DNA of 64,000 nucleotides from Minisyncoccota bacterium (lineage in GTDB: Bacteria > Patescibacteriota > Minisyncoccia > Phycocordibacterales > UBA6065). The notes below the pieces were generated by a model. It did no database searches. It saw nothing but the letters and a program-made list of their open reading frames with translations, and was not told where the DNA came from. Made by a program: the position numbers and the translations under genes. This document shows positions 1 to 64,000 of the stretch, piece by piece. Each line of letters begins with the position of its first letter. Within the stretch, counting starts at the first letter, position 1. The DNA is taken from assembly GCA_035546035.1 (NCBI GenBank), contig DASZXC010000008.1, positions 188,265 to 252,264 of the forward strand, given 5' to 3'.

Positions 1-1091
1 GAAACGCCTGCGTGCTCGAAATATTCTATGAATGATTCGAAATGCTGGGTCGCGAGTATCTCCGTCGGGGCCATGTATGCGACCTGGAGGGCGCCGTAGT
101 CTTTGCCGTTAGGCCTGGTCATGATCGCGGCATACGCTGTCGTAGCAGCGACAGCCGTCTTGCCCGAGCCCACGTCGCCTTCAAGGAGGCGCGACATGGC
201 ATGCCCCTTTTTAAAATCGTTCATGATGTCCGCGACCGACCGCGACTGAGCATCGGTGAACGGAAAAGGGAATCGAGACACGAATTTCTGCATCAGCTCC
301 TGCTTCGGCTCGATGACGAATGCGAGATTCTTCTGCCACGCCTTTCGTTCGCGCTGGCGCTCGAGCTGGATAAAGAATACCTCTTCGAATGCGAAGCGCT
401 TTCGTGCCGCGGCCGCGTCATCGGCATTTTGCGGAGCATGGATCCATACGAGGGCGGTCGTCAGAGAGGGGAGATTGTATTTTTTGAGGATGTCTTCGGG
501 CAAAGGATCGGCGAGCGTATCGAGGATGCCGCTTTTAAAGACAGCCTGGATCTTATGATATATCCAGTCAGACGAAACGCCGCGCGATTCGGGGTATACG
601 GGGTATAACGTGCGCGCGCCGCCGTCTTTTCCAAAAAGAGAATCACCGACAGCCGTCGGAAGCTCGGACACCTGCTCTATCTTCGGATTCGAGAGATATA
701 AGTCGCCGTCTGTCGCGCCTGACCGCGCGCGTCTTTGAGAGACCTTTCCTTCGATGCGGACCATCGCTCCGTCAGGGATCATTTTGGCAAGGTACGGCTG
801 ATTGAACCAGACGGCTTTGATCGAGCCCGAACCGTCGTCTATGATGCCGTCAGCCATGGCGATCTTGGTACGGAAGCCTTTCGATGTCTTCAGTTTCGAT
901 ATCGTGCCGAAGATGACGGCCGCATCGCCTTTGCGGAGGCTCTCGATATTGCGCGATTCAGCCGTATCGCCATATCTGACGGGGAAGTGGCAGAGGAGAT
1001 CTTCAATGGTCTTTATTCCAAGACGCTTGAGGGCCGCTTTGACGGGACCCTGCAATCGGAACTGCTCTTCCAGGATATGGCTCAAATTCAC
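1..1091 (-). CDS. recG: ATP-dependent DNA helicase RecG (5' part; gene continues past window start)
   Basis: Minus-strand translation gives ...LGIKTIEDLLCHFPVRYGD (RecG wedge-domain N-terminus) and later the Walker A motif GDVGSGKT. One frame stays open from about 1091 to position 1. The plus-strand ORFs in the track look spurious (R-rich). Start at GTG 1089-1091 is approximate. Confidence 0.7.
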   Translation of the reverse strand, partial: MNLSHILEEQFRLQGPVKAALKRLGIKTIEDLLCHFPVRYGDTAESRNIESLRKGDAAVIFGTISKLKTSKGFRTKIAMADGIIDDGSGSIKAVWFNQPYLAKMIPDGAMVRIEGKVSQRRARSGATDGDLYLSNPKIEQVSELPTAVGDSLFGKDGGARTLYPVYPESRGVSSDWIYHKIQAVFKSGILDTLADPLPEDILKKYNLPSLTTALVWIHAPQNADDAAAARKRFAFEEVFFIQLERQRERKAWQKNLAFVIEPKQELMQKFVSRFPFPFTDAQSRSVADIMNDFKKGHAMSRLLEGDVGSGKTAVAATTAYAAIMTRPNGKDYGALQVAYMAPTEILATQHFESFIEYFEHAGV

Positions 1092-1116
1092 GGGGTAATT
1101 GTATATGCGCGGAGCA

Positions 1117-1150
1117 TTAAACAAAAGAGCCGCTGTGCGGCTCTTTTGCC
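1117..1150. terminator. bidirectional hairpin terminator (AAGAGCCGC-tgt-GCGGCTCTT with flanking A/T runs)
   Basis: Perfect 9-bp stem followed by TTTTG on the plus strand and TTTGTTT on the minus strand. It lies downstream of the 1166..1408(-) small protein and upstream of the recG start. Confidence 0.5.
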
Positions 1151-1165
1151 CTGTCCGGAATCAAT

Positions 1166-1408
1166 CTAGTAGACGTTCACCGATCCGTTGGCGCTCGTTC
1201 CTGAAGCAGCTCCCGGACACTGCGCAAACTCGCAGTTGGGACCGGTTCGACCGACAGAGCTGCCGTCGGGGCAGAGCTTGGCGTCCATGGTGCAGAAGAC
1301 CTGTTCCTGCGTATTACTGGGACGCGTGGTCGCATAATAGGCCCAGATCCCTCCGCCTATGATGAGCGCCGCCACTATCGTTATTATCGCTGTTTTCATA
1401 TCGTTCAT
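1166..1408 (-). CDS. small Cys-rich membrane-anchored/secreted protein (hypothetical)
   Basis: 80-aa ORF with an N-terminal hydrophobic helix (AIITIVAALIIGGGIWAYY) followed by 4 Cys (CTMDAKLCPDG...CEFAQCPG). Confidence 0.45.
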   Translation of the reverse strand: MNDMKTAIITIVAALIIGGGIWAYYATTRPSNTQEQVFCTMDAKLCPDGSSVGRTGPNCEFAQCPGAASGTSANGSVNVY

Positions 1409-1409
1409 A

Positions 1410-2243
1410 TTACGCTTCGTATCCGCTTTTTGTTTTCTTCATGAAGCCTTCGCGGACGAGGGCGGCGATATTTTTCTCTATGTCATGAGGCGTGTCACCG
1501 ATTTTTGTCGCGATATATTTTTTTATATCGACCTTGGTCCGGGCTCCGCCGAGTACGAATCGCACGATAGCGGCGCGGATTTCGCGGTTGGAGCCTTTGA
1601 ACGCAGACTGCTTGACGTGATGCTTGCTCCGGCGAGAAGGGTTTGGAAGCGTCTGTTTGAGGTGCGCGCCATAATCCATGAGGGCATAATACCAAGAGCG
1701 AGGATCTTTTCGGTCCAGGGTTTCTTCTATGAGAGGCAATATCTTTGCGTCAGGCACCTTCTTTTTATCTTTAAAAAAGCAATGAAGAAAGACGGCGCGG
1801 ATGTTTGTCTCTATGAATACGCTCGGAATGCCATACGCGAATGCGAGGATAGCACCGCGGGTAGACTGGCCTATGCCGGGGAGTGATTCCAATTCGTCTG
1901 CACCGCGCGGAAATGCGCCGTTATGGTCGCGGACGACGGATTCGGCCGCGCGCTTCAGGAGAAGCGCGCGGCGATTGTATCCTAGGCCTTGCCATGCACG
2001 CAGGACCTGCGCCGCCGTCGCTCCGGCGAGCGCTTCCGCATCGGGAAACTCCTTCAGGAACTCGTCGTATCTCTTCAGGACCCGCGATACCTGGGTCTGC
2101 TGGAGCATCATTTCGGAGACGAATATCCGATACGGGTCGCGGAAGCCGTTCGAATCGGCAGGCAGGTCTCTCCACGGCAGATCGTGCCTGCCGCTCTTCC
2201 TGAAATAATCCATAACTAGCGATTTAAACCTTTGCCTATCCAT
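1410..2243 (-). CDS. HhH-GPD superfamily DNA glycosylase (endonuclease III / MutY-like)
   Basis: LPWR motif near the N-terminus and HhH-GPD motifs (LESLPGIGQSTRGAILAFAYG). No C-terminal Cys cluster is visible. Confidence 0.8.
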   Translation of the reverse strand: MDRQRFKSLVMDYFRKSGRHDLPWRDLPADSNGFRDPYRIFVSEMMLQQTQVSRVLKRYDEFLKEFPDAEALAGATAAQVLRAWQGLGYNRRALLLKRAAESVVRDHNGAFPRGADELESLPGIGQSTRGAILAFAYGIPSVFIETNIRAVFLHCFFKDKKKVPDAKILPLIEETLDRKDPRSWYYALMDYGAHLKQTLPNPSRRSKHHVKQSAFKGSNREIRAAIVRFVLGGARTKVDIKKYIATKIGDTPHDIEKNIAALVREGFMKKTKSGYEA

Positions 2244-2281
2244 GTTCGTACTATATCATTAGAGGGTTTCTTCAAAACGAT

Positions 2282-3067
2282 ATGATCAAAGTAAACAACC
2301 TTATAAAGAAATTCGGGGACTTCACCGCCGTGGACGGCATATCATTCGATGTGGCTGCGGGGGAGATCTTCGCGTTTCTCGGCCCGAACGGCGCAGGCAA
2401 GTCCACGACCATTAAGATACTGACGACGCTCCTTCATCCGACGTCCGGCGATGTCGCTATAAACGGCCATGACCCGGTCCATCATCCGGATTCCGCCCGC
2501 CGATCCTTCGGCATCGTGTTCCAGGACCCGTCTACCGATGACGATCTCACCGCATGGGAGAACATGGATCTCCATGGCGTCCTCTATGACGTTCCCGACG
2601 ATATCCGCCGCAAGCGCATCGAAGAGCTCCTCAAGCTTGTCGACCTCTATGACCGCAAGGACAGCCCGGTAAAGGAGTTCTCCGGCGGCATGAAGCGCAG
2701 GCTCGAGATCGCCCGCGGCTTCCTCCATCATCCGAAGATCATATTCCTCGACGAGCCGACGCTCGGTCTCGATCCCCAGACGCGCAACCATATGTGGGAA
2801 TACCTGCGCCAGCTCAACAAGAACGAGGGCACCACGATCTTCTTCACCACCCATTATATGGAAGAAGCCGACCGCGCGGCCCAGAGGATCGCGGTTATAG
2901 ACCACGGCAAGATTATCGCCACAGGCACATCCGATGACCTCAAGAGCCAGACCAACTCAAAATCGCTCGAAGACGCGTTCCTCGCCCTCACCGGAAAGAC
3001 CATCCGCGAGCAGGGCGCCGACAATATGGCGTATGCGGCGATGCGAAGCATGAGAAGAGGACGCTAA
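2282..3067 (+). CDS. ABC transporter ATP-binding protein
   Basis: Walker A GPNGAGKST, ABC signature LSGGMKRRLEIA, Walker B IIFLDEPT. Confidence 0.85.
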   Translation: MIKVNNLIKKFGDFTAVDGISFDVAAGEIFAFLGPNGAGKSTTIKILTTLLHPTSGDVAINGHDPVHHPDSARRSFGIVFQDPSTDDDLTAWENMDLHGVLYDVPDDIRRKRIEELLKLVDLYDRKDSPVKEFSGGMKRRLEIARGFLHHPKIIFLDEPTLGLDPQTRNHMWEYLRQLNKNEGTTIFFTTHYMEEADRAAQRIAVIDHGKIIATGTSDDLKSQTNSKSLEDAFLALTGKTIREQGADNMAYAAMRSMRRGR

Positions 3068-3078
3068 ACGGAAATACA

Positions 3079-3825
3079 ATGAAAAAGATATACATACTTT
3101 GGCTCCGACAGGTTAAAAAATATTTCCGCTCGAAATCGCGCATCGCCGGGTCGCTTTTCCAGCCGATCCTCTACATGCTCGCGATGGGATACGGCCTCGG
3201 CTCGGTGTTCCAGCAGGCAGGACAGGGCAATTACATCGAATTCCTCGTTCCCGGCATCGTGGGCATGAATATCATATTCACGAGCATGTTCTCCGGCATG
3301 GAAGTGATCTGGGACCGTCAGTTCGGCTTCCTGAAAGAGACGCTCGTCGCGCCGATGTCGCGATTCAATATCATGCTCGGCAGGACGCTCGGCTCCGCGA
3401 CCATCGCGGCGGGGCAGGGGCTCGTCGTGCTCCTTTTGGCGACGCTTCTCGGCTTCCGCCTCGAAAATTGGCTCATGATCGTCCCGGCATTCCTCATCAT
3501 GTTCGTCATATCCCTTCTCTTCACGTCGCTCTCGACCATGATCGGTTCGGTACTGAAAGATATGCAGGGATTCCAAGCCGTCATGAACTTCCTCATCATG
3601 CCGCTATTCCTTCTGTCGGGCGCGATGTTCCCGCTGACCAATCTGCCGAAGCTGCTCCAGTTCGCTACCAATATCGACCCGCTCTCGTACGGCATCGACG
3701 CTATGCGCGCCGTGCTTATCGATCAAGGGCATTTCAGTCTGACCCTCTCCGCTTCAGTCCTCTCTGTGCTCGCTGTCGCATTCTTGTTCCTGGGCGCTCA
3801 TTATTTCAAGAAGATAGAGATATAG
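3079..3825 (+). CDS. ABC-2 family transporter permease
   Basis: Multi-TM protein immediately downstream of the ATPase, with an ABC-2-type hydrophobic profile. Confidence 0.75.
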   Translation: MKKIYILWLRQVKKYFRSKSRIAGSLFQPILYMLAMGYGLGSVFQQAGQGNYIEFLVPGIVGMNIIFTSMFSGMEVIWDRQFGFLKETLVAPMSRFNIMLGRTLGSATIAAGQGLVVLLLATLLGFRLENWLMIVPAFLIMFVISLLFTSLSTMIGSVLKDMQGFQAVMNFLIMPLFLLSGAMFPLTNLPKLLQFATNIDPLSYGIDAMRAVLIDQGHFSLTLSASVLSVLAVAFLFLGAHYFKKIEI

Positions 3826-3860
3826 GAAAGAGAGCGCCGGTATGGTATCGTCTCTTTTAC

Positions 3861-3949
3861 GGAGACGTGGCTGAGTGGTCGAAAGCGGCACCGTGCTAAG
3901 GTGTTAACCGGGTAAAACTGGTTCCAGGGTTCGAATCCCTGCGTCTCCG
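3861..3949 (+). tRNA. tRNA-Ser (anticodon GCT)
   Basis: Acceptor stem GGAGACG/CGTCTCC, anticodon stem GCACC/GGTGT with loop GTGCTAA (anticodon GCT), long variable arm, T-arm CCAGGGTTCGAATCCCTG. Confidence 0.8.
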
Positions 3950-4068
3950 CATTGACAACTTAGTATCGGCATGACCTAATATCTTTTGATAGAAGGGCGA
4001 CCCGAGTGCTCGGTTGGAAGACAAAAAGAGCGGATCAGTCCGCTCTTTTTGTTTGCTATACTTTTCAC

Positions 4069-5091
4069 ATGATTACCATCTCTCGCCCAACACCAGAAGA
4101 CGCAGAAGGCATGAATGAGGTCATCAAGCTCTCGTGGTATGCGACCTACGTCACTCCCGAGATAGGTGTCACAAAAGAAGATATCGACCTCATGTATGCG
4201 AAAAGCGAGAAGGGTCAGATGGAAGCGTTCCGCCGCCGAGCCGGACTCTCGAAGAATGACGACATCACGCTCGTCGCAAAGGGCGGCGAGAAGGTTATTG
4301 GCATCATCCGTCTCGTTGATTTTCCCGATCACATTCGGGTAAGAACACTCTATGTGCATCCTCTGCATGTAGGAAAAGGAATCGGGACAAAATTATGGAA
4401 TGAGGCCATCAGACTGATGCCTTCCTACAAGCCCGTGATCACGTATCCTGCCGAGCACACCAAATCAGTCGATTGGTACAAGAAGATGGGTTTTGTCGAG
4501 ACGGGCGAAAAGCTTGTGGGCCAAGAATCAATGGAGAAAAGCGCCGCGAGACTGGTCGGGATAAAAATGATATTTAAGCGGACAATAGAAAGGATCCTGG
4601 TCATGGGAAGGTCGGGATCAGGAAAGTCGATATTGGCTGGAAGGCTCGGAGAGAAATTCGGCCTGCCCGTCTTTCATATGGATAGACTGTTCTGGCTCCC
4701 TGGCTGGGTCGAGCGTCCGAAGACAGAGATGGCTATCGATGTCGAGAAGATATTGGTAGATAACAAAGGCTGGGTCATCGATGGCAATTACAGGCGCGTC
4801 GCTCTGGAGTCCCGCATTCGCGCCGCTGACCTCATCATCATTCTCGACTTCGGTTTCCTCGTATCGATCTGGAGAGTGCTGAAAAGGAACATCATCCATT
4901 GGAACAAGACGAGGCCAGACATGCAGGACGACTGCGTCGAGAGGTTCAACTTCGAGTTCGTGAAATACATCTGGACGTACCCGGAGAGGACGCTTCGGCC
5001 TATTGAGAATGATCTGTCACGCTTCCCGGAGAAGACCGTGTTGAGGTTCAATAGCCAGCGTGCGCTCGATAGGTGGATGAAGAGTTTATAG
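4069..5091 (+). CDS. GNAT acetyltransferase fused to a P-loop NTPase/kinase domain (adenylate-kinase/FlaR-like)
   Basis: N-terminal GNAT motifs (VIGIIRLV...HVGKGIGTKLWNEA) and a C-terminal Walker A VMGRSGSGKSILAGRL. The track ORF starts at 4006; the ATG at 4069 (MITISRP) is more plausible. Confidence 0.55.
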   Translation: MITISRPTPEDAEGMNEVIKLSWYATYVTPEIGVTKEDIDLMYAKSEKGQMEAFRRRAGLSKNDDITLVAKGGEKVIGIIRLVDFPDHIRVRTLYVHPLHVGKGIGTKLWNEAIRLMPSYKPVITYPAEHTKSVDWYKKMGFVETGEKLVGQESMEKSAARLVGIKMIFKRTIERILVMGRSGSGKSILAGRLGEKFGLPVFHMDRLFWLPGWVERPKTEMAIDVEKILVDNKGWVIDGNYRRVALESRIRAADLIIILDFGFLVSIWRVLKRNIIHWNKTRPDMQDDCVERFNFEFVKYIWTYPERTLRPIENDLSRFPEKTVLRFNSQRALDRWMKSL

Positions 5092-5097
5092 CACCCA

Positions 5098-6294
5098 TTG
5101 GGCTATAATGGCCCCATGATCAAAGTCGGTCAAAAAGACAGCCTCCTTATTCTGACCTATTCCCCGAGGGCACCTTGGGTTTTGAGTGGGTTTGAGAGAG
5201 CTGATGAAGTCTCCATAAAAAATGGGATTTTCACATTCTTTAAAAGTGACTTGTATTCGCCTGATCGCATAGATGAGGACGAAAGCGAGGTCGAGTTCGT
5301 CATTGGCCGCACGGAGGGCGACTACTTCAAAATCGAGCCGAGAATCCTGGGTATTAAACAGAGGATCTATATCCATAAAAGTATGGATATAACCGACCGC
5401 TTCTTCGTGGTCGCGAGCGATATTTCCATTTTCAAGAAAATAGCGGAGGTCGTCAGCGAGGACATATACATCGGCGGAGACGCGCCGACCTCGTTACCCG
5501 AGAGCGAGTTCCGAAAGCTCCTCAAAGATTTTCCCAATCCTTATGAGGTCAAGAAATACGTTCATGCCCGCATCGGTTCGGTCCTGAGCAACTATTACGA
5601 CTCCGCCTCGGACGTAGAGGAGAAATACGACCGCTACATGAACAAGCGCAAGAGCGTGAAGAGCGAAGACCTCCTGGAGGAGTTCAAGCAAGACGAGCTC
5701 GTAAAATACCAGACGTTGCTCGATAGGCTTCAAGTGATGCTCGAGCGCGAGACCGCCTATAACGAGAAGCAGTGGCAGAACGAGATCCTCGACATCATCC
5801 TGCTCCTCTATCCGAAATACCTCTTCGCGTTCAAGGAGGCTCCTGTGCGGGACGCTTACAACGAGAAAGACAGGCAGCTCGATTTCCTCCTCGTCGACGC
5901 GAACGGGAGCATTGATATCGTCGAGATAAAGCGGCCGCTCGGCAAGCAGATAATCACCCAGGGCAAGTATCGCGATAACCACATACCCCTTCGTGATCTG
6001 TCGGGCACGGTGATGCAGATCGAGAAGTATATCTTTCACCTTAACAAATCAGGCAAGAAGGGTGAAGAAAAGCTGACCGAGAAATACAAGGATAAGCTTC
6101 CGAAGGATTTCAAGATCAAGATCATAAACCCGTGCGGCATGATCATCATGGGCAGGGACAATGACCTGTCGACGGCCCAGAAGGAGGATCTCGAGGTCGT
6201 GAAGAGGAAATATAAGAGCGTGATCGATATCATCACGTACGACGACCTTTTGAGGCGTCTGAAAGCGATGATCGCCGCCATTAAAAAGCGTTAG
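5098..6294 (+). CDS. Shedu-like DUF4263 nuclease-fold protein (candidate anti-phage defence protein)
   Basis: C-terminal region carries a PD-(D/E)xK-like core DFLLVDANGSIDIVEIKRP ... QIEKY and a C-terminal IIMGRD...ITYDDLL pattern typical of DUF4263/SduA. It lies right after the tRNA integration hotspot. Confidence 0.5.
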   Translation: MGYNGPMIKVGQKDSLLILTYSPRAPWVLSGFERADEVSIKNGIFTFFKSDLYSPDRIDEDESEVEFVIGRTEGDYFKIEPRILGIKQRIYIHKSMDITDRFFVVASDISIFKKIAEVVSEDIYIGGDAPTSLPESEFRKLLKDFPNPYEVKKYVHARIGSVLSNYYDSASDVEEKYDRYMNKRKSVKSEDLLEEFKQDELVKYQTLLDRLQVMLERETAYNEKQWQNEILDIILLLYPKYLFAFKEAPVRDAYNEKDRQLDFLLVDANGSIDIVEIKRPLGKQIITQGKYRDNHIPLRDLSGTVMQIEKYIFHLNKSGKKGEEKLTEKYKDKLPKDFKIKIINPCGMIIMGRDNDLSTAQKEDLEVVKRKYKSVIDIITYDDLLRRLKAMIAAIKKR

Positions 6295-6326
6295 CAATTA
6301 CGTTTCGGTCAAGTTATAGTTATTCC

Positions 6327-6938
6327 ATGATCTGGATCGTAATCGCCGCCGCCGTCGTCTGGTGGATATATAAGCAGCGCAACACGCCTAAACAAGCGCA
6401 GGTGGTAGAGGACGTTCCCTTGTTAAAAGATGAAGGGATAAGCGAAGAAGCCGTACTTCAGGCGCAGACGAGCTTTGAGAAGAATCTCGAAGACACTTTT
6501 CTGCCCGATGCCATCACACGAAGGGATCTGTATATCTATCGCAAGCTCATGCGGGTCTGGTTCGCGAAGCTCGCAGGAGAGAACCGATTCGACGAGACGA
6601 TGACGCAAAAACTGAGGAGAGACTGGCTCGATTACATGTACGCGTTGCGAGACGCCAAGACGTCACACTACCTCTCGATGGAGACGTACGGCGAAGACAA
6701 GGAGAGGTCGGATTCGTACGACCAGGAAAGCACGATCGCTCACAGAAAAGCGTTCGCTATCGAGGACGGCTTTGCTTTTGCCGTAGGAAAAGAGGCGGTC
6801 GCTGAACTTGCCCGTATACGCGCCCTCGAATTTAGCGAGATAAGCAGAGACGGGGAACTCGCCCCGGATGGCATGGAGTTCGATTTCGAAGACAAGCCCC
6901 GCCGTAAGAAGAAAGCGAAGCCGTCTAAGATGGTCTAG
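6327..6938 (+). CDS. hypothetical membrane-anchored protein
   Basis: 203-aa ORF with an N-terminal TM helix (IWIVIAAAVVWWIY), an acidic soluble domain and a basic C-terminal tail. Confidence 0.4.
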   Translation: MIWIVIAAAVVWWIYKQRNTPKQAQVVEDVPLLKDEGISEEAVLQAQTSFEKNLEDTFLPDAITRRDLYIYRKLMRVWFAKLAGENRFDETMTQKLRRDWLDYMYALRDAKTSHYLSMETYGEDKERSDSYDQESTIAHRKAFAIEDGFAFAVGKEAVAELARIRALEFSEISRDGELAPDGMEFDFEDKPRRKKKAKPSKMV

Positions 6939-6941
6939 CTC

Positions 6942-7409
6942 CTATTGCCTGATAAATTCGGTTAGGAGCACAACATATTTTTCCTGAAGTTCTTTCGATA
7001 CCAGATCCTCTGATAATTTTGTTGGCACCGCTTCTGTTTTTATGAGATCCGTGCACTTGTCAAAATAGAACCCCGCAGGCGTCGCTATAAATATCCACGC
7101 GAGCTTCCACCTGTCACAGATAGCCTGAGCGTTCTTTTGGATGTCGTCCATATCGACCCTTGATCGATACTTCACTTCGACGAGTGATACCTCTTTCGGC
7201 TCGTGCGACACGAGGGCGAAGTCGGGAGCATTCCGTATATTATCGAGGATGCTCCTGTCGAGGCCTTTGGTGTATTGCATGAGCTCTGGCACGACGGACT
7301 CATAGCCGAAAGGGATGACCGTATACTCTCCGGCTTCGCGGAACATCTGGTCGAACACGAGCTCGGCGATCTTGCCCTTGATGAGCTGCTTTGAGAAGTC
7401 TTTTTGCAT
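6942..7409 (-). CDS. hypothetical protein with a PD-(D/E)xK-like motif (restriction-endonuclease-like fold?)
   Basis: Motif PDFALVSHEPKEVSLVEVKYRS (D...E-x-K). The track ORF extends to 7481, but that stretch overlaps the IS256 left inverted repeat. Start taken at the internal ATG (MQKDFSK); the IS may have truncated the true N-terminus. Confidence 0.4.
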   Translation of the reverse strand: MQKDFSKQLIKGKIAELVFDQMFREAGEYTVIPFGYESVVPELMQYTKGLDRSILDNIRNAPDFALVSHEPKEVSLVEVKYRSRVDMDDIQKNAQAICDRWKLAWIFIATPAGFYFDKCTDLIKTEAVPTKLSEDLVSKELQEKYVVLLTEFIRQ

Positions 7410-7440
7410 GGAATCATTGTATCGCTTAATGTCGGGATCG

Positions 7441-8647
7441 GATACCGAATCTTTGACGCGGGCATAACCACAAACAACCATGAAAACAATGCTCTCATAC
7501 GCAGAATATCAGCGAAAAATAAGGTCCATCCGCACTCCCGAAGATGCCAAAGCGTTCGCCGAGGAACTCATTGCACCGGCAGAGGCAGTCGAAGAAAAGC
7601 CTCCTGTAGCGGTCGCGATCGAGCCTAAGCGCCCTGAACCGATCCAAGTCGAAGCACCTCGGAGGGAAAAGGATGTCGACGTGGCATCGACTCCCTGGTA
7701 TGACATCGCAGGAAACGACAACGAGGCAATGGTCATTACACTATACGCCAAAGGCCTCACGACCCGCGACATCTCAAGCTACATGAAACTCCATCATGGA
7801 GCGGACATCTCACAGCCAGGAATATCAGCCATAACCGACAAGGTGTTTCCACTGGTCAAAGAGTGGCAATCCCGCCCGCTCTCATCCTGCTATCCCGTCG
7901 TATACATGGACGGGCTCCACTTCAAGGTACGAGAGGCGGGAAAGATATCGTCCAAGGTTGCATACATCGCTCTCGGCATCAACCAGTACGGGTACAGGGA
8001 GATCCTTGGTATATGGATCTCCGAGAGCGAGGGCTCAAAGTTCTGGCTCCACGTCATGAACGACATGAAGAACAGGGGCGTAGAGGATGTCATATTCGCC
8101 TGTATCGACGGCTTAAGGGGCTTTCCGGAGGCCGTGAAGGCAGTATTCCCCGAGACGGACGTACAAGTATGCATTGTCCATCAGATACGCCATACCATCA
8201 TGTTCATTCCTTTCAAAGATCGAGAGGAATTCTGCGCCGATCTCAAAGAGGTGTATACAGCTCCGAGCGAGGAAGCAGGAATGCAGGCACTCAAAGACAT
8301 GATGTCGAGGTGGCCCCGCTATGCCATGTATCTCAAATCTTGGGAGCAGAAGTGGCACGATCTCGCGCCCTTCTTCAGCTTCCCTGAAGCCATCCGCCGC
8401 ATCATATACACTACGAACACGATAGAGAATCTCAATCGGCAGTTTAGGAAGGTGACGAAGACCACGACGGTCTTCCCGCATGACGATGCACTACTCAAGC
8501 TCCTCTGGCTCGCCCAGGCCGACATCACGCAGAACTGGACTTTAGCTACGAGAAACTGGGCCGAAGTGATGGCCCAGCTCTCGATCCTTTATCCCGACCG
8601 CATCCGCATCTAAAGATTAACACATAGCCCGCGGCAAACTCGGTATC
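7441..8647 (+). mobile_element. IS256-family insertion sequence (about 1.2 kb) with imperfect terminal inverted repeats
   Basis: Left end GATACCGAATCTTTGACGCGGGCAT (7441-7465) against the reverse complement of the right end ATAGCCCGCGGCAAACTCGGTATC (8624-8647): GATACCGA..GCGGGC match. Encloses one Mutator/IS256-type transposase. Confidence 0.5.
7480..8613 (+). CDS. IS256-family transposase
   Basis: 377 aa with a conserved IS256/Mutator core: VVYMDGLHFKVRE...YIALGINQYGYREILG...VIFACIDGLRGF...CIVHQIRHT. Confidence 0.85.
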   Translation: MKTMLSYAEYQRKIRSIRTPEDAKAFAEELIAPAEAVEEKPPVAVAIEPKRPEPIQVEAPRREKDVDVASTPWYDIAGNDNEAMVITLYAKGLTTRDISSYMKLHHGADISQPGISAITDKVFPLVKEWQSRPLSSCYPVVYMDGLHFKVREAGKISSKVAYIALGINQYGYREILGIWISESEGSKFWLHVMNDMKNRGVEDVIFACIDGLRGFPEAVKAVFPETDVQVCIVHQIRHTIMFIPFKDREEFCADLKEVYTAPSEEAGMQALKDMMSRWPRYAMYLKSWEQKWHDLAPFFSFPEAIRRIIYTTNTIENLNRQFRKVTKTTTVFPHDDALLKLLWLAQADITQNWTLATRNWAEVMAQLSILYPDRIRI

Positions 8648-8648
8648 T

Positions 8649-8672
8649 GCAAAGGCCGCATGCGGCCTTTGC
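8649..8672. terminator. perfect 12-bp palindromic hairpin GCAAAGGCCGCA/TGCGGCCTTTGC
   Basis: Sits between the converging transposase (ends 8613) and the APH-like gene (ends 8691). No strong U-tract. Confidence 0.4.
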
Positions 8673-8690
8673 TAGTCTGGGTGAGGTCGA

Positions 8691-9662
8691 TTAATTTTCT
8701 AAAACACTCCTTCTGTCCGCAAGGTATTTTTGGATATTGGAAACCATTTCGGTTCTTCCTTTCTTGTGAGAGTACGGGAGCTTCATGGTTGCATTGATCA
8801 AAACTGCAGCCTGAAGCGCTTTCGCGTTATACGGTTCACCTCCAAAATATCCCTCGATCAGTTGCTCTATCTGCGAGGCCGCTTGTCCTGTGGCAAGCAT
8901 GACGATGCTTCGTCCTAAATCTAGGTATCCGTTATTAAAACGTGGATTCGGATCGAACACGGTGATCGGGTCCGTGTCAAAAATGTTCGATGTTCCGAAA
9001 TCGTCGTGGCAAAAACTACTGCGATTTTCCGACTCGACGTGAGCGGTCATTATTTCGTACGCAGTCGACAATGATCCGTGCTCCGTACCGAGCAGCTTGT
9101 GCTCTTTCACGTAATCGACGCGTTTCTTCATGTCTGGCCCGTTGATCCAGTCGCTGAATCGGGAATATTCCGCCTTGCCGTCCACGACGCCGCCAAAGCC
9201 TTCCGCTTTCGGCGCATGCATTGTTCTCAGTGTCTTTCCGAGGTCGACATATATTTTCTTCTTAAGCGACTCTTCCGGGCTGTACCTGCCAGTGATCACT
9301 GGCGCGTCGATGTATTCCATGAGGATGTAGGAGAGCTCGCCAAACGAGCCTTCCTCATATACGCGAGGCACTTTCACCCCTGCGTTCTCCCATGTCTTAA
9401 GGAAGAGGCCTTCGCCCTTTGAGAAAGCCAGGCTTAGAGGCACCTTGAGGATGAGTTTCTCATCGTTCGTTTCGATTTTAGCCACGAGAGAGCCCGCGCC
9501 TTTCTCGATAAAGTAGATACTCACGTCCTTGCCTTTGAAGAGATCGTGCTTCGAGACGTACTCTTCTATCATTGGGACAAGGCCCGTCCGACGGTCGTTG
9601 AACTTTCTGTCCACGTCGTGTAGAGAGAGTTCGGGTTTGTTAAGGAGGGTCACGTTTGGCAT
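8691..9662 (-). CDS. aminoglycoside/choline-kinase-like phosphotransferase (APH family fold)
   Basis: Brenner-type catalytic motif HDDFGTSNIF and a downstream DPNPRF..GYLDLG, as in APH/ChoK-like kinases. Confidence 0.65.
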   Translation of the reverse strand: MPNVTLLNKPELSLHDVDRKFNDRRTGLVPMIEEYVSKHDLFKGKDVSIYFIEKGAGSLVAKIETNDEKLILKVPLSLAFSKGEGLFLKTWENAGVKVPRVYEEGSFGELSYILMEYIDAPVITGRYSPEESLKKKIYVDLGKTLRTMHAPKAEGFGGVVDGKAEYSRFSDWINGPDMKKRVDYVKEHKLLGTEHGSLSTAYEIMTAHVESENRSSFCHDDFGTSNIFDTDPITVFDPNPRFNNGYLDLGRSIVMLATGQAASQIEQLIEGYFGGEPYNAKALQAAVLINATMKLPYSHKKGRTEMVSNIQKYLADRRSVLEN

Positions 9663-9710
9663 TGGTGTAATTATATCAGGATTTCACATCCCGATTCTTA
9701 ATTCACGGTC

Positions 9711-11042
9711 CTATTCCGCGACAAACGATATCTTCTTGTCCTTGTAGCAGAGCCTGCTCCGCAGATTCGCCAAAAGCTCTCGCTTCTCCGATACGCTTCC
9801 TTCACGCAGGAGGTATTTGGCATACTCTCTCGTATTGATCTCGGTCTCGTCGATGGTCTGCTTTTTGACCGATTTGGTCGCAAGTCTCTGGAGGACGTTG
9901 TATCGCTTGATCTCCTCTTCGAGCTTCATCCTCATGCCGAGTTCGTTTAAGCTCACCTTGTCCATGATCTTGAGGAGCTCGTCTATTAGCTCCTCCTCGC
10001 GGATGTACTTGTTCTTGCAATTTCGGTCTCGCGCTCGGGAACATCCGTAGTATATGTATTTTTGGGACGTACCGTTTTTGAGTAGTTTCCACTTCTCTTC
10101 GGCCGATATACCCGACTGACAGTATCCGCAGGTGAAGAGCTTGGTGAAGGCGAACTCCTTGTTCTCTCGCACGATCTTGTCGCGCTTCAGCTGTTCCTGC
10201 GCCTTGTCGAAGAGGTCTTTGGTGATGATGGGCTCGTGCTTGCCCGTGTACCAGTTGCCGCTATTTCGTGGACGCTCGAAGATGCCGTAATAGAAGGGGT
10301 TTTGGATGATGCGGTATACGCCTGAGAGAGTGAGAGGCTTGTTGCCTCGGGTATAGAAGTTAAGCTCGAAGCGGAGCCAGTTATATATCTTCCGTCCGCT
10401 CCATTGCTCGAAGGCAACCTTTTCATACATCTTCTTTATGATCGGCGCACGGACGGGGTCGATAATGACCTGGCACTTCTTGTCCATGAGCTTTTGATTG
10501 AGGTACCCAAGTGGCGCTGTGCCTGCCCATAATCCCATCTCGGCTCGGGTGCGGAGGCCGCGCTTCACGTTGATGCCTCGGTTGTCGTTTTCAAGCTTTG
10601 CCTGCCCGCAGAGGATCATGAGCATGAACTTGTCGTTCGGGCTATTCGAGAACCTCTGACTGAACGTCCTGATATCCTGAAGCAAGCTCGCATCCATGAG
10701 GTCTACGATGCGGCCGAGGTCGCCTGCGTTTCGAGAAATGCGGTCAGGAGCCCATGTCAGTATTCCATTATACTTCCCAAGCTTGAGTTCCTCGATGATC
10801 TCGTTGAATACGGGCCTCTGGCCAGTCTCCTTGGCCGAGTGCGATTCGCGTTTCATCTCGACGATCTCGAGGCCGTCTCGCTCGGCTAATTGGAGCATCT
10901 CCTTGATCTGACTATCAATCGACAGGATCTGACGCTCCTCGGATTCCGTCGACTTCCTGGCATACAGACAATATTTCACTTTCACGGGGACCGCTACTTT
11001 GGCCAGGGTCCCTAATGGCGCTTGGGCTATATTGTTATTCAT
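9711..11042 (-). CDS. large serine recombinase (phage-type integrase)
   Basis: N-terminal resolvase domain YCLYARKSTESEERQILSIDSQ (catalytic Ser), a recombinase domain and a C-terminal zinc ribbon CGYCQSG...YYGCSRARDRNCKN. Paralog of 28598..29923. Confidence 0.85.
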   Translation of the reverse strand: MNNNIAQAPLGTLAKVAVPVKVKYCLYARKSTESEERQILSIDSQIKEMLQLAERDGLEIVEMKRESHSAKETGQRPVFNEIIEELKLGKYNGILTWAPDRISRNAGDLGRIVDLMDASLLQDIRTFSQRFSNSPNDKFMLMILCGQAKLENDNRGINVKRGLRTRAEMGLWAGTAPLGYLNQKLMDKKCQVIIDPVRAPIIKKMYEKVAFEQWSGRKIYNWLRFELNFYTRGNKPLTLSGVYRIIQNPFYYGIFERPRNSGNWYTGKHEPIITKDLFDKAQEQLKRDKIVRENKEFAFTKLFTCGYCQSGISAEEKWKLLKNGTSQKYIYYGCSRARDRNCKNKYIREEELIDELLKIMDKVSLNELGMRMKLEEEIKRYNVLQRLATKSVKKQTIDETEINTREYAKYLLREGSVSEKRELLANLRSRLCYKDKKISFVAE

Positions 11043-11069
11043 ACATCACAAGGAATGACGCAACGCGCC

Positions 11070-11432
11070 CTAGGAGTCCAGAGCATCCCGAGAGCTAGTT
11101 GTTGGTAACTCGAAGAGATTAAAATCCTCGATTTCTTTCCTGTATTCGTCCATATCGCGCACCACTTTCTTGTATATCTCCGAAACCCGCTTCAGCCTCT
11201 CTTCGCTGGAGACCGAGTTGCTATCAAGGAGAAAATCCACAGCATCGTCGTCGACGAACGTGGCAAGAGAGATATAGCATGCGGCGAGAAAGCTCATGCG
11301 CTCCTTGATGCTTCGCTTAAGGTCGCTTTTCGGCTCGGAGAGGAGCGAGAGCTTATTCAATGTCATGCTCCTTGGCGGTTTGCCGTATCGCATATGTTCT
11401 GTGGCCTTTATAACTGCTTCGATGTCGTCCAC
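11070..11432 (-). CDS. hypothetical protein upstream of the serine recombinase (possible accessory/directionality factor)
   Basis: 120-aa ORF with no recognisable motif. The assignment rests on position only. Confidence 0.3.
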   Translation of the reverse strand: MDDIEAVIKATEHMRYGKPPRSMTLNKLSLLSEPKSDLKRSIKERMSFLAACYISLATFVDDDAVDFLLDSNSVSSEERLKRVSEIYKKVVRDMDEYRKEIEDFNLFELPTTSSRDALDS

Positions 11433-11452
11433 GCATCAAGGAATGACGCCGA

Positions 11453-12139
11453 TTGGGGCGGAAGTCCAGACCTGATTCCGTGTGCTACACTTTTAATGTA
11501 AAGGCAATTGCAGCCAACAAGTCTATGGAATCCTTCTCAAAAGTCATCAACGGAATGCTGGCGATATCTATCGTTCCGTTCATCATGCTCAATGTCTTGG
11601 GAAGCATAGTAAGTACCATTTGGCTTTTGTTTCTCGGCGAATGGCGGCTTGTCGTGATGGGTGTGATCTTCATATTGATCTCGTCGTTTGTCATTTCGAT
11701 ACTCCTCCTTCCAACCATGGGCTTCATGTACCTCATCCTAAAATCGCTTGAGAAAAACAGGAGGGTCTTGGTCGCCATTGTAGGTTGGCTGAATCTCACA
11801 TACACGCATGTGATTGGCCTGGTGTGGACGATAGGAATTTTCATACTGATGTTCAACATCGCTGGAGACGGGAATGTCTTTCCGTATCTGCTCTTCGGAT
11901 ACGGATTAGCGACGGGCCCATACGCGTACATGGCTTCGAAAGAGGATCGAGAAGCGACTGGCTCGCACATGACTGTTTGGCTCTTACAATTTGCATATGC
12001 GCTCCTTTTCCTTTTCTACTACGTCAGCTCGACGCTCATAGCCCTCCCGATCATCCTTATCGTCACTCTCTTGGTCGAGATATGGCTTCTGAAGATTGGT
12101 ATGATCTATCACAAATTGGATACTCAACATGCGCAATAA
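11453..12139 (+). CDS. hypothetical polytopic membrane protein
   Basis: Six or more hydrophobic helices. The true start may be the ATG at about 11525 (MESFSK). Confidence 0.4.
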   Translation: MGRKSRPDSVCYTFNVKAIAANKSMESFSKVINGMLAISIVPFIMLNVLGSIVSTIWLLFLGEWRLVVMGVIFILISSFVISILLLPTMGFMYLILKSLEKNRRVLVAIVGWLNLTYTHVIGLVWTIGIFILMFNIAGDGNVFPYLLFGYGLATGPYAYMASKEDREATGSHMTVWLLQFAYALLFLFYYVSSTLIALPIILIVTLLVEIWLLKIGMIYHKLDTQHAQ

Positions 12140-12428
12140 AGGCTATTCAGGAACGCTCTCGACCGTTTCCGGCATAATGCTCCTGGCTGCTATTCCGTTC
12201 GGCTGGCCGTATTTCTATTTCCAGTTACTCAGATGGGTAGTGTGCACAACTGCGATAGTGAACGCGTACGAGGCGAATAAGAAGCAGAGGAGGAGATGGG
12301 TCTTCATCATGGCGGGAATCGCCGTGCTCTTCAATCCGATCGCGCCGATATTCCTGAGCCGGGGCGTCTGGGCAATTATCGACCTGGCCGCCGCTGTCTG
12401 CATGTTCGTGATCCTCGATAACGAATAG
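12129..12428 (+). CDS. hypothetical small membrane protein
   Basis: 99 aa with 3 predicted TM helices. Overlaps the previous gene by 11 nt. Confidence 0.35.
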   Translation: MRNKGYSGTLSTVSGIMLLAAIPFGWPYFYFQLLRWVVCTTAIVNAYEANKKQRRRWVFIMAGIAVLFNPIAPIFLSRGVWAIIDLAAAVCMFVILDNE

Positions 12429-12433
12429 ATCGA

Positions 12434-13529
<1,096 letters not shown>

Positions 13530-13880
13530 ATGAACGACCTAGACATTCCCATATTCAAGAAATCCTATAATCTCTACAAAGATTTCTATGCTCTCCGCCT
13601 ATCGGTGCCGAAGCAAGATCGCTATACTCTCTGGCAGAAATGCGAGAGTCTACTCGTTGAAGTGCTCGAAGGCATCCTTTTCGCGAGCCAACAGTCGAAA
13701 TTGGAGAAATTACCGACTTTGGAGAAGACGAGTGTCAAACTGAACTTTCTCCGCGTCTGTATCCGTCTCATGAAGGACATCAAGGCAATCGATTCCAAGA
13801 AGTACATCGTGATCGAGGCGAATCTCGATGAGATCGGAAGAATGCTCGGAGGCTGGATAAAATCCACGAAGGGACTCTAA
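13530..13880 (+). CDS. avd: DGR accessory variability determinant (Avd; four-helix-bundle / 23S-IVS protein family)
   Basis: 116 aa with a C-terminus ANLDEIGRMLGGWIKS that closely resembles the Avd/IVS-protein signature. It is transcribed divergently, back-to-back with the RT (CATATG shared by both start codons). Confidence 0.65.
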   Translation: MNDLDIPIFKKSYNLYKDFYALRLSVPKQDRYTLWQKCESLLVEVLEGILFASQQSKLEKLPTLEKTSVKLNFLRVCIRLMKDIKAIDSKKYIVIEANLDEIGRMLGGWIKSTKGL

Positions 13881-13883
13881 CAG

Positions 13884-13905
13884 AAAACCCACATATGTGG
13901 GTTTT
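13884..13905 (+). terminator. hairpin AAAACCCACATATGTGGGTTTT downstream of avd
   Basis: Perfect palindrome, T-rich on both sides. Confidence 0.5.
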
Positions 13906-13926
13906 CTCGGGATAGAGCTATGACTG

Positions 13927-14042
13927 CCGGGCAGCCGACACGCCGATGTTGCCATTGTGGTTGTCGTCGTTCCAGTTGTTGACGTTGAGACCCTTGGAAT
14001 CGAAGTTGCCGACGTTGACACGATTGCCGTCCGAGTCGAGAT
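13927..14042 (-). repeat. DGR template repeat (TR)
   Basis: 116 bp matching the VR at 14402..14517. Its coding-sense strand is adenine/AAC-rich (encodes ...NVGNFDSKGLNVNNWNDDNHNGNIGVSAAR). It is not part of any intact ORF. Confidence 0.8.
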
Positions 14043-14322
14043 ATTGCCCGTTTCCGTCCATGACACCGAGATTTGAGGTTTACTACCTTTGCAGGTCTAT
14101 ATCCTCTCATCTCTGAATTTTATTCGAGAGTAGCTTTCGTCTGAAAGCACCTCCTCTAGAAACGGGCAAGAAGTTCTCTCTATCCTCAAATCGCGCTCTG
14201 CCGTAATCCATAGACTACTAGCACTCTGGCGACACCAAAAAGGTGAGATATCTCGCGAACTTGAACCGTGATCCAAGCTACATGAGCAAGATGCGGATAT
14301 GATACCAAATTTTTATAAAAAA

Positions 14323-14354
14323 GAGGCTTCGCAAAAAAATTTTCGCGAAGCCTC
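14323..14354 (-). terminator. rho-independent terminator of the DGR target gene (10-bp stem GAGGCTTCGC/GCGAAGCCTC plus U-tract)
   Basis: Perfect stem followed by a T-run on the minus strand, downstream of the stop at 14393. Confidence 0.55.
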
Positions 14355-14392
14355 AAGGATTCAAGAGGGACAAGCCCTCAAGGGATCAAGAA

Positions 14393-15199
14393 TCACTGCT
14401 TCCGGGCAGCCGACACGCCGATGTGGCCATGGTGGAGGCCGTCGCTCCAGTCGCCGACGTTGAGACCCTCGGAATCGAAGCCGCCGACGCGGACACGACC
14501 GCCGCCCGAGTCGAGACTGGAAGTCCGAACGTAGACGTCTTCGAAGAGTCGGACACCACGAACCTCGAAATAGGTCGTGATGAACCAGCTCATCTCGGCG
14601 GCGTTCGGCACAATCTCGACTTTGGACAGGAGCTTGGTCTGCTCCTTCCACGTTTTGTTGGTCGAATTCGAGACGGGCGTCTTCTTGATGGCCATCCATC
14701 CCGACGACGTTTTGTCCTCGCGAGCGAACGTCTCCTTGTCTTCGGCATACCATCCGCCCGACTTCGAGTAGAAGTGGGCTGACTGGATCTCCCGAATATC
14801 GAGTGTCGACAGTGCCGTGGGCGGTGCGGGGATGACGGCGTAGCCGTTCTCCTTGCACCACGTGAGCACTTCTTCCGACGGCAGACTTTCGGCGAGGGCC
14901 GTGATCTGTTCGTCGGTGTAGACGATCCCTTTGCGAGCCTTGGCGACTTCCTCCGGCGTGATGAAATCCTCGCCGAGGATTGACTGTGCCAGTGCGTAGT
15001 CGGGTGCTTTGGCCGAGAAGCGACGGATGCCCTGTGCAAGATACGCGGCGAAGCCGGCATTCTCGTTCAGGCGTTGTGCGCTGTCGTCGTCGAGGTTTGC
15101 TTTGTCATATGCAGACCCGACGGTGGACATGAACTTGAGACCTTTGGGGTCCCGATGCGTAACGGTAACAGACGGGGACAATGGTTTCATTGGCGACAT
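14393..15199 (-). CDS. DGR variable (target) protein with a C-terminal lectin-like VR-encoded tail
   Basis: The C-terminal 40 aa (…GGRVRVGGFDSEGLNVGDWSDGLHHGHIGVSAARKQ) are encoded by the VR. This segment aligns with the TR with 17 mismatches, all at TR adenines. No N-terminal signal peptide is seen; the start is uncertain. Confidence 0.75.
   Translation of the reverse strand: MSPMKPLSPSVTVTHRDPKGLKFMSTVGSAYDKANLDDDSAQRLNENAGFAAYLAQGIRRFSAKAPDYALAQSILGEDFITPEEVAKARKGIVYTDEQITALAESLPSEEVLTWCKENGYAVIPAPPTALSTLDIREIQSAHFYSKSGGWYAEDKETFAREDKTSSGWMAIKKTPVSNSTNKTWKEQTKLLSKVEIVPNAAEMSWFITTYFEVRGVRLFEDVYVRTSSLDSGGGRVRVGGFDSEGLNVGDWSDGLHHGHIGVSAARKQ
14402..14517 (-). repeat. DGR variable repeat (VR) at the 3' end of the target gene
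   Basis: Base-by-base alignment with the TR. The substitutions occur only where the TR has A on the coding strand (plus-strand T changed to G, C or A at 17 sites). Confidence 0.8.
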
Positions 15200-15379
15200 C
15201 TTCTAGGTTTGCCGAAAACGTTCGGTACGACTTGCCTCAGTTGAGACGAGCTCTTTGGTGCCTAAGGATATAGGCCGCAAAAAGCTCGTCTCAAACAGTG
15301 ATTTTGTATCAAAGAACTTATCCGATGAACCAACAAATTTCTTTGCGGGTTCAATAGGATGCCGTACGAATACGGCACA

Positions 15380-15401
15380 GAGAGTATTTAGCCAGACTCT
15401 C
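15380..15401 (-). repeat. conserved 3' stem-loop motif, copy 1 (GAGAGT-ctggctaaat-ACTCTC in gene sense)
   Basis: Immediately downstream of 15413..15712(-). Followed by a second hairpin GCCGTAcgaaTACGGC (15361-15376). Confidence 0.5.
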
Positions 15402-15412
15402 AAGAAACTGGT

Positions 15413-15712
15413 TTACATGAAGCCCTCGATTCCGCCTTCTTCCACTTCGCGGAAACGATCTCGAAAGACCTTCATCTGCGCCTTGCCTTCGGGTGTTTTC
15501 AGATGATCCTCGGCCACAATGAATTCCATCGTAGCCTGGGAACAGTCGGGACAGGAGCGCAGGTGAGCGAGGAAGGCCTCCTGCTGTTCTTCGGAGGCGA
15601 GCTCGTTCATTAGGTTAATGTGATCGACCGAATGGAGGCACGGACCTACTGGATTTTTAGGGGAGAAGCAGATTGCCTCAATGAGCTTCTTCTCCATTGA
15701 TTCGGAGAGCAT
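15413..15712 (-). CDS. hypothetical Cys-containing (CPDC) small protein, possible zinc-finger / anti-sigma-like
   Basis: 99 aa with HLRSCPDC and additional Cys/His residues. It is preceded by a conserved palindromic leader and followed by a conserved stem-loop. Confidence 0.35.
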   Translation of the reverse strand: MLSESMEKKLIEAICFSPKNPVGPCLHSVDHINLMNELASEEQQEAFLAHLRSCPDCSQATMEFIVAEDHLKTPEGKAQMKVFRDRFREVEEGGIEGFM

Positions 15713-15718
15713 GGGTTT

Positions 15719-15769
15719 GAAAGAGCGACTCTACAGATCAACAACGTCGTGTTGCGGATCTGATTGAGT
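15719..15769 (-). promoter_or_regulatory. conserved palindromic 5' leader element, copy 1 (core GATC-N17-GATC dyad)
   Basis: About 50 nt that are roughly 80% identical to 16628..16680, immediately upstream of the start of 15413..15712. Confidence 0.3.
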
Positions 15770-15827
15770 AGAGAAGGTTTTTAAGCTTCTCTATTTGGAT
15801 GGCGTTTGCAGGTAACCATCTCATTAC

Positions 15828-16244
15828 CTATGAACGTTCTCCCTCGGCGAATGGCTTGTTAGCCTTTGCCGCTTGGTAGGCCTTACGATAAGGTATGCCT
15901 TTCCACGAGTTATGGAAGAACTGGACAAGCCCTGGTGCGTTGAGTTCGGACTCGACCATATTCTGGTTGAGCCTTCGAACCGACTTCAGGGTAGCCATGA
16001 CACGGCGAGTAGCATCGTATACGTCTCGAGGCGAAATCTTCTCAAGATTCTTGGGGAGCGCCGTAACATTCCGTGCATCCTCGCATACGACAATAGGGAC
16101 TCTCACGAGACGTAGGCTGAAGACAAGTCTTTCGCCTGCATCCACGATTCGGTTCGCTTCCGCCCATGCGGCTAGTTCCTTTTCGATCTCGGCAGCTTTT
16201 TGCTTTATGAGCTCATCTGCCGAAACGGTTGTCGTCGTATTCAT
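15828..16244 (-). CDS. hypothetical protein (translationally coupled to the upstream XRE regulator)
   Basis: 138 aa. Overlaps the XRE gene stop by 4 nt (ATGA-type coupling). Confidence 0.4.
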   Translation of the reverse strand: MNTTTTVSADELIKQKAAEIEKELAAWAEANRIVDAGERLVFSLRLVRVPIVVCEDARNVTALPKNLEKISPRDVYDATRRVMATLKSVRRLNQNMVESELNAPGLVQFFHNSWKGIPYRKAYQAAKANKPFAEGERS

Positions 16245-16621
16245 GCTTGCGGTTGCGTTGAGGGTTGTTGACGACGTTTGAGCAGCTCGCGGATTAGCGA
16301 GATGTTCAAAGGCGCTTTCAGTCCTTCGGCTACCGTAAGGAGGAATTTGAGGTCATCGGCTGTCACCGCGATCTCAATATCCGCCTCGTAGCCGGGAACT
16401 CCGTCCATATCGTAGCCACACATGTTGGCGAGCTCAGTTGCTGGCACTCCATACGCCTGCGCAATGCGGGTAAGTTTAGAGCGCTTGATGCACGTATCGC
16501 CTCTTTCCATGCGGTCGATGGTCGTTCGGTTACAACCAATCTCCATTCCCATCTCCTGGCTTGTGAGGCCAAGAGCAGTCCTTTTTGCGGCAAGGAGCGC
16601 GCCGATTTTCTTTTTGTCCAT
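16241..16621 (-). CDS. XRE-family helix-turn-helix transcriptional regulator
   Basis: N-terminal Cro/C1-type HTH: LTSQEMGMEIGCNRTTIDRMERG. Confidence 0.7.
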   Translation of the reverse strand: MDKKKIGALLAAKRTALGLTSQEMGMEIGCNRTTIDRMERGDTCIKRSKLTRIAQAYGVPATELANMCGYDMDGVPGYEADIEIAVTADDLKFLLTVAEGLKAPLNISLIRELLKRRQQPSTQPQA

Positions 16622-16627
16622 AAAATC

Positions 16628-16680
16628 AAAGAGCTGTGACTCTATAGATCAACGACACCATGTCGCGGATCTAATGGAGT
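16628..16680 (-). promoter_or_regulatory. conserved palindromic 5' leader element, copy 2 (upstream of the XRE regulator; candidate operator)
   Basis: Same motif (GACTCTAnAGATCAAC...GCGGATCT) directly upstream of the XRE HTH gene start at 16621. Confidence 0.3.
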
Positions 16681-16707
16681 GGACGATATTTTATAATCGT
16701 CCATTTG

Positions 16708-16729
16708 GAGAGTATTTAACCAGACTCTC
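16708..16729 (-). repeat. conserved 3' stem-loop motif, copy 2 (GAGAGT-ctggttaaat-ACTCTC)
   Basis: Overlaps the stop of 16732..17187(-). Followed by a second hairpin GGACGATtataaaatATCGTCC (16681-16702). Confidence 0.5.
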
Positions 16730-16731
16730 AA

Positions 16732-17187
16732 TTAACTGAAACGGGAAACGCCCGTCATCGACCGATTTGGCGGCGAAGCGACAGCCTCGATTTCGGCTTG
16801 GTAGCCGAGGCTCGTGAGAGCCCACCGAAGATCCTTTGCGGCATCCGCCACCATCTGGCGCGAATTCTGCTTGAGAAGCTTGGTGTCGATGTGCTGGATC
16901 GTCACCGTCGTGGTCTCGCGCCCGACGCGCACCATGGCCCACACCAGATCGGGTCCTTTGCTGGTCTCACCAAGGACCAGATAGAGATACTCAATGGTGT
17001 CGTCGTCAACGAAGCGATGGCGATTTTCATAGCCCTTCGATTCGATGATGTGGCGAGCGGTCTCGAGCGCCATCCTCCGCTCGTTCCGACGGCGTTTGAT
17101 CGCGCTCAGCCAGAAGCCTCCGAAGAGGGCGACGATGGTGAACGTCCACACACCGAGGATGAGGAGAATTGAAGTCATTGGTTTCAT
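16732..17187 (-). CDS. hypothetical membrane protein
   Basis: Start taken at the internal ATG (MKPMTSILLILGVWTFTIVALFGGFWL), which has one TM helix. The track ORF extends upstream to 17505 through low-complexity sequence. Confidence 0.35.
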   Translation of the reverse strand: MKPMTSILLILGVWTFTIVALFGGFWLSAIKRRRNERRMALETARHIIESKGYENRHRFVDDDTIEYLYLVLGETSKGPDLVWAMVRVGRETTTVTIQHIDTKLLKQNSRQMVADAAKDLRWALTSLGYQAEIEAVASPPNRSMTGVSRFS

Positions 17188-17408
17188 AAGTAAGTTGAGT
17201 TTAGTGAGGAAATCTACGATTCGCTTGGCAACGAGCCAGCAAGTCAATCGCTTCTTTCCTTCCAAACTCAACAAGTCAAAGAACATTCTGTTTCGTCCTT
17301 TTGGACTCGTCAGTCGGGATACGCATCCCGATACAGAGACCGGATTGGAGTCTCCGGTGTTTTTGATTCTGTTGCCAAGATGGTTTTCTCCATCTCCGTC
17401 ACATCGTC

Positions 17409-17663
17409 TCAGGGCAATCCCTGGACGATGGCAACTCTGGTTCCCTTTGAAAGAGGGAAACTCAGCGGGCTCCCGTAAACCCCGATAACCCCGTTGCTGC
17501 GCCACTCCGTGAGGCCGTCATGTTCTTCAGACACATGAGGCAGATCCAGATCCGCCTTGATGGCCTCGTTCGAGTCCGCAACACGTGATTTCTTGGGGAG
17601 GGAACCCTTAAAGTCCTTTTGGGACTTGAATGACTTTTTCGTAACGATGATTTTGGTGGTCAT
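17409..17663 (-). CDS. hypothetical small protein
   Basis: 84-aa ORF in the same orientation as its neighbours, with no motif. Confidence 0.25.
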   Translation of the reverse strand: MTTKIIVTKKSFKSQKDFKGSLPKKSRVADSNEAIKADLDLPHVSEEHDGLTEWRSNGVIGVYGSPLSFPLSKGTRVAIVQGLP

Positions 17664-17798
17664 AGGAATAAAAGAGTAAGTATTTATTCCCTTATTCCTA
17701 TGACCGTCTTAAATTCAAAGAGCTGTACTTTATGAATCCGCGATATCGCTATCGTGAACTCAATGAAGTGGGGAATCTTGTTTAAGGATTCCCCAATT

Positions 17799-17822
17799 TG
17801 AGGGTGTTTAACCAGACCCTCA
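17799..17822 (-). repeat. conserved 3' stem-loop motif, copy 3 (TGAGGGT-ctggttaaac-ACCCTCA; stem covaries, loop is conserved)
   Basis: Overlaps the stop of 17820..18488(-). Followed by a second hairpin GGGGAATCcttaaacaaGATTCCCC (17770-17794). Confidence 0.5.
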
Positions 17823-18488
17823 GTTAACTGGTGAACGGAAGACGAACTTCACCCACTTGAGCTCCGTTTTTAGGCGGTGGCTCTCGAAGTGGAGATGATC
17901 GGCAGTGAGACAGCAGGCGTAGCTCTTGTTCGGTGCATCGCCCTCAGAGCACACGGTCCAATACTCTCCCTCCTTGAGCTCTTCCTCTGGACGACATTCC
18001 GCACCCTTCTTCATATGCTCAGCGAGGCTGATCATATGAGAATAATGCGGGAGTCGCAGGAAGCTCGAGCTCGCGGCGATCTCTACAGCTTCGAACCAAG
18101 TCATTTTCATGGGCTCGGTCGGAAGCCACTGTTCACCCGGCTGAAGGCCGAGGTTCTTGTAGTAGAGCCTGTGCTTGACGATGATGTCCATCACCAGTTT
18201 CTGCGCATCAGTCCAACTGATGAAGAATCCTTCGCTTCGCACCGGCTCCGTGAGGAGCATCGCCTTGTCTCCGAGCGCAAGCCTGACTTTCGCGAGAAAG
18301 TCGCCTTGCGTCGCCTGCTTGAGGAGAGCGCTCGTCCAATCATTGCGACGGAGCGCCATCTCGAGTTCATGTCCCTGGCCTTGGCCCAATACGAACGTGT
18401 CATTCATGACGTGTTTTCCTGGTTTTGCAACGATGTACTTGCGTACGGTGTTGCGTTTTGCCTCTGGCCAACCGACGTGGTTTGCCAT
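17820..18488 (-). CDS. hypothetical protein
   Basis: 222-aa ORF. Its stop lies inside a conserved stem-loop motif. Confidence 0.4.
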   Translation of the reverse strand: MANHVGWPEAKRNTVRKYIVAKPGKHVMNDTFVLGQGQGHELEMALRRNDWTSALLKQATQGDFLAKVRLALGDKAMLLTEPVRSEGFFISWTDAQKLVMDIIVKHRLYYKNLGLQPGEQWLPTEPMKMTWFEAVEIAASSSFLRLPHYSHMISLAEHMKKGAECRPEEELKEGEYWTVCSEGDAPNKSYACCLTADHLHFESHRLKTELKWVKFVFRSPVN

Positions 18489-19012
18489 AGCTCCGAAACA
18501 CCTGCATTAGGAGGCTCGGAGCTATGGCAAACGTGGGGCTTATCAAGGTTCTATTCTCATGCAATTATACACCATAATATGGCTCTCTGTCAAGCTCAAT
18601 CGTGCAGGCACCTTTCGACTCTCCAAGAACTAGCCCTCAACCAAGCCACCCCATAGAAATACCCTTAAAAGCCCTAGTTTAAGCCCTTTTTGGGCCATCA
18701 AAATGGCTCTGTTGAGCTGTTGGCAACGGGGCTTCGCAAAGCCCTCCTTTCGAGCTAAGGTACATGACTGATATTCGCTTTCGGGGTATCATGGTCAATG
18801 ACAATTTAATAGGAAAGCCTAACCTCTAGGAAAATCACGTTTTTCTAGAGCATGGTCAAAAAATCTCCCGCTAGAGATCAAAGGACTCCCAGTCAGAGTC
18901 GCTCTAGCGGGTCGTGTCTGGAAACGGATACGGGCGGGCCGAAAGGTTCGCCGCGATGGCTGGGAGCCCTTTGTTATTCGGTCTCTCAGTCACATTAAAA
19001 ACCCGCTAGAAA

Positions 19013-19678
19013 ATGGAAAATAATAAACAGTCTTCTGAGGTTAAGACTAAAAATATAACCTTCGGCCTCGTATTCGGTTGGATCCTCGGCGTCATCTTTG
19101 TCATCCTCGGCATCACGAACATCGCAATCCATCCCGTATCAGGCATTCTTTTTATCCTCACTGCTCTCATCGCTTTGCCTCCGATGAACAAACTTCTGAG
19201 GGATAAAGCGCACGTCAATCTCTCAAAGGGCCTTCGTGTCATCATCGTTCTCATACTCATGATCTCCGGCTTTGCCTTCATCGGGTCGAGCGCGGTGAAG
19301 GAAGCGGAGACGAATACTGTCGCTGATGCTTCGAATACAGCTCCTGCGCCCACTCCGGTTCCAACCATAAAAATATCCGCCGATAAGATCATGGATGACT
19401 ACACCGCCAACGAAGTAGCCGCCGATGCCAAGTACAAGAACAACGTTGTCTCGGTCACGGGCATCGTCGACTCCATAGGCAAGGATATCGTTGATACACC
19501 ATACATCGCTTTGAAAACCGGAGGACAGTATTCCATATCGGTCGTGCAGTGCATGTTCCCAAGATCAGCAGAATCAATTCTCGCTAATATCTCGAAGGGT
19601 GAATATATGACACTTCAGGGCAAGGTCACGGGCAAGCTCGGAAATATCATCTTGAGCGGCTGTTCTATCGCGAAGTAG
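19013..19678 (+). CDS. hypothetical membrane protein with a C-terminal OB-fold-like domain
   Basis: Four N-terminal TM helices, then a soluble domain (…NVVSVTGIVDSIGKD…MTLQGKVTGKLGNIILSGC). Confidence 0.35.
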   Translation: MENNKQSSEVKTKNITFGLVFGWILGVIFVILGITNIAIHPVSGILFILTALIALPPMNKLLRDKAHVNLSKGLRVIIVLILMISGFAFIGSSAVKEAETNTVADASNTAPAPTPVPTIKISADKIMDDYTANEVAADAKYKNNVVSVTGIVDSIGKDIVDTPYIALKTGGQYSISVVQCMFPRSAESILANISKGEYMTLQGKVTGKLGNIILSGCSIAK

Positions 19679-21205
19679 CTAAAGGAAATATATCCTCGGA
19701 AGCACGGGTGCGTGCTCGGTGACGCTCTGGACGAGGATGGAGAAAGCGTCGACGAGATCGTCGTGCTTCTCGACCCCAAAGTGAACGATCTGCTGAATCA
19801 GTTCCTCCGCGCCCTCCTTGGGAAAGAGTATCTTTCCTGTCTTGATGAGATTCGCCGTGAGGGCAAGCCTTGATCTCTTGTCTTGGTTTCCTGGCCTTGT
19901 CGGAATGACGTTATGGAGACCCTCTTCCTTGAGCTGTTGTGGCAGAGCTTTCTGATATGCAACGTCTTCCACGATGAAGGTTGGCCTCTCATCGCTTGCC
20001 TTGGTATATGCCACGTCGAGAGCCTTGCAGAGGTCGACAGTCTCGGGGAAATTGAGTCTTCGATTGATGATTTTAGGTAGGATATAGATGCGATAGCCGC
20101 TATAGAGCTCGTAGAGCATGCCGGGAACCATGGCGGTGTAGTCGGCGGCGTCGCTTTTCGATATGGCAAGGTCGACACCGATACGGACTTCCATGTGGGT
20201 CATATACCCGCCGAAGCCCTTCTCGGGAGGCGGAATTACGTCATAGTATTGGATCCATTCGCGATGTATCGCTTGTTCTTCGTCAGCGACGATACGGAGA
20301 AGGTATTCGCGTTCCCATGCGAACTCGTTTCCGGCCTTTTTCTTTTCATCCTCTATATCCTCAAGAGACGCATACTTTCCAGGCCAGAGAATCTTCTCAT
20401 TTTGAATCAAGGGATATTCGCGAAACGTACCCGTGAGCTTTCCACGGCCTATGTCTTCTTTCATCCTCATCAAAAGCGAATCCTCGTGGAGGAGGTTTCC
20501 GACGATGACAAGCCTCGTATCGCGATCTCCTGCGGGGATGACCTCGGCCGTGAGCCACTGATATGTCTTGCTTCGGCCTTCGCGGGTTTTGGTCGAGGCG
20601 AGATCCTCTATGTCGTCGCAGACGATTAGATCGGGGCGGTGCTGATTGTGACGGAGGCCACGAATCGATTGCTCGGTCGATACGGCCGTGATGCGGGCAT
20701 CGAGTTGCGAGAATACCAAGGACGACGATCCCCATTGATCTGACTCTTCTTGAAATGGCCCAAGGTCATTCTTGAGGATGGTATTGTTTTCAAGTTCACG
20801 TCGAAGGTTCATCATATGCTGCTTGGCCTGGCTCTGGGTCTGACAGGCGATAAGCACAAATCTTTTTGACTGCTCGCCGAGAATGGCCCACAGAGGATAC
20901 GAGGTCGTGAGGATGGTCGACTTGCCGCATCCTCGAAAAGCCACGATGAAGAGATTGCTGTTATCGCTTTTCTCGGTGAGCCTGAATATCTCCTCATGAA
21001 AAGGAGCCGTCCTGTATTTGACGTAGTGGGAGAGGTAGAAATGGAAGAAGTAATGGTGACTCTTCCTAGTGATTGCCGTCCTCACTTTTCTGTCCTTGAG
21101 CATCGCCTCCACCAATTGGGGCGGCATCGCTCTTTTCGGTTGTATCGTTTGGTTTTCCATTGTCGTTAATGTCGACCGCGACCGCTGTCTCTGTCTCGAC
21201 CTCAC
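19679..21205 (-). CDS. phage terminase large subunit
   Basis: Walker A VAFRGCGKSTILT, Walker B LIVCDDIEDL, and a C-terminal RNaseH-like nuclease region. The true start is probably an internal Met (MENQ at about 21160), because the track ORF overlaps the small-subunit gene. Confidence 0.75.
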   Translation of the reverse strand: MRSRQRQRSRSTLTTMENQTIQPKRAMPPQLVEAMLKDRKVRTAITRKSHHYFFHFYLSHYVKYRTAPFHEEIFRLTEKSDNSNLFIVAFRGCGKSTILTTSYPLWAILGEQSKRFVLIACQTQSQAKQHMMNLRRELENNTILKNDLGPFQEESDQWGSSSLVFSQLDARITAVSTEQSIRGLRHNQHRPDLIVCDDIEDLASTKTREGRSKTYQWLTAEVIPAGDRDTRLVIVGNLLHEDSLLMRMKEDIGRGKLTGTFREYPLIQNEKILWPGKYASLEDIEDEKKKAGNEFAWEREYLLRIVADEEQAIHREWIQYYDVIPPPEKGFGGYMTHMEVRIGVDLAISKSDAADYTAMVPGMLYELYSGYRIYILPKIINRRLNFPETVDLCKALDVAYTKASDERPTFIVEDVAYQKALPQQLKEEGLHNVIPTRPGNQDKRSRLALTANLIKTGKILFPKEGAEELIQQIVHFGVEKHDDLVDAFSILVQSVTEHAPVLPRIYFL

Positions 21206-21572
21206 CCGAAGCCAAGCGTAGAGCCTCTCGGACGAGGGCTTCTTGTTCGGGAGTGAGCTCTTCCTGGCGAGTAACGGCGGTTACTTCGAGCTTGTTTTTG
21301 TATTCAGGATGGTGGTGACGGAGCCACTGCATGATGGCCGTCATGTTCTTGTCCTTGATGGCCGATATGAGCTGGCTTTCGGCCAGGTCGTTCACCATGA
21401 GCTTGCCTTCGGCGAGGGCTTCAAGAGCGAGCTTCTCGAATTCCTTGTCCTCTTTGAGCCAGCGGTAGTAGGTCATGCGGGAAACGCCCGTCTTTTCGCA
21501 GGCGATTTGGATCACGGGCGTTTTTCTGAATTGCTCAAGCAATATCTCTTTGTTTTTGTCGGTCTTGTTCAT
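21066..21572 (-). CDS. terminase small subunit-like HTH DNA-binding protein
   Basis: HTH PVIQIACEKTGVSRMTYYRWLKEDKEF. It sits directly upstream of the large terminase. There is a paralog at 31884..32603. Confidence 0.5.
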   Translation of the reverse strand: MNKTDKNKEILLEQFRKTPVIQIACEKTGVSRMTYYRWLKEDKEFEKLALEALAEGKLMVNDLAESQLISAIKDKNMTAIMQWLRHHHPEYKNKLEVTAVTRQEELTPEQEALVREALRLASGEVETETAVAVDINDNGKPNDTTEKSDAAPIGGGDAQGQKSEDGNH

Positions 21573-22342
21573 ATTTTTTCTGCTTTAAGGCTCGTCACAT
21601 GCTCCCACCGTGCGATGATTGTTCTGCAATACTCCAAATCCTCTTCGACCATGAAGCATCTGCGCTTCGTTTGCTCACAAGCAATCAAAGTCGTACCCGA
21701 TCCGCCAAATGGGTCGTATACGGCATCGCCAATCGAGGTTGAATTCATGATGAGGTGGGCCACGAGAGGCACTGGTTTCATCGTTGGATGGAGCGAACTG
21801 CTATTGGGCTTTGGATAGCAGAGGATGGATTTGTCCTTGCTTCGCCTGAACGCATGAGTGCCGTACCAACCGAAAAGAATAAGCTCGTGTTGAGGCATGT
21901 AGTCCTTGCGGCCGATGACCGCTTGGCTTTTGACCCAGATCACGAGCTGGGAGAAGAAGATGCCGACATCATCGAGAGCGTTTCGTAGAGTGAAGAGCAT
22001 TTTGTCCGAGTTGAATATGTATATGCTGTTCTTTCGGGCGAGACGAGGTATGACGGGCAGAAGCCACTTCTTCGAGAATTCTCGGTACTCGCTCTCCGAT
22101 GAGATATTGTCATTGAGGATTACTTTGTTTACTTTCGGCGTGCCGACGTTCGTCTTGTTCTCCGCATACGAGACGCCATATGGCGGATCGGTCACGATGG
22201 CCTGGATATTTGCACTCGAAAGGAAGCTCGTGACAAGCTTTTCGTCGCAGGCGTTGCCGCACAAAAGGCGGTGGTCGCCAAGCTTCCAGACTTGGCCCTG
22301 TTTAACTGATCTTTCGTGCTTTATTTCCAGTGAGTTTTTCAT
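21569..22342 (-). CDS. DNA N6-adenine/N4-cytosine methyltransferase (DPPY type)
   Basis: Motif IVTDPPYGVSY and a C-terminal AdoMet-binding region DPFGGSGTTLIACE. Confidence 0.8.
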   Translation of the reverse strand: MKNSLEIKHERSVKQGQVWKLGDHRLLCGNACDEKLVTSFLSSANIQAIVTDPPYGVSYAENKTNVGTPKVNKVILNDNISSESEYREFSKKWLLPVIPRLARKNSIYIFNSDKMLFTLRNALDDVGIFFSQLVIWVKSQAVIGRKDYMPQHELILFGWYGTHAFRRSKDKSILCYPKPNSSSLHPTMKPVPLVAHLIMNSTSIGDAVYDPFGGSGTTLIACEQTKRRCFMVEEDLEYCRTIIARWEHVTSLKAEKI

Positions 22343-23576
22343 AACGGCGGATTATTAAATCAACGAATATCGGCTCGCGTTCGACCAAGTATGCTTTGCG
22401 CTTCAGCTGTTCGCAGGCGATGAGAAGGCTCCCTGAACCACCGAAGAGGTCAAGAACAACATCACCGGCTTTTGAGCACCTCCGGAGGGCTTTCTCATGC
22501 AGGGTCGGAGGCTTTTCCGTGGGGTGCTCATAGTCGGCCCCGCTTATGCGCTTGGCGAGCCAAATGTCGATCATGTCGAAGATATCGTCTATGGTGCGAT
22601 TGCCCGTGCCGACTTCCTTGTTCATGATCTCCGAGAGGTTGAGCACTTTTTCGGAGATATATGGCTTGCCGATAGTTCCATACACGCACGGTTCATACTG
22701 CTTGTTGAATGCGATCTGAGGAGTCGGCGTCGAGTTGTTTTTCACCCAGAGACACACTCGCTTGTTCGCTATGCCAAGCTCTTGATACAGGGTTTGCAAG
22801 AGCCAGATGTACCGTTGGTCGCAGTATGTGAAGATGTGAGCGTTGGGCTTCGTGTGGGCGAGAGCGTTTCCGAGAGCAGATTTTAGAAACTTTTTGTACT
22901 CGACATCCGATTTTGAATCATCAACGTTGCCACCATACGATTTCTTGCCACCCATACCTTTGTCGTATGAGAGGCCGATGTTGTATGGAGGGTCGGTATC
23001 GATTACATCGACCTTGGTCGTGCTGAGGAGCTTTTTCAGGGTCTTTGGGTCACAGCTATCGGCACAGATGAGGCGATGCTCGCCGAGGGCGTATATATCA
23101 CCGAGTTTCGCTTTCGGTTTCTTGATCTTTTCAAGCTCCTTATCAATGTCAAAGTCATCGTTCTCGATCGAGAGGTCGTCAAAAAGATGGGTGAGATCGG
23201 TGTCGTCAAAGCCGCTCGACAGGAGCGTACCTATGTCGAAGTCGGCGGCGAGTTTCTCCCAGTCCCAATCGCCGTGGACGCGGTTCGATGTGAGGAGATA
23301 CTGGTCATATTCGCTTTTCGTGAGCTTCCTATTTGGCACGCGTACCTCGATTTTCTCATCGCCACGGCCGAGAAGCTTCAAAACCATGAGCCTCTGATGG
23401 CCTGCTATGACCTTGCCATCCGTGTCGATAACGGGGATCTCGACCACGTTAAACTTTGTGAGGCTCTTTTTGAGGTCATCTACCTGCTTTTCGCTCATCA
23501 TTCTCGGGTTCTTGTTATTTGGGACAAGCTCCGAGATTGTGTGGCTCTCGGTATGCCAAATTAATTTGTTTTTCAT
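22302..23576 (-). CDS. ParB-like nuclease domain fused to a DNA methyltransferase
   Basis: N-terminal ParB/Srx motif VIAGHQRLMVLKLLG, then VIDTDPPYNIGLSY and a C-terminal DLFGGSGSLLIACE. Confidence 0.75.
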   Translation of the reverse strand: MKNKLIWHTESHTISELVPNNKNPRMMSEKQVDDLKKSLTKFNVVEIPVIDTDGKVIAGHQRLMVLKLLGRGDEKIEVRVPNRKLTKSEYDQYLLTSNRVHGDWDWEKLAADFDIGTLLSSGFDDTDLTHLFDDLSIENDDFDIDKELEKIKKPKAKLGDIYALGEHRLICADSCDPKTLKKLLSTTKVDVIDTDPPYNIGLSYDKGMGGKKSYGGNVDDSKSDVEYKKFLKSALGNALAHTKPNAHIFTYCDQRYIWLLQTLYQELGIANKRVCLWVKNNSTPTPQIAFNKQYEPCVYGTIGKPYISEKVLNLSEIMNKEVGTGNRTIDDIFDMIDIWLAKRISGADYEHPTEKPPTLHEKALRRCSKAGDVVLDLFGGSGSLLIACEQLKRKAYLVEREPIFVDLIIRRYEKLTGNKARKIS

Positions 23577-23724
23577 ATATTTCGAGATGCCTTTAGCGGC
23601 TTTCTCATAGATATATGGTCATTAATGACACTCAACATTTTTTCTTGTGGTGATGACAGAAAAAACGCCTTATTCAAGGCGACTTTTGGTGTCGATAAAA
23701 AATGAGTTAGCTCACTAGCTCCGA

Positions 23725-24498
23725 TTAAATGACGTTTTCGTCGTCGAATGGGTGTTTATCGGCTTCTGAAATCAGGGAGAACTTGGGATAGTAGCCCTCG
23801 CTCTTGCGGTAAGGGTGGAAGGGATTCTCTGCTATGCCGAGGAAAGTCTTGAGCCGTTCTGAAGTTTCGTATTTCACATTGCGGCTATATCTCGCATCGA
23901 ACTGAGATACAGGTAGACTGCCTCCGTTATCGGCTATGGCTCGGAGAAACTCCCATTTCGTATCCGGATTCTGAGTCTTTCGATCAAGGAACCCGACATC
24001 TTTATAGTCGAACTTAATAGTAGGCATGCCCGGATATTTCATCTTGACCGTATGTCCGTCGACGAACTTAATTTTGAGGCGTTCAAGCTTCGCTCCATTG
24101 GGCAAAGGATATGCCGCACGATTACGATTCTCCTTCGTCGTCCGCAGAAGGCCTGCGATGTCTTCCGCGAGGGCCTTTCGATCATCGGGATGAAGTCGTA
24201 CGCTGACATTGTCGTTACGCATGACGATCGTATTTTGGCGAAAGACTACGGTATCGAATTTCGGCACGGCGAACGCTTTTGAAATATCCTGTACCATGGC
24301 TTGAATGCGCTGGATATTTTCTAGATACGGTCCCATCGTCTTACGGACGTTTTCTATGGTTTCGAGCACAGGAGCCATCGACTCGATGATAGGGGTTATG
24401 GATTCAAGCGCACTTTCTCTTTGTATAGCAAAGCGTTCGAGGCTTTCTCGGGCGTCTTTAATGACGGATAGCTCCATGTGAGGGAATTGCTCTGACAT
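23725..24498 (-). CDS. hypothetical protein (divergent from the LexA-like/CBASS operon)
   Basis: 257-aa ORF with no recognisable motif. Confidence 0.4.
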   Translation of the reverse strand: MSEQFPHMELSVIKDARESLERFAIQRESALESITPIIESMAPVLETIENVRKTMGPYLENIQRIQAMVQDISKAFAVPKFDTVVFRQNTIVMRNDNVSVRLHPDDRKALAEDIAGLLRTTKENRNRAAYPLPNGAKLERLKIKFVDGHTVKMKYPGMPTIKFDYKDVGFLDRKTQNPDTKWEFLRAIADNGGSLPVSQFDARYSRNVKYETSERLKTFLGIAENPFHPYRKSEGYYPKFSLISEADKHPFDDENVI

Positions 24499-24539
24499 GG
24501 CCCTATTATAGCCCTATTTGCAAAAAAGGCCACTTTGGT

Positions 24540-24555
24540 GTATACTTGTTTATAC
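24540..24555 (+). promoter_or_regulatory. candidate operator palindrome GTATA-N6-TATAC overlapping the RBS region of the LexA-like gene
   Basis: Inverted repeat GTATActtgttTATAC, 3 nt upstream of the ATG at 24558. Confidence 0.3.
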
Positions 24556-24557
24556 CT

Positions 24558-25193
24558 ATGCTTCAATATCTAAGCGACAAGGATAAAGAGGTCTATGTGC
24601 TCGTCCGTAACAGGATAGTCCACGGCCTTAAGACTCCCACTCTCGAAGAGATAAACAAAGTGACAGGTAAGTCGTCCCCACGATCGGCGGTTCTTGCGCT
24701 CGAAAGGCTCGAAAAGGCCGGTCTTCTGAGGAGGATGGGAGGAAAAATCCGACTTATGAGTCAGAGCTTAACTCCAAACGCTTCCATCTCTACCATTGAG
24801 GTACCGCTTGTCGGCACGATTGCCGCAGGTGCTCCGATCCTCGCAGAAGAGAATGTCGAAGCGATGATTCCCGTATCGACCGCTATAGCGAAACCTGGCT
24901 CGAAGTACTTCTTGCTTCGCGTCACGGGCACGTCGATGAACATGGCGAAAGTGAATGGGGTCAAAATCGACGAAGGTAGCATCGTCTTGGTCAGGCGACA
25001 GGAGACTGCGGATGATGGGGACATTGTAGTGGCGCTTATCGACGACAGCGCGACAGTCAAGGTCCTCGAACGAAAGAATGGCATGGTCATTCTTCGCCCA
25101 AAGTCTTCCGACCCGCACAAGCCGATCATATTAACAAATAATTGTATCGTTCAGGGGGTGGTAGTCGGAGTATTGCCGTCTGATCTCTATTAA
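24558..25193 (+). CDS. LexA-like repressor (winged HTH plus S24 self-cleaving peptidase domain)
   Basis: N-terminal wHTH (LEEINKVTGKSSPRSAVLALERLEKAGLL), Ala-Gly cleavage site VGTIAAGAPI, catalytic Ser in GTSMNMA and Lys in ATVKVL. The track ORF starts at TTG 24546. Confidence 0.75.
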   Translation: MLQYLSDKDKEVYVLVRNRIVHGLKTPTLEEINKVTGKSSPRSAVLALERLEKAGLLRRMGGKIRLMSQSLTPNASISTIEVPLVGTIAAGAPILAEENVEAMIPVSTAIAKPGSKYFLLRVTGTSMNMAKVNGVKIDEGSIVLVRRQETADDGDIVVALIDDSATVKVLERKNGMVILRPKSSDPHKPIILTNNCIVQGVVVGVLPSDLY

Positions 25194-25211
25194 CAGCTAT
25201 GAAAAATAACT

Positions 25212-26339
25212 ATGCCTGAACGCCCAAGCATACCCGATCAGGTAAAGCTCAAGCTCTGGGCGCTTTCTGGTGCGCGTTGCGAGTTCCCGGGCTGTAACAA
25301 GTATGTCTGGCGAGACGGCCTTACCCTCAAAGACGATAATTTCGCTCACATGGCTCATATCATTGCGGCGAACCCTGGCGGTCCCCGTGGCGATGAGGTC
25401 GCTTCTCCAGAGTTAGCTACCGACTATGACAACCTTATGCTCCTATGCTTTGATCACTCGAAGCTCGTAGACGGCAAAAACAAATGCGATTACACCATCG
25501 AGTATCTGCGAGAATACAAACGATCTCATGAGGACAGAATTCGCCGTCAGACAGAGCTGTCGCCAGAGATGACGACCACGGTCTTGAGATTCTCAGCGAA
25601 TATCGGTGATCGTCCTGTGGAGGTTTCCACAAAACAAGCTTATCAGGCGATACTGCCACGTTATCCCGCAGATGACCGCGGCATAGCCCTCGATTTCACT
25701 AACCGCCCAGGCCGAGGCAAGGCGGACTTTTGGACGTCTTTCGCGTCGGAGATAAGCGAACGAGTCGAGAAAGAGCTAAGGGCGGGCAACGACCGTTCTC
25801 GGCCAAGTCATATCTCCGTATTCGCACTTGGTCCTATTCCTCTGCTTGTCCACTTGGGCAATGCCATAGGTAATACCATCTCCGCCGATCTGTATCAGCG
25901 ACACCGCGATACTGAGAACTGGACATGGAAGAATGAGGCTCAAGATGATCTCGCCTATGAGGTCAAGGAAACGAAAGGAGAAACTGGAGGCGATATAGCC
26001 GTGGTCTTGTCCCTGAGCGGTAAGATCCATTACGATGAGGTGTATAAGCTCTTTGCTAAAAAACCTCATCTCTATGAGATAACCATTGCCACTCCTGCGC
26101 CTGGCTTCCTTGCCTCAAGACCGAAGCTCGAAAAGTTTCGATTGGCCTATCGTGAGCTTCTCACCAAAATCAGGACTCTTCACGGCGGAGGAACAGTAAT
26201 TCATCTCTTTCCGGCTATTCCCGCGCCGATTGCGGTCGTCTGCGGACGAGAGATACTGCCGAAGTCAGACCCGAAAATGACGGTCTACGATCACGAAAAC
26301 GCTCAAGGTGGATTTATTCCGATTCTAACAATTAATTAA
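25212..26339 (+). CDS. HNH endonuclease fused to a SAVED-like sensor domain (Cap5-like CBASS effector)
   Basis: N-terminal HNH (CEFPGCNKY...AHMAHII...LLCFDHSK) followed by a C-terminal domain of about 280 aa. This architecture and its adjacency to a CD-NTase match Cap5. The SAVED call is by architecture and context, not by explicit alignment. Confidence 0.55.
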   Translation: MPERPSIPDQVKLKLWALSGARCEFPGCNKYVWRDGLTLKDDNFAHMAHIIAANPGGPRGDEVASPELATDYDNLMLLCFDHSKLVDGKNKCDYTIEYLREYKRSHEDRIRRQTELSPEMTTTVLRFSANIGDRPVEVSTKQAYQAILPRYPADDRGIALDFTNRPGRGKADFWTSFASEISERVEKELRAGNDRSRPSHISVFALGPIPLLVHLGNAIGNTISADLYQRHRDTENWTWKNEAQDDLAYEVKETKGETGGDIAVVLSLSGKIHYDEVYKLFAKKPHLYEITIATPAPGFLASRPKLEKFRLAYRELLTKIRTLHGGGTVIHLFPAIPAPIAVVCGREILPKSDPKMTVYDHENAQGGFIPILTIN

Positions 26340-26340
26340 C

Positions 26341-27234
26341 ATGGATATACAAAAATTTCTTAACAGCCTGCTTGCCTCGCAAGATCTGCTCATCGAGCAG
26401 GAAAACTCGCTTCAGACGCACAAAAAAGAGGTGACCGATTTCCTTGTCGCTGAATTTGGCAATAAGCCCAAGATCAAATACGCGGGGTCCCGAGAGAAAG
26501 GCACAATGATCCGCGACAGCTACGACCTCGACATCGTGTGCTACTTCCCGAGCACCGATACACGAAGTCTCAAGGAAATCCGTCAGGAGGTGTCGGATCA
26601 TTTGAGCCAACGCTACGTCATGCAGGACAAGGCATCAGCTGAGAGGATAACCAATCTCAAAGGTGCTAAGACGCCTGAGAGCTATCACATAGACGTTGTG
26701 CCGGGCCGATTCATAGAGGGTAGCAACGATGTATTCATCCATGTCGCCTATGGAGACAAGGAGCGCATGCAGACGAATCTCAAGACGCATATCGACCATA
26801 TTGCCAAGAGCGGATGCGTGCCAGTAATCAGGCTCGTAAAACTCTGGAGTGTCCGAAATAACGTATCAATCAAGACCTTCATTCTCGAGCTCTTCGTTGT
26901 CGAGGTACTCAAAGGTAGTCAGAACAAGGGCGATCTTCGTAGCGGCTTCATCAAAGTCATGGAAGCTCTCCGAGATAATTTTGGATCAATGCAACTTGTT
27001 GATCCTGCAAACTCGAACAACGTCGTTTCAAGGACGATAGATTCATCCCAGCGTGTCATGGTTTCTCACGTCGCGGATGAGACACTCTCTAAAATAGAGG
27101 ATTCCACTAATCTCTCTGATTGGAGGGCGGTATTTCATGAGGAAAATGATCGAGGTACTACCGCTTCACGCTCATATACTCCAGATGCTGGCCCGACTAT
27201 CATCAACAATCCTTCAAAACCATGGGCGTGGTAG
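26341..27234 (+). CDS. cGAS/DncV-like nucleotidyltransferase (CD-NTase / SMODS)
   Basis: Pol-beta NTase signature GSREKGTMIRDSYDLDIV (GS-x10-DxD), a third acidic residue in HIDVVP, and a helical C-terminal domain. The start codon lies 2 nt after the Cap5-like stop. Confidence 0.6.
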   Translation: MDIQKFLNSLLASQDLLIEQENSLQTHKKEVTDFLVAEFGNKPKIKYAGSREKGTMIRDSYDLDIVCYFPSTDTRSLKEIRQEVSDHLSQRYVMQDKASAERITNLKGAKTPESYHIDVVPGRFIEGSNDVFIHVAYGDKERMQTNLKTHIDHIAKSGCVPVIRLVKLWSVRNNVSIKTFILELFVVEVLKGSQNKGDLRSGFIKVMEALRDNFGSMQLVDPANSNNVVSRTIDSSQRVMVSHVADETLSKIEDSTNLSDWRAVFHEENDRGTTASRSYTPDAGPTIINNPSKPWAW

Positions 27235-27950
27235 ACGGTAGTGTGACGCGGTACGTTTTCACACCAGAAGAGATAGCAGAAATCGGGCAAAGGTATGGCC
27301 TTGAGCTCATCACACCAAGTGTTTGGAAAGGAACGCTCAACATCTATGCCTCGTATAACGGCCTGCCGCTGAAGGATAAGTTCGAGATAAAAATCGGGAT
27401 ACCTTTTAACTATCCGAATTCGACTCCAGTTATGTCGGAAGTGGGAGGCCGTACTGCGACCATAATTAAAAAGTATAAGATCAAGGATCCGCGCGATCTC
27501 CACTTCAACATCGGTAGCGAGACGGCCTGTCTCTGTGTGCGCCAAGAGGAAAAGAAAAAGTTTCCGCCAGGCTCGTCACTATCGGTCTTCATAGAGAATC
27601 TCGTGATTCCGTATCTTTACGGCCTGAGTCATTTCGATATGTATCGAAAATGGCCATGGGGAGAAAGGTCGCATGGTGTCCTCGGCATGCTTGAGTTTTA
27701 TGGAGAAAATCCCGACAAACAGACAGAGGAAAGTATGAGGGAAATTACCGCCGCTTTACGACCAGAGAAAAATTGGAAGGAATACGATAAACAGCTACGA
27801 AATCCTCGTCCGCATGGTCGGTGTGTTTGTGGTAAAGATAAATCATTTGAGAAATGTCATTTCGCGGCTTTTCAGGGTGTAGTCTGCTTCAACGAAGACC
27901 TCAAACGTCTAGGCATCACCACCGCAAAACTGTTTCAGTCACGACCCTAA
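27222..27950 (+). CDS. E2 ubiquitin-conjugating-enzyme-like protein (type II-short CBASS Cap2-like, E2 only)
   Basis: UBC-like HPN-type motif HFNIGSETACLCV with a candidate catalytic Cys. Overlaps the CD-NTase gene by 13 nt. Confidence 0.45.
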   Translation: MGVVDGSVTRYVFTPEEIAEIGQRYGLELITPSVWKGTLNIYASYNGLPLKDKFEIKIGIPFNYPNSTPVMSEVGGRTATIIKKYKIKDPRDLHFNIGSETACLCVRQEEKKKFPPGSSLSVFIENLVIPYLYGLSHFDMYRKWPWGERSHGVLGMLEFYGENPDKQTEESMREITAALRPEKNWKEYDKQLRNPRPHGRCVCGKDKSFEKCHFAAFQGVVCFNEDLKRLGITTAKLFQSRP

Positions 27951-28273
27951 CTGCGTTTCGCAATATCTTTCCCAAGCGGCCCCTCGACGAGCTCCTCAAC
28001 CGTTTTCACAAGATCGCTCCACGGCATGATCCCTCGGTACCACATGAGCAGATTGTCCGTCCTGTAGTGGAGTAGGTGCATGAACTTGGCCCACGTGAAG
28101 CCTTGCGCTTTGAGTTTGTCTTTCCACGAGTCCCAAAAGTACTTGGGCATCTGATTCATATGCCACACGACCATCGATTCCCAGTTAACGCCTGGATCCG
28201 CGCCTAATGAAGCGTGAACGGCTTTCATCTGCTGTTTGATGGCCTTGGGTTCGGGGAGGGTAGCTAGTTTCAT
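27947..28273 (-). CDS. hypothetical protein
   Basis: 108-aa Trp-rich ORF converging on the CBASS operon. Confidence 0.3.
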   Translation of the reverse strand: MKLATLPEPKAIKQQMKAVHASLGADPGVNWESMVVWHMNQMPKYFWDSWKDKLKAQGFTWAKFMHLLHYRTDNLLMWYRGIMPWSDLVKTVEELVEGPLGKDIAKRS

Positions 28274-28543
28274 ACCCCTAATATATACCCTATGATAAAG
28301 CTGTCAACAGAGCCAATGTTACAGTCCAAAAAGGCCTTTATGCTGTAACATTTGTAACATTCCTGTGAATGAGACATGATCCGAACTAGCCCTTTCCGTG
28401 TCTCATTTGTCTCATTCACAAAATTCGACCCCGACCCACGTACCTCATTTCCGCCTGCCGAAAAATGCTATTATGCCCTTACGGGGTCTTACCTCATGGG
28501 TACTTAACCCGACTACACCGCATAGTGAATAAGGTATCGGACA

Positions 28544-28559
28544 AACCCACGTACCTAAA
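28544..28559 (+). repeat. 16-bp direct repeat AACCCACGTACCTAAA (left copy; right copy at 35374..35389)
   Basis: Exact 16-bp match. The two copies bracket the second serine-recombinase module. Confidence 0.5.
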
Positions 28560-28570
28560 ATTAGGCAAAC

Positions 28571-28596
28571 AAAAAATCCCAAATATGGGATTTTTT
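28571..28596. terminator. bidirectional terminator AAAAAATCCCAaataTGGGATTTTTT
   Basis: Stem flanked by an A-run and a T-run, immediately after the stop of recombinase 2. Confidence 0.55.
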
Positions 28597-28597
28597 G

Positions 28598-29923
28598 TTA
28601 CTGAGCGAGAGCCAGGGTTTTGTCTTTGTAAATTATTCTCGACTTCAAGCTACCCAATAATTCTCGTTTCTCTATAATCGAACCCTCTTTCAGAATATAT
28701 TTTGCATAATTTTTAATATCAGTCTCGGTATTATTTTTGACTTTATCTTGGCTTCCTAAGACCGATCTTTGGAAGATGTTGAATCGGCTGATTTCTTCCT
28801 CGAGTTTTCGTCTCATACCAAGTTCGTTTATATCAAGAAGATCTATTATCTTCAGGAGCCCGGAAATTAGCTCCTCCTCTCGTATATAAGTATTCTTGCA
28901 ATTGCGATCTCGCGCTCTGCTGCAACCATAGTAGACATAGCGATGAGAACCGCCATTTTTACGCTCCTTCCATTTCTCTTCGGCAGACACTCCTGAACCG
29001 CAATGACCGCAGCTGAATAATTTTGTGAAAGCGAACTCTTTGTTTTCACGGACAATCTTATCTCTGGTCAGCTGAGCCTGCGCTTTATCGAAGAGCTCTT
29101 TTGATATCAGGGGAGCGTGTTTGCCCGTATACCAATTGCCGCTGTTCTTCGGACGCTCGAAGACTCCGTAATAGAAAGGGTTGTCGAGTGTGCGATAGAT
29201 GCCGCTCAGGGTGAACGGCTTGTTGCCTCGGGTGTGGAAGTTTAATTCAAATTTCAGCCAGTTGTAGAGCTTCATCCCGCTCCAGTTTTCATACGCGACT
29301 TTTTCGAACATCTGTTTGATGATTGGCGCTCTGATCGGATCAGGTACAACCTGACACTTTTTATCCATCATGTACTGGTTGAGATATCCGAGGGGAGCTA
29401 AGCCTGCCCATAATCCCATCTCCGCTCGAGTTCTGAGTCCGCGCTTCACATTCAGACCTCGATTATCGTTCTCAAGCTTTGCCTGTGATCCCAAGATCAT
29501 GAGGAGGAATTTGTCACTCGGACTATTCGTGAATCGTTGCCCGAACGTTTGGATTTCTTTGAGTTTTCCTGAATCGAGGAGATCGACAACCTTTCCCAGG
29601 TCTCCTGCGTTCCTCGAGATTCGATCTGGAGCCCATGTCAGGATGCTGTTGAATTTCCCTTTACCGATATCATCGATAATCTCATTGAAGATCGGCCGTT
29701 GACCTGTCTCTTTGGCGGAATGCGACTCACGCTTTATTTCTACGACTTCGAGATTATCGCGCGAGGCGAGCTCCAGCATCTCTTTAATCTGCGAATCTAT
29801 GGAAAGCACCTGTCTTTCCTCGGATTCGGTGCTTTTACGCGCGTAAAGGCAGTATTTTGCCTTTATAGGGGCTTGTAAGGGCTTGATAATGACTCCGGCT
29901 GGGGCTTGGGCTATATTGCTCAT
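28598..29923 (-). CDS. large serine recombinase (second copy)
   Basis: YCLYARKSTESEERQVLSIDSQ and a zinc ribbon CGHCGSG...YYGCSRARDRNCKN. About 75% aa identity to 9711..11042. Confidence 0.85.
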   Translation of the reverse strand: MSNIAQAPAGVIIKPLQAPIKAKYCLYARKSTESEERQVLSIDSQIKEMLELASRDNLEVVEIKRESHSAKETGQRPIFNEIIDDIGKGKFNSILTWAPDRISRNAGDLGKVVDLLDSGKLKEIQTFGQRFTNSPSDKFLLMILGSQAKLENDNRGLNVKRGLRTRAEMGLWAGLAPLGYLNQYMMDKKCQVVPDPIRAPIIKQMFEKVAYENWSGMKLYNWLKFELNFHTRGNKPFTLSGIYRTLDNPFYYGVFERPKNSGNWYTGKHAPLISKELFDKAQAQLTRDKIVRENKEFAFTKLFSCGHCGSGVSAEEKWKERKNGGSHRYVYYGCSRARDRNCKNTYIREEELISGLLKIIDLLDINELGMRRKLEEEISRFNIFQRSVLGSQDKVKNNTETDIKNYAKYILKEGSIIEKRELLGSLKSRIIYKDKTLALAQ

Positions 29924-30156
29924 ATAGCAATCAATGCCGCATCCCGCCCAAAGAGGCTAGTTGGTAACTAATTCCGAGAGATGTTTAATCTTTTGTTAAG
30001 ATTGCTACGCAAAAACATGAAAGAAGAGTGGTATACAAATCATATAAAACAGATCAGGGTAATCGCGGACGCTCGTTATACTCCTGAGTTAAACGTAGAT
30101 CTTCCAATCTCTGATAGATATTCAACAGGGTTACAGAGATTGGTTACGACCCAAAA

Positions 30157-31257
30157 TTGCATGGTGAATTCGATTCCAATGTAAATTATTACGATAGAAG
30201 TGGTAGATCGGAACATAAGGCAGAGAGAATAGGTAAAAAATATCAGTGGATCGCCTATCATGAGTTTATGGCGCTTGTGTCTGACCATTTTGAGTTCAGT
30301 GGCAGACGCTGGGGAGCAACCTCTGAACACTACAAAGGTCCGTGGACGCCTCGGATAAGAGATATTGATCCTTCTTTCATCATGCAAAATGATCGAACTA
30401 ATCAGAAAGTTGCAACGTTTGAAAATTGGAAGAGCAAATCTGGCAAGTACAATGCTTGGAATTTGTCACTAGACGACAAAAGTTGGTTGGAGGTAAAAGA
30501 TGATCTACTCGATCCTAAAAATATAATAGAAATCGCAGATGATGCGGGTAATAAGTGGCTAACTCTACAAGGAATATTCGTTTGGCAGGCAGAAACTGCT
30601 CCGGAGCATAAAAAATACGATATACCGACGCGAGAGGTCTTCTATATCCTCAAAAGTTTCATTATCAGAAAAAGTGACTATGAAAAAACACTATCCTGGC
30701 TTAATGCCAAGGGCTTCGGCAACTGGTTGCCAGAGTCTCACCAGTTCTACGAGACATTTATTGGTGAATACCCTAATTCTTTTGCCTTCGATGATTTAAG
30801 AGGCGACTATAATATTTGGAGGAAAGCAAATGATAAGCTTGATGTACCGCTCGTCGTTACTGACGATGCTTATCTAAATGAATTCACGCTCGACTGTTCG
30901 CATGAAGGGGCTGTATCTGTAAGAATGCCCTCAAAGTTTATAGTAAATGAGATGCAATTGGTGCAGAAAAATCTCGACGGTATTTTTTCTGACAAAGATA
31001 ATAAGATCATTTCCTATACGACTAACGTTTTCAAGGAATCTTTTCCGTCTGCGCTTCTAATAGATAAAAAGGCGCTCTTAAAGTTTCTTGATGATGCCGG
31101 ATACAAAATATTTTGGACGCTTCTCGGAGAAAAACAGATAATAGGAGGATCGTTAGCGGGAAGAGATTTCAAAGGGAGGTTAGATATTACGGGTACGTAT
31201 GGTTTTCCTGACGACTCCAAATTAAAAGGATCAATGGATACTAGATTTACCTCTTAA
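30157..31257 (+). CDS. hypothetical protein encoded in a low-GC segment (possibly the frameshifted C-terminal part of a larger gene)
   Basis: 366-aa ORF. A 67-aa ORF (29981..30184) overlaps its 5' end in another frame. GC is visibly lower than the surroundings. Confidence 0.35.
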   Translation: MHGEFDSNVNYYDRSGRSEHKAERIGKKYQWIAYHEFMALVSDHFEFSGRRWGATSEHYKGPWTPRIRDIDPSFIMQNDRTNQKVATFENWKSKSGKYNAWNLSLDDKSWLEVKDDLLDPKNIIEIADDAGNKWLTLQGIFVWQAETAPEHKKYDIPTREVFYILKSFIIRKSDYEKTLSWLNAKGFGNWLPESHQFYETFIGEYPNSFAFDDLRGDYNIWRKANDKLDVPLVVTDDAYLNEFTLDCSHEGAVSVRMPSKFIVNEMQLVQKNLDGIFSDKDNKIISYTTNVFKESFPSALLIDKKALLKFLDDAGYKIFWTLLGEKQIIGGSLAGRDFKGRLDITGTYGFPDDSKLKGSMDTRFTS

Positions 31258-31388
31258 ACACTAAGTCTTTGGAGGTATTACACAATCTTTTGTATCTAAG
31301 CTAAGGTACTGACTGGTATCTCTTTTTGGGATATCATGTAGTTACAACTGAATAAAAAAGTAGCCTAAACCCTCGAGAAATCGGCGGC

Positions 31389-31946
31389 ATGGCGAAGGAA
31401 ATCCGATTAAGTATAAAAAGGCCCCCATCAGGGCTACTTAATCGGTCATATCAGGAAACTGGTATGGATAGCCTTCGGGCTATCACCTGGTGTGGGGCTT
31501 TTTGTATTCAAAGAGCCTTCCGGGATTACCAGTTAGCAGGCTCTTATATGTTTTTCTTTATTTGGTTAGGGTTGTCTATGTTGGTGGGCGCGTATGCGAG
31601 CAACAGAAAAACTGCGGGAGGATTCTTCCTTGGATTTTTTGTCTCCATGGTTTTTTCTCCTCTTGTTGGTTTTGTGGCGGTAGCAGTCTCTAAGCCTAGT
31701 CAGAGCAGGGTCGAGGCGGGAATGAAGAAATGTATCCATTGCGCCGAGCTTGTTAAGAAGGAGGCGATCAAGTGCAGGTACTGCGGGGCGGATCTTCCAG
31801 TTCAAGAGGAATCTAAGGAGATTGTTGAACCTAAGACAGAGAAGAGTCCGGAGGAGAAGAAATCAGATAGAATCGCGGCCATTTCAGTGACGGGGTTTAT
31901 ACTGGTTCTTATTCTCATCTTCTATCTTCTGACGAAGTTCCGCTAG
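31389..31946 (+). CDS. hypothetical membrane protein with a zinc-ribbon (CxxC...CxxC)
   Basis: TM helices plus CIHCAELVKKEAIKCRYCG, and a C-terminal TM anchor. Confidence 0.35.
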   Translation: MAKEIRLSIKRPPSGLLNRSYQETGMDSLRAITWCGAFCIQRAFRDYQLAGSYMFFFIWLGLSMLVGAYASNRKTAGGFFLGFFVSMVFSPLVGFVAVAVSKPSQSRVEAGMKKCIHCAELVKKEAIKCRYCGADLPVQEESKEIVEPKTEKSPEEKKSDRIAAISVTGFILVLILIFYLLTKFR

Positions 31947-32603
31947 CTTGGCGTCTCGGTAGGGTTTGCTCGCAATGAGTTCTTGAAGATCCTTCTCTCG
32001 CTGTTCCATAAGAGCCTTCTGGATATTCAGTGAGAGGGTGTTTATATCTACATGACCTTGCATTGCATTGTGGAAGTCGAGCTTCTCTAGTAATTCTTTC
32101 TCACGAGGTGTTGTCCCATAGTCATTCGGCATGTATTTCTGCATGAACCATCGGGTTATCATCTTGTCGCCCTCGATCAGAAAGTTACGTACGTTCTCGG
32201 TTGCTATCGTAGTGGTTTCTTTTGCGGGATCTACTGTTTGATGGGGTTTTACTTCTTTCGCCTTCATATATCTTGGGTCGTTATGACTGAGCCAGAACGA
32301 TATGGCGGGCATCTTTCTCTCTCGGATAAGGGAGATGATTTGCGACTCGCACATATCGTTCATGAAGCGTCGGCTGTATTCGCCAGCCTCATCTGCCATC
32401 TTCTTGAACCTCTTGTCGGAGTGATACCAACGGTAAAAGGTCGCACGGGATATACCCGCTTTCTTGCACGCGACCTCTATTACGGGTGTCTCGCGGAGCT
32501 TCTCGAGAAGGAAAGTCTTCTCTTTTCTCTGGCGAGCCGCGATAGAGGCTCTGCGATGCTTTATTGAATCTTCGTGGCCTTGAGTCCCGTTAGATTCTCC
32601 CAT
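31884..32603 (-). CDS. terminase small subunit-like HTH protein (paralog of 21066..21572)
   Basis: HTH PVIEVACKKAGISRATFYRWYHSDKRF. Confidence 0.45.
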   Translation of the reverse strand: MGESNGTQGHEDSIKHRRASIAARQRKEKTFLLEKLRETPVIEVACKKAGISRATFYRWYHSDKRFKKMADEAGEYSRRFMNDMCESQIISLIRERKMPAISFWLSHNDPRYMKAKEVKPHQTVDPAKETTTIATENVRNFLIEGDKMITRWFMQKYMPNDYGTTPREKELLEKLDFHNAMQGHVDINTLSLNIQKALMEQREKDLQELIASKPYRDAKLAELRQKIEDENKNQYKPRH

Positions 32604-33895
32604 CGTTTTTTAATTACTTCTGCGTAGACGGGCGACTTTTCCATGAGGAAGCATCGGCGCTTGAGTCGTGTCGAGGCTATAAGCGTCGATCCGCTTCCTC
32701 CGAAGGGCTCGAGGACGAGCTGGCCACGCTTCGTGAGAACTTTGATGTACGGGATCAGTATCTCGACAGGCTTCGTGCCGAAGATGATGCTCTGGCCGGA
32801 CGATTTCTCGTCCGAAGCAACGCATTCGATGAAGTCGGTCGGGCAGTACTTGTTGCCTTTACCGTACGCCTCCCATTGAGGCTTGCCTTGGATGGCGAAG
32901 AGGGCGGTCTGATACTCGTTCTCGAGAAGCGAATCGTCCTCTGGCTCGAGATTGAGTCCAGAATGCTCCTCGCTCGTCCCGACCATGGCTATGTCGTGCT
33001 TGGAGAAGAACTTGAGCTTGCCCGCATAGCCCTGATTCCTGTTGGGGAGGTGCCAGACGAGCATGTTCCTGACCTTCCAATGCTTGGCTAGCTCGGACCA
33101 TATGACGGGAATGTTCTTCCAGTTCTCGTAGACGATGATCGAGAAGTTCTCGGCCTGTACTTTAGCGACGTTTCCCATCCAGAGCTCGGTGAAATCGTCG
33201 GGAATGGACTCGGTCTCGAGGTACCTACGGTTCTTCTTGGTTCCGAAGCCCGTTGTGGCCTCGCCGTTCTTTCCTTTGCCGTGCAGGTAGTCGAGGATGT
33301 ACGGTGGATCGGTCATGACCATGTCTATCTTCTCGTCTCCGCAGAGCTTCAGCATGTCGGCCTCGATAGTCGAGTCGCCGCACATAAGCTTTGAGCCGTC
33401 CAGATCGTAGACGTCGCCCTTCTTTATCTCGATGTTGTTTATATCGAGCTTCTCCAGCTCCTTCTGTAGGTCGAAGATCTCTTCTTTCTCGTCCTCACCG
33501 AAGATATTGTCGATCTCCTCTGACGAGAAGCCGACGTCTTGAAGGAAGATCTCGTCGAAATGCTCTTGAAGGAGTTCGAAGTCGAATTCGCCGACAGCTT
33601 TGTTCAAGCGGAGGGAGATCTCTCGCTCCTTGTCGAGATCGGTAATGTTAACGGAGACGACGGGGACGGTCTCAAAGCCCAGCTCCTTCATCATCTCCCA
33701 TTTGAATACGCCGCCAAGGATGACGTTCTCTCGGCTTGGGGCATTGTTGCAGAGCAGTGGATTGAGGCATCCGAACTTCCTCAGCGACTCCTTGAGCTGT
33801 TCGGCTACCTCGGTCGAATGCTTGCGGACGTAATACTCAGGCACTTTCAAGACGCTCGATGGAACATGGTCTACCTTCATGGTTTCTATAGACAT
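32561..33895 (-). CDS. ParB-like nuclease domain fused to a DNA methyltransferase (second copy)
   Basis: ParB-like N-terminus, then MVMTDPPYILDY and a C-terminal EPFGGSGSTLIAS. Confidence 0.75.
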   Translation of the reverse strand: MSIETMKVDHVPSSVLKVPEYYVRKHSTEVAEQLKESLRKFGCLNPLLCNNAPSRENVILGGVFKWEMMKELGFETVPVVSVNITDLDKEREISLRLNKAVGEFDFELLQEHFDEIFLQDVGFSSEEIDNIFGEDEKEEIFDLQKELEKLDINNIEIKKGDVYDLDGSKLMCGDSTIEADMLKLCGDEKIDMVMTDPPYILDYLHGKGKNGEATTGFGTKKNRRYLETESIPDDFTELWMGNVAKVQAENFSIIVYENWKNIPVIWSELAKHWKVRNMLVWHLPNRNQGYAGKLKFFSKHDIAMVGTSEEHSGLNLEPEDDSLLENEYQTALFAIQGKPQWEAYGKGNKYCPTDFIECVASDEKSSGQSIIFGTKPVEILIPYIKVLTKRGQLVLEPFGGSGSTLIASTRLKRRCFLMEKSPVYAEVIKKRWENLTGLKATKIQ

Positions 33896-34085
33896 ATTTT
33901 TACTGGCTTAACCGACGTGATAAGAGGTCATATGTGTTTGATGAATCCTTTTACAATTTAGGTGGTACAGCTAAGGTGAGACCCCTCTCGATTTCGGCGT
34001 ATGCGCATATGCCGATCCTTAACCTCGCATATTAAGTATAGCGGGGAGGGGTCGAATTTGTTCTTTCCCTCGGAAGGAGTAGAGT

Positions 34086-34535
34086 GTGTGGGCAAATAAG
34101 GCCCATGGCACCTACGTGTGTCTCATTTGTCTCATTTACCATCCCGTGAACGCAACCAGCACTGATTTCGCAAAGACTTTTCCAAGAGACGTCGCCAAAA
34201 TGATGATCGATGCTTTTGCGTCGGGTACTAAAATGGCCGCCGAGATGATCTGGGGAGTGGTACGTGAACTTCTTGCTCAACACTGGCTCGCTGTAATCGG
34301 TATCGTTCTCTTGATTTTGTTCATGGCTTTTGCTGAATACCTCTTCACAGGCCGCTGGAAGATGCTTGGTCAGGTCCTCTATAGGATTATCAACTGGGGA
34401 TCGTTGCTAGCCATAGTATCTATATTCGGTCTCGGCATATTCACGAGCGATTGGGCCGATATCTATCTCGCTCTCGTGGGTATAGCTAGCTATTTATTCG
34501 TGGGGTGGCTGTTGCGCCGCGTTGGTATTCGATAA
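34086..34535 (+). CDS. hypothetical membrane protein
   Basis: Three or four TM helices. The start is uncertain. Confidence 0.3.
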   Translation: MWANKAHGTYVCLICLIYHPVNATSTDFAKTFPRDVAKMMIDAFASGTKMAAEMIWGVVRELLAQHWLAVIGIVLLILFMAFAEYLFTGRWKMLGQVLYRIINWGSLLAIVSIFGLGIFTSDWADIYLALVGIASYLFVGWLLRRVGIR

Positions 34536-35388
34536 ATTTATGCCTCCAGAAAAACCCAAACGCAAAAGCCTCATAACCCAGTTCTACGTTCAGGCGAACG
34601 ACAGGACTTTTCACCAGCTCGTGAAGCTCATGGTCGATTTGGTCGACGGCGAGATGAACGAGATCAAGCTTATTTTAAAATATTCAGGCCTGAAGTATGG
34701 CCCGAGTCCGATGGTTGATACCGTTACCGGAAAGAAGTTTGGGCAAGATGGGCCAAGAATGCCTCTTCAAGGGGATCAGATCGAGATCTCATATCACAAA
34801 GATGGGGCTATTACATACAAAGACCCCGCGAAACAGGATGGTCATAAGCACATAAGCAAGCGCGCCTACATTCGACCTTTCAAAAAGATTAAGGAGCCGC
34901 AGATGTTTTTTAGTATCACAGGCTGGCAAATAAATTATCCGCCCGCTAAGGTACCGAAGCCTGGTAATGGGCGTGAAGAGATTGTGTTTGGACTCGGCCC
35001 TTCCTTTGCGCCAAGCGATAACATCAACTGTGTGATCTACATATCTAATGGATATGCGGCCTTCAATATCCCTGAGTGGAACGCTCATTTGTTTCCTGAT
35101 GCGCCAGAACATATTCAATTTCCGGTTGAGGGAACTAATTTGATCCTGACCTTCTTTTTCTGGAGGTTCCAAGGAAATTCGACAGAGGCCACATTCTCTA
35201 TTCGTACCGATACTTGGAAGGATAGGCTGAAGCGTCTTTATTTTGGGATTAAGCTGGGCCGCGCCTACCCGATGTTTCGAGATACGCTCATCAAGCTTCG
35301 CTACAAGATAGTTCCCAAAAAGATTCCGCCTGGCACCGTGCACCAATCTCAGGAATATAAACCACAGGACCCCAACCCACGTACCTAA
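34522..35388 (+). CDS. hypothetical protein (its stop codon lies inside the right-hand 16-bp direct repeat)
   Basis: 288-aa ORF with no motif recognised. Confidence 0.35.
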   Translation: MVFDKFMPPEKPKRKSLITQFYVQANDRTFHQLVKLMVDLVDGEMNEIKLILKYSGLKYGPSPMVDTVTGKKFGQDGPRMPLQGDQIEISYHKDGAITYKDPAKQDGHKHISKRAYIRPFKKIKEPQMFFSITGWQINYPPAKVPKPGNGREEIVFGLGPSFAPSDNINCVIYISNGYAAFNIPEWNAHLFPDAPEHIQFPVEGTNLILTFFFWRFQGNSTEATFSIRTDTWKDRLKRLYFGIKLGRAYPMFRDTLIKLRYKIVPKKIPPGTVHQSQEYKPQDPNPRT

Positions 35389-35389
35389 A
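35374..35389 (+). repeat. 16-bp direct repeat AACCCACGTACCTAAA (right copy)
   Basis: Identical to 28544..28559. Confidence 0.5.
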
Positions 35390-35558
35390 TTGCAGAGGCG
35401 AAATGGTGCTAAAATACCCTTACAACGGTTGGGCCTACATTTACTTAACCCGCCATCACCGCAACAAGGAAGATATCCGATGAGTCCCTCATGTCGAAAA
35501 TGGCATTCGCTGTAAAGAAAAAACACCGCGTAAGCGGTGTTTCGCCTTTAAAAAAGAC

Positions 35559-35975
35559 TTACGTCACTTTATCGAGGTCTTGCGTCCTGATCTTCTCGAC
35601 ATGGTGGGACGGGAGCGCGATCCTGTCGACTATATCCGAATCGTTGTCTTGCCGCGCATCCTCGAGTACGATAAATCTTTCGCCATTATCGGGATCTGTC
35701 ACGAGCCTTCCTTCCCAGACTTCGCCGTCGATGAGGTCGACACGTACCGTCTTGCCGACAAGCGCGCAAAGATTCTCTTCGCTGCCCGTTTCCTTTTCTT
35801 TGTCTTTCTTGCCGGGACTCGCCGCATGGAACATTATCGAGCTTCCGATGATGCCAATGAGGACGACTAGCAAGGCCGCGACATATTTCCAATTGACGCC
35901 GATAATCAACAAAGCTCCGCAAATCGAAGCCAGGAGAATGGCGATTCCAATAGATTTGAGCAGTTTGTTTTTCAT
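35559..35975 (-). CDS. hypothetical membrane-anchored protein
   Basis: Two N-terminal TM helices and a C-terminal soluble domain. A hairpin plus T-tract terminator at 35516-35545 follows the gene. Confidence 0.4.
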   Translation of the reverse strand: MKNKLLKSIGIAILLASICGALLIIGVNWKYVAALLVVLIGIIGSSIMFHAASPGKKDKEKETGSEENLCALVGKTVRVDLIDGEVWEGRLVTDPDNGERFIVLEDARQDNDSDIVDRIALPSHHVEKIRTQDLDKVT

Positions 35976-36134
35976 AAGATCGATCTAAAGAAAGATTAGC
36001 ACTGCATAGTGCAAAGTCAAAAACAGCTTAAGGGTCGCTTTTAAACTTAGATGAGAAAGGAGGGCTGCGTGATCGGCTAGTTGTATAAAAAAGCCCGAGA
36101 AGAACTCGGGCTCTGAGAAAGAACTATGAATGGC

Positions 36135-37349
36135 CTATAGGCCGGTCGCTTCTGCCGGTGCCGGATTCTGCGCTTCTGCAGCCGAGGCCGGCCGCATCGT
36201 TCGCTTTGTCGAACCTGATCCGTCAGGGAGATCGCCTGAAGGCACCGTCGAGAACCTGTCTTTGAGCTTCAGGAACGGCAGCTCGAACCACCGATAAGAT
36301 GCCATCGCGAGGGCGAGCGTCACGAACGCCGAGAGCCCAACGAAGGATCCGGCCCGCGCGATGCGCACCCACAAATCCCTGGTCCCTGCGTCTGGAAGGA
36401 GCGCATCGACCGCGAACAAGACCGGCGGATGGAATACGTACAGGCCGTAGCTGATCTTCCCGAGGTAGGATAATGATTCCGGGACCTTCACGAGCCGTTG
36501 CCCGTAAACTGCGCCGAACAGGCATAGGCAACAAAGGGCCGCGAGCGGGTAAAACGTCAACGCTCCCCATGCGACCCTGGTGCCCCAAGGCTGGAAGGAA
36601 TCCATGAATAGGAAGAGGAACGGAGGCCCGATCAGTCCCGCCGACAGAAGCAGGAGCCGGACGCGCCCTGATGGAGCCCATCCGCGTTTCCTGATCGCAT
36701 CGGCGAACCATATTCCGGCGAAGATCGCGTCGAGCCGCGCCGGAGAATTGATCCACAGGCCTATCCCTCTGGACACGCAGAACGCCTTGTACGCCGCCGA
36801 GAAGAGAAGGCCGTAAGCGCAGAGCTTGCCGATCCCGATCTCTTTCGGCTTGAACTTCAGCGTCAGCGCCCACACGAAATAGAATTGCTCCTCCATGCCG
36901 ATGGTCCACAAGTGGCCCGTCGTCCCGTTTATGCCGAAGAGCATGAACGAGAAATTGCCGAGGAAGAGCAGGTTCATGACTATGTGGACGCTGCGGATGC
37001 CCGGTTCGAGCGGCTGCCAGACCATGAACACCAGGATGAACCCGAAATACAATGGCCAAATCCGAAGCGCGCGCCTCCAGAAGAAATCGCCGAGACGGAA
37101 ATCGCCTCCGCGCATCTCGCGTTCCCTGAGGATGAGCGTGGTGATGAGAAAGGCGCTGATGCAGAAGAACAGGTCGACGCCGATCGATCCGGAACGGATG
37201 ATCGCGGCGAGCAGGCGCTGCGGCCCCGGCGGCAGGTTGGCGACGAATCCTCCTTTTCCCATGAACTGCACAGACGCATGCAGGGAAAAGACGGACGCGC
37301 ATGCCCAAAACCGGAGCGCGTCCAGTTCCGGACAATAGAATCTTTTCAT
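36135..37349 (-). CDS. acyltransferase family 3 (OafA-like) membrane protein
   Basis: N-terminal ELDALRFWACASV motif and about 10 TM helices. Locally very high GC. Confidence 0.7.
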   Translation of the reverse strand: MKRFYCPELDALRFWACASVFSLHASVQFMGKGGFVANLPPGPQRLLAAIIRSGSIGVDLFFCISAFLITTLILREREMRGGDFRLGDFFWRRALRIWPLYFGFILVFMVWQPLEPGIRSVHIVMNLLFLGNFSFMLFGINGTTGHLWTIGMEEQFYFVWALTLKFKPKEIGIGKLCAYGLLFSAAYKAFCVSRGIGLWINSPARLDAIFAGIWFADAIRKRGWAPSGRVRLLLLSAGLIGPPFLFLFMDSFQPWGTRVAWGALTFYPLAALCCLCLFGAVYGQRLVKVPESLSYLGKISYGLYVFHPPVLFAVDALLPDAGTRDLWVRIARAGSFVGLSAFVTLALAMASYRWFELPFLKLKDRFSTVPSGDLPDGSGSTKRTMRPASAAEAQNPAPAEATGL

Positions 37350-37604
37350 AATGAAGCTGTAAAAGAACTGGCACGTTCCGCCGCACCATGCGACGGTATC
37401 GAGTATGCATCAAAGAATACATCTATAATACAATTTTGTCAATATAAGGCCGAGGAAAGCGGCCCCCGCCTCTCGGCCTCACGCGCTCGATGGGGGGGTT
37501 ACCGGCATGGCATCGGGGTCGGTCGCCTGATGCCCGCGGCCATACACAGGATCGCTTTCCTGTCCTGCTGTGGTGGGACAGGCTAGGTCTGTTAGAATGC
37601 CTCT

Positions 37605-37853
37605 ATGGCCAAGAGAATATCACAAGGCGTCGTGCATACATTGCCCCGGGATATGCGGAAAGCCCTTGCTTCATCCAAAGCGGCTCTTGAGGCGTGGGAA
37701 AGCCTCACGCCCCTCGCGAGGAACGAATGGATCTGCTGGGTCGAGTCGGTCAAGAAGCAAGAGACGAGGGACAATCATGTGAGGAGGGTCCGCGAGGAGC
37801 TCGTCGAAGGCAAGCGCAGGCCGTGCTGCTGGGCGGGATGCCCTCATCGCTGA
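37605..37853 (+). CDS. YdeI/OmpD-associated family small protein
   Basis: LTPLARNEWICWVESVKKQETR pattern. Confidence 0.45.
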   Translation: MAKRISQGVVHTLPRDMRKALASSKAALEAWESLTPLARNEWICWVESVKKQETRDNHVRRVREELVEGKRRPCCWAGCPHR

Positions 37854-37856
37854 TAT

Positions 37857-38600
37857 ATGCGGCCGGATCTCGACAAAAGCATCTTTCCTATCGACGGCTT
37901 CCAGGCGCTCGATAATTTCTCCGCTCACGCGATCGCTCTCTGGGGCAGGGAGTTTCCGACCGCAGAGCATGCGTTCCAATGGAAGAAATTCTCCTATATC
38001 CGTCCGGACATAGCGGAGAGAATCTTTTCTGCGAAGAGTCCGGACGAAGCGAAGTCTATCGCGAAGGCTTCCAAAGCCGATCGTTCCGCAGATTGGAATG
38101 AAAGGAAAGTCTCGGTCATGGAGGAAATACTCAAGGCAAAGGTTTCGCAACACGCCGATGTCCGAGAGACTCTGATCGAGACGGGTGAGCGTACTATAAT
38201 AGAGAACTCTCCCGCGGATAGTTTCTGGGGAATCGGTCCGAATAAGGACGGACAGAATATGGTCGGCAAGATATGGATGGACATAAGGAATTCATATATG
38301 AAAAACACGCAAAAGAAGATCTGGTTCAGGCGCAAGATATTCGGCTGGGGCTGGACCCCGGTGACATGGCAGGGCTGGGCGGTCACGTTCGGGTATGTCG
38401 CTGCCCTCATAGGCTTATCCTTTTTTATAAACGGACAGGCGTCATCGCGCCAAACGGCATCCGTGTTCGCTATTTCGGCGGCGATTCTTACGTTTCTGAT
38501 GATCTTCATCGCCTACAGAACCGGCGAAAAGCCGCGCTGGCAGTGGGGCCGGGATATGGGCGATCCTTCTGGCGCCTCGTCTGACAAAGACGCGCGCTGA
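37857..38600 (+). CDS. NADAR (YbiA-like, DUF1768) domain protein with a C-terminal membrane anchor
   Basis: LDNFSAHAIALWGREFPTAEHAFQWKKF motif, then a predicted TM segment. Confidence 0.6.
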   Translation: MRPDLDKSIFPIDGFQALDNFSAHAIALWGREFPTAEHAFQWKKFSYIRPDIAERIFSAKSPDEAKSIAKASKADRSADWNERKVSVMEEILKAKVSQHADVRETLIETGERTIIENSPADSFWGIGPNKDGQNMVGKIWMDIRNSYMKNTQKKIWFRRKIFGWGWTPVTWQGWAVTFGYVAALIGLSFFINGQASSRQTASVFAISAAILTFLMIFIAYRTGEKPRWQWGRDMGDPSGASSDKDAR

Positions 38601-38612
38601 TATAATCGATGC

Positions 38613-39536
38613 ATGCGTCTCCTTAAGAACGTCCTGTTGCTCGCCGTCGCCGGAGGCTTGTTCGCCGGGACATACTTCATCCTGACGAAGAGCCCGTGCT
38701 CGTCGGCGTTAACGTACAAGATCGGCGATTTCGATTCCCGATTCGGCATAGGCAGAGACGAATTCCTCGCGGACATAGCCGCCGCGGAAGCGGTCTGGGA
38801 AAAGCCGTTCCATGATCTCGGAAGGAAGGGGAACCTCTTCGCATATGATCCGGCCGGCGCCTTGCCGGTAAATCTTATCTATGACGTCCGCCAGGCGATG
38901 TCAGATAAAAATAAGATCCTGTCCGCGAACATAGATGATACGGTCGCCTCGGCGAATGCGATCAAGGCCCAGTTCCAATCGCTGAAAGACGAATATGCGG
39001 CCGATAAAAGCGAATACACAAACCTTTCTTCGCAATTCGAAGCGAGTCTTACGACATACAACAAAGAGACCGCCCGCTGGAATGCGGAGGGCGGCGCTCC
39101 GCAGGCCGAATATGATCGGCTCCAGGCCGAGAAAGCCCGTCTCGAGGCTCTCCGGAATCGGGTCAATGCCAAGGCCGATGCGTTGAACGGCCTAGGCGAT
39201 CAGATAAACGCTCTTATCGACAAATACAATTGGCTCGTGAATTCGGCGAACGAAACCGTAGACAAGATAAACCAGTCGGCGGAGAAGGAATTCGAAGAGG
39301 GCGATTACGTCTCCGACGCGGCCGGGCAGAGGATCGATGTCTATGAATTCGACGGCAAGACGCGGCTCGTCAGGCTCCTCGCGCATGAATTGGGGCATGC
39401 TCTGGGCATAGATCACAACGACGATCCGCAATCGATCATGTATTATCTGAACAAGGGGACGTCTCTTGTGCCTTCGGTCGAAGATATCGCCGCATTGAAA
39501 TCCGCCTGCGCTATCGTCCCAGCGCAAGGGTTATGA
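38613..39536 (+). CDS. secreted zinc metalloprotease (metzincin / matrixin-like) with a coiled-coil region
   Basis: Signal/TM N-terminus, a long coiled coil, and HELGHALGIDH plus a Met-turn (SIMYY). Confidence 0.6.
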   Translation: MRLLKNVLLLAVAGGLFAGTYFILTKSPCSSALTYKIGDFDSRFGIGRDEFLADIAAAEAVWEKPFHDLGRKGNLFAYDPAGALPVNLIYDVRQAMSDKNKILSANIDDTVASANAIKAQFQSLKDEYAADKSEYTNLSSQFEASLTTYNKETARWNAEGGAPQAEYDRLQAEKARLEALRNRVNAKADALNGLGDQINALIDKYNWLVNSANETVDKINQSAEKEFEEGDYVSDAAGQRIDVYEFDGKTRLVRLLAHELGHALGIDHNDDPQSIMYYLNKGTSLVPSVEDIAALKSACAIVPAQGL

Positions 39537-40179
39537 TTTTTTCTGCGCCCCCTTCGGCCAGCGCGCGCCTCGCCTCACCGAGCGTCGCTCCCGTCGTCAC
39601 GATATCGTCTATGACGACGACGGTCTTGCCCGCGAGGAAGGGCGGCGCGCCGCGATCCCCGCGCGATCTTTGTATGGCGAGCGTGTTTCGCACGTTCTCG
39701 AAACGCTCTATCTTATTTTTGCCGACCTGATCGGCGGTCTCGCGAGTCTTTATGAGGATATCCGTCCGTACTTCGAACCGGTCGTGGATGTCGGCTCGGG
39801 CCAAGCCTTCGACGATGAGGTCGCACTGGTTCCAGCCGCGGGTGAGCCGCTTCTTTTTGGTTATGGGAGTGGGGATGACGATAGATCCTTCAGGCATTTC
39901 CATCGCTTTAAGCTCGTCGAAGAGGATCTTTCCGAGAAGGTCGGCGATACGGCGGTTGGAGCGTTCTTTGATCTCCACGAGAGCTGCTTTGGCGGCGGCG
40001 GAGCGGTAGGGGAACAGCGAGATGACGCCGTCATGCTCGGCCCGGCCGGACGCGGCGTCCGGCCGGGCCTTTTTCAGGAATTCCTCCGTCGTCATGCGCT
40101 CTATCGCCGCTATGTCCGGATCCGCCGGCGCGACGACATCGGCTGCTAATACAAGAATCGATTTAAATAGCTTGAGCAT
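39511..40179 (-). CDS. comFC: ComF-family phosphoribosyltransferase (competence protein ComFC-like)
   Basis: C-terminal PRTase motif KTVVVIDDIVTTGATL. Confidence 0.65.
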   Translation of the reverse strand: MLKLFKSILVLAADVVAPADPDIAAIERMTTEEFLKKARPDAASGRAEHDGVISLFPYRSAAAKAALVEIKERSNRRIADLLGKILFDELKAMEMPEGSIVIPTPITKKKRLTRGWNQCDLIVEGLARADIHDRFEVRTDILIKTRETADQVGKNKIERFENVRNTLAIQRSRGDRGAPPFLAGKTVVVIDDIVTTGATLGEARRALAEGGAEKIITLALGR

Positions 40180-40238
40180 TCAGAAACCATACCTAAACGG
40201 CCTGAATAAAAACTGAAGCAGTGGTATAATCGGACCGT

Positions 40239-41372
40239 ATGGCCATTTCTTTTCTTAAAAATCTGTTTTCGGGCCTTTCTAAGAATACGGGACAGAGCGT
40301 TCTCGGCATAGACATCGGCTCTTCCTCCATAAAAGTCGTCCAGCTCCGCAAGAAAGGCGGCAAGGCGACTCTCGAAACGTACGGCGAACTGGCCCTTGGC
40401 CCGTACGCGGGCGTCGAGATCGGCCGCGCCACGAATCTGCCGAACGAAAAGATCGTCGAAGCCCTTCGCGACCTCCTCAAGGAGTCGAACGTGACGACGC
40501 GCTCGTGCGGCATCTCCATCGCCGCCGCGTCGAGCCTGCTCTCCTTCATCCGCATGCCGGATATGGACCAGAAGCAGCTTGCGACTATGATCCCGATCGA
40601 AGCGCGCAAATACATCCCGGTTCCGATAGCCGAAGTCGCCCTCGACTGGTGGGTCATCCCGAAGGAAGAGAGCTCTTTCTCCGAATTCGAAAAGGCTCCC
40701 GCTTCCGGCGCAGCTCCGCAGGACAAGGGTGTGGACGTGCTCCTCGTCGTCATCCATAACGACGTCCTCAATCGCCTCAATCAGATATCGCAGAGCGCCG
40801 AAGTCGCCGCGTCGTTCTATGAGATCGAGATATTCAGCTCGATGCGCTCCGTCGTGGACCAGGGGCTCGAATCGGTCATGGTATTCGATATGGGCGCAGG
40901 CTCGACCAAGCTCTACGTCATCGAGCGCGGCATACTGCGCGCGTCGCACACCATCAACCGCGGCTCGCAGGAGATCACGCTCGCGCTGTCGCGCTCGCTC
41001 GGATCGTCGATAGGGGACGCGGAGCACATAAAACGGACCATCGGTCTTTCGTCCGAACCGGACAATCAGAATATAAAAGAAGTCATCACTCTCAACCTCG
41101 ACTACATCTTCTCGGAGACGAATCGCGTCATCGGCAGCTACGAGCGCAAATACAATAAGAGCATATCGAAAGTCATACTCACGGGCGGCGGCTCGCTCCT
41201 AAAAGGCTTCCTCGACCTAGCCCGCGTCAAATTTCAGACCGAAGTCGTTCTCGGCGACCCGTTCGGAAAGACCGAATCTCCCGCCTTTTTGGAACCCGTT
41301 CTCCGCACGGCCGGTCCGGAATTCGCCGTCGCCATAGGGATCGCCCTCCGAAAGCTCCAGGAGTCGGAGTAA
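40239..41372 (+). CDS. pilM: type IV pilus assembly protein PilM
   Basis: Actin-like ATPase fold (VLGIDIGSSSIKVVQL); first gene of the pilMNO cluster. Confidence 0.8.
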   Translation: MAISFLKNLFSGLSKNTGQSVLGIDIGSSSIKVVQLRKKGGKATLETYGELALGPYAGVEIGRATNLPNEKIVEALRDLLKESNVTTRSCGISIAAASSLLSFIRMPDMDQKQLATMIPIEARKYIPVPIAEVALDWWVIPKEESSFSEFEKAPASGAAPQDKGVDVLLVVIHNDVLNRLNQISQSAEVAASFYEIEIFSSMRSVVDQGLESVMVFDMGAGSTKLYVIERGILRASHTINRGSQEITLALSRSLGSSIGDAEHIKRTIGLSSEPDNQNIKEVITLNLDYIFSETNRVIGSYERKYNKSISKVILTGGGSLLKGFLDLARVKFQTEVVLGDPFGKTESPAFLEPVLRTAGPEFAVAIGIALRKLQESE

Positions 41373-41412
41373 TGGGGATAGCGGACGAGGGTCGCGTAGT
41401 ATAATAATTCCG

Positions 41413-42081
41413 ATGGATCCCCAATTCCGCACATCTTTCATACCCAAGAAACCGATCGTAGCCGCTCCGACGAGGTCATCTTCGTCTATCGGCCTTTTCT
41501 CCCTCCTCGCGACGGTGCTCTTCATCGTGACCGTCGCGGTCTCTGGCGGCATATTCTTCTACCAGAAGCTCCTCAATCAGCAGATAGATACGGACAAGGC
41601 ATCCCTCGACCGCGCTCGCGGAGCGTTCGAGCCCGATATCATCAACCAGATCATCCGCCTCGACTCGCGCATAGAGACGGGTAAGAAGCTCCTCGCGTCG
41701 CACCTCGCGGTGACGCCGTTCTTCGATTTCCTCGGCGGCGTGACGCTCAAGAGCGTCCGCTTCAAGGACTTCAATTTCTCATATATATCTCCCGACAAGA
41801 TCGTCGTCCTCATGAAAGGGCAGGCGACGAGCTATGCCGCGGTCGCCCTCGAATCCGATCTGCTCAATGCTCAGAAGAAGCTTTCTAGCACGATCATCTC
41901 CGACCTCGCTCTCGATCCGCAGGGGACGGTATCGTTCAGCGTCTCGACCGTCCTCGATCCGAGCCTCGTCTCGTTCTCGTCCATAGCGTCGGCGCAGCCT
42001 GTTCAGACCGCGCCTGCGGACGCTACTGCTTCGACGGCGCAGGCTTCGGGAACGACGACCTCTAATAGCAAAGCCCAATGA
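41413..42081 (+). CDS. pilN: PilN-like pilus assembly protein
   Basis: Short cytoplasmic N-terminus, one TM helix, a periplasmic domain; sits between pilM and pilO. Confidence 0.5.
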   Translation: MDPQFRTSFIPKKPIVAAPTRSSSSIGLFSLLATVLFIVTVAVSGGIFFYQKLLNQQIDTDKASLDRARGAFEPDIINQIIRLDSRIETGKKLLASHLAVTPFFDFLGGVTLKSVRFKDFNFSYISPDKIVVLMKGQATSYAAVALESDLLNAQKKLSSTIISDLALDPQGTVSFSVSTVLDPSLVSFSSIASAQPVQTAPADATASTAQASGTTTSNSKAQ

Positions 42082-42611
42082 GCAATATCATCTCCATAGT
42101 ACTCATACTCGCTTCATTCGGCCTCTTCTTCGGCTATATAGACCCGACATATACCAAGGTCCAGGGATTGCGCGTGGATAAAGCCGACTATGACAAGGCT
42201 CTCTCGAATTCGAAAGAGCTTCAGGCCGAGAGGGACAAGCTCCTCGAGAAGTTCAACCAGATGGACAAAGGCGACCTCGACAAGCTGTCCAAGCTCCTCC
42301 CGGACAACATCGACAACATCCGCCTCATCATAGACATAGACAACATGGCGCGAAACTACGGCATGAGGATCAGGAACTTCAAGACCGATACGGGAGCCAA
42401 GACGGACACCATCGGCAAGGACCTCACGCCGTACGGCACGCTGACGCTCACGTTCACGACGACGGCGCCGTATAACACGTTCCTGGCATTCCTTCACGAT
42501 CTCGAAAAGAGCCTTCGCGTCATAGACGTCACCGCGGCGCAGTTCTCGGTGAACGATACGAACCAGCTCTATGATTACAATGTCACCGTAAAGACCTATT
42601 GGCTAAAATAA
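42078..42611 (+). CDS. pilO: PilO-like pilus assembly protein
   Basis: N-terminal TM helix plus coiled coil; position in the cluster. Confidence 0.5.
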   Translation: MSNIISIVLILASFGLFFGYIDPTYTKVQGLRVDKADYDKALSNSKELQAERDKLLEKFNQMDKGDLDKLSKLLPDNIDNIRLIIDIDNMARNYGMRIRNFKTDTGAKTDTIGKDLTPYGTLTLTFTTTAPYNTFLAFLHDLEKSLRVIDVTAAQFSVNDTNQLYDYNVTVKTYWLK

Positions 42612-42612
42612 T

Positions 42613-42951
42613 ATGAGCAACGGATCAAGCAAAAGGAATCTCTTCATAGCCCTGGCGCTCATCATAGCGGTCGGCGTCGCGGGCTATCTCTATACCACTC
42701 GCGACAGGTCGTCTAGCGACCTTCTGGTCGAAGACTTCATCGCCACCTCGACCGTCTCTGTGGACAGCGACCTCCTCGCGACGCTCCGCCAGCTCAAAAA
42801 GCTCCGTCTCGACGACGCGATATTCTCGAGCCCAGCATGGCTCTCTCTGAAGGATTTCGGCCAAGTCATCCCGCCGCAGGCGCCGGGCAGGCCGAATCCG
42901 TTCGCGCCTATAGACGGCGGGGTGACGGCTGCGACGAGCACAGTCCGATAG
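42613..42951 (+). CDS. hypothetical TM protein (PilP-like position)
   Basis: 112 aa with an N-terminal TM helix. Confidence 0.3.
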   Translation: MSNGSSKRNLFIALALIIAVGVAGYLYTTRDRSSSDLLVEDFIATSTVSVDSDLLATLRQLKKLRLDDAIFSSPAWLSLKDFGQVIPPQAPGRPNPFAPIDGGVTAATSTVR

Positions 42952-42988
42952 CCTGCCCCTGCCGTTTCCGTCTCGCATTTCATATCGT

Positions 42989-44698
42989 ATGAGCGTACTC
43001 GACATACTCGTAAACAATAAGGTCATACAGAAAAAGGACGCCGCATCGGCTTCTGAAGAGGCGCGTATGACGGGCGCGCCCGTCGAAGCGATCCTCAAGA
43101 AGAAGGGCATATCCGACGACCAGCTCCTCGCTGCCAAGGGCGAGTATCTCGGCGTGCCGGTGAGATCCCTCAAAGACCAGACGATCCCGTTCGACATACT
43201 CAAATTCATCCCCGAAGAATCGGCGAACCATTATCAGTTCGTTCCGGTCGCGGTCAAGGATAACGTGCTCGAAGTCGGCGTGGTGGATCCTGACGACATC
43301 GAGGCGCGCGACGCGCTGAACTTTATCGCGGCCAAGGTCAATATGCCGTTCAAGGTCTTCCTCATATCAGAGGCGGATTTCAAGAGCGCGCTCACGCTCT
43401 ATAAAGGCCTTTCGGGCGAAGTGACCAAGGCGCTCTCTGAGCTCGAGACCGACATTGCCGACATAGACGGCGACGGCGCCCCTGAAGACAAAGCGCCTTC
43501 GAAGGGTGAGACCCGCATCATCGAAGACGCTCCGGTCACGAAGATCGTGGCGACTATGCTCCGCTATGCCGTCGAAGGCAACGCGTCGGATATCCATGTC
43601 GAGCGGCTTTCCGACAAGGTGCGCGTCCGCTTCCGCGTGGACGGCGACCTTCACACCTCGCTCGTCCTCCCGGTGAAAGTCCACGACGCCGTCATGGCCC
43701 GCATCAAGATCCTCTCGAATATGAAGCTCGACGAGAAGCGAAAGCCGCAGGACGGGCGCTTCTCGGCGCGTATCGAGGGCCGAAAAGTAGACTTCCGCGT
43801 CTCCACATTCCCGGCATATTATGGCGAAAAAGTGGTGATGCGCATCCTCGACCAGGAAAGGGGGATCAAATCGCTCGAAGACATCGGCTTCTCCGATCGG
43901 AACCTCACGGCCATCAGGACCGCTATGAAGCGCCCTTACGGGCTTATCCTCATCTCAGGCCCTACGGGCTCTGGCAAGTCCACGACGCTCTACGCGATGC
44001 TCAACGAGATAAACGACGAGGCCAAGAACGTGCTCTCGCTCGAAGATCCGATCGAATACAATATGGAAGGCGTGTCGCAGTCGCAGGTCCGGCCCGAGAT
44101 CGGCTACACGTTCGCGTCCGGCCTTCGCACCACGCTCCGCCAGGACCCCGATATCATCATGGTGGGCGAGATCCGCGACAAGGAGACGGCCCAGCTCGCC
44201 ATCCAGGCCGCGCTCACCGGCCATCTCGTGCTCTCGACGATCCATACCAATACGGCGATCGGCGTCATCCCGCGCCTCATAGACATGGGCGTCGATCCAT
44301 ACCTCATCGCTCCGACGCTTATATTGAGCATGGCCCAGCGCTTAGCGTCGCGCATATGCGAAGGCGGCAAGGAGCTCCCTGTCGAAGGGGCGATAGACAT
44401 GATGATAGACAAGCAGTTCTCCGATCTTCCGGCCGAATTCAAGAAAGCGGTGGTCAAGCCCAAGGCGGTCCTCGAAGCCCAGGCTTCCTCTGTCTGCCCG
44501 AACGGGGTCCGCGGCCGCATGGCCGTCGCCGAGGTGGTCGAAATGGACCACGAGCTCGAGCGCGCCATCCTTTCGAACGCCACCGAAGACGCCATATACA
44601 AGCTCGCGCGCGGCAGGGGCATGATCACCATGAAAGAAGACGCCATGCTCAAAGCCTTCAAGGGCGAGATCCCGTGGAGCGAAGTGAATAAGCTCTAA
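42989..44698 (+). CDS. pilB: type IV pilus assembly ATPase PilB (GspE family)
   Basis: N-terminal GSPII_E_N domain and Walker A LISGPTGSGKSTTLYAML. Confidence 0.85.
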   Translation: MSVLDILVNNKVIQKKDAASASEEARMTGAPVEAILKKKGISDDQLLAAKGEYLGVPVRSLKDQTIPFDILKFIPEESANHYQFVPVAVKDNVLEVGVVDPDDIEARDALNFIAAKVNMPFKVFLISEADFKSALTLYKGLSGEVTKALSELETDIADIDGDGAPEDKAPSKGETRIIEDAPVTKIVATMLRYAVEGNASDIHVERLSDKVRVRFRVDGDLHTSLVLPVKVHDAVMARIKILSNMKLDEKRKPQDGRFSARIEGRKVDFRVSTFPAYYGEKVVMRILDQERGIKSLEDIGFSDRNLTAIRTAMKRPYGLILISGPTGSGKSTTLYAMLNEINDEAKNVLSLEDPIEYNMEGVSQSQVRPEIGYTFASGLRTTLRQDPDIIMVGEIRDKETAQLAIQAALTGHLVLSTIHTNTAIGVIPRLIDMGVDPYLIAPTLILSMAQRLASRICEGGKELPVEGAIDMMIDKQFSDLPAEFKKAVVKPKAVLEAQASSVCPNGVRGRMAVAEVVEMDHELERAILSNATEDAIYKLARGRGMITMKEDAMLKAFKGEIPWSEVNKL

Positions 44699-44721
44699 AT
44701 ATTCTGGTATATAATAGTCCT

Positions 44722-45138
44722 ATGCCGCCAGCAGCGAACGTTCCGAAGAAAAACATAAAGGTGCTCATCGTCGACGACGACAAGTTCCTCTTGGGCATGT
44801 ACTCGCTCAAATTCTCCAATAACGGATACGACGTCGATACGGGCGTAGGCTCGCAGGCCGCTCTCGACAAGCTCCGCGGAGGGTTCAAGCCCGACATCAT
44901 GCTCTTCGACATCGTCATGCCGTACATGGACGGCCTCGAGCTCCTCAAGACCGTGCGCGACGAGAAGCTCGCTCCCGAATCCGTCGTCGTCATGCTCACG
45001 AATCAGAGCCAGTCGTCGGATATCGAGCGCGCGAAAGAGCTCGGCGTCGACGGCTATATCGTCAAGGCGGCGACTATCCCGTCGGAAGTCCTCCATGAGG
45101 TCGAAAAGATATACGCGGTCAAGAAGGGGAAGAAATAA
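44722..45138 (+). CDS. response regulator receiver domain protein (CheY/PilH-like)
   Basis: VLIVDDDKFLL...DIMLFDIVMPYMDGLEL with the phospho-acceptor Asp context. Confidence 0.7.
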   Translation: MPPAANVPKKNIKVLIVDDDKFLLGMYSLKFSNNGYDVDTGVGSQAALDKLRGGFKPDIMLFDIVMPYMDGLELLKTVRDEKLAPESVVVMLTNQSQSSDIERAKELGVDGYIVKAATIPSEVLHEVEKIYAVKKGKK

Positions 45139-46205
45139 TGGCACTCGACTATAAAAAAGAATTCGAAGAGCTGGTAGAGACGGTGATGAAAGAGGCCGCA
45201 TCGGACCTGCATCTTTCCGTCGGCCGCTATCCGACCGTGCGCGTGAACGGATTCCTTATCCCTTTGATGAATCGCAAGGTGCTCACCAAAGAGGACATGC
45301 TCGGATTCCTCAAAGTCGTGCTCTCGGCGGAAGACCAGGAGCTCTTCGAAAGGAATAAAGAGATAGATTTTTCATACGACTATCACGATAAGGCGCGCTT
45401 CCGCGGCAACGGCTATTTCCAGCAGGGGAATATCTCGTTCGCGTTCCGCCTCATTCCTAAGAAGATCAGGTCGTTCGGCGAGCTCAATCTGCCGCCGATC
45501 CTCGAGACGTTCTGCGAGAAACAGCAGGGGTTCTTCCTCGTGGTCGGTCCCGTAGGGCACGGCAAGACGACGACCTTGGCCGCCATGGTCGAATGCATCA
45601 ACGAGCGCCGCGCCGAGCACATCATCACCATCGAAGACCCGATCGAATACGTGTATGAGCAGAAGAAGTCCATGATAGACCAGCGTGAAGTGCGCCTTGA
45701 CACCGTGGATTTCGGCTCGGCCCTCCGGTCGGTGTTCCGCGAGGACGTGGACGTCATCCTGATCGGCGAGATGCGCGGCATAGACACCATGGCGACAGCC
45801 GTGACCGCCGCAGAGACCGGCCATCTCGTCCTTTCGACCCTGCATACCAATAATGCGGCGCAGACCATAAACCGCATCATAGACTCGTTCCCGGCGAACC
45901 AGCAGGACCAGATCCGCATCCAGCTCGCGGCGACGCTTACCGGCATATTCTCTCAGCGCCTCATCCCGTCCATTTCGGGCGGGCTCGTCCCGGCATACGA
46001 ATTGCTCATCTCGACGCCGGCCGTCCAGAATCTCATCCGCGAGAAGCGCGTCCACGAGATCAACACCGTCATCGAAACGGGCGTAGACCAGGGAATGATA
46101 GACATGAACAGGTCGCTCGCCGAGCTCGTCCGAAAGGGGGAGATCACGGCAGAGAACGCATATCTCTTTTCGCCGAATCCGAAGGTCCTGGAAAGGCTCA
46201 TGTAA
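45138..46205 (+). CDS. pilT: twitching-motility ATPase PilT
   Basis: Walker A VVGPVGHGKTTTLAAMV, a His box and the PilT length. Confidence 0.85.
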   Translation: MALDYKKEFEELVETVMKEAASDLHLSVGRYPTVRVNGFLIPLMNRKVLTKEDMLGFLKVVLSAEDQELFERNKEIDFSYDYHDKARFRGNGYFQQGNISFAFRLIPKKIRSFGELNLPPILETFCEKQQGFFLVVGPVGHGKTTTLAAMVECINERRAEHIITIEDPIEYVYEQKKSMIDQREVRLDTVDFGSALRSVFREDVDVILIGEMRGIDTMATAVTAAETGHLVLSTLHTNNAAQTINRIIDSFPANQQDQIRIQLAATLTGIFSQRLIPSISGGLVPAYELLISTPAVQNLIREKRVHEINTVIETGVDQGMIDMNRSLAELVRKGEITAENAYLFSPNPKVLERLM

Positions 46206-46211
46206 CGCGCC

Positions 46212-47423
46212 ATGCTTTTTAATTACACAGCGGTAGACGACAAGGGGGCGGAATCGAAGGGGTCCATAGACGCTATATCCTTGGATGTCGCCATCTCCTC
46301 TTTGCAGCGTCGAGGACTGGTCATCAAGGAAGTGAATCCTGCCGAGAAGAGCGGCTCGTTCTTCGGCCGCGAGATATCCCTCTTCTCCGGCGTCTCGAAT
46401 AAGGAGGTCGTCGTGCTCTCGCGCCAGCTCGCGACGCTCTTCGAGGCGCAGGTCTCGGCGCTCCGCGTCTTCCGCCTGATCGCATCCGAAACGGAGAATC
46501 GCGCGCTGGGCCGCGCCCTCACCGAGGTCGCTGACGACCTTCAGGCGGGCTCCTCGATATCGAAAGCCCTTGCCAAGCATCCGAAGATATTCAGCGAATT
46601 CTATACGAACATGGTGCGTTCGGGCGAAGAGTCAGGCAAGCTCGACGAGGTGTTCATCTTTCTCGCCGACCACCTCGACCGATCATATGAAGTGAACTCC
46701 AAGGCGCGAAACGCACTCATCTATCCTGCCTTCGTCATCTTCACGTTCGTAACGGTCATGATACTCATGCTCACCGTCGTCATACCGAAGATCAGCACCA
46801 TCCTCACCGAGTCGGGCCAGGAGGTGCCGATATATACTAAGATCGTCATCGGCTTCTCGCATCTCCTCGTCACTTACGGCATATTCCTTCTCGTCGCGGC
46901 CATCATCGGCGGATTCTTCCTCTATCGCTTCCTCCGCACGCCGGCAGGGAAGACGTCTCTCGACAATGCTAAAATCGAGATGCCTTTCGTGAAAAACCTC
47001 TATCAGAAGCTCTATCTGTCGCGCATATCCGATAATATGAACACTATGCTCGTATCCGGCATCCCTATGGTGCGCGCGCTCGAGCTGACGGCCGACGTCG
47101 TCGGGAACGAAGTCTATAAGAAAGTCCTCATGGACGCGACCGAAGACGTGAAGGGCGGCAAATCCGTATCCGACGCGCTCGTGAATAAGCGGATCATTCC
47201 CGGCATCATGCTCCAGATGATCAAGGTGGGCGAGGAGTCGGGCGAGCTCGGCAAGATTCTCAAGACTCTTTCGGTGTTCTATGCCCGCGAGGTCGTGAAC
47301 GCCGTGGATACGCTCGTCGACCTCATAGAACCTGCCATGATCGTGCTTCTAGGCCTCGGCGTAGGCTTCCTTCTGGCGTCGGTCCTCATTCCTATCTATA
47401 ACATCTCCTCGAATATCTCGTAG
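46212..47423 (+). CDS. pilC: type IV pilus platform protein PilC (GspF family)
   Basis: Two T2SSF repeats and three TM helices. Confidence 0.8.
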   Translation: MLFNYTAVDDKGAESKGSIDAISLDVAISSLQRRGLVIKEVNPAEKSGSFFGREISLFSGVSNKEVVVLSRQLATLFEAQVSALRVFRLIASETENRALGRALTEVADDLQAGSSISKALAKHPKIFSEFYTNMVRSGEESGKLDEVFIFLADHLDRSYEVNSKARNALIYPAFVIFTFVTVMILMLTVVIPKISTILTESGQEVPIYTKIVIGFSHLLVTYGIFLLVAAIIGGFFLYRFLRTPAGKTSLDNAKIEMPFVKNLYQKLYLSRISDNMNTMLVSGIPMVRALELTADVVGNEVYKKVLMDATEDVKGGKSVSDALVNKRIIPGIMLQMIKVGEESGELGKILKTLSVFYAREVVNAVDTLVDLIEPAMIVLLGLGVGFLLASVLIPIYNISSNIS

Positions 47424-47625
47424 CCGTCCCGATATCCGGTTATCCCCACGGCCTATTAGGCGTGAAAAAAAGCGTTTTGTATAATTGAAAGACCGGAATG
47501 GACCCATTTCGGTCGCTTCCCGGCCCGCCCAAGCGTTGAAGGATTCTGCTTGAAGCATTATTTTTGAGCCTTTGAGCGGAGCGGGAATCGGTCCGCATTA
47601 TCAGATCACTTTTAGAAAGATAGAT

Positions 47626-48081
47626 ATGAACAAGACAAAGGGCTTCACTCTCATCGAACTCCTCGTCGTGATCGCTATCATCGGCATCCTCTCGTCTGTC
47701 GTCTTGGCATCGCTCAATACGGCTCGAGGAAAGGGTTCTGATGCGGCTATCAAGTCGCAGCTCGCGGCTATCCGCCCGCAGGCTGAAATTTATTACGATA
47801 CGAACGGCAACTACGGTGCTGCGGCGGCGGCAACGTCGAACGGCCAGTGCGTAGTTTCGGGCACCATGTTCGCCGCTGACTCGACCATCGCTAATCAGAT
47901 CGCAGGCGTGAAGAACACCTCTGGCGCGACGCAGGTCATCTGCGGTACCAACGCGAACCCGGCGACCGCTTGGGCTATCTCGGCTCGCCTCGTTTCGAAC
48001 ACCGGGCAGTACTGGTGCGTAGACTCGACGGGCGCTTCGAAGCAGGAATCGGCTGCTATCACCGGTTCTGCCTGCCAGTAA
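47626..48081 (+). CDS. type IV pilin (major pilin candidate)
   Basis: Prepilin leader MNKTKG/FTLIELLVVIAIIG and a C-terminal Cys pair. The track ORF starts at 47572; the internal ATG is preferred. Confidence 0.75.
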   Translation: MNKTKGFTLIELLVVIAIIGILSSVVLASLNTARGKGSDAAIKSQLAAIRPQAEIYYDTNGNYGAAAAATSNGQCVVSGTMFAADSTIANQIAGVKNTSGATQVICGTNANPATAWAISARLVSNTGQYWCVDSTGASKQESAAITGSACQ

Positions 48082-48154
48082 TCGGATCCTCTTACGCAAA
48101 GCCGCCCCTCACGGGGTGGTTTTGTTTTGCATGAGCATTGTTTATAATATCTGC

Positions 48155-48583
48155 ATGATCAAAAGAGGATTCACCCTGATCGAGCTCCTGGTCGTGATAT
48201 CGATCATCTCGCTTTTGTCGTCAGTCGTCATATCCACGCTCTCCGCGGCCCGCACCAAGGGCGCCGACGGGGCAGTGAAGGCGGCGATGAAGCAGATGCA
48301 TACCCAGGCGCAGAATTACCTTGATTCCAACACAGACTTGGGGACAAGCCTTTCGGCCTGCACGTCGGGCGTATTCGCGGATACTCAATTCGCCGCTATC
48401 CGCGCGAACGTGCTTTCGAATGCCGCTCCCGGCGCGACCATGACTTGCGCGACCGATTCGACGGGCAGCAAATGGGCGGTCGGGGTTTCGGCATTGAAGG
48501 GCGGCGGCACGTGGTGCACCGACAACAGCCAGGGCTGGTTCAAGGCCGGAACGGTCAATGCCGCGAACGGCGTCTGCCAATAA
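48155..48583 (+). CDS. type IV pilin
   Basis: MIKRG/FTLIELLVVISIIS and a C-terminal Cys pair. Confidence 0.7.
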   Translation: MIKRGFTLIELLVVISIISLLSSVVISTLSAARTKGADGAVKAAMKQMHTQAQNYLDSNTDLGTSLSACTSGVFADTQFAAIRANVLSNAAPGATMTCATDSTGSKWAVGVSALKGGGTWCTDNSQGWFKAGTVNAANGVCQ

Positions 48584-48589
48584 CCTGCC

Positions 48590-48976
48590 ATGCGAAACAC
48601 TCGCGCTTTCACTCTCGTCGAGATACTCATCGTGCTCTCGATCGTCGGCGTCCTTACGGCGATCGTCATAGATTCTACGACAGCGTCGCGCTCGAAGGCG
48701 CGCGATACGCGCCGCATCTCCGACATGAAAGAGATCCAGATCGGCCTCGCGCTCTATTACGACGTCAACCGCGCCTATCCGTCAGACCTTGCGACGCTCG
48801 AGGCCCAGAAATACCTGCCGTCGATCCCGACCGACCCTCTCGGCTCTTCCTATGAATACGCGCAGGGGACCGATACGTACTGCCTCGGCGTGACGCTCGA
48901 AGGCGCCGTCCCTGCAGATTCGGCGTCGTGCACGAGCGGTCCGTCGGCGAACTACAAGGCGCTCCCTCCGCAGTAA
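48590..48976 (+). CDS. type IV pilin
   Basis: MRNTRA/FTLVEILIVLSIVG. Confidence 0.7.
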   Translation: MRNTRAFTLVEILIVLSIVGVLTAIVIDSTTASRSKARDTRRISDMKEIQIGLALYYDVNRAYPSDLATLEAQKYLPSIPTDPLGSSYEYAQGTDTYCLGVTLEGAVPADSASCTSGPSANYKALPPQ

Positions 48977-48977
48977 T

Positions 48978-49787
48978 ATGGAATATCTCGCCGTATTCGT
49001 TTTCGGTCTCATCGTCGGAAGCTTCCTGAACGTCGTCATTCTCCGCTTCAATACGGGCATGACCGTGTCCGACGGCAGGTCGCGATGCTTTTCCTGCGGG
49101 GAAGAATTGACCTGGAGCGAGCTCGTTCCGGTATTGAGCTATGCCTTCCAAGGCGGCGCATGCAGAAAATGCGGCTCGCGCATATCGCCGCAGTATCCGC
49201 TGGTCGAGATCGCGGGCGGCATGGCGTTCATCGCGGCATATACGATGGTTCCCGGCGCGCTTTCCGGCGCGATGCCGTTCGCCGCATTCGCCCTCACCGC
49301 CATCCTCCTGTGCCTCTACGTCGTCATCGTCGCATACGACCTCAAGCATAAAATAATCCCTGATTTTTTTTCGTACCTCGCGGGATTCGCGGCGCTCGGC
49401 CTCGTCGCCGTCGATTCCGCTACGACAGGCTCGGTCGATTTCATGCGCGTCATCGGCGGTCCGGCGCTCTTCCTCTTCTTCTGGTTCTTCTGGAAAGTAT
49501 CGAAAGGCAGGTGGATGGGTCTGGGCGACGGAAAGCTGGCGCTCTCCATAGGCTGGACGCTCGGCTTGGTCCAAGGGCTGGCGGCGCTCCTCATATCCTT
49601 CTGGGCCGGAGCGGTCGTATCGCTCGCCGCCATGGGATATCAGAGGGTGTCGAAAAAGGGTCGAGAGGGAGCGGCGCTCGGCATGAAAAGCGAGATACCG
49701 TTCGGGCCGTTCTTGGTCATAGGATTTCTTGTCGTATTCTTCGGATTCATAGATATGCAGTCTATTTTGGCGTATTTGGCGCTATAA
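48978..49787 (+). CDS. pilD: prepilin peptidase PilD (A24 family)
   Basis: N-terminal CxxC...CxxC zinc motif plus a polytopic A24 peptidase profile. Confidence 0.8.
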   Translation: MEYLAVFVFGLIVGSFLNVVILRFNTGMTVSDGRSRCFSCGEELTWSELVPVLSYAFQGGACRKCGSRISPQYPLVEIAGGMAFIAAYTMVPGALSGAMPFAAFALTAILLCLYVVIVAYDLKHKIIPDFFSYLAGFAALGLVAVDSATTGSVDFMRVIGGPALFLFFWFFWKVSKGRWMGLGDGKLALSIGWTLGLVQGLAALLISFWAGAVVSLAAMGYQRVSKKGREGAALGMKSEIPFGPFLVIGFLVVFFGFIDMQSILAYLAL

Positions 49788-49794
49788 TAGAGGC

Positions 49795-50373
49795 ATGGTT
49801 TCGGATCATTCCCAACAGGGCTTCACCCTCGTCGAGCTTCTCGTCTCGATCGGCATATTCACGGTCATAACGACCGTAGCCATTTTCAGCAATGCTCAAT
49901 TCAACGGCAGCGTGCTCCTCACCAACCTCGCATACGAGATCGCTCTCTCCATACGCCAGGCGCAATATTACGGGATCTCTGTCAGGCAGGATTCGTCCCA
50001 GGCATTCGATTCGGGCTATGGCGTCAGCTTCAAGACTTCGACCCCGACCTCGTATTCCATATTCGAAGACAAGGCCGGCGGTTCGATGCATATATATGAC
50101 GGCAGCGATCCGATAGTCAAAGCATATTCGGTCGCGAAGGGTAACAGGGTGTCCAAGATATGCGTAGACGGCGACTGCTCGAAGACGACCGTGGACATCA
50201 CGTTCGTCCGTCCCGAACCGGACGCGTTCATAACGGCGAACGCCGCAACGTCTCCCTTCTACGGCAAGGCCGAGGTCTGCGTCCTCTCGCCCCAGAACCT
50301 GAAAAGGAAGATCGTGGTCGAGTCTACGGGGCAGATATCGGTTGGAACGGATGATTCGGGCGTCTGCAATTAA
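49795..50373 (+). CDS. minor pilin / pseudopilin
   Basis: Class III leader QQG/FTLVELLVSIGIF. Confidence 0.6.
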   Translation: MVSDHSQQGFTLVELLVSIGIFTVITTVAIFSNAQFNGSVLLTNLAYEIALSIRQAQYYGISVRQDSSQAFDSGYGVSFKTSTPTSYSIFEDKAGGSMHIYDGSDPIVKAYSVAKGNRVSKICVDGDCSKTTVDITFVRPEPDAFITANAATSPFYGKAEVCVLSPQNLKRKIVVESTGQISVGTDDSGVCN

Positions 50374-50376
50374 CAT

Positions 50377-50961
50377 ATGAAGAATAGCGCGAACAATCAG
50401 GGATTCACGCTCATCGAGGTTCTCGTCTCGGTATCCATATTCGCCATGGTGATGCTCATCGCGACCGGGTCGGTGTTCTCGATCGTCGCGGCGAACAAGA
50501 AGACTCATGCCATAAAGTCGGTGATGACGAACCTGAACTTCGCCCTCGAAAGCATGATGCGCGACATGCGCCTCGGCTCGCGCTATGCCTGCGGGGCGTC
50601 GGTACCGCTTTCGAGCCCCTCTGACTGCGCCTCGGGCGATGTTGTATTCAGGTTCAAGGCGAATCGCGACGTTTCCGGCGATGCCGTCTATGACCCGTCG
50701 GGAATAAACGATCAGATAGAATACAGGCTCCAGGACGGGCGTATCATGAAGAAGATATACGACAACACGACCTCGGACTACGCCATCACCGCGACGGAAG
50801 TCCATGTGACGTCCCTTATGTTCTACGTGACCGGATCGGGAACCGGCGACGGCAAGCAGCCGAAGGTCGTCGTCACGGTCCAGGGATATTCGGGATCCGG
50901 CGCGACCCAGTCGAATTTCAACATCCAGACCATGGTGACCCAGCGCGCCATCGATTCATAG
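50377..50961 (+). CDS. minor pilin / pseudopilin
   Basis: NQG/FTLIEVLVSVSIF. Confidence 0.6.
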   Translation: MKNSANNQGFTLIEVLVSVSIFAMVMLIATGSVFSIVAANKKTHAIKSVMTNLNFALESMMRDMRLGSRYACGASVPLSSPSDCASGDVVFRFKANRDVSGDAVYDPSGINDQIEYRLQDGRIMKKIYDNTTSDYAITATEVHVTSLMFYVTGSGTGDGKQPKVVVTVQGYSGSGATQSNFNIQTMVTQRAIDS

Positions 50962-50976
50962 CATGCGATCCTCCGT

Positions 50977-51522
50977 ATGAAAAAACGCTCTGAAAACAAA
51001 GGCAACAAAGGATTCACGCTCGTCGAGGCCATGGTGGCGATCTCGATACTTTCGCTTGCGGTCACAGGGCCTCTCATCATCGCGCAGAAAGGCCTCGGCT
51101 CCGCCGTATACGCCAAAGACCAGATCATCGCGGCATATCTGGCGCAGGAAGCGGTCGAATACGTCCGAAATGCCCGCGATACCAACCGCATCACTGGCGC
51201 CGCATGGCTCAACGGGCTTTCGGCCTGCATGGTGAGCGGCGGCTCGGAAGCGTGCGAGATAGACGCGCGAAAGACGGATTTTCTCGCGACGGGCGCGGTG
51301 CAGTCGTGCCCGGGCGGCGCCTGCGACAAGGTCTCGTTCGATCCGTCGAGCGGCCTCTATGGCTACGGTATCGGCAGCGCGACGAAATTCACTCGCTCGA
51401 TATCCATAGACAACCGCGCTTCGGCAAAAGAGGCGACTATGACCGTGACGGTGTCGTGGGCGACGAATCTCTTCCTGCCGGTCCGAACGTTCACGGTACG
51501 CGAGACGATATTCAACTTCTAG
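50977..51522 (+). CDS. minor pilin (PilV-like)
   Basis: KG/FTLVEAMVAISIL. Confidence 0.6.
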   Translation: MKKRSENKGNKGFTLVEAMVAISILSLAVTGPLIIAQKGLGSAVYAKDQIIAAYLAQEAVEYVRNARDTNRITGAAWLNGLSACMVSGGSEACEIDARKTDFLATGAVQSCPGGACDKVSFDPSSGLYGYGIGSATKFTRSISIDNRASAKEATMTVTVSWATNLFLPVRTFTVRETIFNF

Positions 51523-51523
51523 C

Positions 51524-52084
51524 ATGAAAACAGATGCTCTGATCCAGAATAGGACTCCATCGCAGAAGGCCGGTTTTGCCATGCTCTTTGCCGTCCTCGT
51601 ATCGAGCGTGCTTCTGGCCGTCGGCATTTCCATATTCAACCTGACGGTGAAAGAGCTCATATTGTCGGCTTCCGGCCGTGAATCGCAGTTCGCATTCTAT
51701 GCCGCCGACACGGGCGCCGAGTGCGCCCTATATTGGGATTTCAAGGGCGTCGACGTCTTCGCGACTTCCACGGGCGACCGAACTCCGTCGCCGGCGAGCC
51801 CTGACTGCGTAGACGCTGCAGGACAGGCGGCGCAGACCATAAACGTATCGAATTACGTCGCGTATTCCGGCTATCCCGTGGCGCGAACGAGCAATTCAGC
51901 CGTGACGCAATTCACGCTCAATATCCCGAGCGTAGGCCCGCAGTACTGCGCGATCGTGACGGTGGTCAAAGACTCTTCCTCTGGCATTCAAAAGACCGTG
52001 ATCGATTCGCGAGGGTACAATTTGCCGTGCTCGGCGACTACTGATCCAAACAGGGTGGAGCGAGCTTTGAAGATCACATACTAG
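51524..52084 (+). CDS. PilX-like minor pilin
   Basis: Non-canonical N-terminus GFAMLFAVLVSSVLL; last gene of the cluster. Confidence 0.45.
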   Translation: MKTDALIQNRTPSQKAGFAMLFAVLVSSVLLAVGISIFNLTVKELILSASGRESQFAFYAADTGAECALYWDFKGVDVFATSTGDRTPSPASPDCVDAAGQAAQTINVSNYVAYSGYPVARTSNSAVTQFTLNIPSVGPQYCAIVTVVKDSSSGIQKTVIDSRGYNLPCSATTDPNRVERALKITY

Positions 52085-52107
52085 TCTTTGGAGCCTAAAA
52101 ATCGTAA

Positions 52108-54144
<2,037 letters not shown>

Positions 54145-54193
54145 AATAGGTTGTGGATAATTCAGTCGCCGTTTCTGTGCGATAATCATACCC

Positions 54194-57100
54194 ATGAGAC
54201 CAGTCAGGTGCTTTAATTGGCTGTGGTGCATTTTTGTCTTCACGCTCGTCGTCCCTTCGACTGGATTTGCCGCAACCGCTATCTATAGGTCCGTATCGCC
54301 GAGCAACACCTCGGTCCTCGATTCTGCCGGCGGGTCGAAATCCCTGACCATCAGCGGCTCTACCGCGACGTTCGGCGGCGCCATAGCGAATAACGTGGGC
54401 GTCGGCGACGTTATCCAGTACGATTCCGCGTCCAACGGAACTATCAATGCCGTCGCTTTCATATACGGCCGCACGGATTCGACGCACTATACCGTGAAGA
54501 ACGCGTCCGGCGGCACGCCGACCGCCGTTACGGGAAGCACTGCATGGTCTATCTATCGAGCATATACTTCTCTGGGCGAAGGCTTCGTAGGTTCCGAGAA
54601 CACTGGTATCAATTCGTCCGTCCGGGATTTCGATACTACGTATTCAGGTACCGACGGTAAGGATCTCACGGTCCTCGATCAGCAGTGGAATTTCGCCGCA
54701 TACGGCAATGGCACGACCCGTGATCACACTCCTAACCCATATCTTATCGGCTGGACGACGGGGCCTACCACATACATCAGGATATATACGCCGACATCGA
54801 CTGCGGAAGTAGGCACGAGCCAGAGGGCGAATGGAGGCAAATGGGATCCGAATAAATACGGGGTCAGCTCTCCCTGCCAGGGTCTTTGGCTTCAGGTCAA
54901 TTATGCCCGAATCGACGGCATCCAGATGGACCTGTTGCATACGCAGGCGTCCACGAGCGGGGCCGGCGAGTATCAGATATCTAATAATCTCATAGATCCG
55001 GTCGTCGCAGATAATTTCGGTTGTTTCTTCAGCTATTTCGATGAATCCGCATCAAATGGAGCTAGTGTCGGCCTGAAGTTCTGGAACAATATCGTCGCAA
55101 ACAGCGGCCCGGCCGGAGGCGCTGTAGACCTCCGCTATCTCGGCGGGCAGGTGACGCTGTATAATAACACCTTCTATAACGATGCGTATCCTTTCTTTGT
55201 GGGTGCTTCGAATATGCTGCTTAAGAACAACATATTCGCATCGACTACGGAGATCTTCAGGTTCGGCGGATCAGCTTCTGCGTCTTCCGACTACAACTCC
55301 TTCAGCGCGTCTTCGGTAAGCGGGTATACGAACAATACCCATGACCGTTTCTCTCAGACGTTCTCATTAAACGACCCTGCCAATTATGACTATAACCTCA
55401 CAGGCTCTGATACTGCTGCCCGCGACCGCGGCGTCGACCTCTCCGGCGACAGCCTGATCCCGTTCTCCATAGACCAAACCGGCAGCACCCGTCCCGGCAA
55501 CTCTATCTGGGATATAGGCGCGCTCGAATATTTTCCCGCTCCCGATACGACGCCGCCCGGCCGTTCGGCAGGCGCTCCTTCCGGTAGGATAGCGACTTCG
55601 ACGACTTCTACCAATATCACGCTCAATACGAACGAGAGCTCCACCTGCAAGTATTCGACGACCCCGAACACGGCCTATGGATCGATGACGAACACGTTCA
55701 CCACCACCGGCGGCACGAGCCATTCGACTGCCGTGAGCGTGTCGAGCGGACACCCGTACACCTATTACATCCGCTGCCAGGACGGCGCATCGAATGCGAA
55801 TACGGACGACTATACCATCCAGTTCTTCGTGAATCAGGCGGGTACCGTGTACGCCGACAGTTGTTCTGTCTCTGACGTGAATACGGCGTATAGCTATACC
55901 TATGCCGGAGATACGCTCAAGCTCCCTGCGGGTACCTGCACCGGATGGACATCGTCGTCCGGTCTTGCCATCGGCAAGGCCATAACGCTTCAGGGCGCGG
56001 GTATCGACCAGACGATCCTGGAGATCGCATCTACGACCGGGACGTACAATTCAGCCGCGATACCGATCTTCGCGCCGGCGACTGTCCGCGATCTTACGGT
56101 CCGCACGGAAACGTCGGGAAACAGCGGCACCTGGTTCGCCGCGAGCGCCGACGGATTCCATTTCACGAACGTCAAGTATGTAGACAGGACTTCGACCACC
56201 GGCGGCTACTTCCTCTATGCGAGCGCGTATGGCCTCGTCGACAACAGCGATATCACGAGTGCGGCGGGCGACATGGAGCTCATACTGGTCCGCGGCCCTT
56301 CGAACTCTTGGCAGACCGCGAATTCGATGGGCTCTTCGTCGGCAGTCTTCATCGAGAACTCCATATTCCGCGGGCCGGGATACGTGACGGACTGTAACTC
56401 GAACGCGCGCTGCGTCGTCCGCAACATCTCCATCACCGGTCAAATGAAGGTAGACGGCCACGGCTTGGCTTCGAACACGCCTGCCCGCGGCGTCCGCCAG
56501 TATGAGCTCTATAACACGACGTGGAGCGCGGCCGACGGCGCGTGGACGGCGATCGAAATGCGCGGCGGCACCGGCATGATATTCGGCAACAGATCGACCG
56601 GCGGCAATTTCCTTTTCAATGAATACTGCGCGACTGCGGTTTGGGCGAATTGCGGGGGCGTCCAGCTGACGGCGGCTGACTATCCGATATCCGATCAGAT
56701 CGGCGTGGGCAAGGATCCCAAAGCAGCCCATAGCGAGCCGTATTATGTCTGGGATACTTTGAAGAACGCCGCTCAATGGCCGATCAACCTCGGCTATGGC
56801 GAAGAAGCCCTCTTGAGCGGCCTCATCGTCGCGAATAGGGATTACTATATATCCTCGACCTCCGTAGCTTTCAACGGAACGGCGAACGGTACCTCTGCCG
56901 GCGTCGGCACCGGCCTCCTCGCGGCCCGTCCGGCGACCTGCACGACGGGCGTTGCCTATTGGGCGACCGATCAGGGCGGCAGCTGGAATACGATAAACGG
57001 CACCGGAGCCGACGGCGCTCTCTATACATGTATCTCCACGAATACCTGGAGGAAGTCGTATGTCCCGTACGCCCTGCCTCATTATCTTGCCGCCGCTTCG

Positions 57101-58861
57101 ACTACCGGCACGAGCCTCGTCGACAGGGGAATGGGCGCGCGCTTCTTCGGCGTCGGAACGTTCTATGGCGTCGCCACGTCTTCCGCTTCCGGCACGTATG
57201 CCGATATGGCTATCAATCCTTCCTCTACCTCGGCCGACACCTGGCTCGATGTCTCCATCTCCCTCTGGAACAATACGGGAACGAGGCATAAGACGTGGAC
57301 GGAATCATCGGAGAACGCTACGACGACGCTGCACACCATCGGCGACCTCGCGGCTAACACGGGCTATAACGTCAAGGTAGACAACGTCCTCGGATCGGGC
57401 ATAACGGGCGGCTCGTGCTCGGGCGGCGTCTGCACCTCGAACGGCTCCGGCAAGATCACTTTCACGTATTCGGGAGGATATTCTACCCACACGTTCGACG
57501 TCGAAGACGTCTCGGCTTCGTCCGCGTCCGCGCCTTCGGTGACGACCTCCGCGGCTTCGTCCATCGCTGCTACGACCGCTATCCTTAACGGCTCGATAAC
57601 CAACAATGGGGGAGCGGACGCCACCCAGTCGGGCTTCGCATACGGCACGGTCTCGACGCTCCAGTCAGGCGTCATCGCGACCTCGACCCTCGGATCGCAG
57701 ACGGGCAACGCCTCGTTCAATTCGTCGATATCGTCTTTGACCTGCAATACCACGTATTATTTCCGCGCGTATGCTACGAATACCGGCGGAACCGGATACG
57801 GATCGATCCTCTCGTTCACGTCGGGAGCATGCACCCCGACCGTCACTACCCAGGCCGCTTCGTCCATCACTAATTCTTCTGCGACCGCGAACGGCACGAT
57901 CACCGCGACCGGCGGAGCGAATGCGACCTCTCGCGGAGCCGTATACGGCGTCACGACCGCGTATGGCGCGACCACGACTGAAGCCGGATCGTTCTCCACG
58001 GGAGCCTTCACCGCTTCTTTGAGCGGCCTCGCCTGCAATACCCTCTACCATGTAAAGGCGTATGCGATCAATTCCGGCGGTGCGGCGTACGGCTCTGACG
58101 TCACGTTCACCTCGTCGGCCTGCGCATCGCCGTCCGTGACGACCTCCGCCGCTTCATCGATCGGCCAGACCTCTGCGACCTTGAACGCTCTCATCACCGC
58201 GACCGGCGGCCAGAACGCCACCCAGTCGGGCTTCGCGTACGGCACGTCGTCGGCGCTTTCGACCGTCATCGCGACCTCGACCCTCGGATCGCAGACGGGC
58301 GCCGTCGCATTCTCTTCCTCCGTATCGTCTCTCACCTGCGAAACCACCTACTACTTCCGCGCGTACGCGACGAATCCGACGGGAACCTCGTACGGATCGG
58401 TCGTTTCGTTCACTGCGGCGTCCTGCGTGACCGTTTCCGAGCCGACGCCCGTCTCTTCCGCTTCGCGTCCTTCCTCCCAGACCCATAGGGAGACGGCTGT
58501 CGCCGCGCCTTCGTCCGTCGTGACCGTCTCAAGCCCTGTCCTTCTCCCGACCCTCCGTCAATTCATCGATGCCCTCATATCGGCGGGCGTCATACCGGCA
58601 GACAAGGCAGAGACGGCTCGCGCGGCGCTCCTCAACACCGCTCCGGCATCCACCCCGTCGGTCAACCTCGCATACCATGACCAGGGAGACGCGGTGAAGT
58701 CGCTCCAGACGATACTCGCGTCCAAGGGCTTTTTGACCGCGACGCCGAACGGCGTATTCGGTCCCGCGACCCTCGCGGCGCTTAAAGCCTTCCAGAAGGC
58801 CAACGGCGTGCCCGCTACGGGCTTCTACGGGCCTCTTACCAGGGCGGCGATGGGACAGTAA
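54194..58861 (+). CDS. giant secreted cell-surface protein (beta-helix-like region, tandem Fn3-like repeats, C-terminal peptidoglycan-binding domain)
   Basis: Signal peptide (CIFVFTLVVPSTGFAATA), Gly/Thr/Ser-rich repeats (…TTSAASSI..T.A.LNG.IT..GG..AT..GFAYGT…, 4 copies), and a C-terminal PG_binding_1-like SLQTILASKGFL...LAALKAFQKANGV. Confidence 0.7.
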   Translation: MRPVRCFNWLWCIFVFTLVVPSTGFAATAIYRSVSPSNTSVLDSAGGSKSLTISGSTATFGGAIANNVGVGDVIQYDSASNGTINAVAFIYGRTDSTHYTVKNASGGTPTAVTGSTAWSIYRAYTSLGEGFVGSENTGINSSVRDFDTTYSGTDGKDLTVLDQQWNFAAYGNGTTRDHTPNPYLIGWTTGPTTYIRIYTPTSTAEVGTSQRANGGKWDPNKYGVSSPCQGLWLQVNYARIDGIQMDLLHTQASTSGAGEYQISNNLIDPVVADNFGCFFSYFDESASNGASVGLKFWNNIVANSGPAGGAVDLRYLGGQVTLYNNTFYNDAYPFFVGASNMLLKNNIFASTTEIFRFGGSASASSDYNSFSASSVSGYTNNTHDRFSQTFSLNDPANYDYNLTGSDTAARDRGVDLSGDSLIPFSIDQTGSTRPGNSIWDIGALEYFPAPDTTPPGRSAGAPSGRIATSTTSTNITLNTNESSTCKYSTTPNTAYGSMTNTFTTTGGTSHSTAVSVSSGHPYTYYIRCQDGASNANTDDYTIQFFVNQAGTVYADSCSVSDVNTAYSYTYAGDTLKLPAGTCTGWTSSSGLAIGKAITLQGAGIDQTILEIASTTGTYNSAAIPIFAPATVRDLTVRTETSGNSGTWFAASADGFHFTNVKYVDRTSTTGGYFLYASAYGLVDNSDITSAAGDMELILVRGPSNSWQTANSMGSSSAVFIENSIFRGPGYVTDCNSNARCVVRNISITGQMKVDGHGLASNTPARGVRQYELYNTTWSAADGAWTAIEMRGGTGMIFGNRSTGGNFLFNEYCATAVWANCGGVQLTAADYPISDQIGVGKDPKAAHSEPYYVWDTLKNAAQWPINLGYGEEALLSGLIVANRDYYISSTSVAFNGTANGTSAGVGTGLLAARPATCTTGVAYWATDQGGSWNTINGTGADGALYTCISTNTWRKSYVPYALPHYLAAASTTGTSLVDRGMGARFFGVGTFYGVATSSASGTYADMAINPSSTSADTWLDVSISLWNNTGTRHKTWTESSENATTTLHTIGDLAANTGYNVKVDNVLGSGITGGSCSGGVCTSNGSGKITFTYSGGYSTHTFDVEDVSASSASAPSVTTSAASSIAATTAILNGSITNNGGADATQSGFAYGTVSTLQSGVIATSTLGSQTGNASFNSSISSLTCNTTYYFRAYATNTGGTGYGSILSFTSGACTPTVTTQAASSITNSSATANGTITATGGANATSRGAVYGVTTAYGATTTEAGSFSTGAFTASLSGLACNTLYHVKAYAINSGGAAYGSDVTFTSSACASPSVTTSAASSIGQTSATLNALITATGGQNATQSGFAYGTSSALSTVIATSTLGSQTGAVAFSSSVSSLTCETTYYFRAYATNPTGTSYGSVVSFTAASCVTVSEPTPVSSASRPSSQTHRETAVAAPSSVVTVSSPVLLPTLRQFIDALISAGVIPADKAETARAALLNTAPASTPSVNLAYHDQGDAVKSLQTILASKGFLTATPNGVFGPATLAALKAFQKANGVPATGFYGPLTRAAMGQ

Positions 58862-58915
58862 GGCGCGACGGGAGAAAGCTTTGAACCGCAGGCGCGCAAT
58901 GGTATAGTCATCCCC

Positions 58916-59221
58916 ATGATAACCCGCGCCGATATAGACAAGCTTTCCGCGCTCTCGCGGCTCAAGCTCACCGAAGACGAGGCCGTACGCATGCAGGGCG
59001 ATATGACCTCGATTTTGGCATATGTAGATAAGCTGAAGGCGGCTGTGGGGACGGAAACGGGCCCGATCATGTCGGCGAACAAGAACGTCATGCGCGAGGA
59101 CGCCGACCCGCATCAGAGCGGCGAATTCACCGACAGGCTGGTCGCTCTCGCTCCGCGGCGCGAGACGACGAAAGAGGGGAGTTTCGTCAAAGTGAAGAAG
59201 ATACTCGGCGGATCGCAATAA
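58916..59221 (+). CDS. gatC: Asp/Glu-tRNA amidotransferase subunit C
   Basis: About 100 aa with a GatC-like N-terminus; immediately upstream of gatA. Confidence 0.75.
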   Translation: MITRADIDKLSALSRLKLTEDEAVRMQGDMTSILAYVDKLKAAVGTETGPIMSANKNVMREDADPHQSGEFTDRLVALAPRRETTKEGSFVKVKKILGGSQ

Positions 59222-59222
59222 T

Positions 59223-60641
59223 ATGATCGATATCGCCAATCTCACCATCAAAAAAGCGCATGAAGCTCTTGTACGGGGCGATTTCACCGTGCGCGACCTC
59301 GCCAAAGCATATTTGGAGGAGATCAAGAAAAAAGACGCCGATATCCATGCGTATCTCGAGGTCTATGAAGACGTCATGAAACAGGCTGACGAGGCGCAGA
59401 AGAAGGTCTCGGCTGAAAACGCGCTGGCTGGTATCCCTATCGCGGTGAAAGACAACATTATGATCGAAGGCAGGCGCGCGCAGTCCGCGTCGAAGATGCT
59501 CGAAGGCTATGTAGCTCCCTATGATGCGACGGCTATCAAGAAATTGAAGGAAGCGGGCGTCGTATTTATCGGTCGCGCGAATATGGATGAATTCGCCATG
59601 GGCGGCTCGACGGAGAACTCTGCGTACGGGGCGACTAAGAACCCTCATGACCTCGCGAGGGTCGCGGGAGGATCGTCGGGAGGATCGGCTGCCGCCGTAG
59701 GCGGCGGCCTAGCCCTGGCTGCGCTCGGCTCTGACACCGGCGGCTCGGTCCGCCAGCCCGCGTCGTATTGCGGCGTGGTCGGCCTTAAACCGACCTATGG
59801 CTCTATCTCGCGCCATGGCCTCATGGCTATGGGCTCGTCCCTCGATATCATCGGCCCTCTGACAAAAACCGTCGCCGATGCCGAAATCCTTTTCGACGCT
59901 ATGAAGGGAAAAGACCGCTATGACTCGACCTCTATCGACCCGATGCCTGAAAAGCCGGCGACGAAGAGGCTGGTCATCGGCATTCCGCGCCACTTCCTCA
60001 AGGGTGATGGCATCGATCCCGAAGTCATGCGCGCCTTCGAAGCGTCCGTCGAGAGATTCCGCAGCATGGGCTATGAGATCCGCGACGTCGAGCTTCCGAA
60101 TATCGAATACTCTCTCGCCGTCTACTATGTCCTCATGCCTGCAGAGGTATCTACGAACCTTGCGCGTTTCGACGGCGTAAAATACGGATTCCACAAGGAC
60201 GGCAAAGACCTTCTTGAAGACTACCTTCTCTCGCGCGGCGAAGGCTTCGGCCGCGAAGCGCGCCGCCGAATCATGCTCGGCGCCTACGTGCTTTCCTCCG
60301 GCTATTACGATGCCTATTACAACAAAGCATCCGCCGTGCGCGAGCTCCTCAAGCGCGATTTCGCTGACGCGTTCAAATCTGTAGATGCCATCCTCATCCC
60401 GACCGCTCCCGCCCCTGCGTTCAAGATAGGGGAGAAGGTCTCGGACCCGGTCGCTATGTATCTTGAGGACATATTCACCGTCACGGCGAACCTCGTCGGC
60501 GTGCCGGCCATATCCATTCCCGCAGGCGTCAAAAACGAAGGTAGCAAATCGCTCCCGATAGGCATCCAGCTCCTCGCCGATATGCGCCGCGAAGACGTCC
60601 TTTTCGCCCTCGGCAAGAAATTCCTCGGCGAGGTAGAATAA
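59223..60641 (+). CDS. gatA: Asp/Glu-tRNA amidotransferase subunit A (amidase)
   Basis: Amidase signature GGSSGGSAAAVGGGLALAALGSDTGGSVRQPASYCG. Confidence 0.9.
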   Translation: MIDIANLTIKKAHEALVRGDFTVRDLAKAYLEEIKKKDADIHAYLEVYEDVMKQADEAQKKVSAENALAGIPIAVKDNIMIEGRRAQSASKMLEGYVAPYDATAIKKLKEAGVVFIGRANMDEFAMGGSTENSAYGATKNPHDLARVAGGSSGGSAAAVGGGLALAALGSDTGGSVRQPASYCGVVGLKPTYGSISRHGLMAMGSSLDIIGPLTKTVADAEILFDAMKGKDRYDSTSIDPMPEKPATKRLVIGIPRHFLKGDGIDPEVMRAFEASVERFRSMGYEIRDVELPNIEYSLAVYYVLMPAEVSTNLARFDGVKYGFHKDGKDLLEDYLLSRGEGFGREARRRIMLGAYVLSSGYYDAYYNKASAVRELLKRDFADAFKSVDAILIPTAPAPAFKIGEKVSDPVAMYLEDIFTVTANLVGVPAISIPAGVKNEGSKSLPIGIQLLADMRREDVLFALGKKFLGEVE

Positions 60642-60657
60642 AGGGAGCACACATCCC

Positions 60658-61239
60658 ATGGACAGCGTCACATTTCTCAACGTCGAATACATATACCTCC
60701 GTATCGTCGACTTCTTCAAGAACTTCGATATCATCGCGATCCTCAACTGGATCATCCATTACATAAACCTCATCAAGCCGATCGCGATCATCGTCTCGCT
60801 CTTCATATTCTTCGTCATCCTCTATTCACACATGCGCCTGCGCCAGATAGGGAAGGAAGAGAAGGAAAAATTCGAAGCCAGGAAGCTGAAGGCGACCGCC
60901 CCTGAAGAGCATCACGACGAAGATCTAAGCAAGCGCTGGCATCAGGTCCTGACCCATATCAATTCGAACAATCCGTCGGACTGGAGGCTCGCGATCCTCG
61001 AGGCGGATATTATGCTCGATGACATTTTGGAAAAGCAGGGCTATCAGGGCGATTCGATCGGGGACAAATTGAAGGGCGTCCAAAAGGGCGATTTCCTAAC
61101 TATCGAGCAGGCCTGGACGGCGCATAAGGTGCGAAACCAGATAGCCCACCAGGGAACCGACTATCAGCTGAACGAGCGCGAAGCCAAGCAGGTCATAGAC
61201 CTCTACAAGCAGGTTTTCAGCGAGTTCTATCATATATAG
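60658..61239 (+). CDS. membrane-anchored protein with a DUF4145/HEPN-like C-terminal region
   Basis: N-terminal TM helix, then a C-terminal ...AILEADIMLDDIL...KVRNQIAHQG (an R-x4-H HEPN-like motif). Confidence 0.35.
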   Translation: MDSVTFLNVEYIYLRIVDFFKNFDIIAILNWIIHYINLIKPIAIIVSLFIFFVILYSHMRLRQIGKEEKEKFEARKLKATAPEEHHDEDLSKRWHQVLTHINSNNPSDWRLAILEADIMLDDILEKQGYQGDSIGDKLKGVQKGDFLTIEQAWTAHKVRNQIAHQGTDYQLNEREAKQVIDLYKQVFSEFYHI

Positions 61240-61342
61240 GGCTAAGGTCGGCCGCAGGATACCCCTTGATTCTAACTTTCACAGGTGGTATAATTGTCCT
61301 TACCTCGCATTAGGGACGTAGTACTACTGGAGGTCCAATATC

Positions 61343-61416
<74 letters not shown>

Positions 61417-61510
61417 AAGTCAGTGAGGCCTATCAAAGTGGGTCGAACAGGCAAAAAGCACCTGAAAGGGTGCTTTTTGTTTTTAGAAAACAGTACGGTT
61501 ATCAAGATGT

Positions 61511-62530
61511 ATGCTAGACTTACGTCATAATTCGTGGCCAAGATCAATGGAAGATGTAACTAAGAAATATCCAAATACTCCAAGAGGGGTAGATCTAAAA
61601 AAGATTTGCCTTAATCCGAACTTCGGCGATCTAACTTTTTCTGTATCACTTCCGATCTTGGAAAAGATGCAATCCGATGTTGTTGAGCTTGAAGATTTGG
61701 ACTACAAGCAATATCTCACTGATAGCGAGATAAATCAGATCACTAACGCTGTTAATACATATAACAACTATATTCAGCAAATACAGAGCTTTACTCTTAG
61801 TCAGGGGAATCCAAAACAGACGAGAGATAACATTGAGAATAGTATAAAGAGTTTCTATCAGAACTCTTTTGCTCAGCAAACAAGAAACTCACTAATTTAT
61901 CTCCGGCAGCAGGTAAAACTCGATGATAGAACACAGAAGGATCTTCAACAGGCTGTTGTTAACGCAAGGAAGATTGAGAAAGAGTTGAATGATCGTTTGT
62001 CTAGAATAAAAAAAGACGAGGAATCAGTATCAAAGAAAGCCGGAATAGTCTCAAGCAAGTATCTTTCTCAGGTGTTTAGAGAAGCGGCAGAGAGATCGCA
62101 AACAAGAGTTGCAAAGTGGTTCAAGGCCATAATCATCTTCTCAATTTTGCTTGCAATCGTCGCAGGTCTACTTTTCTACATATATGTAACGTCAATACAG
62201 GCAAGTGATGTAAATATAAAAACAGAATTCACAATTTTCAGCGTCCTCTTGATTGCTATTAGCTTTTATATACTTCGATTTTGCGTTAGGAACTTCAATG
62301 TTCTTAATCATCTCATTGAGTCAAACAAACATAGGGCAAATGTCGCTGAAACACTTGAGGCTTTCATCACTTCGGGAAATGGCGATTTAGATATTAAGGC
62401 TGCCTTATTGAAAGAAGCAGCCCCTGCTATGTTTGCTGCCGATTCAACAGGCTATCTTACTAAGGATCAGATGGAGATTTCCTCTCCAGTTCAAGAGTTG
62501 ATCACGACTTTTGTCTCTGATAAAAAATAA
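61511..62530 (+). CDS. hypothetical protein: N-terminal coiled-coil soluble domain, 2 TM helices, C-terminal tail (low-GC gene)
   Basis: 339-aa ORF with markedly lower GC than its neighbours. Confidence 0.4.
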   Translation: MLDLRHNSWPRSMEDVTKKYPNTPRGVDLKKICLNPNFGDLTFSVSLPILEKMQSDVVELEDLDYKQYLTDSEINQITNAVNTYNNYIQQIQSFTLSQGNPKQTRDNIENSIKSFYQNSFAQQTRNSLIYLRQQVKLDDRTQKDLQQAVVNARKIEKELNDRLSRIKKDEESVSKKAGIVSSKYLSQVFREAAERSQTRVAKWFKAIIIFSILLAIVAGLLFYIYVTSIQASDVNIKTEFTIFSVLLIAISFYILRFCVRNFNVLNHLIESNKHRANVAETLEAFITSGNGDLDIKAALLKEAAPAMFAADSTGYLTKDQMEISSPVQELITTFVSDKK

Positions 62531-62532
62531 AG

Positions 62533-62916
62533 ATGAGCAGAGAAATCTTTGAAGATAAGCGTAAACACGGTCTAGATGTTGAATTAGATTTCTTCAACAA
62601 ATGGTCAGTTCTCTCTGGCGGAACCTTTTCACTTCTTATTCCACTGGTTCAAAGCCTGGATAGATTGATTATCTTTAGGTATTTGCTAACCATTGGGGCA
62701 ATAAGTGTTTTGATCTCCTTACTCTCTTCTGTGCTGGGTCTTTTCTCTGCTACAGAATGGATTCGCAGAATAGATTTTTCATGGCCCAACTTTCCGACCG
62801 ATAGAGTATTCAAGTTTTTTCGCAGTTTAAAAAACTGGTCACGTATAATTGCACTTTTGGCATATATAATTGGCGTTGTGTTTATTGCTTTGTTTATTAA
62901 TAAAAATATTTTTTGA
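62533..62916 (+). CDS. hypothetical small polytopic membrane protein (low-GC; operonic with the previous gene)
   Basis: 127 aa with 3-4 TM helices. The start codon lies 3 nt after the previous stop. Confidence 0.4.
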   Translation: MSREIFEDKRKHGLDVELDFFNKWSVLSGGTFSLLIPLVQSLDRLIIFRYLLTIGAISVLISLLSSVLGLFSATEWIRRIDFSWPNFPTDRVFKFFRSLKNWSRIIALLAYIIGVVFIALFINKNIF

Positions 62917-63048
62917 CCTACCGAGACCCCTAAATCCCAAACCTCCGAAAGAGCCTAAATATCCTTACGGTGTCTGACCCCAGTCAGTACGAGACCGAGG
63001 TGCGCAACAAGAAAGCAAAAACCGCTCAAGATAAAATCTGGGCGGTTT

Positions 63049-63351
63049 TTGCTACACTTACCTGATATGAAAGCCCGCAATTCGGAGGCAGTGAAAAGAT
63101 TCCAGGATATACCGAACATCGGACCGGCCATGGCCGCTGATTTTAAGCTTCTCGGCCTTACGGATCCATCGGATCTAAAAGGGAATGACCCTTTCGCACT
63201 TTACAAGCGTCTGTGCGCGCTGACCGGATCCGTTCAAGACCCATGCGTGCTAGACACCTACATGGCCGCCATAGATTTCATGAACGGTGCCCCGGCAAGG
63301 CCGTGGTGGCACTATACTCCCGAGAGGAAGAAGAGATATTCTCGAGAGTAG
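63049..63351 (+). CDS. helix-hairpin-helix DNA-binding small protein (TfoX-C / Cdd1-like)
   Basis: DIPNIGPAMAADFKLLG HhH motif. Confidence 0.4.
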   Translation: MLHLPDMKARNSEAVKRFQDIPNIGPAMAADFKLLGLTDPSDLKGNDPFALYKRLCALTGSVQDPCVLDTYMAAIDFMNGAPARPWWHYTPERKKRYSRE

Positions 63352-63365
63352 CGAATCGGCCGTAT

Positions 63366-63857
63366 TTATCCCTTCCCCTGAAGCGTCACGCCGCTCGCAT
63401 TCTGATGGACGTCGAAGGTGAATCGATAGTCCTGGTCGGCGATCTTGGTGCTCGCGACTGCCTGCGGCTCGACAGAGATGAGCGATACGGTATATGCATC
63501 TATCGGCGTCGTGCTGCCGAGGCTTATAACGTCCTGTTGAGAGCCGCCGCTATCCAATACCGATCGGACGACGACGCGGACCGTTCCCGCCCATATGCAC
63601 TGGACGCCTGCCGCGCAGCGGCTGTCTTCGGAGACCGAGAGGGGAATGATCGTAATGCCCGGAAAGACCGCTTCCTGACCCAAGCCGACCGTAGCCGTGC
63701 CGTACGGATTGACCATGCTCGTTCCTGAAGGCGTAGAAGTCGAGCTCGGCGTCGTCGAGGCGCCGCGCGTATTCCAGAAATATATGCTTAATCCGACGAG
63801 AATCACTATGAGGACGACCACTGCCCACATCCCATAGTTCTTTTGGTTGTTGTCCAT
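63366..63857 (-). CDS. hypothetical membrane-anchored secreted protein
   Basis: N-terminal TM helix, then a Ser/Thr-rich linker and a beta-rich domain. Confidence 0.4.
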   Translation of the reverse strand: MDNNQKNYGMWAVVVLIVILVGLSIYFWNTRGASTTPSSTSTPSGTSMVNPYGTATVGLGQEAVFPGITIIPLSVSEDSRCAAGVQCIWAGTVRVVVRSVLDSGGSQQDVISLGSTTPIDAYTVSLISVEPQAVASTKIADQDYRFTFDVHQNASGVTLQGKG

Positions 63858-64000
63858 ATTTTATTAAGCTATTTATACAGATACTACAGGAAATCGAGGC
63901 CGGATTGTTTCAAATTATAAAAGCGCTTCTGGGCGGAGAAGCGCTTTTATCTGATCACTATTAGAAGGACACATAGGTATTACGGAGCAGGAGGCGTTTT

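Follow-up and report, generated by a model that had tools for sequence, protein, structure and literature searches.

A mosaic defence and mobile-element island beside tRNA-Ser(GCT) in a Candidatus Paceibacterota genome

Introduction

Genomic and defence islands associated with tRNA genes are an established kind of variable DNA. Mobile DNA also carries the bifunctional resistance enzyme AAC(6')-Ie/APH(2'')-Ia, in which a GNAT acetyltransferase is fused to a kinase.

Among defence systems, Shedu is a single-gene system common in transposable elements and prophages (Gu et al., doi 10.1101/2023.08.10.552793). A two-component form, KELShedu, joins a DUF4263 nuclease with a neighbouring protein, KELA, that is encoded upstream and putatively binds DNA (PMC12577705). 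Some phage satellites, among them Vibrio PLE and PICI-type elements, use a large serine recombinase and take over packaging (PMC9638900, PMC10085698).

Here we analyse a 64,000-nt stretch of DNA (the window) from a metagenome-assembled genome (MAG) of Candidatus Paceibacterota (Patescibacteria/CPR). A preliminary description had placed an anti-phage island at positions 4006-9662. This segment makes up the 5.7 kb nearest the tRNA in a variable region that extends from 3951 to about 38297 (~31-34 kb), between a tRNA-Ser(GCT) gene and a small membrane-protein gene. The six genes listed for the segment, which encode a GNAT/P-loop-kinase fusion, the Shedu nuclease SduA, two orphan proteins here called C and D, an IS256-family transposase and an APH-fold kinase, are all present, with strong profile matches and conserved homologues well beyond chance.

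Results

The left anchor of the variable region is tRNA-Ser(GCT) (3861-3950, + strand; ARAGORN; Rfam RF00005, 55 bits). By tblastx and blastn the closest relative, L002, whose permease has 85% amino acid identity to that of the window, is colinear with window positions 128-3958 and 38313-46756, and nothing in it matches 3959-38312 (~34 kb); just 221 nt (0.2 kb) lie between its tRNA-Ser and the right-hand core genes. In another relative, L062, the permease, tRNA-Ser and peptidase genes all fall within 4 kb and the segment genes are missing. GC content is ~50% over 3951-35430 (50.9% in the flagged segment) and 55-56% in the flanks and core. Given the absence from L002 and L062 and the GC below that of the core, comparison with relatives indicates that the DNA of 3951-38297 is accessory. 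The comparison set is three or four relatives with 67-85% protein identity, and part of the 34-kb difference could be a deletion in the relatives and not an insertion here.

The preliminary description had thus rightly seen the segment as accessory and as beginning at the tRNA-Ser 3' end, where L002 homology stops at 3958, and its genes are not kept in conserved synteny in all relatives. Its limits were wrong: the region absent from L002 is some 34 kb long, and a large serine recombinase gene lies just 49 nt beyond the right limit at 9662. A direct repeat of the tRNA-Ser 3' end, suggested as a bound of the insertion farther right, was not found within the window.

The tRNA gene is followed by a 118-nt spacer (3951-4068, +) with a strong terminator hairpin (4019-4054, 16 pairs). 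In three-way alignments this spacer adjoins tRNA-Ser in L004 too; in L068, where there is no tRNA gene, it adjoins a displaced 23-nt tRNA-Ser 3' fragment directly upstream of a spacer-SduA-C module. An exact spacer 25-mer is present only in L004, L068 and L165. The displaced fragment suggests that integration at tRNA-Ser takes place in the clade. In L004 the first gene after the spacer is a different GNAT gene, 33% identical to that of the window. Because the spacer and the GNAT position are common to L004, the tRNA-proximal part appears to be older and partly conserved in the clade, which qualifies its description as an accessory insertion at the tRNA.

In the window the spacer leads into the gene for the 340-aa fusion of a GNAT acetyltransferase and a P-loop, adenylate-kinase/FlaR-like kinase (4069-5091, +; PF00583, E=6.4e-12; NF005994, E=5.3e-47). 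NF005994 is an AAA/adenylate-kinase-like 'DNA topology modulation' domain, and the match is below its equivalog cut-off. The open reading frame begins at 4006, where positions 4006-4068 carry the terminator hairpin; the real start is the ATG at 4069, and the 340-aa form appears in an independent Logan gene call and at NCBI. The protein has the motifs GKGIG at 102 and GRSGSGKS at 180. No full-length homologue was found, the two halves being seen separately or in other fusions. Relative to L068, in which the spacer runs straight into SduA, the gene is a gene-sized indel.

To the right of the flagged segment lie two elements, E1 and E2. The terminal gene of E1 encodes a large serine recombinase, LSR1 (9711-11042, -; Resolvase, Recombinase and Zn_ribbon_recom), and its 3' end faces that of tRNA-Ser. 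The cargo of E1 comprises a DGR and a type II CBASS. The DGR cassette (12434-15199, -) has RVT_1 matches on both halves of an RT (12434-13529, -) that is split, with a frameshift, by a (GA)19 tract at 12940-12977, followed by bAvd (13530-13880, +; 2.7e-17), TR (13927-14041) and a target gene (14393-15199) with VR (14402-14516); all mismatches in the TR/VR core fall at TR adenines (17/17). The E1 backbone (19679-23576, -) comprises TerL (19679-21205; phrog_38, 7.5e-79), TerS (21066-21572; TerS phrogs) and two N6/N4 DNA methyltransferases (21569-22342 and 22302-23576; PF01555), all on the - strand. A LexA/S24-like repressor gene (24546-25193, +; Pfam) precedes the CBASS genes, which encode an HNH-SAVED effector (25212-26339; PADLOC PDLC00746, 5e-130), a cyclase (26341-27234; PDLC00803, 1e-67) and the CBASS protein E2 (27222-27950; PDLC00871, 7e-33), all on the + strand.

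Element E2 (28598-33895, -) is without TerL and contains LSR2 (28598-29923, -), an ORF like the C-terminal domain of Avs2 (30157-31257, +; PDLC02164 positions 1133-1497 of 1504, 2.3e-97), a Zn-ribbon protein (31389-31946, +), a TerS-like protein (31884-32603, -) and a ParB-methyltransferase (32561-33895, -). The region ends in a remnant with core-like GC (35431-38297; 55%), which may be lineage-specific chromosome. It holds genes for an acyltransferase-3 (36135-37349, -) and an OmdA/YdeI-like protein (37605-37853, +), and a NADAR ORF (37857-38297) continuous in frame with the core gene for the membrane protein, which starts at ATG 38298; L002 homology picks up again at 38313. The limits of E1 and E2 would lie at about 9.7, 28.4 and 35.4 kb. 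These values come from the genes present, the GC and a single weak direct repeat of 56 nt (71%), and are provisional because no att sites were identified for LSR1 or LSR2.

The order methyltransferase-TerS-TerL-cargo-recombinase is kept in 8/8 IMG/VR loci, whose recombinases are 46-67% identical. Related elements carry defence cargo: a type III R-M system in L169, CBASS and SduA in L081, and SduA after TerL in L143. In L169 and L172 the 3' ends of the recombinase gene and a tRNA gene point at each other across 120-150 nt, and in L069 the recombinase 3' end overlaps a tRNA.

We consider it highly probable that the region is a mosaic, in which gene-sized cassettes adjoin two recombinase/terminase elements arranged in tandem, and no single insertion, whereas the preliminary description had envisaged one inserted unit. 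A possible, if somewhat doubtful, alternative assigns the 5.7-kb segment to E1 as its cargo bay on the recombinase side, so that a single element with the spacer as its terminus would run from 3951 to about 28.4 kb; the stretch 3951-9700 may instead be an older islet independent of E1. The convergence of tRNA-Ser and LSR1, as of tRNA and recombinase in L169, L172 and L069, is consistent with a single element, as are the GC contents of segment and E1 (50.9% and 50.2%), the four cargo genes downstream of the recombinase in L174, the recurrence of Shedu and CBASS as cargo of the element family, and the position of the APH gene, which is on the LSR1 strand and begins 48 nt past the LSR1 stop. In L169 and L172, however, the tRNA is only 120-150 nt from the recombinase, and the window spacer has no similarity to those intergenic regions; L004 has the spacer but another first gene; and the spacer-SduA-C module of L068 stands behind a displaced tRNA 3' fragment, which is most simply read as a native tRNA flank predating another insertion. 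The missing att sites also count against a single element.

Under the preferred mosaic reading, three of the genes in the segment are unrelated cargo. The transposase gene (7480-8613, +; NF033543, E=1.4e-98; PF00872, 6e-85) had been called an IS256 copy; the gene is clearly of that family, but terminal inverted repeats are not convincing, the best pair being only 12 nt, at 7452/8638. A perfect 12+12 palindrome (8649-8672), likely a bidirectional terminator, lies between it and the convergent gene for the APH-fold (aminoglycoside/choline-kinase-like) phosphotransferase (8691-9662, -; PF01636, E=1.3e-10), named 'aminoglycoside phosphotransferase family protein' by NCBI and without a sequence match in PDB. 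The APH-fold protein and the GNAT-kinase are most likely cargo enzymes that modify small molecules.

The third is D (6942-7409, -), a stand-alone PD-(D/E)xK protein of 155 aa with an Hjc-like fold, from a large Patescibacteria family. It has no Pfam match. The motif PDFA...LVEVK is invariant across 62 homologues, and the residues E16, D63, E78 and K80 are invariant as well. The family has >669 homologues, of which the 120 best matches listed show 50-77% identity. The AF2 model (pLDDT 87) matches Hjc (2eo0/2wcw, E~1e-4) and also influenza PA-N in Foldseek. Its neighbours vary from context to context (seven in all) and belong mostly to defence systems or mobile elements (recombinases, R-M, AAA_13, Schlafen-like ATPases, PrimPol). 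With its fold established from this model, D would be a stand-alone nuclease specific for DNA structures or ends, of a kind typical of variable regions in Patescibacteria. We think it unlikely that D is instead a housekeeping Holliday-junction or structure-specific resolvase that occupies island-prone loci and is neither cargo nor defence. The size and strong conservation of the family, its invariant catalytic residues, archaeal Hjc resolvases as best fold matches, the absence of D homologues from IMG/VR viral contigs and the partly conserved synteny of TspO, MazG-like, SLFN-type helicase and D in L160/L161 would suit such a role, but the window D lies inside DNA missing from L002, its contexts vary and are dominated by defence and mobile-element genes, and TM-scores to Hjc are low (0.3-0.5).

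SduA is an EcSduA-like type I Shedu nuclease of 392 aa (5116-6294, +; ORF 5098-6294, start ATG 5116). Its assignment to DUF4263/Shedu in the preliminary description, which quoted motifs that are indeed in the sequence, is borne out by PADLOC PDLC00388 (E=3.8e-151, full length), Pfam PF14082 (SduA_C; 2.4e-35) and PDB 8PS4 (2.1e-81). The N-terminal domain matches 8PS6 (1.2e-24), and 6/6 active-site residues are kept: E217, Q221, D256, E270, K272 and Q301 correspond to EcSduA E226, Q230, D269, E283, K285 and Q314. By homology, then, it is a canonical type I Shedu and the only recognised defence system within 4006-9662; of the proposed anti-phage island, SduA matches a defence model and the other five of the six genes match none. 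The protein would be expected to act like EcSduA (Loeff et al., doi 10.1101/2023.08.10.552762), as a tetramer in which the N-terminal domains clamp free dsDNA ends and the PD-(D/E)xK domain would nick near the 5' end, thus blocking phages that replicate through linear intermediates.

SduA is followed by C (203 aa; 6327-6938, +), a membrane-anchored helical orphan with one N-terminal TM helix and a basic C-terminal tail, which has no match in Pfam, PADLOC or NCBIfam. C represents a real family, with 8 close homologues and 212 representative clusters. Its best AF2 model has a pLDDT of 77, only 1/5 models exceeding 60, and this weak model found no fold match in PDB or BFVD. C is probably a membrane-tethered, cytoplasmic helical domain with a DNA-binding tail.

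C follows SduA only in the window and L068, where SduA and C are each 82% identical to those of the window; the stretch homologous to L068 runs from within the spacer to the C stop codon, with a break that coincides precisely with the GNAT-kinase gene and closes ~22 nt ahead of the SduA ATG. Since GNAT-kinase, C or D is found near SduA in 0/80 related loci (SduA 38-66% identity), the three appear to be independent cassettes and not Shedu partners. It is quite improbable that GNAT-kinase, SduA and C, perhaps with D, form one operon of a multi-gene Shedu variant in which C is a membrane-anchored DNA-binding partner of the nuclease, as in two-component Shedu. Such an operon would fit the common strand and the gaps of 24 and 32 nt, the sharp borders of the SduA-C pair conserved in L068, a C homologue in L069 that lies two genes downstream from a protein of 350 aa weakly matching the SduA core (PDLC00394, E=2.6e-4), a C-terminal FtsK-gamma DNA-binding domain in one C-family member, and the precedent of KELShedu (PMC12577705). 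Against it, besides the 80 SduA relatives, stand the lack of GNAT-kinase and of a D after C in L068, C homologues without a detectable DUF4263 neighbour in L070 and L166, and a C homologue or SduA_C/DUF4263 gene in 0/6 D contexts (by Pfam annotations, with blastx against the window proteins for three). The close structural homologue EcSduA acts alone, and the KELShedu partner is upstream, with no similarity to it found here.

The sequences compared all come from MAGs or metagenome assemblies, and a single assembly shows the right junction; an independent Logan contig supports contiguity over window positions 3894-12864. It is very improbable that the segment is core genome kept in relatives or a chimera produced by assembly across the conserved tRNA: source-sample Logan contigs do break inside the tRNA with an overlap of only 30 nt, and L004 shares the tRNA-spacer-GNAT arrangement, but L002 and L062 are without the genes, the L004 GNAT is merely 33% identical, the tRNA-spacer junction recurs in L004, assembled independently from a different sample, the NCBI contig behind the window is 380 kb long, and the GC is unlike the core.

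Discussion

We picture the region as a spacer-SduA-C module directly 3' of the tRNA, into which the GNAT/P-loop-kinase gene would have been slotted between spacer and SduA; then D, the transposase and the APH-fold kinase; then two tandem elements of the form LexA-like | methyltransferase-TerS-TerL-cargo-large serine recombinase, each with the recombinase at its left end; and last the short remnant with core-like GC. Such an island could be assembled by serine-recombinase elements settling beside tRNA genes together with cassette-level recombination.

Like tRNA-associated islands generally, the region starts at a tRNA 3' end, is absent from relatives, has GC below that of the core and clusters defence genes (Shedu, CBASS, an Avs2 fragment, methyltransferases), and a relative (L068) retains a displaced tRNA 3' fragment. 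It differs in having recombinases of the large serine type and no tyrosine integrase, in lacking a tRNA-derived direct repeat within the window, and in being composite. The GNAT-kinase resembles AAC(6')-Ie/APH(2'')-Ia in concept only, insofar as GNAT and kinase are joined in one polypeptide on mobile DNA; its kinase is P-loop adenylate-kinase/FlaR-like and not of APH fold, and the two have no sequence relationship.

SduA shares full-length homology with EcSduA (8PS4/8PS5), including the N-terminal DNA-end clamp domain, and both are single genes without a conserved partner. The window protein has 392 aa against 411 in the 8PS4 chain, belongs to a Patescibacteria (CPR) MAG and lies in a three-gene same-strand cluster whose other two members do not belong to known Shedu. 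The adjacency of a DUF4263 nuclease and a putative DNA-binding protein recalls KELShedu, but KELA is upstream and not membrane-anchored as described, whereas C is downstream and accompanies SduA only in the closest relative of the module (L068), being absent from 80 other SduA loci. D is of the same fold class and similar size as archaeal Hjc resolvases (PDB 2EO0, 2WCW) and YraN-like small PD-(D/E)xK proteins and has their E...D...ExK signature; its identity to Hjc is 16-20% and the TM-score only 0.3-0.5, and it differs in an extra C-terminal helix and in its variable defence and mobile-element contexts.

E1, E2 and their IMG/VR relatives are, like Vibrio PLE and PICI-type satellites, small (7-19 kb) and integrative; the family encodes a repressor-like protein, TerS (usually with TerL) and a recombinase, and carries defence cargo. 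No virion genes were recognisable in E1, E2 or the IMG/VR relatives, and E1 and E2 could instead be decayed prophage ends. Their ParB/MTase-TerS-TerL-DGR-LSR set and order matched no described satellite family. Taken as a whole, the region is an ordinary mosaic defence and mobile-element island of a known kind in a little-studied lineage, in which the only, modestly novel, leads are the two orphans, C and D, and the family of recombinase/terminase elements.

Extent of the variable region beside tRNA-Ser

The tRNA-Ser(GCT) gene (3861-3950) follows ordinary genes for a MutY-like glycosylase, an ABC ATPase and an ABC-2 permease, and to the right of about 38.3 kb lie genes for a small membrane protein, an M10-type peptidase and type IV pilus components. 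We scanned with the permease, one genome per species, and found the closest relative to be Paceibacterota SMAG_U6182 (L002), whose permease is 85% identical. By six-frame and nucleotide comparison this genome is colinear with the window over 128-3958 and 38313-46756 and gives no match to 3959-38312. Homology ends 8 nt past the tRNA and picks up again at 38313, and L002 has 221 nt between tRNA-Ser and the small membrane-protein gene. A second relative, L062, has the permease, tRNA-Ser and the peptidase all inside 4 kb. Since neither relative has the intervening DNA, the window carries about 34 kb of extra sequence, not 5.7 kb. The preliminary description had drawn an accessory segment at 4006-9662 directly 3' of the tRNA; its accessory nature is borne out by its absence from both relatives, and its limits are replaced by those of the roughly 34 kb variable region.

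The flanks have a GC content of 55-56%, compared with 50% for 3951-35430 and 46% for the part of it belonging to E2, the second of two recombinase/terminase elements. The remaining 2.9 kb (35431-38297), which encode acyltransferase-3, OmdA/YdeI-like and NADAR proteins, have core-like GC and may be lineage-specific chromosome. Over 37857-38600 the NADAR ORF (37857-38297) continues in frame and stop-free into the core small membrane-protein gene, whose ancestral start is the ATG at 38298, aligned with the start of the L002 gene. The L002 membrane protein instead has a long C-terminal extension.

All comparisons were made with metagenome assemblies. Independent assembly support for part of the layout comes from a Logan contig (L165) identical to window 3894-12864, and a second independent assembly, the relative L004, reproduces the junction between the tRNA and the 118-nt spacer that follows it (3951-4068). 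The tRNA-Ser gene itself has a mosaic look: it is identical to L004 and L062 over the 5' half, to L002 over the variable and T arms, and to L004 again at the discriminator base and in the spacer downstream. The Logan contigs of the source sample are interrupted within the tRNA (3894-3923), where its sequence first departs from the L002 type.

A search for the tRNA 3' end farther right, which had been suggested as a check, gave no second copy of either the tRNA 3' end or the spacer in the 64-kb window (≤3 mismatches; blastn-short). The ORFs scanned across 3951-38600 gave no Phage_integrase match, and so no tyrosine integrase; two large serine recombinases are found there instead. Clustered within the variable region are several independent defence systems (Shedu, type II CBASS, an Avs2 C-terminal-like ORF and three DNA methyltransferases) and mobile-element genes (two recombinases, one transposase, TerL and TerS), the combination by which a defence island is recognised. 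The island is genuine and composite, bounded by serine-recombinase elements, not by a tRNA repeat, and six times the size first assigned to it. What remains of the proposed anti-phage island is a tRNA-side island of defence and mobile-element genes with a canonical Shedu; the extra genes of the 4006-9662 stretch proved to be unrelated cassettes.

A type I Shedu nuclease in a conserved tRNA-proximal cassette

The genes listed after tRNA-Ser in the preliminary description are all real according to profile searches and gene calls; the NCBI accessions are HVU06616.1 (GNAT) through HVU06622.1 (recombinase), under locus tags VHE10_024xx. The DUF4263 similarity noted for the ORF at 5098-6294 was confirmed. 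The gene, sduA, runs from an ATG at 5116 to 6294 and matches the SduA_C domain (PF14082) with E=2.4e-35 (122 bits, cut-off 27) and the PADLOC model PDLC00388 over its full length (E=3.8e-151, model positions 1-398 of 402). It aligns essentially full-length with EcSduA (PDB 8PS4, E=2.1e-81), and its N-terminal residues 19-178 match the crystallised EcSduA N-terminal domain (8PS6, E=1.2e-24). At 392 aa it is close to the type I mean of 386. The six active-site residues of EcSduA named by Loeff et al. (doi 10.1101/2023.08.10.552762), E226, Q230, D269, E283, K285 and Q314, correspond to E217, Q221, D256, E270, K272 and Q301 in the window protein. By its sequence, SduA is a canonical type I Shedu with a predicted C-terminal nuclease domain and N-terminal sensor/clamp domain. 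An EcSduA-like mechanism is most likely by homology: the protein would form a tetramer whose N-terminal clamp recognises free dsDNA ends, and would protect against phages by nicking DNA in an end-dependent way.

Shedu is a single-gene system that often lies within transposable elements and prophages (Gu et al., doi 10.1101/2023.08.10.552793), a description that matches the arrangement in the window. None of 80 related SduA loci shares any of the neighbouring genes seen here (the GNAT-kinase fusion, the orphan membrane protein C or the PD-(D/E)xK protein D), and C is common only to the locus L068. Two of the 80 sit on elements of the E1/E2 type: L143, with the order ParB-MTase, TerS, TerL, SduA, and L081, with the order MTase, LexA, CBASS (SMODS and Cap15), SduA.

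L068 holds the closest homologues of both SduA and C (82% identical in each case) together with the spacer, and no tRNA gene was found in it. At 2588-2740 of this locus, 23 nt matching the tRNA-Ser 3' end (GTTCGAATCCCTCCGTCTCCGCA, T-loop to discriminator) are joined to the 118-nt spacer and then to SduA-C, with unrelated genes upstream. Such a fragment is characteristic of a displaced tRNA 3' end or att core, from which it follows that tRNA-Ser(GCT) serves as an integration site in the clade. The spacer is also about 90% conserved in L004, where tRNA-Ser and spacer are followed by a different GNAT gene (33% identical) and then by the contig end. Homology between the window and L068 omits the GNAT-kinase gene precisely, restarts about 22 nt before the SduA ATG and ends at the stop codon of C. 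These sharp borders indicate that spacer-SduA-C is a conserved cassette, that the GNAT-kinase gene is a gene-sized indel and that D lies outside. On the exact borders of the module and the 80 loci, we reject the GNAT-kinase, C and D as Shedu components.

Other genes of the tRNA-proximal segment

The GNAT/P-loop-kinase fusion had been started at 4006. Its domains are as described and its start is not: a 16-pair terminator hairpin occupies 4019-4054, and both the NCBI gene call and an independent Logan gene call give a 340-aa protein starting at the ATG at 4069. The GNAT domain matches PF00583 (E=6.4e-12). The kinase domain matches NF005994, "DNA topology modulation protein", with E=5.3e-47 at 160 bits; this is below the equivalog cut-off of 215, so the domain is a related P-loop kinase outside the FlaR equivalog. 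A word-indexed search of 5.8 billion proteins returned no full-length homologue of the fusion. The GNAT half shares 56-70% identity with GNATs that occur singly or as fusions with methyltransferase or NUDIX domains, and the kinase half shares 38-49% with stand-alone kinases of about 190 aa. The nucleotide and CoA motifs both look intact and PADLOC gave no match. We infer that the protein is a cargo enzyme with two activities, both modifying small molecules; there is no support for a role in defence.

A single N-terminal transmembrane helix opens protein C (6327-6938, plus strand); the positive charges that come next place the rest of the protein, a helical domain with a basic tail, in the cytoplasm by the positive-inside rule. 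The family of C comprises 212 representative clusters, mostly of stand-alone proteins of about 200 aa, and one member has an FtsK-gamma DNA-binding domain in place of the tail. A fold search gave no match in PDB or BFVD. The genomic contexts of the family are variable and rich in defence and mobile-element genes, among them a recombinase (locus L069) and HEPN_AbiU2 with an AriA/PtuA-like ATPase (locus L070). The notion of C as an SduA partner is barely alive; it draws on the gene upstream of C in L069, which gives a weak SduA-core PADLOC match (2.6e-4), and pairwise BLASTP found no similarity to SduA in the upstream neighbours of C in either L069 or another such locus, L166.

More than 669 proteins make up the family of protein D (6942-7409, minus strand), in which E16, D63, E78 and K80 are invariant. 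Its AF2 model is confident (pLDDT 87), with archaeal Hjc resolvases and the influenza PA-N endonuclease as best fold matches, and places D in the PD-(D/E)xK fold class, a model-based assignment to the class only. In six other contexts D shares with the window only one related neighbour, a recombinase. Among the genes beside it there are a recombinase of 70% identity together with Dcm (L072), Schlafen-like and AAA_13 ATPases, type I R-M and PrimPol. IMG/VR contigs yielded no copy of C or of D. We reject a functional pairing of the two: they co-occur only in the window, and the "convergent pair" is thus a coincidence of adjacency.

The "IS256 copy" holds at the level of the transposase gene. The gene at 7480-8613 encodes an IS256-family DDE (Mutator-type) transposase (NF033543, 1.4e-98, 330 bits, cut-off 150). 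The best inverted repeat around it is 12 nt with 1 mismatch (7452/8638), and none is convincing against the usual 20-30 bp or so; the 8-mers flanking this repeat are not identical and give no convincing 8-bp target duplication. The segment closes with an APH-fold kinase on the minus strand (8691-9662; PF01636, 1.3e-10).

Two tandem recombinase and terminase elements

Immediately to the right of 9662, where the segment had been ended, lies a large serine recombinase gene, LSR1 (9711-11042), with Resolvase, Recombinase and Zn-ribbon domains; a paralogue, LSR2, is found at 28598-29923. Each stands at the left end of its own element, E1 at about 9.7-28.4 kb and E2 at about 28.4-35.4 kb (inferred limits). 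E1 encodes TerL (phrog_38, 7.5e-79), TerS, two DNA methyltransferases and a LexA/S24-like repressor. E2, which is without TerL, encodes a Zn-ribbon protein, a second TerS-like protein and a ParB-MTase. LOOT RNA motifs (Rfam RF03000) occur once per element, at 18816-18952 and 31362-31484 (71 and 81 bits, gathering score 46); one closely precedes a small OB-fold membrane-protein gene (19013) and the other overlaps the start of the Zn-ribbon gene (31389).

A scan of IMG/VR with TerL gave eight loci (L169-L176). In all eight, one strand carries in succession MTase, TerS, TerL, a variable bay and a recombinase. Their recombinases are 46-67% identical to LSR1 and LSR2, and a LexA-like gene lies divergently upstream of the backbone wherever the sequence reaches. 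The variable bays hold DGRs (diversity-generating retroelements; L169, L170), an OB-fold gene (L173) or type III R-M (L169). Across the loci bearing the backbone the cargo includes DGRs, type III R-M and CBASS, with Shedu in L081 and L143, which have parts of the backbone. Neither E1 nor L169 yielded any virion structural gene. By their genes, E1 and E2 are two tandem members of the family seen at the IMG/VR loci.

Cargo of the elements

The DGR of E1 (12434-15199) is complete and consists of a reverse transcriptase (12434-13529), bAvd (13530-13880), a template repeat (13927-14041) and a variable repeat (14402-14516) at the 3' end of the target gene; all core mismatches between the two repeats (17/17) fall at template adenines. 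The reverse transcriptase frame is split at a (GA)19 tract (38 nt, 12940-12977) into ORFs at 12873-13529 and 12434-12871, and one added GA unit would restore it. A homologous gene in L170 is unbroken at this position. The Logan contig stops at 12864, 76 nt from the tract. Phase variation, decay and misassembly are all possible causes of the split.

A complete type II (E2-only) CBASS operon lies at 25212-27950, with an HNH-SAVED effector (5e-130), a CD-NTase cyclase (1e-67) and the E2 protein (7e-33). It is directly downstream of the LexA/S24-like repressor gene, and L081 is analogous. In the second element a 366-aa ORF (30157-31257) matches positions 1133-1497 of 1504 in Avs2, that is, the C-terminal part only (E=2.3e-97), and no N-terminal part of Avs2 was found anywhere in the window. 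This ORF begins about 230 nt from the LSR2 5' end, in the place of TerL; we read it as a truncated Avs2 or as a sensor-like domain that stands on its own.

Repeats and candidate element ends

We found no att sites for LSR1 or LSR2. The regions upstream of LSR1, LSR2 and the L072 recombinase (window 11043-11480; L072 250-530) have two short motifs in common, AGTTACCAAC and CTGGACT.CC...GCGTCAT(T/C)C. The former lies 50-80 nt before the recombinase ATG and is marginally above chance in shuffles; a fixed-spacing search for CTGGACT.CC...GCGTCAT gave no match at either recombinase. The CTGGACT motif also precedes a small gene at 11070-11432, as though a leader had been duplicated.

E2 is bracketed by a 56-nt direct repeat (28427-28482/35368-35423, 71% identity, extendable to about 100 nt). 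The 12-mer ACCCACGTACCT occurs three times, only at the two repeat copies and at 28545-28556, with 0.14 occurrences expected by chance. The repeat and the 12-mer are candidate element ends or regulatory sites, unlike the usual att sites of serine recombinases, and neither has a counterpart at LSR1 or at other loci. An inverted repeat of 35 nt, 80% complementary (18681-18715/28304-28338), surrounds 9.6 kb with TerL, TerS, MTases, LexA and CBASS. This stretch may be one that inverts or transposes, or the repeat may be due to chance.

Origin of the island and comparison with known systems

At two of the IMG/VR loci the recombinase and a tRNA gene point at each other, 3' end to 3' end, 120-150 nt apart (L169 17466-18931, tRNA-Glu; L172 5866-7381, tRNA-Asp), and at L069 (1573-3074) a tRNA-Glu overlaps the end of the recombinase ORF. 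This suggests that these serine recombinases target tRNA-adjacent sites in Patescibacteria. We found no tRNA repeats at the three loci, and their tRNA-recombinase intergenic regions have no similarity to the window spacer. The tRNA-Ser and LSR1 of the window are likewise convergent, but 5.76 kb lie between them, which is exactly the segment first described. A slightly likelier account, held at just short of even confidence, is that 3951-9700 is an older islet beside which E1 landed; spacer and SduA-C are also joined in L068. A tentative alternative takes 3951-9700 as the recombinase-side cargo bay of E1, as the convergent arrangement and the Shedu genes on E1/E2-type elements would allow and the 5.76-kb distance would not lead one to expect.

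A wider proposal, which we consider rather unlikely as a whole, is that E1, E2 and their eight IMG/VR relatives form an undescribed satellite-like family of Patescibacteria, with a LexA-like repressor, ParB/MTase-TerS-TerL, a variable bay, a large serine recombinase and no virion genes, that settles beside tRNA genes and carries DGRs and defence systems (Shedu, CBASS, type III R-M). The segment at 4006-9662 would then be a tRNA-side cargo bay, and C and D new defence or counter-defence cargo. We matched the E1/E2 backbone to no described element family, and literature searches on CPR satellites and on CPR Shedu gave nothing specific.

Shedu, CBASS, DGRs and tRNA-linked islands are already well described, and this island is one further example. 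For Patescibacteria (CPR), a group poorly charted for phage defence and mobile elements, it adds a complete Shedu of the EcSduA type and an island with several defence systems, and in this lineage defence systems travel on or beside serine-recombinase, terminase-encoding elements. C and D are two conserved orphan families that can be tested cheaply. For annotation, the gain is a six-fold correction of the island's size and the addition of a missed recombinase. Elements of the E1/E2 type look satellite-like. Compared by gene content with phage satellites (PICI/PLE-like), the family possesses TerS/TerL, a repressor and a recombinase, and no structural genes were found.

Follow-up and report, generated by a model that had tools for sequence, protein, structure and literature searches.

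The window analyzed here (64,000 nucleotides) carries two genetic elements, designated A and B, that are arranged head to tail and adjoin a tRNA-Ser(GCT) gene whose 3′ end is directed at the island. GC content amounts to 0.50 for A, 0.46 for B and 0.55-0.57 for the host flanks. The two elements share a core composed of a large serine recombinase (LSR) on the tRNA-proximal side, an operon that points towards this recombinase, a LOOT RNA and both conserved end motifs. The operon has the order ParB-methyltransferase (ParB-MTase), an additional MTase in A, a TerS-like HTH gene and, again in A, the large terminase gene (TerL). All core ORFs in the window are full length. These features are as follows.

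3861-3950, + strand: tRNA-Ser(GCT), putative host integration target (ARAGORN, Rfam tRNA)
~3951-28540: element A, 24.6 kb
3951-4050, +: LSR-side (proximal) junction of A (nhmmer junction model)
9711-11042, -: LSR1, large serine recombinase of A (Pfam Resolvase, Recombinase, Zn_ribbon_recom)
11070-11432, -: 120-aa ORF directly upstream of LSR1
18816-18952, +: LOOT RNA of A (Rfam RF03000, 71.3 bits; gathering score 46.4)
19013-19678, +: OB-fold (tRNA_anti-like) protein gene (Pfam PF12869, E 2.6e-21)
19679-21205, -: TerL, large terminase subunit of A (phrog_38, E 7.5e-79)
21066-21572, -: TerS-like HTH protein 1 (PHROG small-terminase families, E 9.5e-10 to 3e-7)
21569-22342, -: DNA MTase (Pfam N6_N4_Mtase)
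22302-23576, -: ParB-MTase fusion 1 (Pfam N6_N4_Mtase)
23725-25193: switch-like region (Pfam Peptidase_S24, LexA_DNA_bind), formed by the next two genes
23725-24498, -: 257-aa ORF at the head of the ParB operon of A
24546-25193, +: divergent LexA/CI-like S24 repressor (Pfam Peptidase_S24, LexA_DNA_bind)
28427-28540, +: distal terminal motif of A (nhmmer, E 2.3e-21)
~28541-35490: element B, 6.9 kb
28541-28597, +: LSR-side junction of B (16-bp repeat, weak junction-model match)
28598-29923, -: LSR2, large serine recombinase of B (Pfam Resolvase, Recombinase, Zn_ribbon_recom)
31362-31484, +: LOOT RNA of B (Rfam RF03000, 80.7 bits; gathering score 46.4)
31578-31946, +: Zn-ribbon membrane protein gene (Pfam Zn_ribbon_3; phrog_8436, E 4e-15; Logan gene call)
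31884-32603, -: TerS-like HTH protein 2 (PHROG small-terminase families, E 1.5e-6, HTH part only)
32561-33895, -: ParB-MTase fusion 2 (Pfam ParB_N, N6_N4_Mtase)
35368-35493, +: distal terminal motif of B, right end of the island (nhmmer)

Each element is bounded by a distinct pair of end motifs. The proximal junction of A comprises, in order, TTGACAA..TATCGG (3964-3969), a small hairpin, GCGACCCGAGTGC (3997-4009) and a terminator-like hairpin at 4023-4050. An nhmmer model built from this copy and 10 other loci matches the window at 3935-4027 (E 2.4e-23) and, weakly, at 28508-28556 in the junction region of B, where the repeat AACCCACGTACCTAAA (28544-28559) precedes the LSR2 terminator hairpin (28571-28596). 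This 16-mer recurs exactly at 35374-35389, inside the distal motif of B, and we estimate that about 0.002 such repeats would be expected by chance. The distal motif is a conserved tRNA-like sequence of about 110 nt located at the ParB end of each module, which in A consists of GACCCCGACCCACGTACCT, a tRNA-Ser-like pseudo-gene ending in CCGC, and then ..TATCGG. A model derived from 12 other loci only, with the window sequences left out, matches nothing in the window except the two predicted ends (35368-35477 in B, E 1.3e-18), and beyond the second of these the GC content rises from 0.46 to 0.57. Element B measures 6.8-6.9 kb from end motif to end motif, close to the 6.8 kb of the original prediction. 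An exact 12-mer, ACCCACGTACCT, is found only at 28434, 28545 and 35375, and the candidate crossover positions lie 20-110 nt apart. In a syntenic relative with an empty site (L127), the tRNA is 86% identical to the tRNA-Ser(GCT) of the window, similarity stops at window position 3966, and the junction motif is absent after the tRNA.

By its sequence, the TerL protein of element A is a bona fide large terminase, and it is at most 28% identical to that of any phage in INPHARED (50,697 phage records). Its start, placed at 21127 in the Logan gene call, is overlapped by the gene for TerS-like protein 1. An AF2 model of the latter protein matches phBC6A51-type homeodomain/small-terminase proteins in BFVD (E 4.5e-5) and Sf6 TerS in the PDB at E~1 only. 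TerS-like protein 2, which has weak Pfam matches to HTH_Tnp_1_2 and Sf6_terminase, is 49% identical to protein 1 over the N-terminal 92 aa (E 4e-31). These weak PHROG profile and fold matches tentatively back the TerS assignment, and the HTH protein in this position could alternatively be an excisionase or a regulator.

The two methyltransferase genes at 21569-23576 (N6_N4_Mtase, E 7.7e-31 and 1.6e-29) have 62% identical relatives at the same position in loci L006 and L007, and ParB-MTase 2 has 59-72% identical relatives, likewise in position, in more than 20 loci. Only ParB-MTase 2 yields a ParB_N match, but ParB-MTase 1 aligns across that region. The divergent arrangement of LexA and ParB-MTase genes also occurs in L030, L074, L099, L114, L206 and L211.

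The LOOT RNA of A is encoded on the strand opposite to the LSR/terminase operon and is preceded, 23 nt upstream, by a promoter-like TGACT-17-TATCAT; the equivalent sequence in B, CTGACT-17-TATCAT, lies 24 nt upstream. Downstream of the first RNA is the OB-fold gene, convergent with TerL, and downstream of the second is the Zn-ribbon gene, whose ORF is open from 31389 and whose 3′ end overlaps TerS-like gene 2.

The spaces between the core genes are occupied by cargo, mainly for anti-phage defense: Shedu, a DGR and CBASS in A, and a truncated Avs2 gene in B.

4069-9662: cargo segment of A from junction to LSR1 (Pfam, PADLOC), with the next six genes
4069-5091, +: GNAT (Pfam)
5098-6294, +: Shedu SduA (PADLOC, E 3.8e-151)
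6327-6938, +: ORF without assigned family
6942-7481, -: ORF without assigned family
7480-8613, +: IS256/Mutator transposase (Pfam)
8691-9662, -: APH-family kinase (Pfam)
12434-15199, -: DGR cargo (Pfam RVT_1, bAvd), with the next four features
12434-13529, -: DGR RT (Pfam RVT_1)
13530-13880, +: DGR bAvd (Pfam bAvd)
13924-14041: DGR TR
14393-15199, -: DGR target gene (VR 14399-14516)
15413-15712, -: zf-HC2 (Pfam)
15828-16244, -: ORF of A
16241-16621, -: HTH_3 (Pfam)
16732-17505, -: ORF of A
17820-18488, -: ORF of A
25212-27950, +: CBASS cargo (PADLOC; Pfam SAVED, SMODS), with the next three genes
25212-26339, +: SAVED-HNH effector (PADLOC, 5e-130)
26341-27234, +: CD-NTase, cyclase (PADLOC, 1e-67)
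27222-27950, +: E2-like protein (PADLOC, 7e-33)
30157-31257, +: Avs2 STAND defense gene remnant of B (PADLOC Avs2, E 2.3e-97)
34086-34535, +: membrane protein ORF of B, divergent from the ParB operon
34522-35388, +: 288-aa protein ORF of B, divergent from the ParB operon

The first cargo segment is flanked on both sides by element sequence, and the equivalent slot spans 0-9 kb in other loci. Within the DGR, the RT is split by a frameshift at a (GA)19 tract (12940-12977). TR and VR are 85% identical, and 17 of their 19 core mismatches fall on adenines of TR. Among the ORFs at 15413-18488, the four that were scanned have no PHROG match and none is portal-sized; the ORF pair at 34086-35388 has no Pfam, PHROG or PADLOC match. 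Only the C-terminal 365 aa of Avs2 are left (profile positions 1133-1497 of 1504), which indicates a deletion inside element B. Given this truncated gene, element B may no longer be mobile.

Relatives of the recombinases are common. Among GTDB species genomes we identified 273 that are 71-96% identical, and all counts of genome loci given here refer to the best 80 of these with 10-kb flanks; for 63 of the 80, the source is a MAG assigned by name to a CPR lineage. The MAG that contains the window is likewise of this group, a Candidatus Paceibacterota. The IMG/VR viral collection contributed another 34 relatives. Most of the roughly 115 related loci, nearly all in CPR genomes, have the layout ParB-MTase, TerS, optional TerL, cargo, LSR, junction and tRNA-Ser, and 71 of the 80 genome loci have the junction and tRNA-Ser on the downstream side of the LSR. 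The distal motif is found upstream of ParB-MTase in other genomes as well. Among 15 bounded elements, the LSR is present in all, ParB-MTase in 12 and the TerS-like gene in 11, and the rest is variable. LOOT RNAs occur in 29 of the 80 loci, each within the element and on the strand opposite to the LSR, and are followed by a PF12869 family member in eight of the 29 cases. Homologues of the 120-aa ORF, which has no Pfam or PHROG match, reside directly upstream of the LSR in 13/80 loci and 6/15 bounded elements; our guess is that it encodes an RDF or a regulator. TerL is present in a minority of the genome loci (counted within the 10-kb flanks) and directly adjoins the LSR in at least 13 genome or IMG/VR loci.

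No family match to portal, capsid or tail proteins was found among the ORFs scanned with Pfam and PHROGs in the window and four large relatives, and neither element has a portal-sized ORF, although CPR phages might have structural proteins that have diverged beyond the reach of these databases. The same scans of window ORFs revealed no replication gene, helper phage or capsid-remodeling gene. No contig has terminal repeats that would point to a circular form, and in the Logan assembly for the sample of origin the integrated form is the only one present.

Several known systems resemble these elements in part. PICI/SaPI are small integrated elements that lack virion genes, carry their own small terminase and a divergent repressor, frequently bear anti-phage cargo and occur in tandem at preferred sites. 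The elements described here are likewise about 7-25 kb, without virion-gene matches, and have a TerS-like gene, a divergent repressor (in A), anti-phage cargo and a tandem arrangement. Helper dependence is putative here. In contrast to PICI/SaPI, they encode a large serine recombinase rather than a tyrosine integrase, many members have a large terminase, ParB-MTase and LOOT are present, the hosts are CPR bacteria, and neither a primase/replicase module nor capsid-size redirection genes were detected. P4-like satellites are hotspots for defense genes, and their immunity factor is a small structured RNA, the CI RNA. Defense cargo inside the element is common to both, and LOOT is possibly analogous to CI RNA; a regulatory role for LOOT is speculative. 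P4 differs in that it integrates by a tyrosine integrase, encodes a primase and capsid-size factors, and lacks terminase genes.

The PLE of Vibrio cholerae is a satellite with an incomplete virion gene set that integrates by means of a large serine recombinase, and by its general description shares both traits with the elements here, but it has no such terminase cassette and differs in target site and host range. Tycheposons of Prochlorococcus are cargo elements beside tRNA genes that form tandem arrays and genomic islands with degenerate att/tRNA remnants, and some have satellite-like modules. They resemble our tRNA-adjacent, cargo-carrying and arrayed elements, yet use a tyrosine recombinase and other core genes, with neither LOOT RNA nor a ParB-MTase/TerS/TerL cassette. 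Finally, temperate phages with large serine integrases (phiC31, Bxb1, A118, TP901-1, SPbeta) have the three-domain recombinase architecture of LSR1 and LSR2, and the order ParB-MTase, TerS, TerL is a typical start of a phage late operon. Unlike these phages, the elements have no head, tail or lysis family match among the ORFs tested, and their LSR, like TerL, is at most 28% identical to any of the 50,697 phage records.

The original prediction described two recombinases about 75% identical and pointing the same way, each followed at higher coordinates by a TerS-like HTH gene and a ParB-MTase. This arrangement is present: LSR1 and LSR2, both on the minus strand, are identical at 319 of 440 residues (73%; 70.5% nucleotide identity over 1066 nt), and the gene pairs are where they were placed. 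Could one element have duplicated this recombinase-terminase-methylase segment internally? The three pairs do keep order and orientation, but only the LSR genes are alike at the nucleotide level, the ParB-MTases have just 26% of residues in common over their full length (E 3e-30) but 62-72% with relatives elsewhere, and each module has its own end motifs. Moreover, LSR1 and the LSR of L003, in another genome, are 96% identical, LSR2 is 78% identical to its best foreign relatives (L029 and L057), 76 of the 80 foreign LSRs resemble LSR1 more closely than LSR2 does, and 54 of the 80 resemble LSR2 more closely than LSR1 does. Because each recombinase is nearer to recombinases elsewhere, we conclude that two separate integrations occurred; internal duplication is effectively refuted by this comparison and is exceedingly improbable. 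The successive integrations that had been proposed are therefore upheld, each module having its own LSR, LSR-side junction and distal motif, and the same bounded architecture recurs in many other CPR genomes as single copies or arrays (motif arrays in L018, L024 and L032; two LSR-family genes in L082, L091/L092 and L103/L105). Similarity also extends beyond the gene pairs to three non-coding features, LOOT, the tRNA-like distal motif and the LSR-side junction, and the modules have no further nucleotide or protein similarity apart from that between the additional MTase of A (21569-22342) and the C-terminal half of ParB-MTase 2.

Large terminase, DGR and CBASS are limited to module 1, as anticipated (phrog_38, Pfam, PADLOC). 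The suggestion of a phage accompanied by a parasitic satellite was not borne out, since module 1 is itself no phage: it has no portal, capsid or tail match and its closest TerL relatives all reside in the same capsid-less cassette, which makes both modules the same kind of small element. Could they be decayed temperate phages that lost structural genes at the same tRNA-Ser? Deletion is clear in B, the DGR RT of A is out of frame, A contains an IS256-family transposase, and the terminase, ParB-MTase, LexA-like repressor and LSR genes are typical of prophages. Nevertheless, an intact version with structural genes appears in none of the ~115 loci (among ORFs tested), the core ORFs are full length, and the compact cassette in which TerL abuts the LSR is kept across LSRs only 44-60% identical, suggesting that the design is stable and not the outcome of random deletions in each case. 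Together with the shared cassette of the TerL relatives, this makes decay improbable. Integrative defense islands are a somewhat stronger, though still unlikely, alternative. Such islands would be hardly mobile or move by a non-capsid route, with the LSR handling integration and excision and the ParB-MTase/TerS/TerL genes serving DNA processing during uptake or transfer, methylation protection, or as a defense decoy or sensor. Defense genes (Shedu, CBASS, Avs2, DGR, RM systems) dominate the cargo, the scans returned no helper phage, replication or capsid-remodeling gene, PDB support for TerS is weak, and most genome loci lack TerL within the examined flanks. Against this, TerL is full length with a strong match to phage large terminases and always accompanies a TerS-like gene in the order known from phages, the two frequently overlapping at their ends, relatives occur in a viral collection, and we know of no terminase function outside capsid packaging.

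We consider it probable, with moderate confidence, that the region comprises two distinct, separately acquired small integrative elements of one CPR/Patescibacteria family that spread in the manner of satellites. The recombinase would insert a circular element close to the recurring TATCGG..GACC|C site, immediately downstream of tRNA-Ser. The next element would then land at the tRNA-like end of the resident one, or at a re-formed tRNA junction, such that the distal motif of A may have been the tRNA-like target side for B, and repeated landing would build arrays. A repressor (LexA/CI-like in A) would silence the packaging operon until induction, when the small terminase, together with the large terminase in A, might package element DNA into capsids of a helper, presumably a phage of the same host. 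Element B would be a deletion-reduced member without TerL or a protein repressor. The best reading we can infer is a CPR family of satellite-like elements with defense cargo; these small mobile elements are widespread in CPR bacteria and, as a family, apparently undescribed.

The window holds two bounded elements of one family, lying in tandem at a tRNA-Ser gene, each combining a core that is conserved with defence cargo that varies. Element A spans approximately positions 3951-28540, and element B adjoins it at approximately 28541-35490. The original prediction, which noted tandem recombinase modules from the sequence alone, was right about the gene pairs that link the two modules, but it overlooked the LOOT RNAs, the tRNA-Ser gene with its junction, and the tRNA-like distal motifs at the ParB side. 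The principal features, with the two large serine recombinases (LSRs), are as follows.

3861-3950: tRNA-Ser(GCT), found 5.7 kb downstream of LSR1 when the locus is drawn as usual for this family
3951-4027: junction of element A, about 80 nt directly after the tRNA, conserved beside the recombinase gene in other genomes
9711-11042, minus strand: LSR1, the recombinase of A
18816-18952, plus strand: LOOT RNA (RF03000) of A, Rfam score 71.3 bits
28427-28540: distal motif of A, about 110 nt, E = 2e-21
28598-29923, minus strand: LSR2, the recombinase of B
31362-31484, plus strand: LOOT RNA (RF03000) of B, Rfam score 80.7 bits
35368-35477: distal motif of B, about 110 nt, E = 1e-18

The three gene pairs hold up, with similarities far outside what chance would produce. 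LSR1 and LSR2 are 73% identical as proteins, over 440 residues, and 70.5% identical over 1066 nt, and both match PF00239, PF07508 and PF13408 above the curated Pfam cut-offs. Large serine recombinases comprise an N-terminal resolvase catalytic domain, a recombinase domain and a zinc-ribbon domain within about 440-500 amino acids. The HTH proteins resembling a small terminase (TerS1 and TerS2) are 49% identical over their N-terminal 92 residues, and the ParB-methyltransferase (ParB-MTase) fusions share 26% identity from end to end. Comparison of 9-28.4 kb with 28.4-36.2 kb by self-BLASTN and TBLASTX revealed no further similarity.

These elements belong to a widespread family. Among GTDB species genomes we found 273 LSR relatives at 71-96% identity, and 63 of the best 80 of these derive from MAGs named as CPR lineages, including Saccharibacteria, Paceibacteria, Nomurabacteria, Magasanikbacteria and Uhrbacteria. 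TerS1 itself has an exact NCBI record from a Candidatus Paceibacterota MAG. With the LSR placed on the plus strand, the common order is an optional divergent LexA-like repressor, then ParB-MTase, an optional second MTase, the TerS-like gene, an optional large terminase gene (TerL), variable DNA, an optional 120-aa ORF, the LSR, 0-9 kb of variable DNA, the junction, and finally a tRNA-Ser on the opposite strand. The junction and a tRNA-Ser 3' end lie downstream of the LSR in 71 of 80 genome loci, and the adjacent tRNAs carry the anticodon GCT, TGA, GGA or CGA. At the other end, a distal motif precedes the ParB operon in related loci L004, L007, L010, L013, L022, L030, L032, L040, L051, L071, L073 and L074 (L-numbers denote loci from other genomes, metagenomes or IMG/VR). 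Both motifs bound 13 loci, with sizes of 3-15 kb. When ORFs from these 13 and the two window elements were clustered, the protein core proved to be the LSR (15/15), ParB-MTase or MTase (12/15) and the TerS-like protein (11/15); the 120-aa ORF (6/15) and TerL (4/15) are less frequent, and all else is variable.

IMG/VR contributed 34 further relatives with LSR identities of 44-78%, and 21 of these carry TerL. TerL directly adjoins the LSR in at least 13 loci of the whole set, forming a cassette of about 5 kb that consists of ParB-MTase, TerS, TerL and LSR. Identity of INPHARED phages to the LSR or TerL is at most 28%; two small, unannotated human-faecal scaffolds match at 26-27%. Some members are very small or compound. 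A bounded unit of 3 kb (L082, 9555-12523) contains little beyond an LSR, and L018, L024 and L032 are arrays with three or four junction or distal motifs. Such tiny units and motif arrays suggest repeated integration and decay at tRNA-Ser sites. In the 12396-nt IMG/VR contig L096, the opening 438 nt match the closing 438 nt at 93% identity, each copy falling between TerS and TerL sequence of an LSR cassette. Either the assembly joined two strains of a circular or concatemeric element, or two related elements lie here in tandem.

Duplication in situ, by which one module would be a copy of its neighbour, is the least likely of the rival explanations for the tandem. The paired genes do resemble each other and the recombinases share an orientation, but the nucleotide comparison, the locus architecture and the similarity ranking of foreign LSRs rule it out. 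Fully 76 of 80 foreign LSRs are closer to LSR1 than LSR2 is, 54 of the 80 are closer to LSR2 than LSR1 is, and the LSR of L003 is 96% identical to LSR1. The two ParB-MTases likewise represent two sub-types, each with relatives elsewhere that are 62-72% identical. Pairs of LSR-family genes also occur at other loci (L082, L091/L092 and L103/L105).

The left border was placed with the aid of a metagenome contig, L127, which is syntenic with the left flank of the window (HhH-GPD, ABC ATPase, ABC permease and tRNA-Ser(GCT); 71% nucleotide identity). The similarity ends at window position 3966, and no junction motif follows the tRNA in L127. From this comparison we placed the border at approximately 3951-3970, with the tRNA body belonging to the host and the junction to the element. 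A model with the entire tRNA carried on the element and insertion at the 5' end of the tRNA was also considered, and was ruled out because both the 5' half and the 3' end of the L127 tRNA are the same as those of the window tRNA. A search for empty sites by means of the ABC permease beside the tRNA returned 80 loci, and tRNA-Ser synteny is kept only in L127. Its right flank is unrelated to that of the window, and thus the right border cannot be placed by synteny.

When the tRNA and its flank were aligned to candidate ends in search of att copies, scores fell inside the shuffle null, and therefore the ends were located with nhmmer models derived from the family. The distal-motif model, built from 12 other genomes only and excluding the window sequences, matches exactly two window sites, those at the ends of A and B. 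Each motif begins with GACCCCGACCCACGTACCT, continues as a degenerate tRNA-Ser-like stretch whose last bases are CCGC, and closes with TATCGG. The 12-mer ACCCACGTACCT occurs exactly three times in the 64 kb (at 28434, 28545 and 35375), and module 2 is flanked by a 16-mer repeat at 28544-28559 and 35374-35389. At the distal end of B, near 35490, GC content rises outward from 0.46 to 0.57.

Element A ends at 28540, where the tRNA-like end and its TATCGG flank run directly into the terminator of LSR2 (28571-28596). This is exactly how a real tRNA-Ser stands to the LSR where a locus has a single element. The arrangement is compatible with two histories: B could have integrated into the tRNA-like decoy at the end of A, or A could have integrated later at the real tRNA, displacing B outward. 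An LSR of this family would insert its element a few tens of nucleotides downstream of tRNA-Ser, and the junction or the decoy would then re-create the target, allowing arrays to grow.

Large serine recombinases act on defined attP and attB sites with a 2-bp crossover and need an RDF for excision, for which the 120-aa ORF of A (11070-11432) is a candidate. The sequences at the ends accommodate two models of the crossover, whose predicted positions are 20-110 nt apart. Strand exchange may occur within the 16-bp repeat (28544/35374), one of the repeats containing GACC/C, or within a TATCGG..GACC/C palindrome. The imperfect palindrome formed by TATCGGCAyGACC and CGAGTGCC is present in unoccupied-looking sites (the distal sites of L004 and L007). 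At window positions 3970-4009 the junction itself looks like an imperfect palindrome, TATCGGCATGACC and CGAGTGCC, split by an insert of about 26 nt. A GACC repeat flanks this insert, which folds into a small hairpin showing compensatory changes from locus to locus. The insert occupies the equivalent place in L021, L022, L046, L050 and L007 and is missing from the unoccupied-looking sites; an earlier element may have left it as a scar, or it may belong to the P' arm.

Both window LOOT RNAs score well above the Rfam gathering score of 46.4 bits, and both lie on the strand opposite the recombinase and terminase genes. A covariance model made for this analysis detects LOOT in 29 of 80 loci, invariably antisense to the LSR and, except for one weak second match, upstream of it. 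Rfam's own model confirms seven of eight related loci. Upstream of LOOT, the 29 loci share a promoter-like block (18756-18815 and 31302-31361 in the window), which is conserved and takes the form TGACT-17-TATCAT or of a small hairpin over the -10 region with compensatory changes. An ORF starts 60-75 nt past the LOOT 3' end in most loci, and the gene concerned varies, being an OB-fold tRNA_anti-like membrane protein in eight of 29. Because of this block, the ORF spacing and the variable gene, LOOT resembles a 5' leader serving a cargo slot more than it does an independent sRNA, and its transcript may extend upstream of the Rfam model. In the literature on LOOT, on CPR prophages with serine recombinases and on tRNA integration, we found no description of this family and no link between LOOT and a mobile element. 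With this family an orphan RNA motif gains a genomic context, being located within the elements on the strand antisense to their packaging operon, at a fixed distance before variable cargo genes.

Much of the variable DNA encodes defence. The 5.7 kb from the junction to LSR1 carries GNAT, Shedu (SduA, E = 4e-151), an IS256-family transposase and APH; it is cargo of A, since element sequence lies on both sides. The same slot holds a DGR in L004 and L042 and other variable DNA elsewhere. The transposase (IS256/Mutator family, 7480-8613, plus strand) has a copy with 82% nucleotide identity near the LSR of L003, and the DNA between transposase and LSR differs. As originally proposed, TerL (phrog_38, E = 7.5e-79), the DGR and the CBASS operon are confined to module 1. 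PADLOC assigns the latter to type II-short, with a cyclase (1e-67), an E2 protein (7e-33) and a SAVED-HNH effector (5e-130).

The DGR of A comprises RVT_1 and bAvd genes, and 17 of 19 core TR/VR mismatches fall at TR adenines. Its RT (12434-13529, minus strand) is frame-shifted exactly at a (GA)19 microsatellite (12940-12977) encoding RERERE. In the two closest DGR relatives, from other CPR MAGs, the tract has 14 and 10 units and the RT is likewise out of frame (L004 near 13552, L042 near 13754), while more distant RTs are intact and lack the tract. Either the RT varies in phase as the repeat slips, or assemblies repeatedly go wrong at this tract. In the source sample, breaks between Logan contigs fall at 12864 and approximately 14359. 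The bAvd gene (13530-13880, plus strand) diverges from the RT with zero bases between the start codons; divergent Avd and RT genes recur in seven loci (L004, L009, L012, L021, L042, L054 and L064), and so this is the normal layout of the DGR clade.

Next to the LSR2 start, element B carries a 366-aa ORF (30157-31257, plus strand) that matches positions 1133-1497 of the 1504-position Avs2 profile (E = 2e-97, PADLOC), the C-terminal quarter. Full-length Avs2 is a STAND NTPase of about 1500 amino acids with effector, NTPase and sensor parts. Because only its last 365 residues remain, B has lost DNA by deletion, which fits the earlier description of module 2 as reduced. Avs2 senses the phage large terminase, making it a curious cargo for a terminase-related element.

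How might such elements spread? We favor the view that they would do so as satellites, whose own terminase proteins would package their DNA into the capsids of helper phages. No portal, capsid, tail or lysis family was matched among scanned ORFs (at least 80 aa) of A and B with Pfam and PHROGs, and none of these ORFs is of portal size. The large ORFs of four bigger relatives also gave no match to structural families; the big ORFs beside or between core genes encode a type I R-M system (L088) or methyltransferase/helicase pairs resembling R-M systems (L110, L206, L210). TerS identity of the HTH proteins is moderately supported, by PHROG small-terminase families (E = 1e-9 to 1e-6) and a BFVD fold match (E = 4.5e-5); the PDB fold match to Sf6 TerS reaches only E of about 1, and PDB sequence searches with TerS1 and TerS2 gave nothing significant.

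The likeliest rival is that these are defence islands that are not packaged, with which the rich defence cargo would sit comfortably. Terminal direct repeats, which would indicate circular contigs, were present in none of 35 whole-contig loci, and no circular or particle-derived form came to light. Next in plausibility are decayed prophages. In A, the gene for a LexA/CI-like S24 protein runs divergently from the ParB operon, a layout shared by relatives, and no such repressor gene is present in B. Replication families were also not matched in A or B with Pfam and PHROGs, several ORFs being without assignment. Set against decay of a prophage, the closest TerL relatives in IMG/VR all lie within the same cassette. 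We tentatively propose, at somewhat below even odds, that these are the first recognized phage satellites of CPR/Patescibacteria: a phylum-wide, LSR-integrating, tRNA-Ser-targeting family starting from 5-7 kb, with terminase genes and no capsid, in which LOOT serves as a regulatory or immunity leader of the cargo slot and defence systems are shuttled between distant CPR lineages.

PICI/SaPI, PLE and tycheposons are closest in function, and none shares the defining gene set. PICI/SaPI carry a tyrosine integrase at one end, whereas that of A and B is of the serine type; PLE also uses an LSR, and tycheposons form tRNA-linked arrays with remnants. Further hallmarks of PICI/SaPI are a master repressor divergent from the operon under its control, a replication module of their own (primase/helicase and origin), redirection of packaging by a small terminase or equivalent, and induction and packaging by a helper phage.

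Beyond the elements, a host gene unrelated to them (54194-58861, plus strand) encodes a 1555-aa ORF with a C-terminal peptidoglycan-binding domain and internal repeats of about 290 nt (57531-57819 versus 58128-58413, 76% identical). GC content falls to 0.41-0.46 from 61342 to 64000, right after tRNA-Met(CAT) (61342-61416). We checked this region as a second island, and the part inside the window contains no integrase and no Pfam-recognizable gene; the distal-motif model has a weak match at 62929-62979 (E = 0.1).

Tandem integration at a tRNA is ordinary, and the interest of this locus resides in the family, its reach within the CPR and the link to LOOT. CPR bacteria constitute a large share of bacterial diversity, with genomes of about 1 Mb that mostly lack CRISPR; to our knowledge, their mobile elements and interactions with phages are barely known. 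The serine integrases described here are compact and naturally diverse, with the tRNA-Ser flank as predicted target, and are candidates for genome engineering. One family is present in hundreds of CPR species, and its LSRs keep 71-80% identity from class to class, an identity that the shuttling of defence systems between distant lineages, if true, would explain. This distribution suggests that genes flow frequently within the radiation, and it also points to a main vehicle of defence systems in CPR genomes.

Follow-up and report, generated by a model that had tools for sequence, protein, structure and literature searches.

A conserved pseudoknot-plus-hairpin RNA element at the 3′ ends of small exchangeable genes in Patescibacteria

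The promoter-early stem-loops (PeSLs) of T4-type phages are mobile regulatory cassettes (Arbiol et al., 2010, PMC2839356; PMC4122927), and for the clustered hammerhead ribozymes that flank variable genes in prophages it has been proposed that they cut long transcripts into gene-length mRNAs (Perreault et al., 2011, PMC3088659). The array described here, which is located in a phage-like island of a Minisyncoccota bacterium and ends in a DGR target gene, resembles the PeSLs in that a strong sigma-70 promoter and a terminator stem-loop surround small ORFans and in that insertions or replacements between close relatives map to the motifs (here in loci L094, L097, and L108). It differs from them in having a 3′ element with a conserved pseudoknot and invariant loops instead of a mere stem-loop, in the location of the units within Patescibacteria chromosomes or islands rather than phage hyperplastic regions, and in the hammerhead that some units add. 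Like the prophage hammerheads, the one found here is of type III and lies, within a phage-like island, between or before small genes whose identity changes; however, within the window (the whole 64-kb stretch of DNA analyzed) it occupies only one of five junctions (17285–17339), whereas the other four carry a pseudoknot element that is not a known ribozyme. Integron arrays share with this locus the single promoter, the promoterless small ORFs, the conserved structure at each ORF end, and the hypervariable content, but here there is no integrase, the structure consists of a pseudoknot and hairpins and not of a single imperfect attC hairpin with R and L boxes, the signal is on the RNA-sense strand, and single units own a promoter and a terminator. 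Phage morons and engineered insulated cassettes are likewise autonomous promoter-gene-terminator units between unrelated genes, and synthetic ribozyme insulators have a counterpart in nature in a 5′ hammerhead with a structured leader; yet no shared conserved 3′ RNA structure defines morons, and an insulating role is what we infer here. Finally, the preQ1-I riboswitch also has a small pseudoknot, whose third loop is A-rich, with an intrinsic terminator directly behind it, but it belongs to the 5′ leaders of one gene class, whereas the present element is found at ORF 3′ ends, has no Rfam match, and shows no obvious competing antiterminator.

In the window, seven minus-strand ORFs follow a promoter at 18593–18564, and no consensus promoter was found between the array ORFs. 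The features are listed below in the direction of transcription, with stem-loops numbered SL0 to SL3 and the two pseudoknot helices designated S1 and S2.

18564–18593, minus strand: sigma-70 promoter, perfect consensus TTGACA-18-TATAAT, extended TGTATAAT, predicted to drive the whole array
18480–18551, minus strand: leader of cassette 1, with box GAACCTTGATAAG (18539–18551) and a 17-bp hairpin (18480–18533)
17820–18488, minus strand: ORF of cassette 1 (222 aa), stop codon TGA from the motif, C-terminus ...PVN
17713–17853, minus strand: junction E4, with SL0 (17830–17853), pseudoknot (17800–17831; S1 CCAG/CTGG, S2 GAGGGT/ACCCTC), SL2 (17770–17794), SL3 (17727–17769), and box CAGCTCTTTGAAT (17713–17725)
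17409–17663, minus strand: ORF of cassette 2 (84 aa), no family match
17339–17358, minus strand: stable hairpin ACCGGA-N8-TCCGGT, directly 5′ of the hammerhead
17285–17339, minus strand: type III hammerhead ribozyme, core CUGACGA...GAAAC, cleavage triplet GUA
17188–17284, minus strand: box GTTCTTTGA (17276–17284) and structured leader of the 151-aa gene
16732–17187, minus strand: ORF of cassette 3 (151 aa), stop codon TAA in the motif, N-terminal hydrophobic stretch (by eye)
16624–16756, minus strand: junction E3, with SL0 (16740–16756), pseudoknot (16708–16739; S1 UCAG/CUGG with a U·G pair), SL2 (16681–16702), SL3 (16639–16680), and box (16624–16636)
15828–16621, minus strand: cassette 4, HTH/XRE regulator (126 aa, 16241–16621) and ORFan (138 aa, 15828–16244) with a 4-nt overlap
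15716–15829, minus strand: junction E2 (diverged), with S1 AGGTAA (15824–15829)/TTACCT (15810–15815), S2 GATGG (15816–15820)/CCATC (15798–15802), SL2 (15770–15792), SL3 (15728–15769), and box (15716–15727)
15413–15712, minus strand: ORF of cassette 5 (99 aa), weak zf-HC2 match
15307–15411, minus strand: junction E1, with pseudoknot (15380–15411), SL2 with UUCG (15360–15377), SL3 (15320–15359), and box (15307–15319)
14323–15306, minus strand: operon end, with leader hairpin (15200–15306), DGR target gene (14393–15199; variable repeat at 14399–14516), and strong intrinsic terminator (14323–14354)

The promoter GCCATATTATGGTGTATAAT resembles those of related units, for example GCCATATTCGGGTGTATAAT of L097, and the leader hairpin of cassette 1 encloses the start codon of the 222-aa gene in the same layout as in these units, where a YTTGA box 15–35 nt after the −10 box is followed by a hairpin. 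The leader of the 151-aa gene is conserved over ~90 nt (GTTGAGTTTGGAAGGAAA...CCTCAC.AAACTCAAC) and has homologs in L097 and L106; since its reading frame is broken in L106, it is not coding. The cassette ORFs are mostly unrelated ORFans. The product of cassette 1 had no match in Pfam, PHROG, or PADLOC, and the sole match of the 138-aa ORFan among 5.8 billion proteins was itself, while its neighbor matched Pfam HTH_31 at 1e-11.

The initial annotation had described three conserved stem-loops at the ends of these genes, each followed by a second perfect hairpin, and both observations hold. On the minus strand, the stem-loop (SL1) of E1 (15380–15401) consists of GAGAGT (15396–15401), the loop CTGGCTAAAT (15386–15395), and ACTCTC (15380–15385), that of E3 (16708–16729) spans 16724–16729, 16714–16723 (loop), and 16708–16713, and that of E4 (17800–17821) consists of GAGGGT (17816–17821), the loop at 17806–17815, and ACCCTC (17800–17805), extendable to 7 bp via T17822 and A17799. 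The perfect second hairpins (E1, 15360–15377; E3, 16681–16702; E4, 17770–17794) follow after 2–5 nt. A search with filters off gave 73 bits for E1, which is the window copy nearest to the form in other genomes, 53 bits for E4, and 51 bits for E3. Four features had been missed: a fourth, diverged copy (E2, 15798–15829, stem-loop 15798–15820), the pseudoknot pairing between flank and loop, a third, extended hairpin (SL3) with a conserved box, which is present in every spacer, and a hammerhead ribozyme at the sole junction without the motif. Compared with shuffled sequences, the folding of the individual spacers yielded z = −3.5 to −5.2, the lowest value belonging to E3. The full junction unit is ~105–120 nt long. 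So far, SL3 is known from this window only.

The stem-loop is one half of a predicted H-type pseudoknot of about 32 nt, in which the conserved 5′ flank CCAG pairs with CUGG of the loop. In gene sense, the element starts with a variable short hairpin (SL0), followed by the pseudoknot (S1 CCAG/CUGG, loop 1 UUNNNU, S2 GAGAGU/ACUCUC, loop 3 YUAAAY), a short spacer, and the G+C-rich SL2 with a UUCG loop. S1 is backed by two independent compensatory variants, AGGTAA/TTACCT in E2, where a 6-bp complement between flank and loop has p of about 0.025 (any register), and CCGG/CCGG in L113, a relative that was retrieved through protein homology only. In S2, 100% of the stem cells are paired among 15 distinct sequences, with double-sided changes (GC/AU/GU) at two columns. 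SL2 covaries at four of six pairs, and SL0 is enriched (76% of copies versus 40% of controls, p = 0.002) and covaries between the orthologous cassettes of L100 and L113. These compensatory changes in SL1, the pseudoknot helix, SL2, and SL3 bear out the earlier proposal of a selected structure as opposed to random similarity. As to whether RNA or DNA is selected, the stems contain seven G·U and no A·C cells on the gene-sense strand; such a confinement of G·U pairs indicates RNA, and the evidence thus points to RNA in gene sense. No Rfam family reaches its gathering score at any motif copy, and the best sub-threshold matches (ATPC at 17 bits, miRNA models) were discarded as chance. The pseudoknot-plus-hairpin is therefore a previously undescribed RNA element that is absent from Rfam.

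The same pseudoknot is present in 8 Patescibacteria genomes and 12 metagenome contigs, so the motif is not limited to three copies in one genome. In the genome scan, in which four stem pairs were left free, 11 loci were found compared to about 4 expected by chance (an estimate from pattern degeneracy and collection size); 8 of them are from Patescibacteria and have fully complementary stems, and the three matches outside this group have stems that are not complementary. With the flanks left free, the metagenome scan yielded 12 true copies out of 12, while IMG/VR and GenBank phages gave no match. All 22 copies are in sense orientation at an ORF 3′ end. Relative to CAGTT, the stop codon lies at −22 to +8 in 21 of the 22 units and at +33 in L097. 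The motif does not always overlap the stop codon, a point that the initial annotation had raised for checking, but about 45% of the ORFs do end at a stop codon within it. In the window, the stop codon before E1 is the TAA at 15413–15415, 1 nt upstream of CCAG, that of E3 is the TAA at 16732–16734 within the motif, and that of E4 is the TGA at 17820–17822, which overlaps the stem.

This distribution bears on the suggestion that the motif is a REP/BIME-like or MITE-like intergenic repeat that spreads by transposition and has no role in cassettes. REP elements are repeated, structured, and extragenic within operons, as is the motif, and they stabilize the upstream mRNA. However, the copy number is low and clustered, with four copies in 2.5 kb and none elsewhere in the 64 kb (filters off) and only 1–2 per genome seen with strict patterns, the orientation at ORF 3′ ends is uniform, the loop sequence is conserved across Patescibacteria classes, and neither terminal inverted repeats nor target duplications were noticed in the sequences read. 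We regard such a repeat as extremely improbable.

Among 20 related units, 18 have a U-tract after SL2, typically UUUUGUUUU, and in these relatives SL2 is a predicted intrinsic terminator. None of E1–E4 has a U-tract after SL2, and thus termination cannot be their function in the window; SL2 of E1 nevertheless retains the UUCG loop of the relatives’ terminator. The view that the hairpins are not standard terminators is consequently right for the window copies as they stand but overlooks their derivation from an intrinsic terminator. L114, a distant homolog of a cassette protein, ends in an ordinary hairpin-terminator without the pseudoknot, which shows that the pseudoknot is dispensable. The motif was also considered as a leader for the downstream gene, but the genes that follow it are not related to one another, and in both L109 and L091 the next feature, a gene or a tRNA, is oriented convergently.

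With regard to cassette exchange, L094, L097, and L108 have flanks that are 91–99% identical around unrelated inserts of 237, 567, and 646 bp. The breakpoints coincide with the −10 box on one side and with SL0/CCAG on the other, so that the motif is the right-hand border of the exchanged slots and the promoter the left border. Since three related genomes have three unrelated ORFs between a consensus promoter and the motif, the slot content is replaceable. A consensus promoter 270–1045 nt upstream is present in 14 of 20 units, so that promoter and terminator flank ORFans at breakpoints in the manner of PeSLs. L106 contains complete units in tandem, with a terminator-then-promoter composite between them, and the unit of L109 sits between a terminase and a tRNA_anti-like gene, two genes that abut in the window.

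Replacement exactly at the motif border in these three loci could also be expected if the motif were an attC-like boundary at which a site-specific recombinase or a hairpin-recognizing single-strand transposase cuts and rejoins the DNA. The window does contain promoterless small ORFs of the same orientation behind a common single promoter, as an integron would, the ORFs often extend into the motif and use its stop codons, and the island holds two large serine recombinases. Nevertheless, Pfam scans of the ORFs in 0–37 kb detected no Phage_integrase-type protein or other tyrosine recombinase, only the two large serine recombinases and an IS256-type transposase, which agrees with the annotated absence of an integron integrase. 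Homologs of the window’s serine recombinase or reverse transcriptase, the only families searched, do not occur near the motif in the fetched loci except L109. The GTTAAAY resemblance to the integron core GTTRRRY proved as superficial as had been supposed: the bases lie in the pseudoknot loop and are not conserved, E1 and most relatives having GCTAAAT, and the pseudoknot with separate hairpins does not have the architecture of attC. Furthermore, the G·U pairs are compatible with the mRNA-sense strand only, the canonical copies are working-type terminators with U-tracts, and the left border of the swapped segment is a promoter and not a second copy of the site. The system is thus not an integron, and a DNA boundary of this kind appears quite unlikely.

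The nucleotides U5, U6, U10, U22, and A23–A25 are unpaired in the pseudoknot and invariant across Patescibacteria classes. Mere stabilization would not require so much conservation, which could point to a specific role in catalysis or in the binding of a protein or ligand. One such role would be that of a recognition site for a protein or small ligand through which termination, read-through, or decay is controlled, or the release of a trans-acting sRNA derived from the 3′UTR. Several riboswitch aptamers are known to be small H-type pseudoknots that have an A-rich third loop and stand directly before a terminator, and the read-through variants in the window, as well as the invariance of the loop nucleotides across distant lineages, would suit a recognition element. 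Against this, no alternative antiterminator pairing between pseudoknot and SL2 was found by eye, the upstream and downstream genes have no common function, no Rfam riboswitch or sRNA match was obtained even at E ≤ 10, and no internal promoter was noticed from which an independent sRNA could be transcribed, so that we consider this role unlikely.

The 55-nt hammerhead region of the window reaches 43.8 bits against Rfam RF00008 (E = 2e-7 to 1e-8), slightly short of the gathering score, which is 48.5; the core is intact in the alignment, which also shows the GUA triplet and each of the three stems, as expected for type III. Homologous hammerheads occur in L109 (45.8 bits) and L099 (48.7 bits), and a stretch of 51 nt is found at 88% match in a Bacillus velezensis plasmid. 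A 5′ hammerhead and a 3′ pseudoknot are located on the same mRNA in the window, L109, L099, and L091, and in all of them a hairpin precedes the hammerhead; after cleavage, the hairpin at 17339–17358 would become the 3′ end of the upstream RNA. This raises the question whether the pseudoknot, alone or with SL2 and SL3, is itself a self-cleaving ribozyme or a dedicated RNase substrate that punctuates the polycistronic transcript. Within one array, one hammerhead junction and four pseudoknot junctions each lie upstream of the same box, in four units one ORF lies between the two structures, conservation of the unpaired nucleotides is strong, and besides the clustered ribozymes around variable prophage genes there is the precedent that conserved structures near known ribozymes led to new ribozyme classes (PMC4604425). 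But there is no similarity to the twister, twister-sister, pistol, hatchet, HDV, or hairpin models, and most copies stand directly before a terminator, where cleavage would be of little purpose. The pistol ribozyme was rejected in particular: pairing of the loop with a downstream strand and a UUAAAU linker are present, but RF02679 does not match at E ≤ 10, and the topology differs in that a separate P2 is missing and the pseudoknot strand lies outside a P2/P3 junction. We therefore judge a processing element to be very unlikely. Equally low is the probability that the pseudoknot is the 3′ partner of the 5′ hammerhead in integrase-free mobile cassettes that are bounded by ribozyme or RNase sites and thus freed as separate RNAs whose ends are defined and which could be circularized or even copied into DNA.

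The reading that we prefer, and to which we would give roughly an even chance, is that a portable expression cassette has the motif as its 3′ RNA module, which forms or protects the mRNA 3′ end, shields the terminator, and offers homology for exchange. The cassette would consist of a near-consensus promoter, sometimes a hammerhead, the YTTGA box, a leader hairpin at the start codon, any ORF, and the pseudoknot with its terminator. As a compact, self-folding structure, the pseudoknot might fix and protect the mRNA 3′ end and keep the terminator hairpin from mispairing with the ever-changing coding sequence upstream, while hammerhead and leader could do the equivalent job at the 5′ end. The motif may also provide incoming ORFs with stop codons: all canonical copies have a TGA in one frame, those whose loop 1 is TAAY have a TAA in a second, and in some copies the spacer has a TAA or TAG in the third. 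Because promoter and pseudoknot-terminator are the only sequences common to unrelated cassettes, they would in addition serve as homology handles, and exchange would presumably proceed by homologous recombination. In the window, five cassettes appear to have been fused head to tail, whereby U-tracts and internal promoters were probably lost, and each junction carries an extra hairpin (SL3) or a hammerhead. Lacking both, the fusion would be read through from the one promoter at 18593 to the DGR target gene.

Patescibacteria account for a considerable part of bacterial diversity, and the RNA biology and gene acquisition of their tiny genomes are almost unknown. To these the element adds a conserved RNA structure supported by covariation. 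As it marks slots in which unrelated ORFans are swapped between near-identical genomes, it can be used to locate gene turnover, and possibly also to study gene birth. The occurrence of pseudoknot and hammerhead on shared mRNAs makes the role of bacterial hammerheads directly testable. Saccharibacteria are genetically manipulable (PMC10633639). If the insulating role is true, promoter, hammerhead, leader, and pseudoknot-terminator would constitute a portable expression cassette for them. Patescibacteria are ultra-small bacteria, and the genes that end in the motif are small and highly variable.

Alignment of the complete spacers revealed that the repeated unit of the minus-strand array comprises ~105-120 nt and is present four times in the window, namely at E1 (15307-15411), E2 (15716-15829), E3 (16624-16756) and E4 (17713-17853). 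The three stem-loops reported by the initial annotation are all present, in gene sense, in E1, E3 and E4:

15401-15380, minus strand, E1 stem-loop, GAGAGT-CTGGCTAAAT-ACTCTC
16729-16708, minus strand, E3 stem-loop, GAGAGT-CTGGTTAAAT-ACTCTC
17821-17800, minus strand, E4 stem-loop, GAGGGT-CTGGTTAAAC-ACCCTC

A second perfect hairpin (SL2), different in each copy, had likewise been described and follows after a gap of 2-5 nt. The stop codon of the upstream gene lies 1 nt 5' of the motif in E1, within it (TAA) in E3 and across the stem start (TGA) in E4. In E2, the first hairpin has diverged (GATGG/CCATC). Each spacer folds into a row of three hairpins, more stable than its shuffled versions (z = -3.5 to -5.2), and RNAalifold predicted 27 pairs for the four copies, 14 of which show compensatory changes. 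SL3, the third one, is an extended hairpin of 4 + 6 + 5 bp containing a 1x1 internal loop. A conserved box, GCTCTTTGA, comes after it, immediately ahead of the next start codon. Two readings of this box, a duplicate of the 5' half of the pseudoknot and a partner for S2b, were rejected, since the likeness is restricted to YTTGA.

The loop begins with a conserved CUGG, to which the likewise conserved 5' flank CCAG is complementary; this gives an H-type pseudoknot with the following parts:

Helix S1, CCAG/CUGG
Loop L1, UUNNNU
Helix S2, GAGAGU/ACUCUC
Loop L3, YUAAAY

Helix S1 is backed by two independent variants. In E2, the flank AGGTAA and the loop start TTACCT form a 6-bp complement at unchanged position, whereby the chance of such a complementary run in any register is ~0.025. 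In L113 (L-numbers denote related loci from other genomes or metagenome contigs), which was obtained solely via its homolog of a cassette protein and not via the motif pattern, flank and loop both read CCGG, so that an A-U pair is replaced by G-C through a two-sided change. Among 15 distinct sequences, S1 and S2 pair in 100% of the cells, and S2 shows GC, AU and GU pairs at two columns; G·U occurs in seven cells, A·C in none. As G·U pairs are possible only on the gene-sense strand, the structure has to form in the mRNA or in single-stranded DNA of the same strand. A further hairpin, SL0, adjoins CCAG in 76% of copies compared to 40% at control offsets (p = 0.002) and covaries between the orthologous cassettes of L100 and L113 (AGCGG/CTGCT vs AGTGG/CCACT); its statistical support is only moderate. 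With compensatory pairs in S1, S2 and SL2 and the motif present in relatives, the selected structure claimed by the initial annotation has held up, and the motif is a conserved RNA structure. It is highly improbable that the copies constitute a passive repeat.

Species-representative genomes were scanned with the loop, the flank and two loop-closing pairs fixed and four stem pairs free. This led to 11 loci, compared to ~4 expected by chance according to our own estimate; eight of them, every one with a complementary stem, come from MAGs of Saccharibacteria, Paceibacterota or other Patescibacteria. A metagenome scan with both flanks free yielded 12 loci, all of them true copies and all carrying CCAGTT, although this sequence was absent from the search pattern. 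In the viral collection IMG/VR (loop and flank fixed, stem free), none of the 84 matches has a complementary stem, and all 84 are chance matches. BLAST gave zero matches in GenBank phages and, in plasmids, a match to the hammerhead (see below) only; thus, a phage-borne element was rejected. No Rfam 15 family matches the motif, even when permissive thresholds replace the gathering ones, and no description was found in the literature searched. With filters off, a covariance model from 20 copies recovered E1, E3 and E4 alone in the 64-kb window; it also found a second tandem copy in L106.

In the relatives, SL2 typically reads CCCGCA-UUCG-UGCGGG and is followed by UUUUGUUUU, and is thereby an intrinsic terminator. 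A U-tract lies behind SL2 in 18 of 20 related units, four of the six SL2 pairs covary, and canonical copies include a terminator. Window copy E1 has kept the UUCG loop and covaried in the stem but lost the U-tract. The earlier statement that the hairpins lack a U-tract and are no standard terminators is thus correct for the three window copies, but not for the relatives.

The ORFs 5' of the motif are mutually unrelated and without a Pfam family. Since the genes 3' of it are unrelated, ordinary (holA-like, MFS transporter, tRNAs) and sometimes convergent, a role as leader or riboswitch for them is ruled out. In the related genomes L094, L097 and L108, flanks that are 91-99% identical over kilobases enclose inserts of 237, 567 and 646 bp with no relation among them. 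The homology ends a few bases past a common TTGACA-17-TGTATAAT promoter and restarts 3-21 nt 5' of CAGTT, and the motif is the right-hand border of a slot with exchanged content. That this border is a DNA recombination site is quite unlikely; an integron attC was rejected because 0-37 kb of the window contain no integrase, the structure is wrong and the core is not conserved, in agreement with the initial annotation, which had called the GTTRRRY match superficial.

In 14 of 20 units, a promoter close to the consensus is found 270-1045 nt upstream; most of the others are truncated contigs. The short leader carries the same YTTGA box as the end of the window junction elements, followed by a hairpin enclosing the start codon. 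Long perfect hairpins of this kind were seen in the window (18480-18533 and 15200-15306), in L106 (5800-5895) and in L113 (600-660), and the leader of the 222-aa gene has a 17-bp stem around its ATG; this suggests translational control or 5' insulation. L106 carries a tandem of two or three full units, each made up of promoter, box, leader, ORF, SL0, pseudoknot and terminator. In 21 of 22 units, the stop codon falls between -22 and +8 relative to CAGTT; in L097, it is at +33. A stop supplied by the motif is used by ~45% of the ORFs, yielding the C-termini PVS, PVN or PVK, and the motif always caps an ORF.

The 138-aa cassette protein is an ORFan that matches itself alone among 5.8 billion proteins. 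Its gene (15828-16244) overlaps that of an HTH/XRE regulator (16241-16621) by 4 nt (ATGA), whereby both form one cassette with a layout resembling a toxin-antitoxin or regulator-effector pair. In the 222-aa protein, an LPTE...W...A stretch recalls, by eye, C-type-lectin/FGE-like targets of diversity-generating retroelements (DGRs). The sole recurrent cassette protein family has six members among 5.8 billion proteins, no Pfam domain and the motif G-[YLW]-[RK]-P-A-[TS]-x-x-[ED]-L-[LI] (L097, L100, L106, L107, L113). Searching relatives by protein homology was of little yield, but the family member L113 provided the key covariation of the pseudoknot.

As a whole, we consider the chances about even that the motif is the 3' RNA module of a portable, exchangeable expression cassette. 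The pseudoknot would fix and protect the mRNA 3' end and insulate the terminator from variable upstream sequence, and a stop codon of the motif would end the translation of any incoming ORF that runs into it in frame. Promoter and pseudoknot element might supply homology for cassette replacement, as do the promoter-early stem-loops of T4-type phages (PMC2839356); in the window, the units are fused into one read-through operon. The invariance of the unpaired pseudoknot nucleotides is the main observation that the cassette model does not fully explain. A specific recognition element of the ligand, protein or sRNA type is unlikely. Conserved regulatory cassettes flanking swappable ORFans and ribozyme-punctuated phage operons are already known; new are the pseudoknot motif, its confinement to Patescibacteria, its co-occurrence with hammerheads and the fused five-cassette array feeding a DGR target gene.

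The sole window junction free of a pseudoknot, between the 84-aa and 151-aa genes, contains a ribozyme:

17285-17339, minus strand, type III hammerhead with intact core and GUA triplet (43.8 bits, E ~1e-8, just below the gathering score)

A stable hairpin lies 5' of it, and the box and a ~90-nt conserved leader (17188-17275), common to L097 and L106, lie 3'. The same arrangement was found in L109 (45.8 bits), L099 (48.7 bits, above gathering) and, by eye, L091. As the ORF behind the hammerhead ends in a pseudoknot in all four units, hammerhead and pseudoknot appear to be the 5' and 3' modules of one mRNA. In prophages, clustered hammerheads flank variable genes, and a proposed role is the cleavage of long transcripts to yield mRNAs of gene length (PMC3088659). 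That the pseudoknot is itself a new processing element or ribozyme is improbable. A 51-nt stretch (88% match to the window hammerhead) in an unannotated part of the 220-kb Bacillus velezensis plasmid NZ_AP024502.1 (37929-37979) is probably an unannotated hammerhead ribozyme.

The array sits within a phage-like island, which also contains DNA methyltransferases, a LexA-like repressor, CBASS, two large serine recombinases and a DGR. Features of the region are:

9711-11042 and 28598-29923, minus strand, two paralogous large serine recombinases with a 300-nt DNA repeat in common (72% identity)
12434-15199, minus strand, complete DGR
13924-14041, minus strand, DGR template repeat
14399-14516, minus strand, DGR variable repeat, 3' end of the 268-aa target gene
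18816-18952 and 31362-31484, plus strand, LOOT RNAs (Rfam RF03000; 71 and 81 bits)
19679-21205, terminase large subunit (PHROG E = 7.5e-79)
21066-21572, terminase small subunit (PHROG E = 9.5e-10)
around the island, Shedu SduA (Pfam 2e-35)
around the island, IS256/Mutator transposase (6e-85)
around the island, LexA/S24-like repressor
around the island, type II CBASS (faint SMODS match, SAVED, E2; PADLOC 7e-33)

The defence and mobile genes around the island occupy 5098-6294, 7480-8613 and 24546-27950. L109 has its backbone in common with the window (recombinase 56-60% identical, tRNA_anti-like protein 68%, terminase 56%). The terminase and tRNA_anti-like genes, which abut in the window, are separated in L109 by an inserted pseudoknot cassette; thus, the cassettes behave like morons.

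The cassette operon ends with the DGR target gene. Nearly all differences between template and variable repeat fall on adenines (16 A to G, 6 A to C and 1 A to T). Two ORFs (12873-13529 and 12434-12871) share the reverse transcriptase; a frameshift or an assembly error may account for the split. As no homolog of the enzyme was found in any related locus, a link of the motif to the reverse transcriptase was rejected.

LOOT lies directly 5' of the tRNA_anti-like OB-fold gene in the window (19013-19678) and in L109 (LOOT at 8957-9076), where it adjoins a large serine recombinase; no tRNA_anti-like gene lies 3' of the second window copy. LOOT may serve the tRNA_anti-like gene as a leader or mark an end of this mobile element. 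The covariance model weakly matched the antisense of this second copy (31413-31462, E = 1.1), with only CCAGTTTCCTGA in common; this was judged coincidental, as CCAGTTTCCTGA is absent from the first copy and 18 of the 19 distinct related loci scanned have no LOOT. A 56-nt direct repeat (71%; 28427-28482 and 35368-35423) encloses ~7 kb with the second recombinase, the second LOOT, a terminase-small-like protein and a ParB-methyltransferase, and possibly represents the att sites of a nested element. At 46842-51051, a gene series with prepilin-type N-termini (GFTLIELLVV-like), visible as a 45-nt DNA repeat family, forms a type IV pilin cluster, as is typical of Patescibacteria.
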